In this document: piece after piece, positions 1 through 64,000 of the stretch | Numbering within the stretch: position 1 is the first letter of the stretch | Layout of the letters: every line of letters begins with the position of its first letter | DNA from: Podarcis melisellensis | Lineage: Eukaryota | Assembly (NCBI GenBank): GCA_964234715.1 | Contig: OZ174278.1 | Strand: one strand, 5' to 3' | DNA length: 64,000 bases | Program-made: the position numbers and the translations under genes | The notes under the pieces: generated by a model | The model's input: only the letters and a program-made list of their open reading frames with translations | What the model was told of the DNA's origin: nothing | Databases searched by the model: none

Positions 1-164
1 GGATTGAAATGCTGGTCTTGTGATCCCATTGCTTGCCTTCTATAGAAAAGTGTTGTAAAACTTGCACATAAGGAGTTTTCAATGAAAAAAAGTCATTTCT
101 GTACATTGGATCCACCCAAGATTCGCAGGTGTAACGAATGCTGCTCGGAGACAATTTCTTAGTT

Positions 165-181
165 TTTAATTACACTTTAAT
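165..181 (-). promoter_or_regulatory. ARHGAP31: Probable ARHGAP31 polyadenylation signals (two ATTAAA), implying a ~2.6-kb 3' UTR
   Basis: tttaat at 165-170 and 176-181 reads ATTAAA on minus. It sits in an AT-rich stretch with a U-rich tract further downstream on minus (82-90). No transcript evidence. Confidence 0.5.
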
Positions 182-2760
182 ATATTTATATATGTTCTGT
201 TTATATATAAATTTAGCACAATATTAATCAATACAGCTATTTCAAAACTCTGAAGAGAGGAAAAGCTAGCTATAACTTTTGGTTGCAACTTTTGTGGGGC
301 AGGGGAGGGGGGATTGGTCAGTGGGAAGCTGCTCAGACCCTTCTGCATTTTCTTAACCGAAATACTCAAAAGCATTTTAACATACAGAAACACTGCTTTG
401 GGAAACTTCTCTGCTCTTGGCAAAACAGTCAGTGCTCTAAGTTTTATGCAAGTCTTAGGTTTCGTTTAACCAAGGTGGTGCACTGCAGGGGTTAATGGAC
501 TACAACTCCCATCAGCCCCTGTCAGCATGGCCAATAACCAGGGATGATGGGAGTTGAGTCCAACAACATAAGGAGGGTACAATGCTGGCTACCTTTGGAT
601 TAGACGAAGGGGCAATTCCTTCCAACCAGATGAGTTTTGCACTACCTCCCTTCTCATTTAGATAAGTAACTCTTCTGCCACAATTTGAACCAGTGAACTC
701 TTCCTGCTATTCAGATAGTGGAATGATAAACTAACCTACTTCCCTCTGTTCAGACCACCTGTTTCACTCCTACACTGATCCTCCCTTATTTCTACCAGAG
801 AGCACAACCTCATGATACTACTTAAGCTACAAGAAACAACAGCAACAAAAACCAAACAATTCCATCTCTTCTTCCCCCTCTTTCCCAGATCTCATAAGCA
901 GCATAGTGTGGCCCAGCCAAACTGGAGGATACAAAACCCCTAGCAGATGCCCCCTCATTTTTGCTCTATGCACAAACAAACTTGTGTTACCTTGTGGATC
1001 AATCTAAAAAGCCACAATACCTAGTAATTGTTTAGCCAAGAAGATCATTTTCATTTTAATAAAAATAAGCAAAAAGGAAAGGCAGCACGGACCTTTCCTT
1101 CTTTAGAAACAGGCAAACAATGCTCTGGGACTGATGGTGCTCAAATCTACTCTTACCATAATCTTTTAAATGCCCCCACAATGTTTTTGTTGCCAGGCAA
1201 AGTTAGGGTACCCCCCCAAAGGACATCTAGATCTCTGGAGCCTCAGAGAAGAGGTGCCCATTGTGTTTCATGAAGCAGCCATTGTGAAATTCAGTTCTTC
1301 ACCATCAGGGTTGGAAATTCTAGGAAGAAACACATGCATCACAGTAGAAATTCATACACCTCCCTGTCACTATAGAATCCTGCCGCTCTCCAATACAAGC
1401 AAGGCTCCTCCATCGTGCCACCACTTCCATTTTGCATGCCGACATTCACTACAACATAGCTTATCTACATTTTTACTGCCTGTAGCCAACCTAAATGCAC
1501 CCTGGGAAAATGTAACTCAAAAATGCAATGTTGTGACCTGGGCCCTGATCTATGAGAAAACAAAATGTAACGTTTTTAATTCGCCCAGCTTTCAGATGTT
1601 TTCAAGGCTCCCAGTTCCAACTTAGTGACTCACAATTGCGAATTAGCATGGGGATTTCTTCGCTAATCAGATCCTACAACTGTTTCTCGCCACCTACAGT
1701 CCTGATTATGCAGACTGAGTGGCAGCTTAAAGAACAAGCTTATTTTGAGCAAGCAGCAGCAACACTTCTTGAAAGAGAGAAGAAAAACCACGCTGTGATG
1801 TCTTCAAATAAAGAGCAGCACACTATGAAAATACAAGAAATGTGGTTAGGTTGCAGCTTATTGCGACTGCCCTGTCCATCTCTTGCTTCAGCAGCTACCA
1901 AGACCTGTGCCTGATACTGCAGAAAGACTAGCAGGAGGGTGGAAAAGCAGTGCTTTTTGGATAGGGTCAATAGAGACAGCACAGTGGTGGGACTGTCCCG
2001 GCTACCGGGTCGCTAACTCTGCCAATCACTGTGTGCCAGCAGGTAGCCTACATGGCTATTTGTACAAATCCTTGTAGACAATTAATATAAGAACTCTGCA
2101 GTTAGCTCTAAATTATCAAAAATTACAAAGAAACAGGTGCTAGGGGAATAGGACTGTAGACACAAACAGGTGCTTAATGGCAATGGCAGCCTATTGAAGA
2201 AAGCTTTAGCTCAAATGCATCACCATTCCTCTTAAACCACTTAGCTGAGTGCCCATTGAGCACATAACTCTCAGTACAGTAAGTCTGTGCATAAACAAGT
2301 ACAAAGGGAAGGGAAAGCCTATAAGCTTTTAATACAGATGTGGACTGGAACCCCCAGGAATACGACATATCAAGATAAACAAGGAAGCCATTTCAGGAAC
2401 ACGGTGAGGAACGGAGCATTAGTTGCTGAGATGATTCTTGTGATTGTTCTCTGTTGCTGGAAAGCTAAAAGACGAGGAAGAGTCTGGAGAGGGTAGCTTT
2501 GGCTAACATAACAAGGATTGATCTCTTATTTTCTTTCCACATAATTTTGCTTTCATTGGCACACCTTTTGCCAAGGTGGACTCAAGGTCAAATCAACTAA
2601 ACATTCTATCAATCATCAAAGTGACAATCAGTAAAATAAGGGATTGTTGGAAACGACAAAGGAAGTACTTTTTGAGTAGTATGGGTTTAACAATAATCAT
2701 AGTTCTCCGTGTGACCACCCTATCTCATCCACCAGGGAAGAGAGGTGAAGGGAATGGGCC

Positions 2761-5193
2761 TTATTCTATCTGTCTCCCGCTTCTACCATCCAGAATCACA
2801 GACCTTCTCTGGGGTTGGTAGAAGCAGCTTGTGGAAGTCTCTAGTCTTTGGCCATTCTTTGGAATGGTCATCTTGTTCCGAAGTGTGACCCCCTCTGAAG
2901 CTGTCCCTGACAAATCACTGGAAATGGGGCTTGGAGAAGGGGTCTGTAAGGGGCTTCTTATGGGAGAAAGCAACACTCTGGAGTCTGCAGAGGAGGAAGG
3001 ATGGTCCATGATGGGAAAGGGAGGACTAAATAGTATAAGACTCTGAGGTCTTCCTGGTCTAGATCTGTAAGAAGGCTTAGAAACCCCTGAAGACCTCTCC
3101 ATTTTTGAGGACTGGGGATTGTCCCCTGTAGATTCCCCTTCAGAGCTGCGTTTCCGACGAAAAACTGGTGCATCCTGCGTGGAATTGTGATTGGCAAAGG
3201 ATGGTTCTGCCTTTCTACTTGCCGTTGAATCTATAAAGGCTGCATTATTATTTTCCTTCCCCTTCCTTTCCACTGGTGGACTCTTTGGAGGCTGCAGCTG
3301 ACCCTGAGAATTTTCAGTTGACTTGCGTTGACCTACATTGGCTTCTGTTTCTTTATTCTCTGGCGTCCTGCAGTTGGGGTTCTGTGTCTGCAGGGGCTGC
3401 GGGACCTGTGTGTATTGAATCTTAGGTGGTATAACTGGCACAGCTCTAGCCTGGCACATCTTAACCATGAAAGAGGTTCTCACTGCCGAGACGCTCACTG
3501 GAGCAGAGTTGCGGCGACCAGTGGTAGCATGAGCCATCATTATGTAGTCTAGGTCTACGTCTTGGGGGTCAAAGTGAGAACCCCAAAGGTCAGCTTTGTT
3601 TTTGCTCGGACAGGTCACAGGGAGTGATGGAACAGAGTCACTTGTCTTAACTTCTTTTTGCCCACACAGGAAGTGCCTGGGTGGGGTGGGCACAGAAAGA
3701 CTCTCAAAATTAAAAAGGTTGGTTATGGGTAGGACGGAATCCAAATTGAGAGAAGAAGGCCTTGGCCTCCCTTTTCGTGGGATGTCTTCACCTTTACCGG
3801 TCTGTGACTCCTTGACAGAACATAGATCTTTTGTGGCAGAGGTTCCAGGACTATCAGCCTGTTGAATACTTGGTACATCTTTTTCTGGGCTGTTTAAACT
3901 CAAGGAACTGTTCTCAGTATTATATTGTGGCAAAGGAGACTCGGGCTTTGAAAATCCCTGGTCTTCTTTGTCCTCGTATGCTTCCTTCTCACCTGACTTT
4001 TTGTGAGCAACAGGGTAGACCCTGTCATGGCTGGATGACAGTTCTCTGGCTGCAAAGCCTGCTTCGTGGCTCAGAAGTCTCCTGCTTGTCTCATCTGGCT
4101 TAGAAAGCTCCTCTGGACAATTCAGCCAGGCTTCTCCTCCGTCACTTTCTCTCCACTCTGTTTGTGAGGGTTGCTTGACCCCTAATCGGATGTCAGCACA
4201 AAGATGCTCCACATCTGCGCTCTCAAAAGGCAGCTGGATAGCCCGGTGCCTCTTCACAAAGTCTTTACTGTCTAAGGAAAAGCTACGATTGAAACATGGC
4301 TTTTTGAAATGGCTCCTGGTCCCTCCTTGATTCAGTGGCTGAAACTCATGCAGTGCCTTTCCTTGGATGTCCTTGAAGGTAGGGGAGTGGAGTGGGCTGG
4401 TGACCCACTGGTGCTCTTCCCAAGGCTCCACCAGCTCTAAGCTCTGAACATGGTCCACCCACGTATCTTCCTCTTGGTGGTCAAGAGAGTCTCGAGCTTG
4501 ATTCTTCAGTTTACATTCCTTGAGCTGGTGGGCTCCAACTCCACTTAAGGCAACTGAACTCTGTAGGCCTCGGCTCTCTAAAAGCACTTGATCATTTTTT
4601 GCTGCCTGGGTCACAGCAGCACCTTCCTTCTCCCTGTGAAGAAGCCATTCACTACTTTTCCACTCTGGTTGGTCTAGACTCTTTTCTTGAGCAAACGAAG
4701 ACTCATCTCTCAAAAGAGCCATGTTTTCTTGTGGATCTGATGGAAGTTTCCAATCGTCGGGCTGAGATGGATGGACACACCTGATGTTCTCTGTTTCTAA
4801 ACAGTCCTTTGGACAAGGTTTCCCACATGGGATATTTTCCAGTTTTAATGAAGCGGAAGAAGCACCATCTTGCTTTGAAGATAGTTCAGAATCACAAACA
4901 GGTGAGTCCTTTGATCCTTTGGAGGGAGGACTAAACGAATAAATGTGAGGTGCGACTGGTGGATTTCTCACCATGCTTTCTTCTTCAGGTGGTGTCACAG
5001 GCAGCCCAGAACTGCATGGCAAATTGATTGCTTCCAAGGATGAAATCAGTGAAGCACTGGGTTTAAGGTCTCGCTGTTGCTGGCCTGTCTCCAGGACAAG
5101 TGGCAGCTCCTCTTCAGATTCAACAATTTTCAGCTCTTGCTGAATTTCTGGCCACAGAGGTACCATTGAGGCACTGGAATGACCGCCATGAAC
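2761..5193 (-). CDS. ARHGAP31: ARHGAP31/CdGAP terminal coding exon (human exon 12 equivalent), VHGG...DGRSGRQIE*
   Basis: Matches the remembered ARHGAP31 C-terminus (WPEIQQELKI, VEPWEE.QWVTSPLHSPT, RPSSLNLD, GRRNSAPVSVSAVRTSFMVKMCQARAVPVIPPKIQYTQ, RSVILDGRSGRQIE). Acceptor ttttgttcAG at 5194-5195, phase 0. Stop TAA at 2761-2763. Confidence 0.96.
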   Translation of the reverse strand, partial: VHGGHSSASMVPLWPEIQQELKIVESEEELPLVLETGQQQRDLKPSASLISSLEAINLPCSSGLPVTPPEEESMVRNPPVAPHIYSFSPPSKGSKDSPVCDSELSSKQDGASSASLKLENIPCGKPCPKDCLETENIRCVHPSQPDDWKLPSDPQENMALLRDESSFAQEKSLDQPEWKSSEWLLHREKEGAAVTQAAKNDQVLLESRGLQSSVALSGVGAHQLKECKLKNQARDSLDHQEEDTWVDHVQSLELVEPWEEHQWVTSPLHSPTFKDIQGKALHEFQPLNQGGTRSHFKKPCFNRSFSLDSKDFVKRHRAIQLPFESADVEHLCADIRLGVKQPSQTEWRESDGGEAWLNCPEELSKPDETSRRLLSHEAGFAARELSSSHDRVYPVAHKKSGEKEAYEDKEDQGFSKPESPLPQYNTENSSLSLNSPEKDVPSIQQADSPGTSATKDLCSVKESQTGKGEDIPRKGRPRPSSLNLDSVLPITNLFNFESLSVPTPPRHFLCGQKEVKTSDSVPSLPVTCPSKNKADLWGSHFDPQDVDLDYIMMAHATTGRRNSAPVSVSAVRTSFMVKMCQARAVPVIPPKIQYTQVPQPLQTQNPNCRTPENKETEANVGQRKSTENSQGQLQPPKSPPVERKGKENNNAAFIDSTASRKAEPSFANHNSTQDAPVFRRKRSSEGESTGDNPQSSKMERSSGVSKPSYRSRPGRPQSLILFSPPFPIMDHPSSSADSRVLLSPIRSPLQTPSPSPISSDLSGTASEGVTLRNKMTIPKNGQRLETSTSCFYQPQRRSVILDGRSGRQIE

Positions 5194-6454
5194 CTGAACA
5201 AAAATAAAAATAAAACCAGCATTATTGGAAAAACTCTCTCTTGGCAGTTTGCTCTCCCTTTCTTCACAAACAATCACCTTCTTTCCTACATGCTGCATTC
5301 TGGGTAATAAATAAATAAGTTAATCTACACATATGAGCACATGCATATACAGAAGCACACCAATACTTACACACATGTGTAAACTAGAGATGGAGCTCAG
5401 ATGAAGTCTGTTTAGTGATAGCATTGGCTATAGAACTGCCCTTCCTGGGAAACTCACTTGGCTTTGACATTGTTGGCTTTTTGGCACCAACATAAGACTT
5501 TTCTGTTTTCCCAGGTCTTTTAAGATCTGGTTTTATGTCCCTGTGACATGGTTAGTGGTTTTAATGTAAGTATTTGATGTAGTTCTATGTTCCTTAGGGT
5601 ATTTTCATTTAATGCTGGTTGTCTCTTAAGCTTATTATGGTTGTCACTGTGGTACAGTTCTGTCGTTTTTAATCATTGTACAAAACCTACCTATCTGACT
5701 AAATCACGCATGCAAGACCGGCGCAAGACATTTTGCTGCCTGAGGTGAAAAACAAGATGGTGCCCATCTTGTGCCTGTTCTGTGTACAGAAGCTGACTGG
5801 ACTGGCAGTTGGATCTTACTTCAACATGCTGGGTAGGGCAGCATCTTCTATAGCACCTAATGCAAGCAAGCTAGTTTAAGAGTTTAAGGACTGCAGGGTA
5901 GGCTGTGTGGCATACACAGCACTGATTTTCAACACCATTCCACATCCCTAGCATCTGTCGCCCAATGGTAGGGCCAGCCCTGAACACACACCATCTTGTT
6001 AAAACTAGGCATTCTTTAACATATGGATTTTCAAATGCAATTTACAACAGCACAGCAGTTAAAGCATGTACCATGCTGAAAGAAAAACAAATTTCCTTCA
6101 GGCTTTGCATTACACTTTTCTATTTAAAAAAAACAACAACATGCTGCATCAAACATCACATTAAGTAAATACAGACAAATTGAAGTTCATGCCCACTGAC
6201 GGTAGAAATCTTAATTATTTGTCTATGTTGCTCTATTTGGAACCAAATGTTAAAAATGCAAGACATGTTGGGGAGCTCTGGAGGTAGGAATAAGTTTTGC
6301 AACCCCCACACACCTGAAATCATTTCCCCCAAAATTACTTCAAAGGGCACCACTGCCTCCAAAATGCATATATACTGATCCTGGTCTACCTTTTTCTGCA
6401 GCTTGGGAGAATAATTGCACCATTGTCACATGTTTATGATGTTAAAAACTTTTC

Positions 6455-7195
6455 ACCTGCCTCTTTTCTAAACTAAAAAGTCACAAACCCTGCAACCTGT
6501 CCTCATAAGGGAGTGGCTGGATCATTTTGGTTGCCCATTTTTGAAACTTTTTCAGCTCCACAATATCCTTGTTGATGTGAGGATGGCAGATGAAGGTGAT
6601 GGACTATATGGAACTGGTGGAAATGACTGGCAGAATCCGAGACCAGGGAGAAGAGTCAGTAGAAGAAGATTGGAAGAAATTTAAAGACTATCTACAGAAA
6701 CACTGTAAAATTAAGGAATGCTAAAAGGATGTTGGAATGATGTAATGTGGCTTTTGCAGTAATGTTATACAGGGTTAAGGAAGAATGGATTGTTAACAGG
6801 TCAAAATGTAAAGTTACAATATATTAAGATAAATTAGTAAGATAAAAACAAGAATGGAAAGGATTTGCTGAAATAATCAATTGAACTAGAATACAAAAAA
6901 GGGAGGTGTGAGGAGGTCAAGGAAACAAGTAAATGAAAGACAAGACATGGAAAGATGGATTTCTTTTTAATTGTTTTTACTTTTTCTGTATTTTGTATTT
7001 TCTGTTTCTCTTTTTCTTTATTTTTGTAATTTTTTTGAAACTTTAATAAATATTATTAAAAGAAAAGAAAAGATGTGAGGCGACCAGAAGTGCACACAGT
7101 ACCCAAAGTACAGTTGTATTGTAGATTTGTAGAATGGCATTATGATATCAGCAATTTTGTTTTCTATTACTTTCCTAATGATCCCTAGGATGGAC
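6455..7195 (-). mobile_element. Old CR1-type LINE fragment interrupted by an L1 3' fragment
   Basis: The flanks rejoin as ...cagctccacaatatccttgttgatgtgaggcgaccagaagtgcacacagta..., which resembles reverse-strand CR1 RT sequence. Boundaries are approximate. Confidence 0.55.
6583..7071 (+). mobile_element. 5'-truncated L1 (ORF2 C-terminus, 3' UTR and A-rich tail)
   Basis: Encodes WQMKVMDYMELVEMTGRIRDQGEESVEEDWKKFKDYLQKHCKIKEC*, similar to the end of the L1 ORF2 at 54670-54829. AATAAA at 7045-7050. 9-bp TSD GATGTGAGG at 6574-6582 and 7072-7080. Confidence 0.85.
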
Positions 7196-7258
7196 AGAAA
7201 ACATGCAGTCTTTTATGTCAGGCCATGACTCCAACACAAATCCTGACAGGGCTGACCC

Positions 7259-7310
<52 letters not shown>
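7259..7310. repeat. (TTA)n microsatellite, probably the tail of a minus-strand L2-related element
   Basis: About 17 TTA/ATT units, read directly. Confidence 0.9.
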
Positions 7311-7313
<3 letters not shown>

Positions 7314-7716
7314 TGAATTTATATACTGGCCTATATCTGGAGGTCTCAGGGCAGTTCAGAGTCAGACAGTATTGGCACATAATTAGACATTTCATTGTTA
7401 GACTTTCACTGTTAGACTTTCTGTTTGAGCTTACATGGTTTGTCCAAACATATTCAATTGCTTTTTTGTGATTGAGAGTTCTTTCCTTAACTTCCAAATG
7501 TGGGCAGGCTCCCCAAACCTGTCCAGCTCCAGAATTTAGACAGCAGTTTCCAGATAAACATTAGGCTAGGGCAGTGCGAACCACCTGACAGTTAGCATGC
7601 ATTGCTAATGATCAGCTGGAAGCACAAAACCTAAAGACACAATTATTGACAAATGGGTTAATTCCATTTATAGCCTCCCTTTCTTCCACCATGGAACTCA
7701 AAAGTGGCATTCGCAA

Positions 7717-7859
7717 AATCATAGAATTGTTGAGTTGGAGGGGACCATGAAGATCATCTTGTCCAACCCCCTGCAATGCAGGAATTTGTTTTTTACCCAA
7801 TGTGGGGCTCAAACCCACAACCCTGAGATTAAGATTCCCATGCTCTACCAAGTGAGCTA
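7717..7859 (-). mobile_element. SINE with tRNA-Lys(CTT)-derived head and CR1-type tail
   Basis: Minus strand reads tagctcacttggtagagcatgggaatCTTaatctcagggttgtgggtttgagccccacattggg, then attcctgcattgcagggggttggac...ttctatgatt. Confidence 0.8.
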
Positions 7860-8239
7860 ACAGTTTCTAAGCATTGGCCAGACCCAGATCTGCTTGGTTC
7901 AGCCAGAGGTTTTTCTGAATGGGACTTTAAGCCACATCTGGGGACAATACAGCAATCCAAAGAGTGGAGGCAGCATCAGATAAGCAAAGTTATTGTAACA
8001 GGGAGCACTGGAGGAAGACTTTAAGCCCAGGAGGCTTATAGAGGCTTTTAACTGAAAGAAGACAGGTCTGGGACTGCTTAGTAAGGGGTACATGCAAAGC
8101 AATGAACTATAAAGTTGACAGGCGCTTGGTGGAAGGTGGTACAATGCAAAAAAGAAGGTATTGCCAATGGGAGTTGCAGAGAAAACAAGTTTCTTAGCAA
8201 AGTGGTGAGACATTTCCCAACCAATTCAGATGACCATGC

Positions 8240-8395
8240 AATCATAGAGTCGGATGGGACCCCGAGGGTCATCTAGTATAAGTCCCTGCAAGGCAGGAAT
8301 CTCAAACACGCAGTTCCCCATCCAATTTGCAACCATATCAGATCCTACTTAGCTTTGCGAATGTACAGGCAGTTTTATTGCTGCACCACCAGCTG
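8240..8395 (-). mobile_element. SINE3-like element with 5S rRNA-derived head and the same CR1-type tail
   Basis: Minus 8355-8316 aagctaagtaggatctgatatggttgcaaattggatgggg aligns without gaps (29/40) to the vertebrate 5S internal control region aagctaagcagggtcgggcctggttagtacttggatggga. The shared tail follows. Confidence 0.7.
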
Positions 8396-8401
8396 GAGGG
8401 T

Positions 8402-8647
8402 GAGAGCCAGTGTGGTGTAGTGGTTAAGAGCGGTAGTCTCGTAATCTGGGGAACTGGGTTCGCATCTCCGCTCCTCCACATGCAGCTGCTGGGTGACCTT
8501 GGGCCAGTCACACTTCTTTGAAGTCTCTCAGCCCCACTCACCCCACAGAGTGTTTGTTGTGGGGAGGAAGGGAAAGGAGAATGTTAGCCGCTTTGAGACT
8601 CCTTAAGGAGAGTGAAAGGCGGGATATCAAATCCAAACTCCTCCTCC
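8402..8647 (+). mobile_element. Squam3-like tRNA-derived SINE
   Basis: A-box tggtgtagtggttaagagc, MIR/Ther1-like core gtgaccttgggccagtcac and tail aaatccaaactcctcctcc. A second copy lies at ~36408. Confidence 0.75.
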
Positions 8648-8654
8648 AGCAAGC

Positions 8655-9220
8655 AGAGAGGGAGGGGATTTTGGTTTAGCTTCCATTTTAAGGCAAGCCA
8701 GTCTAATGTACATTTCCCACAAAAATATGTGAGCCAAAACACAGCCATCCTTTGAAATTTGCAGTTCTCTGAATCTTGCACTGTACAAATTTTGTACTTT
8801 TTGTTCTCCAACAAAATGTCTATTTAAAATGTGTACAGTAGTACCTCTGGTTAATTTGTTCTGGAGGTCCGTTCTTAAGCTGAAACTGTTCTTATCCTGA
8901 GGTGTGCTTTCGCTAATGGGGCTTCAGGGTTAGTGGAGTGGAGCTTGTAACCCAAAGTGTGTTTAACCAGAAGGGTTCATAACCAGAGGTACTACTGTAT
9001 ACTAAGAGGGCACAAAGATACACATATCAGGGGAAATTGTCTGCAAATATGTGCATATAACTGGCAAAATCATATTTAAAATGAGAGAAATGTGCATTAA
9101 AATGCTAGTGAATTTTTGGGGGGGGACTTAATCTCCTGCCACAAATGGATGTGAAATGTCAGGAGCTGAATTTAAGAGCAGGAAAATGGGAAACTGAAAC
9201 TGAAACCTGTCCCACCCCTA
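8655..9220. mobile_element. Non-autonomous hAT-like element, same family as 19565, 38130 and 42815; interrupted by a Tc1/mariner MITE
   Basis: Shares motifs such as gccatcctttgaaatttgca and aaaatgctagtgaatttt with the other copies. Ends approximate. Confidence 0.5.
8836..8997. mobile_element. Tc1/mariner (pogo/Tigger-like) MITE
   Basis: Perfect 18-bp TIR cagtagtacctctggtta with a TA target duplication on both sides. Confidence 0.9.
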
Positions 9221-9241
9221 GGTTCAACACCTTCTTCTTAC

Positions 9242-9531
9242 CTGCTCCTTTAAAAGTGATGTGTTCTCCACTTTATCCCTTGTCTCTTCCTGTGTCCAAC
9301 AGCCTTGCTCTGGCTTGTCCTTCATCTCTGGTTGGTCCTGGCTTGCTTGGCCTGCCTGTGGCTGGCTTGTTGGGATCTTGACTTGCTGCTTTGGTTCCAG
9401 AGACTGCTTATCTTCTGACTCTTGGCTGCAGCTGCTGTCATTGCTCTTTGCCTCCCAAGTTTTCATTGTTGACTGAGAGGCATTTGTGGACTCCAGCTTG
9501 TTGCCTATTGTTGGTTCTTCAGTAATAGAAT
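9242..9531 (-). CDS. ARHGAP31: ARHGAP31 exon 11 equivalent (290 nt), DSITEEP...LLKEQ
   Basis: Acceptor tttttgcttctgatacAG and donor CAG|GTAAG. Phases 1 and 0 join exons 10 and 12 in frame. The sequence is poorly conserved, so the call rests on splice sites and phase. Confidence 0.82.
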
Positions 9532-10574
9532 CTGTATCAGAAGCAAAAAGAAGAGCTTTAAAAACTTCATTGGGCTGGGGGTGGTGGACCCAGAAATGGT
9601 GTAAGTAAAAGGTGAAAATGGTCACAAGGTGGCCTGAGCTTTCAGCGTGGGCTTCTCTCAATAGCTCCACATTGACTTTCCCCCTCTTTTCTTTATTTTT
9701 ACTGCAATAAGTTCAAAATAGACTAAAAAAAGAAAAAGAGATTTATGCAAATAAAATTTTGCAATAGCCAAGGCAGCCACATGCCTACATGAGAGCTATC
9801 CATGATTTCAATGGGTTTAAGAACACTTATGTCTATTCAGAAATAAATCTCATTAATTTCAATGGGTGAGTGTTCCTAAATAAGTGGGTTGGGTCTATTG
9901 CACCTCTTTTGAACTGAGTGTTCTGTTCAGTGATGTGTTTCACAAGAGACATCTGTACATTCATAGCACGGGGTTCTTCCCGACAGGGGATTAATTTGCA
10001 AGCTGCTTGGGGGCATCACTGCCAATGGCTCTGTTTTCCTTATTGGGTTTCCCCTGGAAAGGGAGAATCTGGATTAAATGTGGTGGGGGTGGGAATATGG
10101 GCTGACATTTTGGTGCCAATGTTGTGTGGGTGCTGCACAACACAGTCTGTAAGCTCTAGGGCTGGGCAATGTATCAATATATTGTCCAAACCCATTTTGA
10201 AGTCTATATTGCAATATCATTTTCATAATTTTAGACCTGGGAATATATCGCTTAATCATGGTGTGCGTGTGTGTGCACATGCTATGCAAAAATCACAATG
10301 TGGGAAAAATTACGAAGCCAACCAATGCTTCTCTCAATTTCTGCAGCTCCTGTTAACTCTGCTGGCTAAGCTCTCCCCTGCCTCCTACAGGAGGCAAATC
10401 ACAAGAGCAGGGACCAGCAAAAATCATGACGTGGGAAAAACCATGAAGCCAGTCAATGCCTCTACATAGCTCCATCCTTATTTCAGACATTGTGATATAT
10501 CAGTATGTTTAATCATTTCTCTTACTATGCTTTTGGAAGTGATTCTTTCAAAGTCCTTTAATGACTATGTGGGA

Positions 10575-10575
<1 letters not shown>

Positions 10576-10616
<41 letters not shown>

Positions 10617-10928
10617 CTGCACATCTGGCTGGGTTTCCCCAGCCACTCTGGGAAGCTCCCAACAGAATATTAAAAGCACGATAAAACATCAAACATTAAA
10701 AACTTCCCTAAACAGGGTTGCCTTCAGATGTCTTCTAAAAGTCAGACAGTTGTTTATTTCCTTGACATCTGATGAGAGAGCATTCCATAGGGCGGACACC
10801 ACTACCAAGAAGGCCCTCTGCCTGGTTTCCTGCCACATCACTTCTCACAGGGAGAGAACTGTCAGAAGGCCCTTGGAGCTGGACCTCGGTGTCTGGGCTG
10901 AACAATGGGGTTGGAGACGCTCCTTCAG
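10576..10928 (-). mobile_element. L2 LINE 3' fragment with (TAA)n tail
   Basis: Highly similar to 55113-55450 (catctggctg..tttccccagccactctggg, aaggccctctg). Lies 70 bp from the exon 10 donor. Confidence 0.85.
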
Positions 10929-10998
10929 CCACATCCAGCTGTTCCTTTCCAGGAGCAAGTTCTCTGCTCAAATTGCTGCAGCCTTCATATAAGCTTAC

Positions 10999-11619
10999 CT
11001 TCTACTGCTTTGGACTCGGGCTTCTTTTCTTCCTTGACGGTGGCATGCTCTGGCTTGCTGTGGCTGTCTGCTTCTGGGATTGTGGAAGCGGCGCTATCCA
11101 ACCCCAAGAAAGAAGATTCCTGTAGGCTCGAGAAGGTGGGCTTCTCTTTAGCCGGCATGCGGCAAGGAGTGCTGTTGATACTGATGACGGCAGACACCCG
11201 AAGGGGCACCGACACAGCAAAGGGCTCTGAAATGTTCAGAGCTTTGCGCTGGTGGCGAGGGGAGGCTTCCAGGGGGAAGAGGGTCCCATGGAACCCCGAT
11301 TTAGCCGTCCCATCATTGGAAGTGTAGAACATACGACACATCTTTGGGGAAGTTTGCTCATTCTCCGGGTCTTCTATGGCACGGAACACTTTCAGTTGCT
11401 CAGGAAGTGGTCTGACATGAGTAGACCGGGCAGCATCGTTCTGCCCACCATCCTCCAAACCACCTTCTGCTCCTTTCACAGCACCCTTTGGATCCCATTC
11501 GCTCTCCTGTTTGCTGAGGTCCGATGAGCTGCTTGGGCCCCCTGTCCGTGGTTTCATCACTGGAACGAAGAACCCTCCAGCCACGACGGTGCGCTTGAAG
11601 TGGCCCTTCTCACCATCTC
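10999..11619 (-). CDS. ARHGAP31: ARHGAP31 exon 10 equivalent (621 nt)
   Basis: Contains PEQLKVFR, SPRHQRKALNISEPFAVSVPLRVSAVIS.NSTPCR. Acceptor cttctccAG, donor AAG|GTAAG, phase 1/1. Confidence 0.93.
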
Positions 11620-11984
11620 CTGGAGAAGGGAGAAAGAGCAAAGCCACTGAGTATTGCCAAAGGTACCCTCATATTCCAAGCACATCTGGGGAAGACAGGG
11701 CAAGAGCCATCAGTCAGATAGAGTTCTTCTGGGTGCTTCTTCAAAGGTTTAGTCACTGAAGAAGCCTCTCTTATGAAGAGTTTCCCAAGTTTATAATGAC
11801 TGAGAAGATACGGCCCCAGCCAGAACAGATCAAAGGGGTATCAAGACCAACATTCCCTTTCCTACGATGGCCAATAGCCAGTTGCCCATTGTAGGAAAGG
11901 ACCTTCCATTATTTGGAAGAGGGAGGGATTTTACTTCTGGGTAGTACAGCCCAGAGACCCTGGTTTTGATTGACGGGATACCTA

Positions 11985-12650
11985 TTTTGAAAGATCTGCA
12001 TTGACTCTTCATTTCCAAGCCCGAGTTAAGGTGCTGGTAACTACCTTTAAAAGCCCTAAATTGCATAGGACTTAAATACACCAGGGAGTGCCTCTTCCCA
12101 TAGCAGCCTGCCCATGCCTTATGATCTTTTGAAGAGGCCTTGTTCATAGTTCCCTTTTTAGTACAAGTACACTACACTTCTATGGGACACGGGTGGCGCT
12201 GTGGTCTAAACCACAAAGCCTAGGGCTTGCCGACTGGAAGGTCGGTGGTTCGAATCCCCACAATGGGTGAGCTCCCATTGCTCGGTCCCAACCTAACAAT
12301 TCTAAAGAACGTCAAAGTGCAAGTAGATAAATAGGTACCGCTCCGGCGGGAAGGTAAATGGCGTTTCTGTGCACTGCTCTGGTTTGCCAGAAGTGACTTA
12401 GTCATGCTGGCTACATGACCCGGAAGCTGTATGCCAGCTCCCTCAGCCAGTAAAGCAAGATGAGCGCCGCAACCCCAGAGTAGTCCGCGACTGGATTTAA
12501 TGGTCAGGGGTCCCTTTACACTACACTTCTACAGAAGAGAGGGCATTTTCTATGTTGGTGCCCTGTTTTTGGAATGCCCTCCCTCTAGGCTCATCTTGCA
12601 CTGGCATGGCAAACCATTTAGTGCCTTCCTATTTGCCCTGGCATGTTAGA
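11985..12650 (+). mobile_element. Old L2 3' fragment interrupted by a Sauria SINE
   Basis: Decayed match to the L2 C-terminus (aaggtgctggt..acctttaaaagccctaaa, agggcattttct..ggtg..tggaatgccctccc). Ends approximate. Confidence 0.55.
12183..12519 (+). mobile_element. Sauria SINE (Squam1/POM-like), full length
   Basis: gggacacgggtggcgctgtggtctaaacc head, B-box ggttcgaatccc, tail ggggtccctttac. TSD ACTACACTTCTA at 12171-12182 and 12520-12531. Confidence 0.92.
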
Positions 12651-12994
12651 TTGCAGAAGATTTTTTGGAATTGTGTTCTGTCCTGCTTTCTTGTATTCTT
12701 ATTATACAAATGTGTTGCTTTTTAATTGCTGCAAGTTGGTTGGGTGACGAGCAGGAGGGGAGGCAAGGGGTTTGCCCCACACTCTCTTTGGCTGGGATTG
12801 GACTGGCTGTCTTTTGGTGGCCTTCCAAGCCTCTGATTCTGTGAACAGAAACACATTCACATACACACAAGAGCATGCAAAACTATTGGGATATTAAATA
12901 AACAAACCTATTACTGTGAACAAACATATACATTAAAAAAAACCCACAAAGGCCGCTTTAACAACCTCTCATGTGCATGCCAACAAAATCTCAC

Positions 12995-13054
12995 CTTCTA
13001 CTGGAAGTGAACACAAGGAGTCCATGCTTTTAGCTGGCCGAATGGTGACTTTTT
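12995..13054 (-). CDS. ARHGAP31: ARHGAP31 exon 9 equivalent (60 nt), EKVTIRPAKSMDSLCSLPVE
   Basis: Translated by hand because it is absent from the ORF track. Acceptor ctgcAG, donor AAG|GTGAG, phase 1/1. Confidence 0.93.
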
Positions 13055-14050
13055 CTGCAGAAAGAAAGGTTATAACACACTTAATTTAGTGCTCTGGGTT
13101 TTTGGGAGATTGAAGTGTAACTCCAGAATACAGTGCAATTACATGGAAACTAACTTTTCCAAGTGCAGTGTAGAAAAGGTTTTATTCTCCAGGGAAAACT
13201 CAGAGCAGCTTCATCTGTGATTTGAAGCTAAGAATGTCAGACTAGGGAAGAATGAACTCTTTCCTATTATTTCCACAGTTATTTTCCTACCTTGCTGAAA
13301 AGGGGCAATACATGTTTGGCATGTTTATCTGCCCAAATACAAGTGAATTTTTTATAGGGTTTTTCCAAACCACTAATTCTCCAACTTGCATAATTGTGCA
13401 TGGTTCGCCATTGTGCATAGTTTGGCAGCTTCTGTTTGGACACATTTTGTTTACTGAAGACACATATCTGTAACTGCAAAGATGCAGATAATATCAGTTG
13501 TGTCTCTTTGCTATTTCATCTCAAGGGAGAATGTAGGGGACCTAGTATAGCATTAATGAGATGTTAATTTCCCCGTAAGTAGATCCCTAATCAGGAGCAC
13601 AAATCAATACAAAGTGCAGACTCCACCAACCTTTCCCAGTATATTTTGGGACCAATCCTTGCTAAAATGACTGGCAGATACATATTCCTAGTAACAGAGC
13701 TCTGGCACAAATATTTGACCCCTCTAGCTGTTTGCATGTAGCTGGTTGAAGAGATGCATGTTCACCCCAGTACTATAATGGGGCGTATTCAGAGTCTTTT
13801 GCTATGACTGCCTCTCATTGTCCCACTGAAGGGATACTCCGTATGACGCATGAGGTTAAATATGCGATCTCCCCTCTGCTCCCTTCAAAAGTCTTTCTTG
13901 CCATCTCTGAAATCCTTCGAGCTTTATTAGCATGAATGCCCCCTTGCAATGTGGTGGAACATTTCTGTACTACACAAAGGAGGAGAGGCAAGGCTGAGCT
14001 AATGGAGGAAAGACAAGTCTCCCCCAGTGAGGGCCACAAACAATCCTTAC

Positions 14051-14175
14051 CAGAGAGCTTCTGTCCTCGGACAAACACACTCCCATTTCGACTCAGTTTG
14101 GTCTTGGCTTCTGATCCAGACCGGCCCAGGTTGAATATTGACTTCCACTTCTTGGATTTTGTGGATAACTTTCTC
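14051..14175 (-). CDS. ARHGAP31: ARHGAP31 exon 8 equivalent (125 nt), RKLSTKSKKWKSIFNLGRSG...
   Basis: Basic-rich region of CdGAP. Acceptor ttccAG, donor CTG|GTAAG, phase 2/1. Confidence 0.95.
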
Positions 14176-15209
14176 CTGGAAGAGAAATTTAGTATGATTT
14201 CTATGAAAAGCAAGTAGGCTCAATGTGTTTGTCTTGCAGCTGTCTCCATTCCATTTTTTATTTATTGCATTCAAACATGCAAACCTTTGCGCTCTCTCTC
14301 TCTCTCTCTCTATATATATATTCATTGTCTTATATAGGCAAGAGTAGAGGCCAATTGGCCCCATCATTTTCAATCAGAAATAAGCATCAGCAGCCTTTAA
14401 AAATTCAAGCTTTAATATTACATCAGGGCATCAAGAATGTCTCTCTCACACACATATTGCATGCATTTGCATATTATATGTATTATTATTATTATTCTTT
14501 ATTAGATTTACACCCTGCACCTTCCTCCAAAATTGCTCTGGGCAGCATATTTTATTCTAGTTCCAGGATTCAGGTTTTTCTTACATTTGGAGTTGACACA
14601 GCAGGGCTGTTTGTCATAAGGCAGGGCTATGTAACATGAAGGCAGCCTATCAGTTTTGAATAGTGGAACATAGGAACTCTCAATAGCCCTCCTGTTTTTG
14701 CTGCCTTCAGGGGCCGTGCACACAGAACACATTGCTGATGGGCTGCATTCAGTTTTCTCGGTTAAGAGCAGAGATATTGGAGAATTCTGACAAAAACAGG
14801 AGCAGGAATTGCTGGCGTTCACTTATTCATTCCATGTCTGGAACAAAAATGAATTGTAGTTTGCTAACGATATGTTGTCGGTGGCTTTCCCCTGTCCCCC
14901 ATTTGCCCTGCGTTTCCTTTGCACTGAAATGAATGGCGCTGAATGAGGTAATGATAATGCAACAAATTATGTAGAATTTTGGCACAGTGGACAGCGAGTG
15001 GAATAGTGTCGTTTTTGTCTGAAGCCAAATTGCTGTGGCACAGAAACACAGCTGCATGCAACGAATACGGGGCGGAACAGAAACCAGAACCTCCTTAAAT
15101 CCCTATTCACAAGTTGCCAAGACGTTCCATAAGGATTTCTACGATAATGTATGTGTAGTTGCTAAGATATTCTACAACATACTGATTATTAACATTCACG
15201 GTGGGAAAG

Positions 15210-15343
15210 ACTCCCCCGGAAGGTGGTGGACTTTCCTTCACTGGAGGTTTTTAAACAGAGATTGGGTGGCCTCTGCCATGGATAATTGAGATTCCTGCAT
15301 TGGACTAGATGACCCTTGGGGTCCCTTCCAACTCTACAATTCT
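15210..15343 (+). mobile_element. CR1-type LINE 3' end
   Basis: ccttcactggaggtttttaaacagag...gattcctgcattggactagatgaccc...cccttccaactctacaattct. This is the tail used by the short SINEs. Confidence 0.75.
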
Positions 15344-15354
15344 GTTTCGATATA

Positions 15355-15572
15355 CAGTGGTACCTTGGGTTAAGAATTTAATTCGTTCTGAAGGTCCATT
15401 CTTAACCTGAAACTGTTCTTAACCTGAGGTACCACTTTAGTTAATGGGGCCTCCTGCCGCCACCACCGCGCGATTTCTGTTCTCATCCTGATGTAAAGTT
15501 CTTAATCTGAGGTATTATTTCTGGGTTAGCGGAGTCTGTAACCTGAAGCATTTGTAACCTGAGGTACCACTG
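15355..15572. mobile_element. Tc1/mariner MITE
   Basis: TIR cagtggtacct / aggtaccactg with TA TSD. Same family as 8836-8997. Confidence 0.9.
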
Positions 15573-16164
15573 TACAATGCTTAGCTGGCCATGTGGGAGA
15601 AAGGAGAGTCTGACTGGAGCAGGCCCTGATGTTTTCTCTGCCTGCCTGACTCTCTTTTTTCCTTCCCATGGGGCAACTGGTCTCTTCAATTCAGGGCCAG
15701 TCACTTTCTCTCAGCCTATACTACCTCACGGGGTTATTGTGAGGATAAACTGGAGAGAGGGAGAATCGTGTTTGCCACCTTGAGCAACTTGCAGGAAAGG
15801 CAGGATAGAAATGTAAGACACAAAATAAGGTGAAATGACCTCAGGCCTCTCAGGACTAAATTCATCACAGCCTCTCATTCAAGCTAATGCTTCTTTGGAT
15901 TAATAAGTTTCCTGTGATGGTCTTACAAAGATGTTGTTATGCAGCGGCTGTAAGTTATTGCACACCACAGATTTGATTGAATACCCTAGGCACAGTAATT
16001 TAAGTAACTTGAAAGCAGTGCTGACAACTCCACGGAGGCCGGATGACATAAGGCTCACGTTAGCACTTCTGCCATCTTGCAAGAGTCTCCGCATTGTGCA
16101 CCTGGAATGAGAAGTAGGGCTCTCAGCTGCCCTTCACATACAAGAACAAATGTGAGGTACAGTA

Positions 16165-16167
<3 letters not shown>

Positions 16168-16215
<48 letters not shown>
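16168..16215. repeat. (GA)n microsatellite
   Basis: About 24 units, read directly. Confidence 0.95.
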
Positions 16216-16220
<5 letters not shown>

Positions 16221-16641
16221 CACGGCATGTGTCATTGGGGCAGGTCACCAGCAGGTGGCTCTCTTACGACAGACGTCTCAAGAACCGATTGCCATTCAGC
16301 TCACATTGATCAAAACTTGTAAATGAAGGAAAGTGGGAAAAGCCATTTCTCCAAAACAAGCCTATATTCGTCTCTTTTTTTCCTGACTAGTAAGAGACAT
16401 TTACACTGGTGGGGAGCCATAGCTCAGTAGTGACACACATGCTTTGCATCCATAATGCCCCAAGTCTCCACCGATAAGCAACAAAGAATGGAAAACAACT
16501 GGAAGGGCCACGGAGGATCACAGGGAGCACTGCTTGGCTAGAAGAGGCTCTGGTCTCCGCTCCCCATGTTCACGTGACAAGGGAAGCCTAGTCCATCTTT
16601 TGAGTCCAGCTTTCAGATAAGGGAGAGATGGAGCCACTTAC

Positions 16642-16840
16642 TTGCTGTCAGGTAAGTCAAGGACGGTGTGGAAGAAGGAGCCTGTGACTGGAACGATTTC
16701 TGGTAAACTGTTCTCCCTCCGCTCTTTGCGGGCAGGATGGCAGGCGGACAGGCTCCGGGCCTGTGCTTCTTCCAGACTCACCAGCTTCATCGGCAGAGAG
16801 GTGGAGGGCAGTGTCAAGCTCTTCATAATGGGCTTGTTCT
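16642..16840 (-). CDS. ARHGAP31: ARHGAP31 exon 7 equivalent (199 nt), NKPIMKSLTLP...LPDSK
   Basis: Contains LPMKLVSLEEAQARS and HPARKERRENSLPEIVP. Acceptor tttccAG, donor AA|GTAAGT, phase 1/2. Confidence 0.95.
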
Positions 16841-18483
16841 CTGGAAAGCGACAGGGATAGGAAATTGCAGAGCCCAGCCTGGTTTGAGGGTGGTGGAGCA
16901 GGATAACGGAAGGTCCTCAGTGGGCCCCTCAAGCGTTTTCTTTTCTGATTGAACCCTTCCAGCGAAAACATTTTTTGGGAGCGTGCTTGTTGGTTGAATT
17001 CTCCTCTTACATAGCAATCTAATCCATTGCCCCTGCCTTCCACCCCAGCAGGTCCCTGGTCACGAGCCAGACTCCATAGTGCTTTGGCACATATCTTCTA
17101 AATACGAGGCCTGAAGATCCCTGCTGAACTGAACTTTAGGACGGCTCAGCTCCAGCTCCGACCTTTGAGATGAATGAACTTTCTCATCCCCTCCCAATCA
17201 CTTCAGGGGATTTGTTCTAAAAATTGCTGCCTCTTTTCCTATTTAAGAAATGACAAATCTTGTTAGCAGGAAGTGTCAAAGTGCCAGGTCTGGAACTGGG
17301 GGACAGGGGGGGGGTCTCATCCACACTTCCACTTGTCTTGTGCCTAGAAAGCACTTTCAAAGCATGGGTCCATGTGGTTTTCCCCTTGCCCCAGTAATTT
17401 CTCAGGGAAAACCTGCTCTTTAGTGCTAAATCAGAGCAAACATCAATCCAGAGAAAACCTGAATTGCTGATTGCTTTGATTAAGGGCTAAAGAGCAGTTT
17501 CCCCTGGGTGAAAGCAGTGCGACAAGAGGAAGTGTGAATAAGCCCAAACTCCTGTGGAGGCCATTTTCCAGAGCTGGTACTTTAGCACTTCTCATTAATG
17601 ACAACAGTAGTCACTGATAAACAGAAAAGGCAATGGTTAAGCAAACAAACCCACTAAACTTCCCTTGCAGAAAAACGGGGAGAGGGACATTTTTCAGATG
17701 CTTCTGTGGGTGGCGGCAGGGGCACATGCCAGTGGTCAGTGTGGCCATAGGCATATGTTGGGGAGGCTTCCCACCCCTACAGTAAAATAAAGGGTGGAAA
17801 CAAGCAAAACATAAGGAAACAAAGATGGGTTGGAATTAGGAGAAAAACAGCAGACTGTACCAAGCCAAGGTTGCCAAGGTCCATAAATTTAACAATGGGC
17901 TATAAATTGTAAACAATAACTACCGTATACTTAGGGTCTGTTTAGATGCTGTTAGGGCCATCACGCAAAAGCCATTTTAATTTGCTACTCAAGGCAACAG
18001 TTAGTATTGTGGCACCTCTCCTTTGGGTGCCACCACACTATGTAATATGTTACATATTAGATGGGTGTCATCTCTGTTGCCTTTTTGGTGCCTATTGAAG
18101 ACTTTCCTCTTTCAATAAGACTTCTAAGTGGAGGTTTTTCTCCCAGTCTGTATCTGCATTACAACTAAATACAACTCTTTTTATATGTGGACTTGCTTTT
18201 TAATCACTTTTTACACTTTTCTTATTTCATGGCTGTAAAAAACTGTTTCATCTAGTTTTTTAAAAAATATTTGTGTATTTTATGGTTGTAACCCACCCTG
18301 GGACCCAATGGGAAAGAGCGGGTAAGAAATCTTAAATAAAGAAATAAATGCCTGTAGTATTATTATTATTTTAATCAAGTCTGTTTGCATGCTGCCCCAT
18401 CAACACAATGTTCTCTGGGTGGCTTCTTGTGGATGTGGATTTGGTCATTTCTGACACGGAAGGATTAGCTCAGAAGGACTCAC

Positions 18484-18629
18484 CCTCATTTTCCTTCGGT
18501 TTGGCAGGGATGTTGTCACTGAAGATTTCGCCCACATGGTTCAGTATGAACTCAAACACCAGCTGCTGGACTCGCACCTCCAGGAAAGCTGCGTCTCCAT
18601 TGCAGCCTACAGCCTCAATCTCCTTGGAC
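18484..18629 (-). CDS. ARHGAP31: ARHGAP31 exon 6 equivalent (146 nt), end of the RhoGAP domain
   Basis: SKEIEAVGCNGDAAFLEVRVQQLVFEFILNHV. Acceptor cacAG, donor G|GTGAGT, phase 2/1. Confidence 0.95.
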
Positions 18630-18787
18630 CTGTGACACAGGAAAGGAGGAGGTTGGAAGAGCAATCCCCAAGCCATTGCTTGTCAGGAACAGAATCATAG
18701 AATATCAGAATCCTAGAGCTGTAGAGTTGGAAGGGACACCGAGGGTCATCTACTGAAGTGTCAACCCCATTAAGCCTTCTCTGTACC

Positions 18788-18789
<2 letters not shown>

Positions 18790-18820
<31 letters not shown>
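18790..18820. repeat. (CA)n microsatellite
   Basis: Read directly. Confidence 0.95.
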
Positions 18821-18823
<3 letters not shown>

Positions 18824-19564
18824 TCCCTCTAACTAGATGTGATGTTAAAGGCATCCTTTTATTTAACACCCAGGGTTTTTTTTTAAAAAAAAGATGCAAG
18901 CTCTGTGTGTATGTGAGTATGTGAGTGAGTGTGCGGCTAATAGTTATCAGGGTGACAATAATTATCACGCTGGCTACCACAGAGGAAAGGTGGGATACAA
19001 GTATATCGTAAATAAATAAAGAAGAGCTGTTCTTTTAAAAGATACTAAACAAATAAAATAGAGTAAGATTCCCCCTCCCCAAAAAAAACCTAATGAAAAA
19101 GAACCACCAGCATATCAGCAGAAACAAATGCATAGGCCTAAATCATTTCAGATTACTTCAAAGAGCATTCTGATCAAATGCTTATCTGAACAGCACTCTT
19201 TTAACTTGTCGACTGAAGACAGAAATTTATGGCCCAGACTTATCAGCAATGAACCAAAGAAGAGATCTTTAGACTGCAGCACATTTCTTTTATTCTTTTA
19301 TAGATTTTTTGTTTGCTTGCTTGTTTTATCCCACTTTTCTGGAGAATCTCATTGCAAAGCAGTGTCTATGGATTTTGGTGGGACAGCAACCCCAGGGGAA
19401 AACGAAAAGGGCAGGGAATGGAAGCCTGACTGAAAGCATGAGAGATTCTTCCATGGAACACTCTGTCTGGAAACGATACTGCTGCAAGCTGTCTAGGAGG
19501 CATTTTATACTCTCAAAAGACCTGGTGTTTTCCGAGGCACCGATGCGACACAGGACATTGGGAC

Positions 19565-20185
19565 TAGGGAAGGGCAAATGTGTCCATTTCTTTTTGTAAT
19601 CTTAAATTCAGTTCACCACATTTCTGCAACCGTTTGTGCATTTGTTTCATTTTTTTAAAGTTCATGAATATTCACCAGCATTTTACTGCACATCCCTCTT
19701 ACTATACCTATTTTTGTGTGCAATTTTACTTGATATTCTGTATTTATGTATGAGAGTTTCGCAGATGTATGCATTTCAATGCATACTTTCTCACAATAAA
19801 TGCAGTTACACATGCATTTCTGTCATTGATAAACTGTAACACAAAATTCGGAGAAGTGCAAAATTCAGAGAAGTGCAAATTTCAGAGCATGACTGCATTT
19901 CAGTTCATGGATTAATTGATTGATTGATTTGCTTTCTCTAGTTTACTTGTGTCCAGCCTTTCCTCCATGGAGTTCAAGGTGGCATGTGTGGTTTTCCCTC
20001 TCCCCATTTTATCCTTACCACAACCCTGCGAGGTAGGTTAGGCTAAGAGAGAATGACTGGCCCAAACCCATCCTGTGAGCTTCCTATCTCTCCCAGCTCC
20101 TAGTCCAGCACTCTAACCATGATGCCACACTTAGGTATACATTTGCATTAAAACACAAACTGAACTGAATTTATCCTCATCCCTA
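19565..20185. mobile_element. Non-autonomous hAT-like element containing a MIR-like insert (~19925-20130)
   Basis: Ends TAGGGA...TCCCTA. 8-bp TSD ATTGGGAC (19557-19564) and ATTGGCAC (20186-20193), 7/8 match. Confidence 0.7.
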
Positions 20186-21490
20186 ATTGGCACAAGGGAC
20201 TTTCAGAGGGGCTGGGTCCACAGGAGCTGCAGATACCAGCTCCCACCATAAATAGCCTACCTTGCCAAGGGATTTCCTGGCAGGCCATTTCACTTTGCAG
20301 ACAAAGCATGGTGTGATTCAGCTGCAGCAGTGCTAGTTACAGCTGGGGCTGGGGCAGCTTAAGCTAATCCTCAGGATTTAGTTTATCTCTGAGTAGAACC
20401 ATCACATCAAAAAAACATCAAGTGGGGATGGAAGGGAAAGCATCAACTGTGAGCATCGCAACTCCTCTTGGTGAATTTTGTGGGCCTTGTGCTTTTCCCA
20501 AATGCCTGTTTCTTGTTCTCCATCGCCTCGCTGGTATGGACAAACCAATCTCTCCTTCCACCCACATCCCCCCTCCCGCCCCCAAACAGAGTAGCAGACA
20601 AACTGTTCCTTATCATGACATGCCAAAGTGTTACTGAAGACATTATCTCTGGGCAGCGAATCCTTTGTAAAGTTAATGGCTGGAGTGTGAGATAAAGCAC
20701 AGAGGGGGCTTTTGCCGGTGGGATAGCCATGTAAGGAAACTACAGCTGTGCCTCCCGCTTCTTTCAAGTTCTCCTTGGGACCTATATTTATAAAGGGAAT
20801 TAGACTCCCATCAAAAAAGAAAGAGGACCATAGATAGAATGAAAGATTTTGAGCTGTGGGTGTTCAGCAGATTTAACATCTCTTGCAGTTATCGTGGGAC
20901 CTTTTCTGCCTTGTTTGCAGTTGCAAAGATTGAGAGAGTTTATCCACCCAGGACCAGCTGTTTTCTTTGCTATTTATTTTTATTAACAAAATTTATATAC
21001 CACTTGATTTTTTAAGAAGTACCTCTAAGCAGTTTACAAAAGCTGAGGAAGTTTATCTACCGTTATTCAGCTAGGTGACAATGCTCCTTATTTTTTCTTA
21101 TGCTATTCTAGTTGCCAGGCTATCGCATAAATGAACCAGGATTCCTCAACTGAGCTATCTTTAGCAATAGCTCACAAATGACTGTTATACATGCACTATG
21201 GATATCATTGACCAGGGACTTCATGTCCATAAGACCAGTTGAAACAAATATGACATGTGACTCTCATTTATTGTGTTGGGTTGTTATAAGTAGAAAAACC
21301 CATCAGATATTTCTATTTTTCATAAAACATTGCAAAACTTAATTCTGGGAACTGCTTGCGTTCCAATATAATATCAAACCATAGTTTAGTGCTACCCATC
21401 TGGTTCTGTTTTCAACCAATCACACTTTTTCTTCCACCCTAACCAGGACAATCCATGGTAAGTTTAAGCTACAGTTGAATTACAGTTGAA

Positions 21491-21739
21491 CTGCTAACCT
21501 AGCAGTTTGAAAGCATGCCAGTGCAAGTAGATAAAAAGGTACTGCTGCAGCAGGAAGGTAAACAGCCTTTCCGTGTGCTCTGGCTTCCGTCATGGTGTTT
21601 AGTCATGCTGGCCACATGACCCAGAAAGCTGACTGTGGACAAATGCCGGCTCCCTTGGCCTGAAAGTGAGATGAGCACTACACCCCATAGTCTCCTTTGA
21701 CTGGACTTAAGCGTCCATGGGTCCTTTACCTTTTTACCT
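21491..21739 (+). mobile_element. 5'-truncated Sauria SINE
   Basis: gtgcaagtagataaa, agtcatgctggccacatgacc and ACCTTT-type tail. TSD TACAGTTGAATTA at 21470-21482 and 21740-21752. Confidence 0.88.
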
Positions 21740-22054
21740 TACAGTTGAATTAAGCAGTAGCTCATGCACAGGGTTGAAGGCAATGGTGTCATCCTGCTGG
21801 TGCTGTCTTGTTGGGATGAGGCGCTGGTGAGGTCAGATGGGTTCATCAACCCAAGCACCTCTGACTTTGCTCCCTTCCTGCCACAACCAATGCAGCGTTG
21901 TTGTCACTGAGAAAACATCACTGCTTCCATACACCCTTGCAAGCCACCACTGGCTGGATCACTCTAGCCAGTTCTTAAACTTATCGCAAACTCCAATAGA
22001 CATTCTTAGTGCTCCCCGCATTGCGATGTGAAAGAATCAGAGCGTCTACTGTAC

Positions 22055-22162
22055 CTGAGGAGATTAGGTGCCCACACTAAAGCGAGGTTCCTGGTGTGCA
22101 TGTTGGTCGTGCTGCTGAAGGACGCTAAGTGAGTTAGGTGCTTGCTCAGGTATTCCAGGGTC
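22055..22162 (-). CDS. ARHGAP31: ARHGAP31 exon 5 equivalent (108 nt), RhoGAP domain
   Basis: TLEYLSKHLTHLASFSSTTNMHTRNLALVWAPNLLR includes the RhoGAP NM..NLA.VWAPNL motif. AG/GT ends, phase 2/2. Confidence 0.95.
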
Positions 22163-23244
22163 CTGCAATGGTGTGACAAAGATAAAAAAAAAACACTCAC
22201 ATTGATACTTGCACATGCGGTTATGTCTTGGCCAACTGGGTCTGTTCAGAGAAGACAGGTGCCCAACATCCCCAAGCACCACATTAAATGTCTTAAACGA
22301 GTCAAGAGCTACAACCCATGACACTCATGCTAGCCCAATAACCTCTCCCCACTTGCATCCCTATTTTCCCTCTATCATCCCTTGCTTCTCCTCCTGCCAG
22401 TCCACCTGTGCCCCCTTATCTCTTCCCTTCACTGAGTTGCCCAAAGACCATGTTGCTCCTTCTCACAATTCTCGACTCTTTCCATCGTATCGTGTTTTTG
22501 AAAGGAGATAAGGAAGAAGCAAAGATCATCTACCCTGAGTTGCCTGGGAGCCGCACATGGCCAGCTGCTAGTGCTGCTATCCGCCACAGTGTCTACAGAT
22601 GTGATACTCGGAAGCAGATCTACCAGTAGGGCAGAGCCGCAGCAACAACCTCCCAGCAGCAGCACTGCTGCCACTTACCGAGACAGTGAAGGTTGGAGCT
22701 GGTGAGAGTGCTGGACTGGTGCACCATGCATGCAACTCCAAGCTCACCACTCCCTCTTTGGGTAAGTGGCAGTGGCATTGCTATTCAGAGGCTATTGCTG
22801 TGGCTCCCCCACCAACACAGCTCCTGGTTACAAAGCAGAGTTCTACAATACAAAATAAATAAAAGGGTCCCTGACGTCTTTACTGTTAGAAGTGAGTGTG
22901 ACAAAATCAGCAATAGCCTCCCGGCAGGTACAAGCAACTGCTAACACCCGAGTAGCTCTGAAACATAAGATCAGCCTTTATTATAGGTAAGACCACTGCA
23001 CAGAACTTATTCACAATTTGCCATGTGCATTCTGTGGGTTTCTGGGGAGAAGAAGCTTCAAAGATAGTCATCTTTCCTTGAACAGGTGAATCAAGTCTGG
23101 CTAGTGCAAATAAAGAAAGGTGAAAATAAAGTAGTTGACTCACCGGCTGAATGCTTAGGTAATTCAGGTAACTACCATTAATCATTACTAAGATTGTCCC
23201 TAAAACTTAGAAGCCAAGGCTTAGAGGCCAGGTTTCTCTTTTAC

Positions 23245-23327
23245 CTGTAATGAGATGGCGGAAGTTCCTGGATGGCATTTTGAATTTGGGCCAGCTGGTC
23301 TTCCTCCGGGAAGCACGATACTGCCTC
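23245..23327 (-). CDS. ARHGAP31: ARHGAP31 exon 4 equivalent (83 nt), EAVSCFPEEDQLAQIQNAIQELPPSHYR
   Basis: Translated by hand. Acceptor ttcAG, donor AG|GTAA, phase 0/2. Confidence 0.94.
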
Positions 23328-25277
23328 CTGAATAATAGTAATAATAAAATAATCATAAAGTCAAAGACCTGTAGGACTGAAAAAGACTTCAAGGGTTAAT
23401 TAGTGCATTACTTCCCGAAAGCAAAAATCACAAGTCAACTATCTCTAAACCAGGAAATTATGATTAATGCCTTCAGAACACAACAGGATATCAAGGCATC
23501 TTCAAACCATGGTTTATTATGCTGGCTTCTAAGCATCATTTTGCTGAAATGATAAAATGATAGTTCATGGGGAAACTTCCTAACTTATTTGCTCACTTGT
23601 AGCAAGGGAGGAGGGCAGAAATTGGGTACATACCCAAAAGGCCTCTTAAGTTGAGACATGATTGCCTAAACATGGTCAACATCTTTCTGGCTTCTTCAAC
23701 TTCCCCCGCCCACTGCACCTTCCATTTGGAGACACCCCTGAGTACCAAATATAGGAAACTCAATGGATTATGTGTTCACTTAGCTCACTGTTGTATGCTG
23801 CAACTGGCAGAACTCTCTATAGTCTTAGGAAGAAATCTTTCCAATCAACCTTATGAACTAGAGATGCCATAGACTGCTGCTGAAACCACTTGCGCTACTA
23901 CTGAGCTATGGCTGTTCTCCAGAGAAGTGGCAAGAACCCCCACCTAGGGTACCAATAGGGGATTTTCTCTATTGTTGTTGTTGTTGTTGTTGTTTCTGCC
24001 CTTCACCAATAATTACAACAGGTTATAGCAATTTAAAATTAATAACAGTTAAAACAGATTACTCACACGAATAGTGTGGTCCCTGAAAACCAACATCTCA
24101 GGTGTCAAAAGCCAGGATAAAGAGGGGCTATGCAAAATAGCAGCTTCAGAGGAAGGATTTCCCCCCTTCTCGAGGCATGTTCCCCATACTTACCACCCCC
24201 TCCCCTGTGAATACTGTTTGCATTTAAAGGAATATGCACGTTGAAGACAAAGGTGCCATCTCACATCCTGCCTAGTTGAATTGCTGTTCTCTGAGCATGT
24301 CTCCTGCTAGGAAGAAGGCACACTCAAAGCAGTGACTCATGCAGATACATGGGTGGCAGACGCACCTGAGGGCATGCAATTCTGCTGCTTCTCTGCACCA
24401 GTTGTGATTAGAGGTCCATCATATTTGACTCATCGCTGCTCCGCTGTGGGTGGATACTTTGGGTTTCCTAATTAATTGCTCATAGCACATTAGCACGTCC
24501 CTTGCAACGCAGTCATGGGAAATGCTGTTTGTTCCAAGCCAGACCAATGATTCACCCACCTGGTGCTAATAAGAAGATGCTGGTTCCTTAACTGAAGCTC
24601 ACACTGAACCTTTCACATTAGTGGGGGGAAACGGGTTGCCCAGAGACAGTCCCTTATTTGCAAAAATTCACTTCTATAAATCCTCTCTCTTTTATCAGTT
24701 CTTTCTCTCTTTGTTTCCTGTCATTTTCTAAACCAGGTATGTTTGCTAAAATGAGAGGCGGAGAGAAGGGGAAACAGCACAAACAGAGAGCAATGCATCA
24801 CTTTGTGAGCATTGCAGGAAAGAAAACCCTGCAATGATTTTCTGTATTTTCATTGAGCTCTCTTATAAAGTGTGTCGGGATGAAAGGGAGCAGAAATCTA
24901 TGCTGCATTAAATATTCACTACCATAATTAGGCAGCTGTATACAGGTAGTGTAATTTGTATGGCACAAGATTGGAGATACTTGCTGTAATAGCACCTTAG
25001 GAACGTGATTGTATAGTTTGACAGAGGTGGTGCATTCTGCTTCCCACACACTTCTCCCAGCATCCCATATTACTCAGTATTCCCAGAGTTTAACAAAACT
25101 CATAGTTTTCTCACAAGGCAAGCCCTTAATCCCATTTTACAGATGTGATGACATGGGATAAGCCAGTGACTTGGCCAAGCGCAGCAGTGCTGGGAGACTG
25201 AGAAGAAGATGGGGTAAAAAAAAAAGAGAATTAGTAGCCTCTGCCTGCCATTGGCTTTGGCTCTGCCTACTGTTGGC

Positions 25278-25627
25278 TGGCGCTGTGGGTTAAACCACAG
25301 AGCTTAGGACTTGCCAATCAGAAGGTTGGCGGTTCGAATCCCCACAACGGGGTGAGCTCCCATTGCTCAGTCCCTGCTCCTGCCAACCTAGCAGTTCAAA
25401 AGCACATCAAAGTGCAAGTAGATAAATAGGTACCGCTACGGCGGGAAGGTAAACGGTGTTTCCGTGTGCTGCTCTGGTTCGCCAGAAGCGGCTTAGTCAT
25501 GCTGGCCACATGACCCGGAAGCTGTACGCCAGCTCCCTCGGTCAGTAAAGTGAGATGAGTGCCGCAACCCCAGAATCGGTCATGACTGGACCTAATGGTC
25601 AGGGGTCCCTTTACCTTTACCTTTACC
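25278..25627 (+). mobile_element. Sauria SINE
   Basis: Same body as 12183 with a (CCTTTA)n tail. TSD GTTGGCT at 25272-25278 and 25628-25634. Confidence 0.92.
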
Positions 25628-25969
25628 GTTGGCTTCCTTTCTAGTAGAGAGGAAATTCTGCAGACGCAGGTGAACCTGACTGCAACACTGTGAGCCTTAG
25701 TTTTTAATCTGCGTATGACATCCAGTATACATTAGTCACTTTTGCAATAAATAAATAATTATGGTAGAAAACCAAGCTACTTAAAGCAACCTTTGCCAAC
25801 CTGATGCCCTCCACAATGCCCATCACACTCCAGCCTGTTTTTCCTGGGGCTGGCGGGAGTTTTTAGCCCAACACATCTGGAGAGCACCGGGTTGGCAAAG
25901 GCTGCTCTGATTATGCCTGAGGGTAGACTGGGGGCCTGGGACCCTTCTAATTTCTGGATCCAGCAAGTG

Positions 25970-26537
25970 CATAGCTGTCAACTTACAGATTTGAAAATAA
26001 GAGACCAGCAGCCAAAATAAGAGACCTGCAGCCTCACCTGTTCCAGGCACTCCAGTCTTCCTGTCCTCCTGCAGTCTGGTCAAACTCCTGCTGGTAGCTT
26101 CGAGAACACTGTCCAACCAACTTTGTAACCAGAGGTTCAACTGAATAGAATCTGAATCACATGCACCACAAGGCCTATGCAGCCTCAACTTAAGATGGCT
26201 CCCCGGCCTGGCTTTGCACTGCAAAGTTTGCAGCAGCACGTGCAACAAAATGGCGTCCAGCATTCAAAAAACCCCTCAGCTTGTATTAACTAGCCACACA
26301 CAAGGCATGCAAGCTCCGCCCCCCAGTTGTTCTTAGACTCCCTATTGGGTGAGCAACACAGCCAAGCAACACAGTTGGAGCCTCCCTCCTCTCTGGCCGG
26401 GAGGGAGGGAGAGGAGCTGCTTCCTTTTTAATTTAAGGGACATCATTTAAGGGACATCCATCAATAAGAGACAGCAGCGGGACATGGTGCTGGAATAAGG
26501 GACTGTCCCTTCAAATAAGGGACACTTGACAGCTATG
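25970..26537. mobile_element. Non-autonomous hAT DNA transposon
   Basis: TIR catagctgtcaa / ttgacagctatg, perfect 8-bp TSD AGCAAGTG at 25962-25969 and 26538-26545, and subterminal aataagggac/agagac repeats. Confidence 0.92.
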
Positions 26538-26570
26538 AGCAAGTGTTTAAATCTAAGGAAGGATTCAAGT

Positions 26571-26936
26571 TGTCGTAACAGCCAGACACGTTTCTTGGTA
26601 ACAGCCCCCTAAGTATAAGCCATTAAGGAAGTGGCTCTGTTCTAACTGGTGGTTAGAAAGACTAAGTTGGGAGTTGGTGTGCGTAACATAGAAGTTGGAC
26701 ACAGGCTGCAGGCCGAAGCCTGTGAGACAGAGCCATGCCTGATTTCTGCTGGAATGCAAAGCTGTGGCTGTGGGAGAAGCAAGACCTTCTTGGAGTGTTA
26801 ATGCTGTGAGTCCCTCCACCATAGGCACAGGCTGCATATATGTGTAAATAAACCATTCTTAGGAAACTTAACCCTAGGTAAGCACCTGGGACACCTGGAA
26901 TCTTGCACCTCTCAGAGATTGGGTTGGTGTGCAACA
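26571..26936 (+). mobile_element. Possible solo LTR
   Basis: TGT...ACA ends with an internal TATAA and AATAAA (~26847). No convincing TSD. Confidence 0.4.
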
Positions 26937-28369
26937 GCTGCCTTAAGAGTTGGTAGCAGTAAGACAAGGTGAAGTCCAAAGCAGTATGAGCTTACAGTTC
27001 CTTGGTCAATTCAAAAGTGACGAGTGAATAGAAGTGGCGGTTGATGCCCATTAGGAGTGGCAAGGTAGAAAGTGACTAACAGAAGGCGGCAGAGCCAAGT
27101 ATTTCTAGTTTTGTCCCCACCTTCTACAAAGGCACTACTGAGACTCAGGGGAGGGAAGGAAGCAGGCAGGCTGTGCCACTCTCTGGACTGGATGTAAGGA
27201 AGAAAGCAAGCAAGTAGGAGCTAGCTGAAGGGAAACTAAAGTTGGTGGGGCAGTGCCCTATCTGCCCTGTGATGAACCAGCCTCCACTGGGAGAGGGGCC
27301 CTTGAAAGGGAAAGGTCACACCAAGGGACTGATGTTATGGTGATGGGCTGCATAGTCAGTCATGACAAGATGGAATGCTGCTCTCAGTGACAGGGTAGTA
27401 GAGAATAGAAGGAGGCAGAAGGCTTCAAATTATGCTCTTATCTCTGAGACCTCTTGGAAGGTGGTTATCCAAACTGCATTTGGACTCTACTGAGTGAGTT
27501 CCTGGCTGAGAAAACATCTGGTCAAACAACCGTACTGGTGTTAACTCTTCAGCTAATTGACATCTTGCCTCTGTAATACTTATGATAATAATTACATTTG
27601 TTGACCCTATTACAGGACCAAGGAACAGCTGCACAGTGCAGATTTTGACAACAGAACTTCTGGCCTATTGCTATGGCTCCTCCAACCTGCTCACAACTTT
27701 GGAGCTAATCTGTACTCATTTCCCCCCTCCTGAATCAAGTCATTACATTTTGCATTAAAGTTGTTTGAAGATTTCTGCTTGGACAGTTTCCACCTACACC
27801 CACCCTCTGCATTCATGGCATGACAATTTTGAACCTGATTTTCCACTGCTGTGCACCTTGACTCATTAACTTCAGCCTAAGCAGGGAGGAGAAAGTAGCT
27901 GTGCCACCAGAAAATATGCTGCTTTCACCCATTTTGCACTGGATTAAGTGACAGTAAAAGCCCCTGCTGATAAAATTATAATAAGAATCCACTGGTATAA
28001 GAATTGTGAAAGAAAGTTTTTTTTTTTTTAAAAAAAGAGAAGTTACCCAAGCCCTACTTGGAAAAAAATTATGAACAGAAATAGTGTATTATGAATTCCC
28101 AGAACTGAAGTTGGCTCTGGTTGCAAAAAATGTGTGGAGCCCAATTTTTATTTCATTTTTAAATCTTTGCTATTGCATCTTGTGACCATTATTATATGGC
28201 CTTTATAATTAACTGAAATTGTTTTTAAAGTATTCCTAAAAACAAATTGCAGGCAGTCCTTTATTAGGATTTTAGTGTGCTACTATATTCCAGTATCCTC
28301 CAACTTCTTCACATCCAAGACCTATCGTTAGTCCAAAAACAGCTGGAGACCCAAGTATGGGAAACCCTG

Positions 28370-28469
28370 ATCTAGTCCAACCTCCTGCAATGCGGGAATC
28401 TTTTGCCCAACGTGGGGCTTGAACCCACGACTTTGAGATTAAGAGTCTTATACTCTGCCAACTGAGCTA
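28370..28469 (-). mobile_element. tRNA-Lys(CTT)/CR1-tail SINE, copy 2
   Basis: Minus strand tagctcagttggcagagtataagactCTTaatctcaaagtcgtgggttcaagccccacgttgggc plus a partial tail. Confidence 0.8.
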
Positions 28470-28744
28470 CTCTTCCTATAGAAGAATCCTGTCCAAAGAA
28501 TCCTGAGAACTATAGTGTGTTAAAGGAGCCAGGAACTGCAGCTCTATGAGGAATAAACTACAGTTCCCTGGATTCTTTGGAGGAAGCCATGTGCTTTAAA
28601 TGTGCTTTATGTATATGACACATGTATAAAGTGATTTAACAATCAATTCCTCTTCCCAAGGAACTCTGGGAATTGTAATTCCGTGAGTGTGGTTGGGGGT
28701 CTCCTGACAACTGACAGCACCATTAACAAGGCCACTTCCACCTT

Positions 28745-29100
28745 AAGGAGGAGGTGGGGTTGCAGGTACTCATGACCCTTCCATGTGCGTGGAGGAGGGG
28801 ATGTGGACAGTTCCACGTGATTGGGGGGTTCCCAGTTGCGTCACTGCCCAGGCAACCAATCAGGTCACTCCAGGGGTGTGGCCTGCTCAATTTAAGCAGG
28901 ATGCCGGTGGGAGCTCTCCCCTTTTCCAGGACTCCCTGCAGACAGGCAGGAGTCAGATATAGTAGGTTAGCTCCAATGCCTAAGCCAATACCGCTCACAA
29001 TCTGTAACCGATAAAGTTGTAGCCTTTTTTAGCCCATTAACCTAAAATACTGGTGTCAAGTGTCTTTATTCAACTTGGGGGGGGGGCAGGACCTTTCTCA
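28745..29100 (+). mobile_element. LTR-like repeat (possibly DIRS/Ngaro type) inside an older palindromic MITE
   Basis: GC-rich block with CCAAT (28856), atttaag and gataaagttgtagcc, interrupting a MITE at ~28600-29185. Classification is tentative. Confidence 0.35.
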
Positions 29101-29310
29101 TGCAAACTACAACTCCCAGAATTCTTTGGGGAGGCCATGAATGTTTAAAGTGATATCATAATGCTTTAACTGCATTGCGTGAACGTGGCCCTGGACTTCC
29201 AAAATGGCAGTACAGCGTATAAGGAAAGCCCAAAAGTGATAAAAGTTTAGTGTGGGCCAAAGAGTGGAAGAGGCCTGTCAGGAATGGAGACATAGCAGAA
29301 AACATCTCAC

Positions 29311-29455
29311 CGTGAATTTCTTGTAGAGCTCATACGTGAGGAGGGGATTCGGTAGCTCCCTGAAGTATAACTTGCAGAGTGAGCCCACACAGTGAATGTC
29401 CTGGAGGTAAACTTCCCTTGTCAGGTCTGGGCATTGATCTGATCCAAACTCTTGC
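29311..29455 (-). CDS. ARHGAP31: ARHGAP31 exon 3 equivalent (145 nt), QEFGSDQCPDLTREVYLQDIHCVGSLCKLYFRELPNPLLTYELYKKFT
   Basis: RhoGAP K.YFRELP.PL motif. Acceptor ttcAG, donor ACG|GTGAG, phase 2/0. Confidence 0.96.
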
Positions 29456-30436
29456 CTGAAACAACAGAGATGGAGGAGGTACAGTGGGTTTAACGAGCAA
29501 GAGATGGAATCAATTTGCATCTTGATTTCTGCCCAGACAAAGGCTAAAAAAGGTGTACTGATTGGGCTGCAAAGATCTGATAATGTATTACCTCAGTGAC
29601 GGGGAACCTGCTCAGCACCGAGAATCACCATGGAAACCTATCATAACCTTGAGGGCTGTATGGATTCTGCATATGCTAGTTAGACATCATTTCCATGTTT
29701 TAACTGCCATTTGCATGAAGATTATCTACGATAAGCCACCGCCGAGCTGGTGGCCACAATTTTGCAATGGTCTTAGGGCTGGTTCACAGAAGGCCCAATT
29801 ACACACGCTGTACACAAGCGCCTTTGCAGGAACAGCCCGTTCAATTTGTGTTCTTTCTCCCCCCATTTTTATTTTAGGAATGGAGAGAGACCTAGCTGAG
29901 TATATTCATAAGCAAGTCAGCACCGTCTATCATCATCCATTCACCCCTTTCCTGCAGCAGGAAACTTGAGTGAGGGTTTAACCTGTAACGTACATATATA
30001 GGACTTAGTTATACTTTAAGGGGGAAAGGAGCAGGGCAGGATTTATTCCCATAATCTAACACCTATAAAACACAGAAGCCATGAGGATAAACCTCAGGTA
30101 GATCTTCAAAAATAACGAAATGAGCTTTGAAGAAAGGAATGAGTTTTCTCAAAGCCTGTGCTCTAAGATCCAGAGTCCATCTGCACAGGAGGGCAGTTGG
30201 ACACATTGGTAATCTGCATTGCAAATGCCCTGTAAAGTTCAAATGACTTAGTTCTGGTTATAAACTCGTTTATCGTGAGCTTTAAGGCTACTCTGGAGTT
30301 GGCTTGCCATAGTTGGGTTGCTATCTATCCACCAAAAGCCAGCCACCCTCAATCCAGGCATATTCATATGCTGTTCTAACACAATGGATGGTTAACACTG
30401 GGCCTTTCTTGCATTTGGTTCTCTTATTCACCTCAC

Positions 30437-30525
30437 CTCAGTTTCTGGATGTTGGACGTCACTCCAGAAAGCCGGTAGATTCCGTCCACAATTCCGTGCG
30501 TCTCTATGAACTCTGCGCAGCTCTT
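30437..30525 (-). CDS. ARHGAP31: ARHGAP31 exon 2 equivalent, 5' end hidden in the N gap (KSCAEFIETHGIVDGIYRLSGVTSNIQKLR)
   Basis: Contains the catalytic arginine finger GIYRLSG. Donor AG|GTGAG at 30435-30436. The acceptor falls in the gap. Confidence 0.94.
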
Positions 30526-30654
30526 NNNNNNNNNNNNNNNNNNNNNNNNNNNNNNNNNNNNNNNNNNNNNNNNNNNNNNNNNNNNNNNNNNNNNNNNNNN
30601 NNNNNNNNNNNNNNNNNNNNNNNNNNNNNNNNNNNNNNNNNNNNNNNNNNNNNN
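30526..30654. other. Assembly gap (129 N)
   Basis: Run of N. Confidence 1.
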
Positions 30655-30716
30655 AGGTCTTTCCCTGGGGTCCTCAGCTTGAATTGCCTTTTATGCCATA
30701 ATATAATCATTTACAA

Positions 30717-31055
30717 GGGTGGCGCTGTGGTCTAAACCACTGAGCCTCTTGGGCTTGCCAATCGGAAGGTCGGCAGTTCGAATCCCCGCAATGGGATGAC
30801 CTCCCGTTGCTTGATCCCAGCTCCTGCCCACCTAGCAGTTCGAAAGCACGTCAAAGTGCAAGTAGACAAATAGGTACCGCTCTGGCGGGAAGGTAAACAG
30901 CGTTTCTGTGCTCTGGTCTGGTTCACCAGAAGCGGCTTAGTCATGCTGGCCACATGATCCAGAAGCAATTCCCTTGGCCAATAAAGTGAGATGAGCACTG
31001 CAACCCCAGAGTCATTTGCGACTGGACTTGAGGTCAGGGGTCCCTTTACCTTTTA
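30717..31055 (+). mobile_element. Sauria SINE
   Basis: Full body with TSD ATCATTTACAA at 30706-30716 and 31058-31068. Confidence 0.92.
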
Positions 31056-32358
31056 TGATCATTTACAATGGCCAAAAGCTGATGAATAAAGAACATAAAG
31101 CTTTATTATTTGTTGCATTCATATGCCACCCAAGAACAGAACAATCTCTAAATGGCTCCCAATAAAAGAGGGACGTCATTTATTTGCAGTATTTATAGTC
31201 CACTCTTCATCAAATGCTTTCTTATTAAAGTAATAAAAATAAACCCAGAAAAAAATATACAAAATAAAATCATATAAGGAGGTCCAATAGACAACTACCA
31301 GTAAACAATCATACAAAGGGATAAATAAGCAAAACTATCCTGCAACAAAAATATTATTTCCTATTTAACCAAATACTGAGGTAAAAATGAAGAAAACATT
31401 CAATGTGAAACAGATTAACCAACTGAAGCTTCCAACAATATACTTCATTAACAGAAGCCTACTCATTCCCCTGTCTCTTATACACTATTCCATACACACA
31501 TGCACAACAACCGTAAAATCGAAGGAGATCTCCACACTTGCACCTGCCCAACATACATAAATATGAATTAATACCAAAATAAAAACGTGAAAACTTTGCA
31601 AAGAGGCTTATGTCTCCATGCACTCATTACGAATTCCCTGTATAATTAACCTGCAGTACAGTGGTACCCATGTCCACTCAGAAGTAATTTTGTTTGTATT
31701 TATTAGGGCTTGCTACCAGGTAAAGCCGTTCAGAATGGCAGCCTAGGCTTTGATTTACAGTTGGCATTTGGGGAAAGCATAGCTCTTGAGCCTTTAGCAG
31801 CTGTGTGGTAGGCAGAAATTCAACAGGCTAAGCTTTTTCTAAAAAGGAAATACAATTATGGGGAAAGCTTCACCCGCTCGCATTTAGGCATTCTATTGCA
31901 TGCATGGCTGCTGGATTATATTTGGATCCTCCATTCCACCTGCAAAAGAGGACACAAATTTGCTTATGTTACAAAGCCTATGCAAATTGTATGCAAATTG
32001 TATGTGAGGGGGTGAGAGGGCCCAATCCACAAACAGTGCTGGCACCCTGGCTTTGGCACACAACTACAAATATTGGATCCAGCATGACGTGAAGTATGGA
32101 TGGTGAAATATAGGTGCTCACATTGTTTCTTCTCGCATGTGGCTTATGCTGTCTGCATAAAATCTGCGTTTTCCTACATCTGTGTCACAGGCAGGAAAGA
32201 AAGGTGTTCAGGTTGTTCATTTGAGTCAAAGGTCTTGGGATATGCTGAATGAACATATCCCAAATGGAGGGGGGGGACCTGTAGGTAAAATCATCCTTAG
32301 ATAATACCCTGCCAGCAAACACTACTCTTGCAACTGTAGACCTTGGCTTCATATTATT

Positions 32359-32360
<2 letters not shown>

Positions 32361-32404
<44 letters not shown>
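32361..32404. repeat. (ATT)n microsatellite
   Basis: Read directly. Confidence 0.95.
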
Positions 32405-32405
<1 letters not shown>

Positions 32406-33288
32406 TCAGGCTTCAGTGAAACAAATGGAGTAGGTCAGCTCCATTGAAGATAAAACAGTTACAGATTAAGAGCTCAGAAATCCTGAAAAGTACATTTTAT
32501 AAACTGACAGGATCTACATGCGACAGTTTTCTACTGTCCATAAACCTGTCATCCGAATAATGCGGCTATCAAGAAAGAAAAATAACAGTCACAAATCTGA
32601 AATCGTTGCAAATCATTTCTTTCCTTACAGGACTACTCGGTAAGAGCATAAATTCGCAGCAGGAAATGGGAGTACACTGAATACTGAAACCTCTTTATTT
32701 TATCTTATGCAGAACACATATTCTCTTAAGAAGCAACTTAGGTCAACAATACCCTCAAGCACTTTGAATGAACCTCACACAGACCAGTTTAAGGAGGCTA
32801 TTTTCATCCACCCTACAAACAGAACCAAGGTAAGAGCCAGGTGGAATATACAAATTGCTTCCTTGAGTTTTCTTTCAGATGCTTGCATTTCCCCCTTTTC
32901 CTGTTCAGTAAAAACCAGCCAGATTTCCTAACTTGATCTCTTTTAGGAGGACACGCTTAAATATGCCACAAACCCTGGTCTGGAGCCCTGAACTATCCTG
33001 CTGTTTCAAGTACAGTGGAGGAAAGTATCCTGTCACCAACCTTGAAGTAAGATTCAGCTGCCAGTCCTGTTGTCTTCTGTACATGGAATGGGGAAAGGAC
33101 AACATCTTGGCTTTTGCAGCAAAATTTCAGGGACTAATCCTGGCATCAAGGGACACAGGAGGTGCCTGGCACAACCTATAGATAACCCTGAAGCTACACT
33201 AGGCCTTGTTACGCAGGCAAGGGTACCGTGGGCACATTCACAACATATATTTAAAATGCTATGATACCACTTAAAATGCAATGATACC

Positions 33289-34024
33289 TGTCAGGGACTG
33301 GGCAGAAGAGGAATGGTGGAGACCGCTTTCCCATCCTGACCTTTCCAGGGAGGAAGAAGAGGAAGACAGTACAGTGGTACCTCGCAAGACGAATGCTTCG
33401 TAAGACGAAAAACTCGCAAGACGAAAGAGTTTTTCGTTTTTTGAGTTGCTTTGCAAGACGAATTTCCCTATGGGCTTGCTTCACAAGATGAAAACGTCTT
33501 GCGAGTTTGTTTCCTTTTTCTTAAAACCGTTAATACCCAGGGAATCCGTGCTTCGCAAGATGAAAAAACTCGCAGAACGAAAAAACTCGCAGAACGAATT
33601 AATTTCGTCTTGCGAGGTACCACTGTATAGATTTACAACAGGGGTTTGAGGGAGGTCACAGCTCAGAGGCAGATGAGGGGGAAAGTTGGGAAATCATGGG
33701 AGAGCCAGAGCAACACCTGGCTGACACGTTGTCATTAGAAAGTATTCCAGACCCTCCATCTCCCAGAACCCAGTGAGCCTTAAAAGTAGGAGAGCAAAGA
33801 GCTCAAAGACAGAGGACACTTAGCAGCACCTGTGGGAGAGATGATGAGATTGACAAATGAAGAAGCGGGTTGGAGATTCACTTAGGACAACACCATTATC
33901 CAAGAAGCTGGGTTCTATAGCCTCTCTCTGTAAAGATTGAAATAAAAAAGGACTGTAAGAAACTTTTCCTTGTCTTTATACATTCCTGGGCAACCAGCTG
34001 GGAGCCACTAACAGCATGCTGACA
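33289..34024 (+). mobile_element. Solo LTR interrupted by a Tc1/mariner MITE
   Basis: Ends TGTCAG...CTGACA, 5-bp TSD ATACC at 33284-33288 and 34025-34029, internal AATAAA at ~33941. Confidence 0.8.
33372..33625. mobile_element. Tc1/mariner MITE with subterminal CGCAAGACGAAA repeats
   Basis: Perfect 22-bp TIR cagtggtacctcgcaagacgaa with TA TSD. Confidence 0.93.
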
Positions 34025-35998
34025 ATACCACAAGTTATGGTTTGCCCCCAAAGAATGATCAGAGCTGTTGTTTGTTGACGGTGCTGAGAGTTGTTTAGAA
34101 GATCCCTGTTCTCAGAGAGCTACAATTTCTAGAGCTTTAACAATCAATACTTTTTCCCAGGGAATCCTGAGAATTGTAGCTACACCTCCCAGAATGCTTT
34201 GGATGACCATTCAAAGTGGTATCATAGCACTTTAAATGCCTGATGTGAAGCATTCTGGAACCACAAGTTTGGGGTGGGTTAGAATGGCATCACACACAAA
34301 AACTATATTCTCCTTTCCCAATTCGACGCTTTCCACTGCTCCCCTCCAACTTGACAAGAGAGATCTTTGTTATTCTGGTGCCAATTTACTTTGCTTTCAT
34401 CATCCTTTACCCATCTTCTTTCTAGTTTGCCACAGCCTTGACCTGCAATGCCAAATTTGGCATTCCAACTCTACACTTCCCACACCACTGCAGCCAACTC
34501 CCTCCCCTAACTCCACACACACCGTTTCCTGCTCTCCCAGTCCTTGAACTCTACAGAAAACAGCCTATTTTGTCAGACTATGCAGTGGTTTTGTGATGTA
34601 AAAAAAAAAAATTCCACCAGGGACTCGTTTTTGCTTCTGACCAAAAATTACAGTCCTGACCTCAAGTCCCTGGAGATGAAAGGGCTATGCATCAATTTCC
34701 TGCAGAGCCCAGCTCCTCAGTGCATTGATTGTACAAACGAAGAATACAAAAAAATGTTCTCTTTCAGGAGAGCCGAAATCCAGAAGTAGCTTTGCTCTGT
34801 GACACATTAGGTAGTGCTAGCAGGAGGTAGGGTTAAGATGGTAATCACTACATGGTAGGTCCTGAGATAATTTATTTCTGATTAGTCTGCAGAGGTCCTG
34901 TGCGGAAAGAAAACGAAACTCAGATCCATTTGCAGCAAGATCCGCACATGATACGTGTGGAAATGTAAATGGAAAATTCTTGAACTTTGAATAAGAACTT
35001 TTTAGTTGTTTCTTTGGGGGGGGAGAAGAAGGAGGAAAGCATATGTAGGCAGCGGGGAGGGAAAGGGATGGAGCTGGATGTCCCAATCTTCTCATGTCTA
35101 TAATTGAAACCATATTCAAGGCTTGGAAGTTGGAAGAGGCAGCTGGTGTCACACAGTTTCTGCTAGTTGTGCCAGGCAGCCAAAATGTCCTCATTTTACA
35201 ACTACAATAGAAACCAGATGTAGAAGAAAGGGAGAGTGTGGACCCCCGGCATCAGCTGGGAGGGGGAAAAATGAGTTGCAGTGAAAACATTTCTTTCTTT
35301 TATTAAAAAAATAAAATCCAAAAGTTGACCAAGTGTCATAGAAACACTCCCCCAACCTAGGTATTGTGTGATAACACATGTATCATAAACAGGTTCTGTT
35401 AAACCCAAACATTTCCCACTCTTGTCTATCTTCTTCCCATCTCCTTTGTGGTATGGGTGCATTTAATATTCCACAGCCTCCTGCTTAACAATGTTAGATA
35501 GCATTTTTCACTTGTTTCCCTCCTGTATACAAAAAATAAAAGAACTTTCTGTAAGCTGCTCAAATCTGTATTGAATTGCCAGTTTCTAGAAGCTCGGAGT
35601 GCAGGGATGTAAGGAGGCCGCAATTTCTGTTCTGGACTGCATTCATCACCATCGGTGCTGCTTCCGTTCAGCTGCAGTTTGGTTCTTGCCAAATACTACA
35701 TTATTCCTCTTGCTGTCTGCTATTTAATGTAAGTCATAGAACAACAGAATATTGGAGGTGATACCAAAGTTCATTTAGTCCAACCCCTGCAATGTAGGCA
35801 TAATAACAATAATTTTATGATTTATACTCCGCCCATCTGGCTGGATTGCACAGCTCAGTGTAAAGGAAATGTCAAAACAATGTTTAAAAAAGTAATTTAT
35901 TACATATCATTTGTGGACTTAGAAACAACAACAACGATGATGATGCTGTGAATGAATACTGATCATATTTGCTGGACCAATTTCTATCCTGACCGTAG

Positions 35999-35999
<1 letters not shown>

Positions 36000-36057
<58 letters not shown>
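36000..36057. repeat. Compound (CA)n(GA)n microsatellite
   Basis: Read directly. Confidence 0.95.
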
Positions 36058-36059
<2 letters not shown>

Positions 36060-36406
36060 CGCACAAACTGCAGCAATTTCTCTTTACTTCCTTTTCAGAG
36101 TTCTCTGACATTCCTATTTGAGTTTGCATTTGATTAGGCCCTGGCTGGGCAGCTGAGCAAAATATTAAGCATATAAACTATGAGCAAAATATTAAGCACC
36201 TGAATGATCTCATTAGGATCCAGGTTTCTTACATTTAATGTTAAGCAATTCCAGCAAAGCATGGAAAGAAGCACCGCTCTTGTTGCAGACTTTTCAGGGT
36301 GCGAATGGCACCCTGGAACAGATTGTGTCTGCAACTAGATGTACCACTGTATATATTAATCAACTTTTAGTTTCAGAAGTCTTCATGGAAGTCTTCATGT
36401 CTCCCA

Positions 36407-36648
36407 TGTGGTGTAGTGGTTAAGAGAGGTAGACTCGTAATCTGGTGAACCGGGATCGCGTCTCCGCTCCTCCACATGCAGCTGCTGGGTGACCTTGGGC
36501 TAGTCATACTTCTTGAAGTCTCTCAGCCCCACTCTGAGCCCCAGTGTTTGTTGTGGGGGAGGAAGGGAAAGGAGAATGTTAGTCGCTTTGAGGCTCCTTC
36601 GGGTAGTGATAAAGCGGGAAATCAAATCCAAACTCTTCTTCATCATCA
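36407..36648 (+). mobile_element. Squam3-like SINE
   Basis: Closely similar to 8402-8647. Confidence 0.75.
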
Positions 36649-38129
36649 TCTGCAATATTGCACCCGCTTTAACATTTCAAATTATATTATAATGTGTTCT
36701 GAGTCAATGTGGCTTTTGTGCAAAAAAAAATATTTCACTGGTTATGAAGTATACCTCCACTTACTACTACCATTGGTGTGCCATCTTTCAGGAACAAGCC
36801 CTGCTCGAGAAATCAGGCCTATGTCCTTGTAGCTCGCTCAACCAAAATCCCAAATCTAAACACACACGCCCACACTTACAGTAGGACATAAATCAAACCT
36901 TTATTGCCTATTGATGATAACCTTGGGACGAGAACCTTGTAGTAGAAACTAGGAAGCAGGCGTCCAAACAAAATGTTATCTCCACATTTTCTTATGCAGT
37001 TTACTGCACCATGGTGATATACATCCATTTTACTGCACATGTAGCAACTTCCTTGCTTTAGCTTCTTTCTTTCTTTCTTTTAGAAGAAAACAGGGATTTG
37101 TTGCAAGCAATAAATATTGCATCAACTAGAGCTGGAAACTTCACATATTTACTTCCTAATTTGAAGGTCCAAGGACAGTTTAACCGAGAATTGTCATGAA
37201 AATTTACCTTTGGTCTTACATCAAGACAGCACACCCAATGGTGTGTAATGCATTTAAAAAGTGCAAATTCTATAATGAGGCAAATCAGATCCATTGCATG
37301 AAACAGGGAACTGGTGACCTATAAACCACTATGCCTTTTTGCACTAGAACAAATTATTTGGAAAGGCCTTCAAAGTTGCCCCATAAAAGGTATGCCTGTT
37401 TATGATGAATGTTTACCTATTGTAGATTCACACACACTTGGGAGGAAGATACATAGCAAAGGTCCTTATGGGGCAGATGAGAGACTACTAAGGACTGGAT
37501 ATGTCCCGTTTTCCTTTTAGACAGACCCACTGAGATCAGAGGATGAGACATGTCAACAGAACAGTGCGAGCGGATGTCTGCTCCACAGTGCCGTATGCAG
37601 ACAAAGGCCTTCGTTCTCCACAGCTGTCAAACCAACACCTCTCACCAGCATTGCATTTAGTTTCTAAATGAAGGGGGGGAATAACATGGACCAGCCCTCC
37701 TCTGCCAATGTTTACTTTGGCTAGGGTGGCGGGGCTGCTGGAAGTCCCAGGCACCTGTGTTTGAACAGGGAGATAGCTAACCAACATCAAACGGATTTAA
37801 AAATGAATCTCCCTTTTAAAACTTCCATGTTCACTTCCACTTCTGCTTGGAAGATGAACAGACAGGTCGACACTGCTGTGATCCTGGACTAGCTATGTAG
37901 CAGGTACTATTGCATCAGCCGCCTGTACTTTCCCACTTCATTTTGTTGGGCAAGTTGCTACAACACCGTGAGGCTTTCTGCAAAGGAAATTGAGCCGTTT
38001 ATCCCAATACTTAGATGGCAAGTGCTAGAATTCCTGCTGCTCCACCAGCAAAGTTATTTTAAAGCACAAGTCTAATAATGTCCAGCAGACATGTTCAAGT
38101 ACTTTATTAGCTCTCAGGGCTTGCCCTAG

Positions 38130-38540
38130 CAATAGGGGAGAAATTCGACGCCATTCAAATCCAAAGGCAAATCTACCTAATCTGCAATTTCCGAAACAAT
38201 CTGAGGACCCAGAGGTAACCATTCTTCGAAATTTGCACATCTCCCAATTTTGCCATGCTGTTCTCCAAGCAAGCAACGGGTACAAAAATGCATACACAGG
38301 GATGAAGTGTGTGTGAAAGGGCATACATCTGTGAAAAGGGGAAATGGCTTTGCACAAATGTGCAAAATTGGCAAAATTGCATACATGCATGTATATATGA
38401 GAATTTTATATCAAAATGCTGGTGAATTTTCATAAAGACTTTTTTTAAAAAAAAAAAAAAAGCAAAGTGATGTGCGAATGTGGAGAACTGAAGATTGGAA
38501 AAATGTGAGACCATGTTTGACAGATTTATCCATCTCTTTC
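38130..38540. mobile_element. hAT-like non-autonomous element (family of 19565 and 42815)
   Basis: Shares ggcaaatctacct, gaaatttgcac, aaaatgctggtgaatttt and ttcatccatc motifs with 42815-43400. Confidence 0.55.
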
Positions 38541-41209
38541 TTGACCGGAAGATTCAGGGGTTTAACCTCCTTCTCAGAGTCTCCAGCAGAAAGGTCAAGG
38601 GGGCAGCCATGTCCTCCCCGTCAACTCCCTCTGGGAACGATGGCATGTCATCAAGTCCTCTTGTTCCCAGAGGCACTTGCTATAACATCGTTTTGAACAT
38701 GTGTGGTGGTGGCGGCAGCACTAGCTAGGCACTTGTAGGCCACTGCAGTTGCTTTTGAAGGCAACCAGGAAGACAGAGTTGGAGAAGGATCCCTCAGGTC
38801 ACTTTGCAACCCATTAAAGGATTGTGCACATTTCTCCTGTTAATCTGTATGCAAAGAAGGTAAATCTACTTTTAGCCCTGTCCCATCCTGAACCAGGATG
38901 TGCTGGATTTTGCTCCTGGTGACATCCTACTGGGTTTCATGGGCATTTAGTGACAAATTGCTTGTTGTTTTTATTCCCACTGTATTTTTATTTGCTCTAG
39001 TGTTTCTAGTGTTTTATGTAGACACTCTACATTTTAACTTGACACTTGCTCTGAAATTGTTCACAACGAAGAGTGTGGTTGATGAGCTTTTCGTAAAGGA
39101 ATAATAAATATATAAATCAGCAGAAAATTCTACCACGAAAGTGCAACCCCAGGCACGATTCCAAGGGGTTTCAGCTCCATCAAGCTCAGTGGGGCTTTCT
39201 TTACATGCTGATGACTGCACTACACATTAGCCTGGTTGCTAAATTTCGGGTCATCACATCACACTCACACTGGGGTGCATCTGGGGCACATTTCAGTTAT
39301 ATTAGAATCAGAATTGGCAGGCTATGAAGCAGGCCTTAAGGAACAGTGCTGGGGAGACGCTCTCCCCAAAATGTCTGCTTCTGTCCTAATTGATTCCTTT
39401 GCCTAAATTCAGCCTCTGGTTACACCACCTGTTTATGTCAAGAACTCTTAACAAACTGCTTCCTCTTTTTCTCATTGCATGTACATTGCTTCCTTTCGGT
39501 TAAGTCGCCATAGTGACCCATCGTTGCTGTACCACCCTCCCACCAGATCTCCCACACGTGTTATCCCATTGGTCTACATCATTATAGAACTTAGGAAGGC
39601 TTGCTCTGATAAAATTTCAGAATGATACTTGACGAGTTCAGTTTAAACTTCCAAGGCACTCACAGAAAGAAGTAGCAAAAATTGGAAATGCACACACAAA
39701 GCAGCAAAAGTGAACAGGGGAAATTATAGTTCCGGAAATTTAAGAAAAGCAGGATTTTCCCATTCAATTACATGCATAGCTAGACCTTTAAATACACCAT
39801 TCTGAAACATATCTATACTAAAGCTTTCACTAGAGTATTTGAATACCTAACTAATACTTGGAAGTATGGAGCCCAGCTTTTCTCCCACTGAAATCCCTGC
39901 TTTCCCCTGGACACTGCTATGTGCTGCGATTTGTTCCTTGTTTTGTTTTCCGTTTCGCAGACCACAGGCACAAAATCTATCATAAGGGAAAACATGGCCT
40001 TTTCTCTCCCCGCTATCTCTGCTCCATGTCAGACCAGGTAGCGCTTATCATTTCCTCTCTACCACACACAGCAGCGTATATTCATTTCCTGCTAGCTAGC
40101 TCTAAATTACTGGCAGACATTGTTTCAGAGAGCTCTCTCTCTTTAAAGCAGCAGTAGTTGGGCTGCCCAGGGCTTCCTGTTGATGTCAGGTCCCACTTCC
40201 TCTTAAAGCAATGGAACTTCCTGTTAGCATATGTAACCTTTTCCATGAGAGCCATTTGCCTGCAGAGGAGATAAATAAATAATAAAAGAAAATAGTGGAA
40301 ATAGTAGGTAGGTTTGACTTGCCTTACATTTTCACAGGAAATCGATGGCTCCCCCCTGTTAAGGGAAAATGATAATATATCCAGAACAGAACAGCTATAT
40401 CTCTGTGATACCCGTGCTTACGAGTGATTTCCTGTGATGCAGAGTCTACATCAAAGACTGGTTATAGTCATTGATTTCTCACTATTACAGAATGCAGGAA
40501 TTACAGAGTTGCCAGTCAAAGGGTTAGTGTTACTTGTATGTAAATGTTTTTTTTTACTAGCATGACTAATTCTCTGGTGGTTCCCAATTAGCCCTTGTTT
40601 TTCAAAAGCCAAGCCATAGGCCCTCTACTTTTGAATATTTTGATATCTCTGTGGTAGTTTTTGTTATGTGAATGGTGCAACAGACACCTGGGAGGGTTAC
40701 CAATGGGGAACCACTGTTATAGAGTATTGGCGGAGAATCTGTGCCCCCCCCAGTTACTGTTGGGTTACAGTTCCCATCACTCCTGATCATTGGTCATACT
40801 GACTAAGGGCTGATGGGAGTTGGAGTCCAAGGATATCTGGAAGGCCATAGGTTATCTGACCATTCTAGAGGCTTCCAGTTAATTCTGTGGCTTTAAAAGT
40901 ACATGCACAGTTCTTCAGGGAGCAAGGCCACACATTGCCATGCTATTAGAGTCCATGTTGCCACGTTGAAAAGGGTGTAGAATAACGTTCACCTACACAT
41001 TTTTGCATCTGCAATAGCAATATTTCAGAAATCTCAAAGCATGTGAAATGTGATTCTATGGCTTTACACTTTTGGAACAATTCAGGATTCTCCATTTTTT
41101 GCACAGAAGTGGGAAAAGTGGGATGAGTGTATATACACACCATTTTCAAAGGGCTTTGAGCCCTTTGAAAAAACTAAGGTCTGCCGCAATCCCAATATGC
41201 AACTGCGAA

Positions 41210-41790
41210 TTTAGTTGGTAAAACACCAGAAGAATCCAAAGTCATTACAGAAGCACATATCCAGCATCTAGGTCCCATCAGAATAAAGAGATGGCTTTAA
41301 GCTGTTAAAACAATTGACGTGACCTGTTCAAGCAAGCAGGCCCAACAGAAATTCCAAATGACTAATGGTCTATCCCAGCCTGGGGAAAGCGAGAGTATGC
41401 AATTACTGGTGATAGGGCTACTGCTGATTTCATGAACAAAAGCGGACAAGGAAATCAATCATGAAGTGCAAGGTAAATTGAGAGAGGCAATTGGGATGCC
41501 AAGTGTGGATGCAAACGATACATCAATCTTCACACTAACTGAATTAGAAGTGGTTCTGAAGGCTTCTAAGGCTGAAAAGGCACAAGCACTTGATAAAACC
41601 CATTGCAAGTTTCTTCATCATCTTCGGCCCCATGTCAAAATGCACCACATTTCTTTAGCTTCCCTAACAGGTGCTTGAAGTACTGTATTACTCCTGATAT
41701 ATGGTAGAAAGGTAAAATTGACTGCAGTACTCCAACCTGGCTAGACTTTAAATGACGCACAAAGTTATTATCCAGTTGTTCTATTACATT
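41210..41790 (+). mobile_element. Degenerate Vingi/Ingi-like LINE RT fragment
   Basis: FTLTELEVVLKASKAEKAQALDKTHCKFLHHL...TPDIW*KGKI..VLQPG...AQSYYPVVLL resembles non-LTR RT domains 0-1 (K.PG.D.I..E.LKHL; W...K......KPGKD....SYRPISLL). Contains stops and frameshifts. Confidence 0.6.
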
Positions 41791-42048
41791 GGTTGAAAAC
41801 TTAAGAGCAGAAGCATTTTCACAGCTTGCCACACATCTCCACCAACATCTAATTTCCCCCTTACTTTGGTGAGGCTTGGGACACCGACACCAGGCATCTA
41901 AGCCAGAGGACCTGAAGCTATTTTTATTTATTAATTCTACATACATACACCTAAATCCCACCTCTCCTCCAAGCAACTCAAGGTGGCGTACATAGTTCTT
42001 CTCACCCCCTTTTTTATCCCCAAAACAAGCCTAACTATCATCTAAGCC

Positions 42049-42170
42049 AGTGTTTCCCAAACTTGGGTCTCCAGCTGTTTTAGGACTACAACCCCTGACC
42101 GCTGGTCTTGCTAGCTAGGGATGATGGGAGTTATAAAAAACAGTTGGCAATCCAAGTTTGGGAAATACTG
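42049..42170. mobile_element. Short palindromic MITE (related pieces at ~495-600, 25790-25900, 28290-28368, 40740-40860)
   Basis: TIR cagtgtttcccaaacttgg / ccaagtttgggaaatactg. Confidence 0.75.
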
Positions 42171-42199
42171 AATTCTAAAGCTTTTGGAGAGACCGAATT

Positions 42200-42626
42200 C
42201 AGGCCCGTCTCAGAGGTATGTGCCTATCTGTTCAGGCACCGGCCGAATTCCTTAGACCTCCCTCCGGCGACTCCCGGCAGGAATAAACATACTCGAGGTC
42301 CGTTCCGGCGATTTTCCTCAGGCTGTGAGGAAAACACACCAACTGCTTCTCCTCCTCCCTGCTCCCTGCATGTCCCCAGGGAGGGGAATCAGACACAGAC
42401 AGTAAACGTATCTACATGTCTTTATTTGTGTCTTTTAGCAGTCATACAGTAAAGATGTCTGCTCTCTTCAACAAAACAGAGAGAAACTCCGACTCCACCC
42501 ATGTACATCCTGTACAGGTCATATGACACACACACTGAGCTAACATCCGGTGCTCAGTACAGAATGGACTGCCCCTTTGTTCCCATGGCAACAGTCACAA
42601 ACTTCCTGTTTGGCTTTCCAGCCACA
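42200..42626 (-). mobile_element. Possible LTR remnant
   Basis: CpG-containing block that starts TGTGG on minus, with AATAAA on minus near 42421-42426. No TSD found. Confidence 0.3.
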
Positions 42627-42814
42627 AGCAGCAGACTTGGCTGCTATAGCCTTTGCTTGCTGCCGCATTGCTGCTTTAGAATAACACTATGGTTATTATA
42701 AGCAGGTCCTAAAAAAGAGTGATGCCAACATGGAAGAGTCACCTATTATTTCACCTATTACTGATGTTCAGGCTGTGAGTGCTGTATCTTATCTATCCAG
42801 CACGGCACCACCCA

Positions 42815-43400
42815 GTAGGGTTGGGGGAGTGATGTGAATCAGTTTGCATTTGCAGGCAAATCTACCTCATTTGCACTTTTCAAAAGAATATAAGAACCAA
42901 AACATGGCATCCTTTGAAATTTGCACTTCCCCGAATTTTGCAGAGCAGTTCTCCAGCCAAGTGACATGTACAAAAATGCACGCATTGGGGTTAAACTGTG
43001 CATAGATTGAATATATCTGTGAAAGTAATATACGGAACTGCAATATTTCGCTTTGTGAAAATTGCATATTAGGCCAAGTTGCATATGAACATATGCATAT
43101 TAGGAGAATCTGTACAAGAATGCTGATGAATCATAGAAAAGTTGGAAGAGACCCTGAGGATCACGCAGTCCAGCCCACTGCAATGAAGGAATATACAGAC
43201 ATCCCATACAGGGACTGAACCTGCAACCCTGGCATTATCAGCACCATGCTCTAACCAACTCAGCTGTCCAGGCTCCTGGTTAAAAAAAATTGCTTTAAAA
43301 AATGCAAACTGATGTGGAAATATGGATAACTGAACTAAAGACTGGAAAAATGAGAAACTGAGCAAAACAGAAATAGACAGATTCATCCATCGCTGCCCGC
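42815..43400. mobile_element. hAT-like non-autonomous element interrupted by a tRNA-Ile SINE
   Basis: Similar to 38130-38540 and 8655-9220. Confidence 0.55.
43129..43269 (-). mobile_element. SINE with tRNA-Ile-derived head and CR1-type tail
   Basis: Minus strand agctgagttggttagagcatggtgctGATaatgccagggttgcaggttcagtccctgtatgg resembles tRNA-Ile(AAT) agctcagttggttagagcgtggtgctaataacgccaaggtcgcgggttcgatccccgtacgg. The shared tail follows. Confidence 0.75.
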
Positions 43401-44869
43401 TATCCACAAGAGGGTGGGATCAGCAGACTTGGGGGAGCCCCAAGGTTTGCAGATGTATGGCACATCTTTAGAGAGGGAAACCTAAGTGGAGAGGGAACCT
43501 CAAAAACTGCCAGTGGTGACTGAGCTTGCCTAGTAGCCCTGGAATGCTGATTGACTGTTGGAAGAGAAAAGGTGGAGGAGGAACTCAAAGAGAGTGGCTG
43601 GAAACCTGAAGAACAGTTCCCCCTGATGCTGCAGGTTCTATTGTTGTTGTTTTTTCCATTCCTCAAACCAGACACTGTGAAACAAAGACATGTCTGGTGC
43701 CAAACTTCAATAGGTCCTTGGCATGGTGCTACAGATGCCTCTCTAGACCTCTGGTCCTCTGCTACGGCTTGTCACACACTTCTTTGAGATGTATTTATCT
43801 GGTTGGCAGCTGTGATGGCGTTGTTTGAATGGGAGCCAGGCCTTTGCTTTGATCTGTTTTGAGCTGTCATCATCTTAGATTGCCCAAACTGCTGTGCTTG
43901 GGGCTAGGCACGGCATTTTAGGCAACCTAAGAAGGAACTGCCTACAGCAGAGCCCGCCAGCAGCTCAGTTCCCATCCCAAAGCTATGTGGTTGCCTGTCC
44001 AACAGGATAAGGTGAGTGACTTCAACCCTCAAGATCCCCAGGTAGCACTGCTGCTTGCTGCCACTGCCAGTCACTCAGCTGCTATGCCTTGAAGTGAGGG
44101 TAGTGGTGCTTTTGGATGGGAGGAAACAAAGCCACCACTCAGCTCTGATGGGTGAATGGCTGGTGGTAGCAAGCAGCAGCACATGGTATGGTCACAATGG
44201 CCTTTGCAATGCCAGGTGGTGGTCCACAGTGTTTGGGTGAGTGGGGCTGGACTTGACTGCTCAACTACCCCAGGGCCTCACCTGATGTCTCCTTCCAAGT
44301 CCCAGGAACATCAACATGTGCCCAATCATGCCAGCTTTTGATGCCAAGGCTGAAGACAAACTTCAGCAAGAGAGAGATCTACTAAGTCAATAAATCTATG
44401 TACAATAGGCAGGACTTATGCGTCAACACTACAAAAAAGCAACTAGAGATAAACAACAGGGAGTGGAATCACCTTCATTGCTTTTAAGCTTCCAGGGGTT
44501 TTTAAGCTTCTTGTTGGTTACTATTAGAAACAGAATGCTGAACTCAATGAACTGTATATGCTTCAGCAAAGCAACTCTTAATTTTTGCCAGGCTGCCAAC
44601 TCAGGAACCTTTTAAACTATGACATTACAAGCGCTGATTTGCCCTTCTCGGCAGGAGATGCATTACTATGCTTATCAAGCAAAACTGTGAGACAGAAAGC
44701 CCACTAGATGCTGTGCAAGGGGTTTATGAGTTTCTAACTCTACCAATCTGCTAGTAAATTGCTCTAACAGACCCGGCATTTGACAACAATGGATTTACAT
44801 TGGCTCATAGAGCTGGATCATTATTTTATGTAACAACCATATTCTCCATCCAGCTTTCCAACCACACCT

Positions 44870-45007
44870 AATCCTAGAATTGTAAAGTTGGAAGGGACCA
44901 CAAGTACCATCTAGTCCAACCCCGTTCACTGCAGGAATCTTTTGCCCAATGTGGGCTCAAACTCACAACCCTGAGATTAAGAGTCTCATGTTCAACCAAC
45001 TGAATTA
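44870..45007 (-). mobile_element. tRNA-Lys(CTT)/CR1-tail SINE, copy 3
   Basis: Same layout as 7717-7859. Confidence 0.8.
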
Positions 45008-45295
45008 TCCCTCATCGTGAAAGCAATATGATAAAAGTATATGAAACACATACAATTGCTTGGTTCATACATAACAGGAAATGATGGCTTCCCACTATGA
45101 GAACAGCCATGGTGAGGCTTCAGGCTTGCTGGCTCCTCTCTTCTTTCATGATGCAGACAAGCTTTTGGTTTCAAACTATCCACAGTTGCCCACAACATCT
45201 GAGCTTGAAGAACTGTGGATTGTTTAATCAATGCTTTCAGAACAAGCTAAGATCTGAAACCATGGTTTCATGTTTACTTGTTCTCAAGAGAACTA

Positions 45296-45548
45296 GGTAA
45301 AGGTAAAAGACCCCTGGATGGTTAAGTCCAGTCAAAGGCAACTATGGGGTACGGCATGATCTCGCTTCAGGCTGAGGGAGCCGGCTTTTGTCCACAGTCC
45401 GCTTTCCGGGTCATGTGGCCAGCATGACTAAAATGCTTCTGGCACAACAAAACACCGTGACAGAAGCCAGAGCACACAGAAATGCTATTTACCTTCCCGC
45501 CACAGCAGTACATATTTATCTACTTGCACTGGTATGCTTTTGAACTGC
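45296..45548 (-). mobile_element. 5'-truncated Sauria SINE
   Basis: Reverse complement of the body and ACCTTT tail seen at 21491-21739. Confidence 0.85.
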
Positions 45549-48500
45549 TTTTTGAACCATAGTTTTAAACTATGGTTAGTTTAAACTGAATGCAAAAGCT
45601 TTCAATCTTCTTGTAGAATTGGGAGGCAGGGGATAATCCTGCCATTGCTCATTCATATCAGAAAACCAAGGTTTCCCATAACATCTAGGCAGAATCAATG
45701 TCTCATTGCTTCTAGTAGGTACCAACGACTTTATTACAAAGCTAAAAGAGGATCTCTCTCTCTCATATAACTTTTGAAAACATTAATTTCCATTCTGCAT
45801 GAAGCTATGGCAAAATTTCATTTGCCAGGGTTACCACTGGCCAGATCAAAATTCTTCACTGGAAAAATCACATTCATAGGCAGCCAGCTACCCATCCCTA
45901 TCTTTTCATTATTTTGGCACCTCCAATTATTATTTTTTAAAATTCAGGATGACTATAAAATCTTACTGATATATAGATATAGAAATTATAAATGCTGGAA
46001 AAACAAAAATAATTTGTAACCATTTTGAGGAGAATTTTAAAAAGAAGCTAAATTAGTCTGCTCTCTAACATGATGCCAACTACTGTAAACAGTCGTCAGC
46101 GCTCATCATAGCTCTGGTAAAGAGCACATCATGTCGATCTTTAGCACAGACAATAACATAGTCTAAGAGGTGCCAGTGGTTTGACCGAGGATGCCTCCAT
46201 GAAGTTTTTAATTTATTTTTCTGTTGAAAGGGTGTGTTGGTAATAGCAAGGTTGTGCGCTGCACATATCATCAAAAGTAAGATTCCGTTCTGGTTGCTGT
46301 TGCCAATTCCTTCTTTCCCAATAGTCCCAGGCCACAGCCTGAAATCTCACCCAACTTTTGCATTAAAATCACCCAGGAGGATAATTTTAAATTCCTTAGG
46401 CGTCTCTGATAGGACGGTATCCAGCTGAGAGTAATATTTTTCTTTAATGTCTACACACCTCAACACAGGCTTCAAGGAAGGAAACCAAGGTGCAAAATGA
46501 ACACTCAAGCCCTTCAAGATCCCATTAAGTGGGATTGCTTCCAAACGACTCTTAAGGACCATCTGCTTTCAGAATTCCCTGATAACATAGAGGAACACTG
46601 GGCCAAGCTAAAAACATCCATTATTGCAGCCTGTGAACAAACTATTGGATACCAAACCAAGAAACACCAGGACTGGTTTGATGAGAATGACAGTGAGATT
46701 GAACGCATGATTGACAAGAAAAGGAAGGCCTTTTAGATCTGGCAAAGAGATAGAAACTGTGCCACTAAGAAAAAACCTATGCTAATGCTAAGGCTGAAGT
46801 TCAAAGAAGAACCAGAGAACTAAAAAACACCTGGTGGATTAAAAAAGCTCAAGAGATCCAGCACTTAGCCGACACTCATGATGCACAGAGTTTCTTTAAA
46901 GCCACAAATGAGCCAATAAATCATTGCATATGTCCCCTACGCTCAGCAGATGGTACCACACTTCTAAAAGTTAAAGAAGCTATTGCACTGCACTGGAAAG
47001 AACACAACCAACATCTCCTTAGCCACAACTCCCCCGTAATTGCTGAGGTCCTCTCACAAATTCTGCAAAAACAAGTTAGAGATGAGCTTGCAGTATCTCC
47101 AAATCTGGGAGAGTTGTGTACAGCGATTAACCAAATGAAAAACAACAAAGCCAGTGAACCTGATGGGATACCTGCCGAAATCTTCAAAGTGGGTGGAATT
47201 GAACTTACACAACAACTTCACAAGCTCATCAAAAAAATCTGGGAAAGAGAAGCGATCCCAGAAGACCTTAGGGATGCCAAAATTATCAATCTCTTTTAAA
47301 AAGGTGACAGAACTGATTGCTGAAACTATCAAGGCATCTCTCTATTAGCAGCGGCCGGCAAAATTCTTGCAAGAATCTTAGCAAACCATCTCTTAACAAT
47401 ATCCAAGGTGACCCTTCCTGAATCCCAAAATGGTTTTCGGCCTTCTAGGAGGATAGTGGACATTATTTTCACCGCTCGACAGATTCAGGAAAAATGCAGA
47501 GAGCAAAACCAACCTCTGTATATGGCGTTTATCAACCTGACTAAGGCTTTCGACACTGTAAATTGTAATGCCCTGTGAACTATCCTTCTGAAAATTGGCT
47601 GCCCAAATAATTTTTTAAACATCATTCGGCTCCTCCATGATAATATGACAGCAACAATCACAGATAACAATGGCTCTCAAAGTGAACCATTCACAGTGTG
47701 ATCAGGTGTTAAACAGGGTTGTGTTATTGCCCCAACTCTATTCATTATTTTCATTGCCATGATCCTACACTTTGTTGAAGGGAAACTCCCCACTGGGGTA
47801 GAAATCGTATATCGAACAGATGGAAGCTCTTCAGTCTAAGCAGGCCGAAAGCAAAGAGTAAGGTTACCGTAACTTCCATCATAGAGCTCCAGTATGCTGA
47901 TGACAACGTAGTGTGTGCACGCTCAGAGGATGACCTTCAAAACATCCTAAATATCTTTGCAGAAGCTTACGAAAAGGTTGGCCTGTTGCTCAACATCTAA
48001 AAAACCGAAGTGCTGCACCTGCAAGTACAAAATAACCCCTCTGCAGTGCCACAAATCCAACTCAATGGTGTAATGTTGGAAAATGTCAATCACTTCTCCT
48101 ACCTAGGCAGTTATCTTTCCACAAGGGTCAACATTAATGCTGAAATCCATTAATGCTGAAAATTACGAGACTTCCGGTTTGGATCGCCACCGGGAAGGGA
48201 GCGCGGAGAAATCTCTCCGAACTACATGGGGACTTTGAGGGGCGACGCATAGGCACTGCGACCCCTAATTAATCTCAAGGGGGGCCCCCTTGAGAGAAGC
48301 GCAACCAACGGCGTCGGAGTGATCCGCAAGCTTTTGGAGGTTTTTTTCTCTCCATTTTTTGGGGAGGAAGACTCGGAGGCAGCGGATCGAGAGACGCGCA
48401 TCGGCAAGGCCTGCGAACCCCATGCAGTTATGCCTCAAGCTCCCACCGAAGTTGAGCGACAAATTTCTGCAACCTTAAAATCTGACGTCCTTGATACCAT

Positions 48501-50039
48501 ATGATAACCGAAGAGACAAAAATTTGAACGAAAAGGTTCAAGGAACGAAGGATGCAAATGGATTTTGTTGAAAGAGCCTGACTTGATCCCTGGATTTAAG
48601 ATGGCGCTGGACACTAAATCGTAAGTTCTGAAATAAAGAGACTTAGTCACTTACCTGCTGTAGCGAGAGAGAAGTGAAGTCCTTGCTAGCGGTACTGCAA
48701 GGCAGCGGACAATCGATAGAAAATTCGGGACAAAGAGTAAGCTTTTAGAGACTTTGTATCATTTGGGCAGTTGCGATAAGAACAGGAGGGGCTTGGAAAA
48801 GACGGAACGGAGGTTCAAACTAGATCGGAGGTCCAAACTAGATCGGGAGACAGGAGGGGAGAGGAGAAAGAAAACTAGAAGGGAAGCACTTCACCTCCCC
48901 CCCGTCACGGCTGGGTCTGAAACAACTAAAGACCCACAAACCCCCTCCTCTTTTAGCCTTTGGAATCTGCCGCCTCCCGCTAGTGACTAGCAACGGGAGA
49001 GAATATCTGCGGAAGATTGCGTCCCTACGGCCAGCGGGCAGTACATCCATTCTCCTTTTCTTTCTTTCTTACTTGCAACAGCGAGACGGGACACACTCTT
49101 TATAACAGTAGGATCGGACATATTTTATACTATTTGGGGAAGCCCGGAAAGATATAATTGGAGATCTGGGAATCCCACGGGAACGGTAGAAACGCGAGGA
49201 CACTACAAGCGAGGGGCCTGCTCCCTTGGCCCTCTGCTGGAAGAATATAGAATTGCGTCCCAAAGCCGTAGAGAAAGAAGGCAGAGAAAGAGGGTCGAGA
49301 AATCTCTCGCAGTAACGAACTCCTTTCTACACTCCCTGCGGATCAACCCCGGAATACAAAGAGACAGAACTATTTTTTACCTTCTGTGAGCTTGTTGTTT
49401 CCGCGCCCTCCTTTGCTCCCCCCCCATTTTGATTGCCTCCTCCCCTTGTGACATCCCTTGTCCTCCCCCCCTTCTTTTGCCCCTTTGCCCTTTCTCCCGC
49501 TTCCTTCCCCTTGCCGCACCCCCCCAGCCCTCTTTCCCAATCACTACTTCTGACTTCAGTAGGAAGACAACAGATGGCTTCTCCCTGACAAAGCCCTCTG
49601 ATATATAAAAACGGATTAGGCCAGACAAGTGGCTGAAGACTTATCATCAAAAAAAAGAAGAAATAACTGGTACCTAGTTGAAATTTAGAGAATTGGAGCA
49701 ACATAATAGAGTCCGGTCTTTGAACATATCCACTCCCCCCCCCTATATAATTTCTAGGAAATCTCCACGACACGGTCCCCTTACTCACTTAGGGGTTTCA
49801 CCCCTTTCCATCAAACTCCTCTTTCTTTTCCCCCGAGCATCCCCCCCATTTTACCTGCCCGTCCCTACAACTCCCTTCTGAAGAAGTATTGGTTATAACT
49901 GCTAAAGGGGCGGTGGTGAAGTGTGATCGCCTGAATAATTAAGTGGTTTTTATAAGAGTGTACGCCCTTTATGGGAGAGCTATAAAAACGTAAATTTACT
50001 TTGTTTGTAAATATAGGAAGGGGAGGATGGCAGGAAAGG

Positions 50040-50993
50040 ATGGGAAGAAATCAGTGGGCAGAGAGGAAAACCTCACGTCACGAGGAAATTAAAGATTTAG
50101 ATATACTCTGGCTGAAAATAAAAGAAGAATTTAAGCAGAATGAGATTCATATGGAGGAGAAGTTAGGTGAGATGCAGAAATCAATAGATAGGAAAATAGA
50201 AGGGGCAGTAGGAGAACTGTCAAATAAGATAAAAGATTTAACGACTCGAACCAAACTTCTAGAAGACTCAAATAAAAAAACACAAAAAGAGATAAGAGAC
50301 CAGAGGAAGGAAGTTGAGAAAATAAAGGAGAACTTGGGGGAAGTAGGTAAGAGTCAGGAGCAAATTTTGGACAATCTGGCAATGATGGAAATGAAACAAA
50401 AACAGTTAAATTTAAAATTCCGAGGGGTAGGGGAGGAAGTCAACGAAGATGTCAAAGGGAAAATGATAAGAGAACTGGCAAGGTGGTTAAATTTGAAGGA
50501 GGAAGAAGTCACACAAGAAATAGAAAATGCCTTCAGAATAAAAATAAAACCTAAACAAAATAGAGCAAGAAAGATCCCAGGAGACTGTCTGGTAATCTTC
50601 AAATCGACAGAGTTGAAAAACAAGATTCTAAGAGAAAGTTTTCAGAAGAAATTGGTGATAGATGGAAGACCAATTATCATTTTCAAAGAAATTCCAATCA
50701 GACTCCTTCGTAAGAGAGAGGGCTACAAACAACTGGTAAATATCCTAAGGAAGAATGGCATTCAACATAGATGGGAATTCCCAGAAGGGATCTCCTTTTT
50801 TTATAAAGAAAAAAGATTTAAAATCGCTGAAGGTCAGGAAGTCAGGAAGTTTCTACGAAGATATGAGAAAGAACTTGGCAGGACGGGGGAGGTGCATGGG
50901 GGTGGGGGTGGAGAGGGGGACGGGGGAGATGACAAGGGTTTGGGGGGGACTCGGAGGGGGAGGGGGGAGAGGGGGGGAGGGAGAGGAAGGTGA
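50040..50993 (+). CDS. L1 ORF1p (coiled coil plus RRM/CTD); start and end uncertain
   Basis: Heptad-rich N-terminal half and NLKFRGVGE (L1 ORF1 RRM start motif). In-frame ATG at 50040. A strong-context ATG at 50027 is out of frame, and the G-rich end may hide an indel. Confidence 0.8.
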   Translation: MGRNQWAERKTSRHEEIKDLDILWLKIKEEFKQNEIHMEEKLGEMQKSIDRKIEGAVGELSNKIKDLTTRTKLLEDSNKKTQKEIRDQRKEVEKIKENLGEVGKSQEQILDNLAMMEMKQKQLNLKFRGVGEEVNEDVKGKMIRELARWLNLKEEEVTQEIENAFRIKIKPKQNRARKIPGDCLVIFKSTELKNKILRESFQKKLVIDGRPIIIFKEIPIRLLRKREGYKQLVNILRKNGIQHRWEFPEGISFFYKEKRFKIAEGQEVRKFLRRYEKELGRTGEVHGGGGGEGDGGDDKGLGGTRRGRGERGGGRGR

Positions 50994-51077
50994 AGAAGCA
51001 GAAAGTAAAACCACTCGAATCTAAACTATCAGAAACTTAAATCCGCAAACTACTGTTTTATAAGTAAGTAAATAAGA

Positions 51078-54000
51078 ATGAATTTAAAAATCCTAACATG
51101 GAATGTAAACGGTGTGAACGATAAAGTGAAAAGGAATAAAGTTGTAAATGTTTTGAAAAAGAAAAAATTGGATATAATCTGTATACAAGAGACTCACGTA
51201 GCCAAAAAACATAATCGGGTATTAATAAATAGGAATTTAGGAATGGAATTTATAAGTTCCACGGCAGAGAAAAAAAAAGGAGTGGTAACATATGTTAAAG
51301 AAAAATGGGAACCTAAACTGATTTATAAAGACGAAGAAGGAAGGATATTGGGGGTACAAATCAGCTTCCAGGGGGAAAAAATTAATGTGGTAAACATATA
51401 TGCCCCAAACTCAAACAAACCAGAGTTCTTTAAGAAACTAGAACAAGTTTTAATAGAATTAGAAAACAACAGGACGATACTGCTTGGAGATTTCAATGCT
51501 GTGCCAATCCCAGAAATTGACAGACAAACAGAAAAGGGGAAAAAGAACCAAGGGAAGCTGCCAAAGTCTTTCCAAGATTTGGAAGAAAATATGGATTTAA
51601 TAGACATCTGGAGACATAAACATCCAATAGAAAAGCAGTTTACCTTCTTTTCAGAAGTACATAAGAGTTGGGGCAGAATAGACCAAATTTGGACGTCAAG
51701 AGAACTCTCCTTAAGAGTTACGAAATGTGAAATCCATCCGAGAACTCTTTCAGACCACAACTCAGTGACACTGGAAATAAAAAGTGAACTACAAGGAGGT
51801 TTTAGATGGAGACTAAATGAACAACTTTTAGAGGACGAGGAAGTCATCGAGAAAGCTAAAGTCACCTTAAAAGACTACTTCGAATTGAATCTTAACACAG
51901 GAGTTAGTTCAGAAATAACCTGGGACGCCAGCAAGGCGGTGCTGAGAGGCTTCTTCATTCAGCAGAACAGTTACAAAAAGAAACTAAGGCAACAAAAGAA
52001 AGAAGAGATCCTAAGTCAGATAAGGCAGTCAGAGAAAAAACTGACAGAGAACCCAAAAGACATACAAAGTATACAAGTAATCAAAATATTACAGACACAA
52101 TATTCGATGCTAATGAATCAAGAAATTGAATGGAAAATCAGGTTAATGAGGCAAAGATATTTTGAATCAGCCAATAAAACTGGAAAACTATTAGCTTGGC
52201 AACTGAGGAAAAGACAAAAACAAAGTGTGATAAACAAAATAAAAGTAGAAGAAGAAACAATAGAAGACCCAAAAAAGATACAAAAAATCTTTCTGAAGTT
52301 CTATGAAGGGTTATATAAAAAAGGAGAGGAGGATGCAATACTAATAGAAAAATATTTAGAGAACTGTAAAGGGAAGACTTTAACGGCTGAAGAGAAAATA
52401 CAATTAAACAAACCCATAAATATAGAGGAGACTCAGAATGCAATCAAAAGAATGAAATTGGGGAAGACTCCGGGCCCGGATGGCTTATCGGCAAAATACT
52501 ATAAAGTCCTAGGAAGCCAACTTGCGCCAGTCCTCTGTGAGGTAATGAATAACATTTTAAAGGATGGGAAAATACCGGGGTCATGGCGGGAGGCATTCAT
52601 AACCTTAATTCCAAAATCGGACACTGACAAATTAAACATTAAAAATTATAGGCCAATATCTTTACTAAATAATGATTATAAAATATTTGCTGATATAATG
52701 GCGAACAGATTGAAACAACATCTAACGGATTTAATTCATAAGGATCAGGCCGGGTTTCTGCCGAACAGGTTCCTGAAAGACAATGTTAGACATGTCATAA
52801 ATGTAATTGAGTATCTGGAGGTTAATAACAATGTACCGGCAGTATTGATGTTTGTGGACGCTGAAAAGGCGTTCGACAATGTATCATGGACGTTTATGAT
52901 AAAATGTTTGGAGAAGGCGGGGATAGAGGGTGACTTCCTGAAAGGAATACAAGCTATATACTCAACTCAATCGGCCAAATTGATAATAAATAATAACCTG
53001 ACAAACCAATTCAAGATAGAAAAGGGAACAAGACAGGGTTGCCCTCTCTCCCCGCTTCTATTCATTATGGTTTTAGAAATATTGGTGAATAAAATTAGAA
53101 CCTCATCTGAGATACGAGGAATTAGAATAGGACCGAAGGAATTTAAGCTAAAGGCCTACGCAGATGACCTGATATTATCCTTGGAAGAACCTCGAGAGAG
53201 TATTGGCAAAGCGTTAGAGATCCTGGAAGAATACGGCAAGTTATCCGGCTTTAAACTAAACAAATTGAAGACAAAAATGTTGACAAAAAATCTGAAAAGT
53301 GAAGAAAAAGAAGAATTAGAAAGAAATTACGGAATAAAAATTGCAAAAAAAATAAAATATTTAGGAATCTGGCTCACATCAAAAAATATAAACCTAATTG
53401 AAGATAATTACTCGGTAGTTTGGAAAGAGATCAAAAGAGACCTTGATGTCTGGAATAGAGTCAATTTATCGTGGCTGGGTAGGATGGAGGCGATAAAGAT
53501 GGTCGTGCTTCCTAAGATGTTGTTCCTTTTCCAAAACATCCCAATAATCAGGGGGTCTAAACTGTTTAAAGATTGGCAACGGACTCTCTCCAGATTCATC
53601 TGGCAGGGCAGAAGACCAAGGATTAGATTTAAAATTCTTACGGACCGGAAGGAAAGAGGGGGCTTCGCCGTTCCGAACTTAAAGTTGTACCATGAGGCCG
53701 CATGTTTATGCTGGGTCAAAGATTGGATCACGCTAAAAAATAGTGACTTATAGGACCTGGAAGGGGCAGATAATAGATATGGCTGGCATGCCTATCTATG
53801 GCAGAGCAAAGGGAAGGTGCATAGGGGATTTTCGAGTCACATCATTAGAGGCCCCTTGTATGAAGCCTGGGAAAGGAATAAAAAACTACTGGAATGGCGA
53901 ACCCCCTGGTGGCTGTCCCCAATTAATATTATAACAACTATAAATATAAATACGGGAGTAGAGAATTTAACATATGAGGACCTATTGGTAAGATCGGAAG

Positions 54001-54829
54001 ACACGTGGAAATTAAGACCGTACGAGGAACTGAAGGGAAAACTGACAGTTTGGCTACAATACTATCAAATCAATGCCTTATGGGCGGAAGATAAAAAAAT
54101 TGGAATGAATGAAAAAAATCGAAATTCCAGATTGAAATAATTGAAGGTGATTCTAAATTATTATCTAAAATGTACAACATACTATTGGAGTGGGACACAA
54201 AAGATGAGGAGATCAAAGAAGTCATGGTCAAATGGGCAATAGATATAGGACATAGCATAGCCTACGAGCAGTGGTCAAAACTGTGGGAGAAGGGAATAAA
54301 ATTTACGGCGTGTGCCGCAATCAGGGAAAATATAGAAAAGATGATCCACAGATGGTATTTAACACCAGAAAAACTGAACAGGATATATAAGATTGGTAGC
54401 GGGGTCTGCTGGAGGTGTAAAGTAAAGGAGGGTAATTTCATGCATATGTGGTGGGCCTGCGAGGAAATTAAAAAATTCTGGGATACTATATACAACGAGT
54501 TAAAAAAAATATTAAAATACACTTTCCCAAAAAGACCAGAGGCCTTCCTATTAGGCATCATAGGAGAGGAGATTAGGAAAGAAGACGTAGTTTTGTTCCA
54601 GTACTCAACAGCAGCGGCCAGATTGCTAATTGCTCAAAAATGGAAAGGCACGAGCACCCCAACGATGATGGAATGGCAAAATAAACTATATGACTTCTTT
54701 GAATTGGCAAACATGACGCAGAAAATCAGAAACCAAAAAAATACAAAGTTAAGGGACGATTGGGCTAAATTTATGATATATATAGAAAGAAATTATGAAA
54801 ACATACCAACTATAGTAGGTTTATTATAA
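51078..54829 (+). pseudogene. L1 ORF2p (APE endonuclease, RT, CCHC), ~1250 aa with two lesions
   Basis: TWNVNG, IQETH, LGDFN, SDH; PGPDG, YRPISLLN, RQGCPLSP, YADD; CWRC..HMWWAC. In-frame TAG at 53751-53753 (DL*DLEG...WHAYLW) and a 1-nt deletion in the A-run at ~54112-54118. Confidence 0.93.
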
Positions 54830-55112
54830 AACTTTCGATGTTTCAAGTTATTAAACTACAACAGCTGTAAAAATGGAATTTTGTAAAAATTAGGAATCCG
54901 GAATCAAGAGGGATGGAAGTCGAACTGTAAATGTAATGTGCTATGTTGTCTTGTTTTTTCTCTATTTTTTTCCCCTCTTTTTTACTTTTTCCTTTTTTTC
55001 TTTTTTTTTCACATCTATTTATTTTGTCATGTGTATGCATCAAACGAAACTTAATAAAAAGAATTAAAAAAATAATAATGCTGAAATCCAGTATCGCCTG
55101 AGTTCTGCGAGT

Positions 55113-57170
55113 AATAATAATAATAATTTATTATTTATACCCCGCCCATCTGGCTGAGTTTCCCCAGCCACTCTGGGCGGCTCCCAATCAGTGTTAAAAA
55201 CAGTACAGCATTACATATTAAAAACTTCCCTGAACAGGGCTGCCTTAAGATGTCTTCTGAATGTCAGGTAATTCTTTATCTCTTTGACATCTGATGGGAG
55301 GGCGTTCCACAGGGCGGGCGCCACTACCGAGAAGGCCCTCTGTCTGGTTCCCTGTAGCCTCACTTCTCGCAATGAGGGAACCGCCAGAAGGCCCTCGGCA
55401 CTGGATCTCAGTGTCCGGGCTGAATGATGGGGGTGGAGACGCTCTTTCAGGTATACAGGACCGAGGCCGTTTAGGGCTTTAAAGGTCAGCACCAACACTT
55501 TGAATCGTGCTCGGAAACGTACTGGGAGCCAGTGCAGATCTCTCAGAACCGGTGTTATGTGGTCCCGGCGGCCACTCCCAGTCACCAGTCTAGCTGCCGC
55601 ATTCTGGATTAATTGCAGTTTCCGGGTCACCTTCAAAGGTAGCCCCACGTAGAGCGCGTTGCAGTAGTCCAAGCGTGAGATAACTAGAGCATGCACCACT
55701 CTGGCGAGACAGTCCGCGGGGAGGTAGGGTCTTAGCCTGCGTACCAGGTGGACAGCTGTGAGTCCAAAATGACTCCCAGGCTGCGCACCTGGTCCTTCAG
55801 GGGCACAGTTACCCCATTCAGGACCAGGGAGTCCTCCACACCTGCCCGCCTCCTGTCCCCCAAAAACAGTACTTCTGTCTTGTCAGGATTCAACCTCAAT
55901 CTGTTAGCCGCCATCCAACCTCCAACCGCCTCCAGGCACTCACACAGGACCTTCACCGCCTTCACTGGTTCTGATTTAAAGGAGAGGTAGAGCTGGGTGT
56001 CATCTGCATACTGATGAACACCCAGTCCAAACCCCCTGATGATCTCTCCCAGCGGCTTCATATAGATATTAAAAAGCATGGGGGAGAGGACAGAACCCTG
56101 AGGCACCCCACAAGTGAGAGCCCAGGGGTCTGAACACTCACCCCCCACCACCACTTTCTGGACACGGCCCAGAAGGAAGGAGCGGAACCACTGTATGACA
56201 GTGCCCCCAGCTCCCAGCCCCTCTAGACGGTCCAGAAGGATGTTATGGTCGATGGTGTCAAAGGCCGCTGAGAGATCCAGCAGAACTAGGAAACAGCTCT
56301 CACCTTTGTCCCTAGCCCGCCGGAGATCATCAACCAGCACGATCAAGGCAGTTTCAGTCCCATGGTGAGGCCTGAATCCCGATTGGAAGGGATCCAAATG
56401 GTCTGTTTCCTCCAGGCATGCTTGGAGTTGTTCAGCAACCACCCGCTCAATCACCTTGCCCAAGAATGGCAGATTTGAGACTGGGCGATAGTTGGCCAAA
56501 TTGGCCGGGTCTAAAGATGTTTTTTTAAGAAGCAGTTTAATGACCACCTCTTTCAGCGGGTCTGGGAAGGCTCCCTCACAGAGGGAAGCATTCACCACCC
56601 CGCAAAGCCCATCGCCCAGCCCTTCCTGGCTCGCTTTTATCAGCCAGGATGGGCAAGGATCAAGGAGACAGGTGGTCGGTTTCACTCGTCCAAGCAGCCT
56701 GTCCACATCCTCGGAGGTAACAGATTGGAATTGATCCCATGTAACAGGACCAGACAGAACTCCAGCACTCTCCCACCCTAGCCCTGCTCCCACGGTGGAG
56801 TCTACCTCCTTCTGAATCTGAGCGATTTTATCTGCAAAAAAACTTTGCAAAAGCATTTCAGGAGATCTTGGGGTCCCTACCAGGCCCCGGTGGTACAGGT
56901 GGTTCCGATAGACTGCGAACCACCTGAAAAAGTCTCCTGCTGCTGTTTTCTGCAGATGCAATGGAGGCGGCGAAGAAGGCCCTCTTCGCCGTCGCCATTG
57001 CCACTTGGTAGGCTCGACGTTGAGCTCTAACCCATGTCCGGTCTGATTCAGAATGAGTTTTCTGCCACCGGCACTCTAGCCGTCTCAACGATTGTTTCAT
57101 CACCCTCAGCTCCGGGGAAAACCACAGAGCTGTCCGGGCTCCATGCAATCGGAGAGGGCGCTTCGGAGCC
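55113..57170 (-). mobile_element. 5'-truncated L2-clade LINE (~2.06 kb) with (TAA)n tail
   Basis: RT motifs NYRPVSNLPFLGK, LLDLSAAFDT, GVPQGSVL, QYADDTQLY and the L2 C-terminus SRLDYCNALY...LHWLPV...RAFSVVAP.LWN.LP. Frameshifted. No clear TSD, only AGT at both junctions. Confidence 0.92.
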
Positions 57171-59359
57171 AGTGTGGCTTTCTCCCGATTGAAGTGCAGA
57201 GTGTTTGATGACCGGGACATTCACAGGGAAACCAAAATGCTTGTTTACAAAGCTATTGTACTACCAACCTTACTGTATGCTTGTGAAACCTGGACCACTT
57301 ACAAATGCCATCTCCAACTTCTTGAAGGATTCCATCAACGGTGTCTCCAAAAAAAAACTTACACATCACTTGGGAAGACAGGCGAACTAATATCAGTGTA
57401 CTGGATGAAGCAAAGATCACCACTGTTGAAGCAATGATTCTTCAACATCAGCTTCGTTGGACTGGTCATGTTGTGTGGATGCCTGTCGTCTTCCAAAGCA
57501 ACTACTCTATTCCGAACTTAAAAATGGAAAGTGTAATGCTGGTGGTCAACAAAAGTGGTTTAAAGACTATCTCAAGGCAAATCTACAAAAATGTAGTATA
57601 AACACCAACAACTGGGAAACACTGGCCTGCGAGGGCTCCAGCTGGAGAACAGCCTTTACCAAAGGTGTCACAGACTTTGAAGACACTCAAACTCAGAACG
57701 CAAGGGAGAAACATGCTAAGAGGAAGGTACGCTTGGCAAATCCACACTGTGATCAACTCCCATCCAGGAACCAATGTCCCCACTGTGGAAGGACGTGTGG
57801 GTCCAGAATTGGCCTCCACAGTCACTTACGGACTCATTGTTAAAACCGTGTTTATGAAAGACAATATTACTCGGCTAAGAGTGATCGCCAAAGAAGAAGA
57901 AGAAGACTGTAAACAGCCCTATGATCTCCTAAGTATCACCAAAACATAGGCCCCAAAATACAGTTATACGTGCCTGAGGACCACTTGTGTCTACAAAACC
58001 AGAGGAAAGGAGATGCTGACATCACTAGTTGGTCCTTTGGAAGATATTTCAGATTCCGTGGGCTTGCTTAAAGGTCTCCATCCGTTTCCATCCCTGGATA
58101 TGCTATTTTGTTGTGGGTACACACATAGAATTCCTGCACTGTGTTCCCTCCCACACACGCATACCTCCCTCCTCCTCTGCTATACTGGGAAAGAGGTAGG
58201 GCAATTTAATTTTGAACAACTGACAGCCTTCCATTGATATTTTTGTGTTTTGTTCTGCACTTGTATGATTTCATATTGTTATGAGTTTGCAGTGCCCTTC
58301 TAATCCCTGAATCCAGCAAGTCACCTGGTGAAGTGTAAGGAGAACAAATGAAGGGGTTATGTGGGGTAAACATGAACAAGACAACCCTCTTCCCAGAAGG
58401 AATGTGGAGCGAGAACCTTTGGCATTTTTCTTTTCTTTTCTGAACATTGTATAATACATAGCATTGGTTCTGAACAGAAACAAAGAATAGATGCAAACAA
58501 GTTTGCCCCCGATCAAGGTTCCACTCCTCCCCAATCAAGATTCTTCCCTCCTCCATTTCATCGGAAGAACTGGTGTGCTGAAAGATGGAGTGCTACTCAG
58601 CAGTGTATCATGTGGAGAAGAGTTCAAATTCTTTCTTTTTTAAAAAAACATTATCTGGATACAATCTCAGAGCGTTTCATGTTCAATAACACCACTTAAC
58701 AGGTTTTGTACAGAAAGGAATTCTGCTGGTCAGGGCCCTGACAGCATCTTCAGATCCTACAGGACAAAACTTCACTCAAGGCGAGCAAGCCATGCCATTC
58801 TTGTTCCTTGTTAGAGAAAGTACATATATGCTTTGAAAAAATGTTCTACAAAAATAGATCAGCAATTACCACAGAAACTCAGTTTTTCCTTTCGCTGGCA
58901 CTCTCAGATTTTCTCCCTACTTATTAGTACAGTTCCCTACCCTTGAATGAATTACCTCAATCCCTTCTTAAACAGCATACTGGCCAGGAAACGGGTGTGA
59001 GGATTATTAATGGAAAAATCCTTGAATCCTTTAACCCAGTGTTCTGTCTAGCTGCAGTTACAGGGAGAAAAGCAAAACAGGATACCAAGCTGTTTATGCA
59101 GAGGGCTGAAGCTGTGAAGACCTAAAACTTAAAGGAGCAACAAAAGTAAATGCAAAAATAGGTGCGCAATAGAAAAAGGAGGAGAAGGAGACTTTGGCTG
59201 TGTATACACCATAAACTGAAAGCACATGACTTCCCCCAATTGCTGAGATTCCTGAGATTCCTATAGATTCCTGAGAACTATAGTTTACCCATCACAGAGC
59301 TGCAATCCCCAGATCCCTTGACAAACTACTGTTCCCAGGATTCTTTGGGGACAGTCATG

Positions 59360-59449
59360 CATAGCTGTCAACCTTTCCCTTTTTTTGTGAGGAATCCTAT
59401 TTGGAATAAGGGAATTTCCCTTTAAAAAAGGGAAATGTTGACAGCTATG
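59360..59449. mobile_element. 90-bp MITE with the same TIR as the 25970 hAT element, inside an older MITE (~59198-59482)
   Basis: catagctgtcaac / gttgacagctatg. Flanking duplication GTCATG at 59354-59359 and 59450-59455. Confidence 0.8.
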
Positions 59450-59799
59450 GTCATGGGCTTAAAATGTATGGTATGCACACAGGCCATGTGTTTGTAGGAA
59501 ATGTTTTGTGGGTGTAATAGTTGCATTTTTTGTAGGTGTTTGCCCTGTATCTGCTGGATAGGATTAGTTAAGGAGAAATTTAACTGCTACACAAATATGG
59601 ACACTCGGGAACAAGAGAAAACTTTAGATTTCAGTGTGGGATAAGAACTTAGAGCAACCTAGTCTAGTTTCCAGGTGGCCAAACTAGAAGCCCACAAGCA
59701 AAGCAAGGTGGGGACTGCCATCCCTTTGAGCTGGCCCCCAGCTCTGAGAAATCAGGGGCATACTTCTGCTGAATACAGACTTGCATTTTAGCTGTCCCA

Positions 59800-60140
59800 T
59801 TGCAGAAACCTATTTGCTCGGGCCGCAAAATACTGTGCTCAGACATCCATATTATAAGTTTATTGACCAAATGTCTGGCATAGAGTTTTCCTATAACAGA
59901 GAGGAGGCTGATAGGGCGATAATTGCTCGGTAGTGAGTGGATGCCTTCTTAAATAATGGTATCAGCATTGCATTGGTCCAAGAGCCCAGCATTAAGCCAG
60001 TTTTATCAATTATTGTAAACAGAGCTGCCAAGAGATGGCTCACCAGTCCAGAACAGCTTTAAGAAACTCCATCAGGAATTGCATCAGGACCCAAAGCCTT
60101 CCTAGATATTAACTGGACATTTTAGCTGTCACAGAAAATT
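59800..60140 (-). mobile_element. Degenerate non-LTR RT fragment (possibly RTE-X-like)
   Basis: KALGPDAIP.EFLK...SWTNAMLIPLFKK..PSNYRPISLLSVIGKLYARHLVNKL...EQIGF, with frameshifts. Confidence 0.65.
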
Positions 60141-60827
60141 GCCACTGATAGGCCTAGCTTCCAAGCATTTGTCTAGTCCTTTTAAAAAGTCATATTGAAT
60201 ACTGAAGATGAAACTAATTCCCTCCAGAACAGGCACCCAAACCTGTGTTGCAGATGTATGCACCCTTACTTTTGATGAAAGTATTGTTAATTGCTGTTGG
60301 CTATGCAACCAGAGTATCCAATCCACCAGTCTTTTATGTATTTAGTATCCGCTGTCTTTGGGCCGATCAATTGCCTTGACTGTTTCTTGTCAAGGTTTTT
60401 CTGGCTGTTAATCTACTCCAGATCTTCATTCATTGTTCATAGATCCTGTATCCATCACATGACATCAGCTAAGAAGAAGATCCAGCTGGAAGTTTAACTC
60501 TTCTAACTGCAGCAAGAAGCAATCAAGGCAACTAGCTGGCCCAACCAGAGAAGATATTCATTGAACAAAGGGCTATTTGTGTCAGGTGGTCTTGGTCACA
60601 TAGTTCACAGTCTCAGGTAGACACAAAGGAGACCAAAGGCTTGATTACCTAGTTCCTCCCCAGGTCAGGGGATGTGGACATAGCTAAGCCCAGCAGGACA
60701 GCTTATTCTATGGTATTAACCCCTTCATGCATTAATTAGACTTCGGCATGTTGGTTAGATGAGGCTGGTTATCCCACAGATATCAGTATTCAATTTGTAA
60801 TACATGTGAGCATTACAAGCTGGACTG

Positions 60828-61095
60828 AACCTAAGAAGAGACCCTCTGGATAAGATGAAAGGCTCATCTAGTCCTATATCCTATTATCAGAGTGGCCAAC
60901 CACATGCCAATAGGAAGCCTATAGGAAGTGTTAATATGTTTTATATGTGTCTATAGTTTAAATTTAATCAATGCTTAATTTTTTTAAATTATTATTTTTA
61001 AGCAGTTCTTATTTTCATCAGTAAGCTGCCTTGAATCCTGTCAGGGACCTGACAGCAACAGCAGTCTCCCCACTTGTGTGTCCCAGTAACTGGTA
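60828..61095 (-). mobile_element. Old CR1 3' end with a short internal insertion
   Basis: aacctaagaagag...catctagtcc..atcct....cagagtggccaacca.atgcc is a typical reversed CR1 terminus. Ends approximate. Confidence 0.45.
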
Positions 61096-62784
61096 AACTG
61101 AATGAGATAACTGCGAAAATTTGGGGACATAACTAAATCTATCCTAGAAGCCATCACAGCATCTTGGAACGAAGCAGTGTTTTCTTTCAGAAGTTGGTAA
61201 ACAAGGTGTCTAAATGTATTTTTAAGACTGGAGGGCCTCTTTCTCTTTTTTCAAAAAGCAAAACAGTGCTGGAAATCAAGGCAAGGAATACCACATCAGG
61301 AACTAGAGGATTCAGAAGGAAGGAGCTAGCTACCCATCTGCTCTTCCTGAATTGGCCCTGACAGGTGCTGATGTTGGTGGCATTTCCCAACTGCTGAATA
61401 AATACAACAAATAAGCACAGAAGTGGACCAAGAAACGAACCCTGAGATTGTAAAAGACAACACAATAGTTGAGGAAATCCCAGGAATTTATGAATCTGGC
61501 ATTACTGCCTGTGACCCAGGACTGCACCATAAATCACCTCAAAGAAGCCACGCTGGCTGAGAGAATACAACAGCTAATAAAAATCCAGAGAACATCTATT
61601 ATATGCTTAGTGGGTGACATTTAAAGCCTGTAAAGTTTTACATTTTATACATCAACTTTGTGCATTCAGAACATATGCCTGAATGCAATGCTCAAGAAGA
61701 AAGTACGCTGTGTGTACTTCACCTCTTAGGGGAAGTTAGGTCAGGAATTTTCTCTTCCCCTGCCATACAAGACGAAGAGTGCCACAATTTTACAGGCACA
61801 GTCGGTGAAGAATTTATTCAATATTCTGGACATTCCTCCCCTCCAAAAAACAATAAACCCAAACAAGCCTTGCATTTAATCACAATGCAAAAAAATGGGG
61901 AGGGGGTGTTTTGGAACCCACCTGGTTTTACACATAAAGGATCATTGCTGTCACCTAAACTGCTTCCCTGTGATCCCTTCCCTCTCCCCATAAAATCTAA
62001 TGTTAGAAAACATCCAACTACTTTTCTATTAAGTAGTGGGTGGACATAGCAGACGACACAGAGATTTCTCCAAGTAGTTCTTTATAAGTAACCTGGAACT
62101 GAACTGAACTGAACAACAAACAGCTCAGCCAGGTGAATCTTCGTGCAAGCTCAGAATACCTTGCAAGATCTCAAGAACCTCCTAGGACCGGTGTGCTTAG
62201 TAGGTCTTGCTCCCTGCTTTTATAGGCAGCCGGCTGTCAACATTGTAACAACAACAGCCCAGGGTTTTCCGCCTAAATTAAATTACGTGGACCTGAGTGA
62301 AAACTATATACACAATACCCCTGGTGGCCAGGGTGAGAACTTCAATACATAACATTTTCTTTCTGGGCTGATGGTGCCAGTAGTCCTACTGATATTAGTC
62401 CCCTTCATATGGTACTCAAGTGATGAAAGTCTCATGCAGTCAAGAAACAGTGTGGGCTGCACAGCTTCCCCCGGCCCCAATCCTAACATCCATGCATTAG
62501 AATGGGTGTCTACAGCAGCGAAGATCTATGTGTAGATCCCAGGTTCCAGGGAAGACTATATGTGTAGAGCAGCGACTGAATCAAAATGTTTAGCACTCAG
62601 CAAACCACATATTGAGTGCTCCTTTGAGATTCTCTCTCATGTGTTCCTGTTCTCACAACAACCTTATAAGGCAGGTCAGTATTATTACCCCTCTCTTAAG
62701 AGATGAGATGGGAGTTGATGCTGTGAGACAGCAGCTTGCCTACAGCAATTAGTTCATTTATAACAGAGGGAGATTTGATCTAAG

Positions 62785-63188
62785 CACCAGGATGAACTTT
62801 CTGGTGGTAAGAGCTGTTTGACAGTGGAATGGGCTCTCCTTCATTGGAGATTTTTAAGAAGAGGTTGGGTGGCCACCTGTCATGGATGCTTTGGGTGAGA
62901 TTCCTGCATTGCAGGGGGTTGTTATTATTATTATTTATTAAACTTGCATACCGTCCTATACTGCAGGTCTCAAGGCCCTTCACATGATAAAATCACAATA
63001 TAAAAACACAAAATATATCATCAAAATAAAAACAAAAACAACCCACTAACACACACCCCTAACAGATTTTAAAAAGGCATTGGATGTCAATCAGCCAAAG
63101 GCCTGGTTAAAGAGAAACACTTTTGCCTGGTGCACAGAGGGGGTTGACCTAGATGACCCTCTGAGTCCCTTCCAACAATTCTATGATC
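62785..63188 (+). mobile_element. CR1-type 3' end interrupted by a minus-strand L2-related 3' fragment (62922-63137)
   Basis: gattcctgcattgcagggggttg|insert|agggggttgacctagatgaccc...ttctatgat. TSD AGGGGGTTG at 62913-62921 and 63138-63146. Confidence 0.75.
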
Positions 63189-64000
63189 CTGTGATATGAC
63201 CAGGGGACTTCCTGATTCACAGGTCGTTCTGCCATCCATTCTGCTACACGCCTGTCCTCCTCCTCCCCTTTCACCTGTATTGACATTTACAAGGAGTATA
63301 AGGGGGAAGTCCCTGGTATGGTGAAGTCTTATATGAAAGCACTTGAGGATGACCTTTGGCTGAGTACATTTAGAAAAGAAAAGAAAGGACAAGACAAGAC
63401 TTCAAAGTTTTTCAAAATCTACTTTCAGATGAAATTGGCAGTTGGTTCATTCCAACAGATTGCCAAAGACATCAGGAAACACAGCCAGATGAGGCAGCAG
63501 GAGAATCCCTGGACTCTTTCTTTGTTGTCTTTATTTCTGGGAAGGAAAGCCAGTGCTTCAGATGCTGAACAAAACTGCAAAACTCCAGAAGAGTCCAGAT
63601 GTGTTGGAAACACCACACTATGGCACCTTAGAGACTAAGGGCCAGTTTATAAATAACATCCACACAGAAAAAGCTCTTGCAGATGTTGGCTGCCCATATG
63701 GCCGGCACCAGGTCTAAAATATTCTTACTCTGTGCACCAGTTTGTATATCTGCAGCTATCTGTGGCCCAGGCATGAATCTAGAAGCCTTTCATATGTTGG
63801 ATAGCCTTTCAGACATGATGCCAGTAGAAGTCAGAGCCGGCTCAGGTGAGTGTGTGTTTGTGGTCTCCTTGTGTCCATTGTTATATTGAACTGGAGCATT
63901 CAGGTGATATTAGAGTTGTCACTGCTTGCCATACACAGCTTGTCACCCCAGCCCAGCCCCCATCTATTATAATAATAATTTATTATTTATTCCCCACCCA

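Follow-up and report, generated by a model that had tools for sequence, protein, structure and literature searches.

Short elements in the window end in one CR1-type tail

What are the short minus-strand elements in this 64-kb stretch of lizard DNA (the whole stretch that was analysed, hereafter the window), which begin with unrelated heads and end alike? Our reading, to which we give a probability of about 0.8, is that they belong to several minimal ("simple") SINE families moved by a CR1 LINE, with Pol III heads placed on a complete CR1 3′-UTR of ~70 nt. The five elements are as follows.

7714..7866, minus strand: tRNA-Lys(CTT)/CR1 SINE copy 1; head 7794–7866, short A-rich linker, tail 7714–7789
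8234..8397, minus strand: 5S-like/CR1 SINE copy; tail 8234–8303, head 8304 to ~8397, of which ~8304–8370 is 5S-like
28364..28476, minus strand: tRNA-Lys(CTT)/CR1 SINE copy 2; Rfam tRNA match at 28412–28469
43127..43278, minus strand: tRNA-Ile-like/CR1 SINE-type element; head ~43195–43278, tail 43127–43194
44867..45012, minus strand: tRNA-Lys(CTT)/CR1 SINE copy 3; head 44943–45012, tail 44867–44942

An nhmmer profile was built on the tail and searched against the 64-kb window. The result showed that the tail, ~70 nt in length, closes all five elements (113–164 bp), with minus-strand matches at 7714–7789 (E 3e-24), 8234–8303 (4e-20), 28364–28403 (2e-9), 43127–43194 (6e-18), and 44867–44942 (4e-23). 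In the tail alignment, 78.6% of cells pair in register, compared to 33–45% when the partners are slid. The profile matches and the alignment bear out the first-pass annotation, which had described one tail on five minus-strand elements and on CR1-like fragments, with one copy (28364) partial. The remaining profile matches fall in four fragments.

15190..15343, plus strand: 5′-truncated CR1 LINE 3′ end; ORF2 C-terminal remnant 15193–15285, stop TAA 15283–15285, 3′-UTR tail 15288–15343 (E 4e-14) with a 10-nt deletion within the first hairpin
62760..63189, plus strand: second 5′-truncated CR1 3′ end; frameshifted ORF2 C-terminal remnant, tail matches 62897–62921 and 63138–63189
18707..18768, minus strand: tail-only fragment (E 4e-9), 5′-truncated inside the hairpin region and ending in about three octamer units
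35734..35801, minus strand: tail-only fragment (E 1e-7) starting at the first hairpin; it directly adjoins the AT-rich end of another repeat

Translation of 15193–15282 gave a peptide ending in LPRKVVDFPSLEVFKQRLGGLCHG, followed by the stop. This peptide matched 39 proteins in a library of 1.84 billion, with E-values as low as 7e-12, and many of the matches lie at the C terminus of the protein hit; one of the 39 carries an RVT_1 domain, and the five matches that were looked up are wood stork proteins. A protein atlas queried with the 30-aa remnant returned unnamed clusters only, and a literature search for the C-terminal peptide found no paper. Three-frame translation of the second fragment gave ..NFLVVRAV.QWNGL.. 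and ..SPSLEIFKKRLGGHLSWML, and its tail is split by an unrelated insert of ~216 bp. On the strength of the translated remnants and the bird protein matches, the CR1-like fragments first noticed at 15210 and 62785 are genuine.

In both fragments the tail directly follows the ORF2 C-terminal remnant (15193–15285 and 62760–62900), confirming the match to a CR1 3′ end that the first-pass annotation had left for checking. Because it begins only 2–3 nt past the stop codon of the CR1-type ORF2 remnant, the SINE tail represents the whole CR1 3′-UTR. The tail contains two predicted hairpins and the octamer ATTCTATG (consensus). The terminal octamer of CR1 is ATTCTRTG (PMC2612034), in which the tail here also ends, and the combination of hairpin and octamer, present here as well, has been reported for CR1-mobilised SINEs (PMC5729268). 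The elements thus have a 3′ end identical to the CR1 3′-UTR, with a hairpin and a terminal ATTCTRTG repeat. The folding of individual tails was no better than that of shuffles, and no covariation was detected across ten tails; this weak fold signal and the lack of covariation are points against the reading of the elements as CR1-mobilised SINEs.

The tRNA-Lys and 5S-like forms are multi-copy families

The heads are Pol III-derived, as seen from four Rfam tRNA matches and from correctly spaced box A and box C motifs in the 5S-like head. The A and B boxes of the tRNA heads are recognizable but decayed. No tRNA was reported by ARAGORN over the 64-kb window because the heads are too decayed, although the Rfam tRNA model detected them. 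Against a gathering score of 29, the head of Lys copy 1 (7794–7866) scored 36.6 bits across the full model and that of copy 2 scored 39 bits, while that of copy 3 scored 26 bits at 44951–45007, just under the threshold, and matched the heads of copies 1 and 2 with E-values of 1e-7 to 7e-11. One junction is common to all three copies. These head and junction matches uphold the assignment of tRNA-Lys(CTT) heads at three loci. The tail of copy 1 ends in ..attctatgatt followed by TTTT, and that of copy 2 stops after ..ggactagat at 28364, covering profile positions 2–41 only; the remainder was sought downstream of 28364 and was not found.

Copy evidence was drawn from DNA contigs of four related species (four runs), in which depth sums are not copy numbers. 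The results showed dispersed copies of the Lys and 5S-like forms with common ends and different flanks, on 64 to >128 contigs per run in all four species. For the Lys form, 298–395 contigs per run cross from head to tail at 7791, and the loose ends of 288–429 contigs per run place the family ends at ~7859–7863 and 7717, beyond which (past 7859 and 7717) the flanks turn random. The summed depth over the Lys head was ~8e5 against a unique-sequence baseline of ~80–100, both figures being contig depth sums and not copy numbers. In the four related species the Lys form makes up a family of very high abundance, with both its 5′ and its 3′ end defined. For the 5S-like form, 64–95 contigs per run cover 8330–8365, the head bins lie at ~300–400 times baseline in all four runs (again as depth sums, not copy numbers), joints from 7785 to 8305–8316 that place the 5S-like head onto the CR1 tail occur in all four runs, and a paralogous contig of 434 nt spans 8259–8389.

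As both forms are multi-copy with common junctions, they are not chance juxtapositions, and a single-copy origin of the 5S junction, the outcome that would have undone the proposal, is ruled out by the recurrence of the same junction in four species. The proposal of parallel SINE families accordingly holds for the Lys and 5S-like forms, but the Ile form is single in the window.

Pairwise divergence of the copies is ~17–19%, and orthologous copies are present in relatives up to ~4% diverged. In view of this divergence, the decayed promoter boxes, and the orthologous insertions, the copies were judged to be old. None of the five copies is flanked by flush direct repeats of at least 6 nt, and no empty site is available for comparison because all four species carry orthologous insertions; the lack of clean target-site duplications is a point against CR1-mobilised SINEs. 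An assembly gap at 30526–30654 overlaps none of the elements, the nearest of which is ~2 kb away.

Identity of the 5S-like and tRNA-Ile heads

A search with the Rfam 5S model (RF00001) at E up to 10 gave no match on a 901-nt or even a 116-nt slice, and short a priori 5S motifs were then used. The motif of 5S positions 50–64 matched 8340–8354 and that of positions 79–92 matched 8312–8325, both on the minus strand. It is conceivable, though very unlikely in our judgement, that the head at 8304–8397 does not come from 5S rRNA and is instead an unrelated family-specific sequence or a CR1 3′ extension resembling 5S by chance. The silence of Rfam would fit this, each motif taken singly is no rarer in the window than expected by chance, and a stretch of loose similarity, ..ttgggtggcc.., occurs in CR1 immediately upstream of the tail. 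However, the two motifs share a strand and start 29 nt apart, exactly as in 5S rRNA, an arrangement for which the joint chance expectation is ~7e-5 per window. Moreover, an ungapped count over 5S positions 49–97 gave 35 of 49 identities, or 38 of 49 when the family majority letters were used, and five of the six differences between the paralog majority and the 8234..8397 copy shift the sequence towards 5S rRNA. The head retains 5S positions ~37–100, in which the distance between box A and box C is exactly kept, and lacks the first ~36 nt. Sequence comparison thus supports a head that is probably 5S-derived, partial (positions ~37–100), and outside the Rfam model, with a predicted promoter function. 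The 5S head proposed at 8240 is borne out in part, by motif spacing, majority letters, and a fixed multi-copy junction, but without an Rfam match and with only positions ~37–100 kept. One tail therefore carries heads of two kinds, tRNA (type 2) and 5S-like (type 1), as had been proposed, the promoter activity of the latter being a prediction. No second 5S head was found within the 64-kb window. The 5′ end of the element abuts a plus-strand Sauria-type SINE; a split of the element by this neighbour was considered and rejected, no continuation being found beyond 8650.

The Ile head scored 27.4 bits with the Rfam tRNA model at 43208–43265, just under the gathering score of 29, and its anticodon loop, CUGAUAA, gives the anticodon GAU (GAT). 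Judged by these features it is convincing as a probable tRNA-Ile relic, and it is joined to the tail at ..gggatgtctgtat-attcc... The tRNA-Ile element placed at 43129 by the first-pass annotation is thus borne out in head (27.4 bits, GAT) and tail (E 6e-18), but not as a family, since no second Ile head was found within the 64-kb window. This single occurrence would also be expected if the element were a one-off chimeric retrocopy, produced by a single jump of the CR1 reverse transcriptase from CR1 RNA to tRNA-Ile and never amplified. L1/U6 chimeras arise by a comparable jump, and metagenome scans for the Ile head/tail pattern and for the tail were empty, in a collection seemingly without DNA of this lizard. 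Nevertheless, the Lys and 5S-like forms, which have the same build, are proven families, and we consider a one-off origin unlikely.

Comparison with known SINEs

In turtle Cry I, head and tail are separated by a body unrelated to tRNA, whereas the elements here have only a 4–8 nt linker. In other respects the tortoise Pol III/SINE (Cry I), with a tRNA-Lys head and a PsCR1 tail (PMC3747384), resembles the Lys form when likened by description, both having a head derived from tRNA-Lys and a tail that stems from a CR1 LINE's 3′ end. TguSINE1/PittSINE (Suh et al., 2017; PMC5729268) are passerine minimal SINEs with a tRNA Ile or Asp head and a CR1 3′-UTR tail and, like the set here, combine a reverse-transcriptase-binding hairpin, an 8-nt microsatellite, and several heads on nearly the same tail. 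They differ, in a likeness drawn again from description, in host lineage and CR1 subfamily, and the set here adds tRNA-Lys and 5S-like heads.

SINE3/AmnSINE1 (DeuSINEs; 5S head, CR1-4_DR-type tail) and 5S-Sauria/SINE-1_Pmo of squamates join a 5S-derived head, which supplies a type 1 Pol III promoter, to a LINE-derived tail, a build that the 5S-like element probably shares. In contrast to these, the 5S-like element has an amniote CR1 3′-UTR tail instead of an L2-like or Bov-B/RTE end, retains only 5S positions ~37–100, and is without a Deu or Sauria core. Assignment to the DeuSINEs or 5S-Sauria was rejected because the head meets the CR1 tail at 8303/8304, leaving no room for a core domain. L1/U6-type chimeric retrocopies formed by template switching (discussed in PMC4494074) also carry a small Pol III RNA 5′ of a LINE 3′ end and illustrate a likely founding event. 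However, such chimeras are independent events with variable junctions, whereas the Lys and 5S-like junctions are fixed across many copies, indicating amplifying families.

Proposed origin and mobilisation

Following what is established for CR1 and CR1 SINEs, Pol III would start at the internal promoter of the head, read through the tail, and terminate at a run of T in the flank. The reverse transcriptase of CR1 would then bind the 3′-UTR hairpin, prime at a nicked target by means of the terminal ATTCTRTG repeat, and copy the SINE RNA into the genome. Head and tail would most likely have been joined when this enzyme, while copying CR1 or SINE RNA, switched to a small RNA as its template.

The junctions of all three head types lie within ~6 nt of one CR1 position, 2–3 nt or more past the ORF2 stop. 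Such proximity would be expected if one ancestral CR1-tailed SINE had swapped heads repeatedly by template switching, with no separate captures of Pol III genes by CR1, and the same scenario has been argued for PittSINE from TguSINE1 in passerines, for which head exchange by template switching was proposed (PMC5729268). However, the junctions are not identical: attcc is preceded by ..ttgag in the 5S-like form, as in CR1, and by no more than ..ag in the Lys form, whereas the Ile form begins with attcc itself. The window also contains too few copies, and these are too decayed, to reveal diagnostic tail nucleotides that the SINEs have in common and that set them apart from CR1. Head swapping between SINEs and independent capture by one CR1 lineage fit the data equally well, and we regard repeated swapping as a real possibility without favouring it. 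The two differ only in how the elements would have originated, and the nature of the elements is the same under either.

Significance

As a type of element these are unremarkable SINEs, of which turtles, songbirds, and fish already provide examples. Precedents in other vertebrates have been published for every head/tail combination; the novelty implied by the first-pass annotation was overstated. A search of the published literature found no CR1-tailed squamate SINE. We suggest tentatively, and with more doubt than confidence, that the elements form an uncatalogued squamate set in which no fewer than three heads, perhaps four (Lys, Ile, 5S, and possibly Asn), are each fused a few nucleotides from the ORF2 stop, that the set includes the first simple SINE with a 5S head and CR1 3′-UTR in an amniote, and that the GAT of the Ile head reflects inosine-34 of a mature tRNA, the heads having been captured from RNA by template switching.

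A CR1-tailed set leaves knowledge of how SINEs work unaltered. If it is absent from repeat libraries, its insertions would be usable as presence/absence markers in phylogenetic work on this lizard group, and its inclusion would improve repeat masking, in which the heads now probably pass for tRNA pseudogenes and the tails for CR1 fragments. It would also provide a second natural system, after passerines, for how CR1's reverse transcriptase picks up heads, and the occurrence of 5S-headed beside tRNA-headed forms on one tail would let type 1 and type 2 promoters be compared directly as drivers of SINE success.

The SINE tail is derived from CR1

A tail profile was built from the tails of five short minus-strand elements, described in the first-pass annotation as having one 3′ part in common, and was then run over the window. 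The result showed that all five tails were recovered, in line with both the reading of the sequence and that description, together with four further tails.

Tails recovered by the profile (coordinates, strand, feature)
7714-7789, minus, tail of tRNA-Lys copy 1 (E 3e-24)
8234-8303, minus, tail of the 5S-like element (E 4e-20)
28364-28403, minus, tail of tRNA-Lys copy 2, first 40 nt only (E 2e-9)
43127-43194, minus, tail of the tRNA-Ile element (E 6e-18)
44867-44942, minus, tail of tRNA-Lys copy 3 (E 4e-23)
15288-15343, plus, tail of a CR1 fragment
62897-62921 plus 63138-63189, plus, tail of a second CR1 fragment, split by an unrelated insert
18707-18768, minus, tail-only fragment
35734-35801, minus, tail-only fragment

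The majority consensus of ten tails (alignment A1) begins with a short hairpin of 5 bp (cctgc att gcagg), continues with a longer one (gttgga .. gaccc tcg gggtc .. tccaac) and closes with the end ..attctatgatt. Predicted pairs could form in register in 78.6% of cases across these ten tails, compared with 33-45% when the partners were slid. No covariation was found in the predicted hairpins among these ten copies, and single tail copies folded no better than shuffled sequence, as expected for decaying copies of one source.

The two plus-strand fragments (15190-15343 and 62760-63189) carry a decayed coding remnant upstream of the tail and no small-RNA head. Translation of 15193-15282 gave a 30-residue peptide ending LPRKVVDFPSLEVFKQRLGGLCHG, followed by a TAA stop at 15283-15285 and the tail from 15288; the LPRKVVDFPSLEVFKQRLGGLCHG motif is also present, with a frameshift, in the second fragment. 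The peptide matched 39 proteins in a library of 1.84 billion (E down to 7e-12), many of them at the C-terminal end. The five matches looked up were gene models of the wood stork, a bird, and in one of these proteins an RVT_1 reverse-transcriptase domain lies upstream of the match. The last eight letters of the tail agree with the CR1 terminal octamer ATTCTRTG (PMC2612034), of which the fragment at 18707 has about three units, and hairpin plus octamer form the reverse-transcriptase recognition signal of CR1 and CR1-mobilised SINEs (PMC4316615; PMC5729268). The ORF2 remnant before the tail, the octamer and the hairpin together show the SINE tail to be an essentially complete CR1 3′-UTR, and the earlier assignment of CR1-type fragments ending in this tail was borne out by the remnant and stop preceding it.

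The insert in the second CR1 tail (62922-63137, plus strand) is AT-rich, about 216 bp long, lies between the two hairpins and begins with (tta)n-like repeats. The cut tail of Lys copy 2 continues straight into a short fragment (28325-28363, minus strand; ..gggtttcccatacttgggtctccagctgtttttggac..) resembling part of some other interspersed repeat; the remainder of the tail at 28364 is absent, indicating deletion rather than insertion. The minus strand carries each of the five SINE copies as well as the two tail-only fragments, and the plus strand the two CR1 fragments with coding remnants; this split may reflect an orientation bias within a gene. No element overlaps the assembly gap at 30526-30654, the nearest being about 2 kb away.

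Identity of the heads

The heads of four elements were compared with the Rfam tRNA model.

Matches to the Rfam tRNA model (coordinates, strand, feature)
7794-7866, minus, tRNA-Lys head, copy 1 (36.6 bits, full length)
28412-28469, minus, tRNA-Lys head, copy 2 (39 bits)
44951-45007, minus, tRNA-Lys head, copy 3 (26 bits, slightly under threshold)
43195-43278, minus, tRNA-Ile head (27.4 bits for the match at 43208-43265, slightly under threshold)

All three Lys heads have the anticodon loop ..cttaa.. (CTT, Lys) and match each other within the window (E 1e-7 to 7e-11). The junction ..ttgggc-aaaag-attcc.. is common to the three copies, and complete copies show 81-83% pairwise identity. These results confirm the tRNA-Lys(CTT) heads proposed for three sites.

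The Ile head, found once in a head search of the window, has only weak likeness to the Lys heads (E ~0.005-0.01). Two metagenome scans, one with the Ile head/tail pattern and one with the tail, gave no match; the collection scanned seems to contain no DNA from this lizard. The anticodon loop of the Ile head is ctgataa (GAT; 43225-43231, minus strand), and its D, anticodon and T arms resemble vertebrate tRNA-Ile(AAT) with CpG decay. The usual vertebrate tRNA-Ile gene has an AAT anticodon, and reverse transcription of inosine-34 in mature tRNA-Ile would leave G. The head may thus have been captured from RNA, the G of GAT being a trace of inosine-34, but this is only a lead because tRNA-Ile(GAT) genes exist too.

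The observation is at its weakest for the 5S-like head (8304-8397). The Rfam 5S model gave no match to it, even with a 116-nt slice. From vertebrate 5S rRNA, box A (positions 50-64) and the start of box C (positions 79-92) had been chosen a priori as motifs. Both matched once in the head, on the minus strand, with three mismatches each, and the two matches start 29 nt apart, the exact 5S spacing; 1.27 and 7.2 chance matches, respectively, are expected per window, and jointly ~7e-5. Aligned by hand without gaps, positions 49-97 of the 5S sequence gave 35/49 identities. Nothing recognisable corresponds to the first ~36 nt of 5S.

Amplification of the Lys and 5S forms as families

Logan contigs from four runs, representing four related species, were mapped to 7400-8700 at 80% likeness. 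In each of the four species, single orthologous contigs differing by 1-4% crossed both Lys copy 1 and the 5S-like insertion, indicating that the insertions predate the split of these species, among which there is no empty site.

Summed contig depth in run X15 (orders of magnitude only, not copy numbers)
Unique sequence, ~77-102
Lys head, ~8e5
First tail hairpin, ~3e6
5S-like head, two bins, ~3.1e4 each

Ratios to baseline were almost equal across the four runs (~300-400 for the 5S-like head). In each run, 298-395 contigs breaking at 7791 went on into tail sequence, indicating that the Lys head/tail junction is family-wide, and contigs breaking at 7785 from the tail side went on into CR1 coding-end sequence. 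The flanks were random past ~7859-7863 and past 7717, the ends of the Lys family.

The 5S-like head at 8330-8365 was covered by 64-95 contigs per run, and five of the six majority differences from this copy run towards 5S rRNA (for example, ..aagctaagTaggAtc.. to ..aagctaagCaggGtc..). The 5S head claimed in the first-pass annotation is favoured by the motif pair at 5S spacing and by the paralog letters, but not by the Rfam 5S model. Contigs joining CR1 tail to 5S-like head at 8305-8316 occurred in all four runs, with a few family-specific letters between, and a paralogous 434-nt contig crossed the junction (8259-8389). The 5S junction, found in multiple contigs of four runs, is not the chance juxtaposition that had been considered. 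Both the Lys form and the 5S form represent amplified families; multi-copy contigs and fixed junctions rule them out as chance neighbours or one-off chimeras. The SINE reading is correct for both, and for the Ile form it is likely.

The 5S-like element is adjoined at its 5′ end by a Sauria/Squam1-type tRNA-headed SINE with a (ctc)n end (8398-8650, plus strand), which far exceeds every other repeat of 7400-8700 in abundance (summed depth 2-12 million versus ~90). A few contigs in all four runs joined 7785, where the CR1 tail (inverted) has its 5′ boundary, to the start of this SINE at 8400-8405; the matched sides were short (21-32 nt), and the joint could stem from a local match by chance or from a neighbourhood that recurs.

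Origin of the heads and relation to known SINEs

From established CR1 and CR1-SINE biology, Pol III would initiate at the internal promoter of the head, and the transcript would run through the tail and stop in a flanking T run; TTTT directly follows the Lys copy at 7714-7866. The CR1 reverse transcriptase would then attach to the 3′-UTR hairpin, prime on the octamer at the nicked target and copy the RNA. No clean target-site duplications were found for the five SINE copies. The founding fusions would have arisen when the reverse transcriptase, while copying CR1 or SINE RNA, moved over to a small RNA as template. Template switching, proposed for PittSINE (PMC5729268) and for LINE/snRNA chimeras (PMC4494074), probably best explains the head/tail fusions.

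Each head could have been captured independently from the CR1 LINE, or heads could have been swapped between existing SINEs. All three kinds of head meet the tail within ~6 nt of one point, right after the ORF2 stop codon, and the junctions are close yet not identical: ahead of attcc, the 5S form retains ..ttgag, like CR1, and the Lys form ..ag, whereas the Ile tail starts at attcc. Both origins fit these copies. The differences lean slightly towards separate captures, and we consider swapping possible but less likely than not.

The 8234-8397 element lacks the Deu core of SINE3/AmnSINE1 and the Sauria core of 5S-Sauria, a known squamate SINE with a 5S head, and has a CR1 tail rather than the RTE tail of the latter; membership of the Deu or Sauria families was rejected on the missing cores and the CR1 tail. 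No CR1-tailed squamate SINE was found in the searchable literature (families seen there: Sauria/Squam1, Squam2, Squam3, Anolis SINE 2, SINE2-1_ACar, 5S-Sauria), and a library entry for such abundant families may quite possibly exist already. Precedents have been published for tRNA-Lys plus CR1 (tortoise Pol III/SINE; PMC3747384), tRNA-Ile plus CR1-X (TguSINE1 of zebra finch; PMC3747384), 5S plus CR1-like (SINE3/AmnSINE1; PMC3747384) and tRNA-Asp on almost the same tail (PittSINE; PMC5729268). Since every head/CR1 combination has such a precedent, the kind of element is already known, and its mechanism would be the ordinary one.
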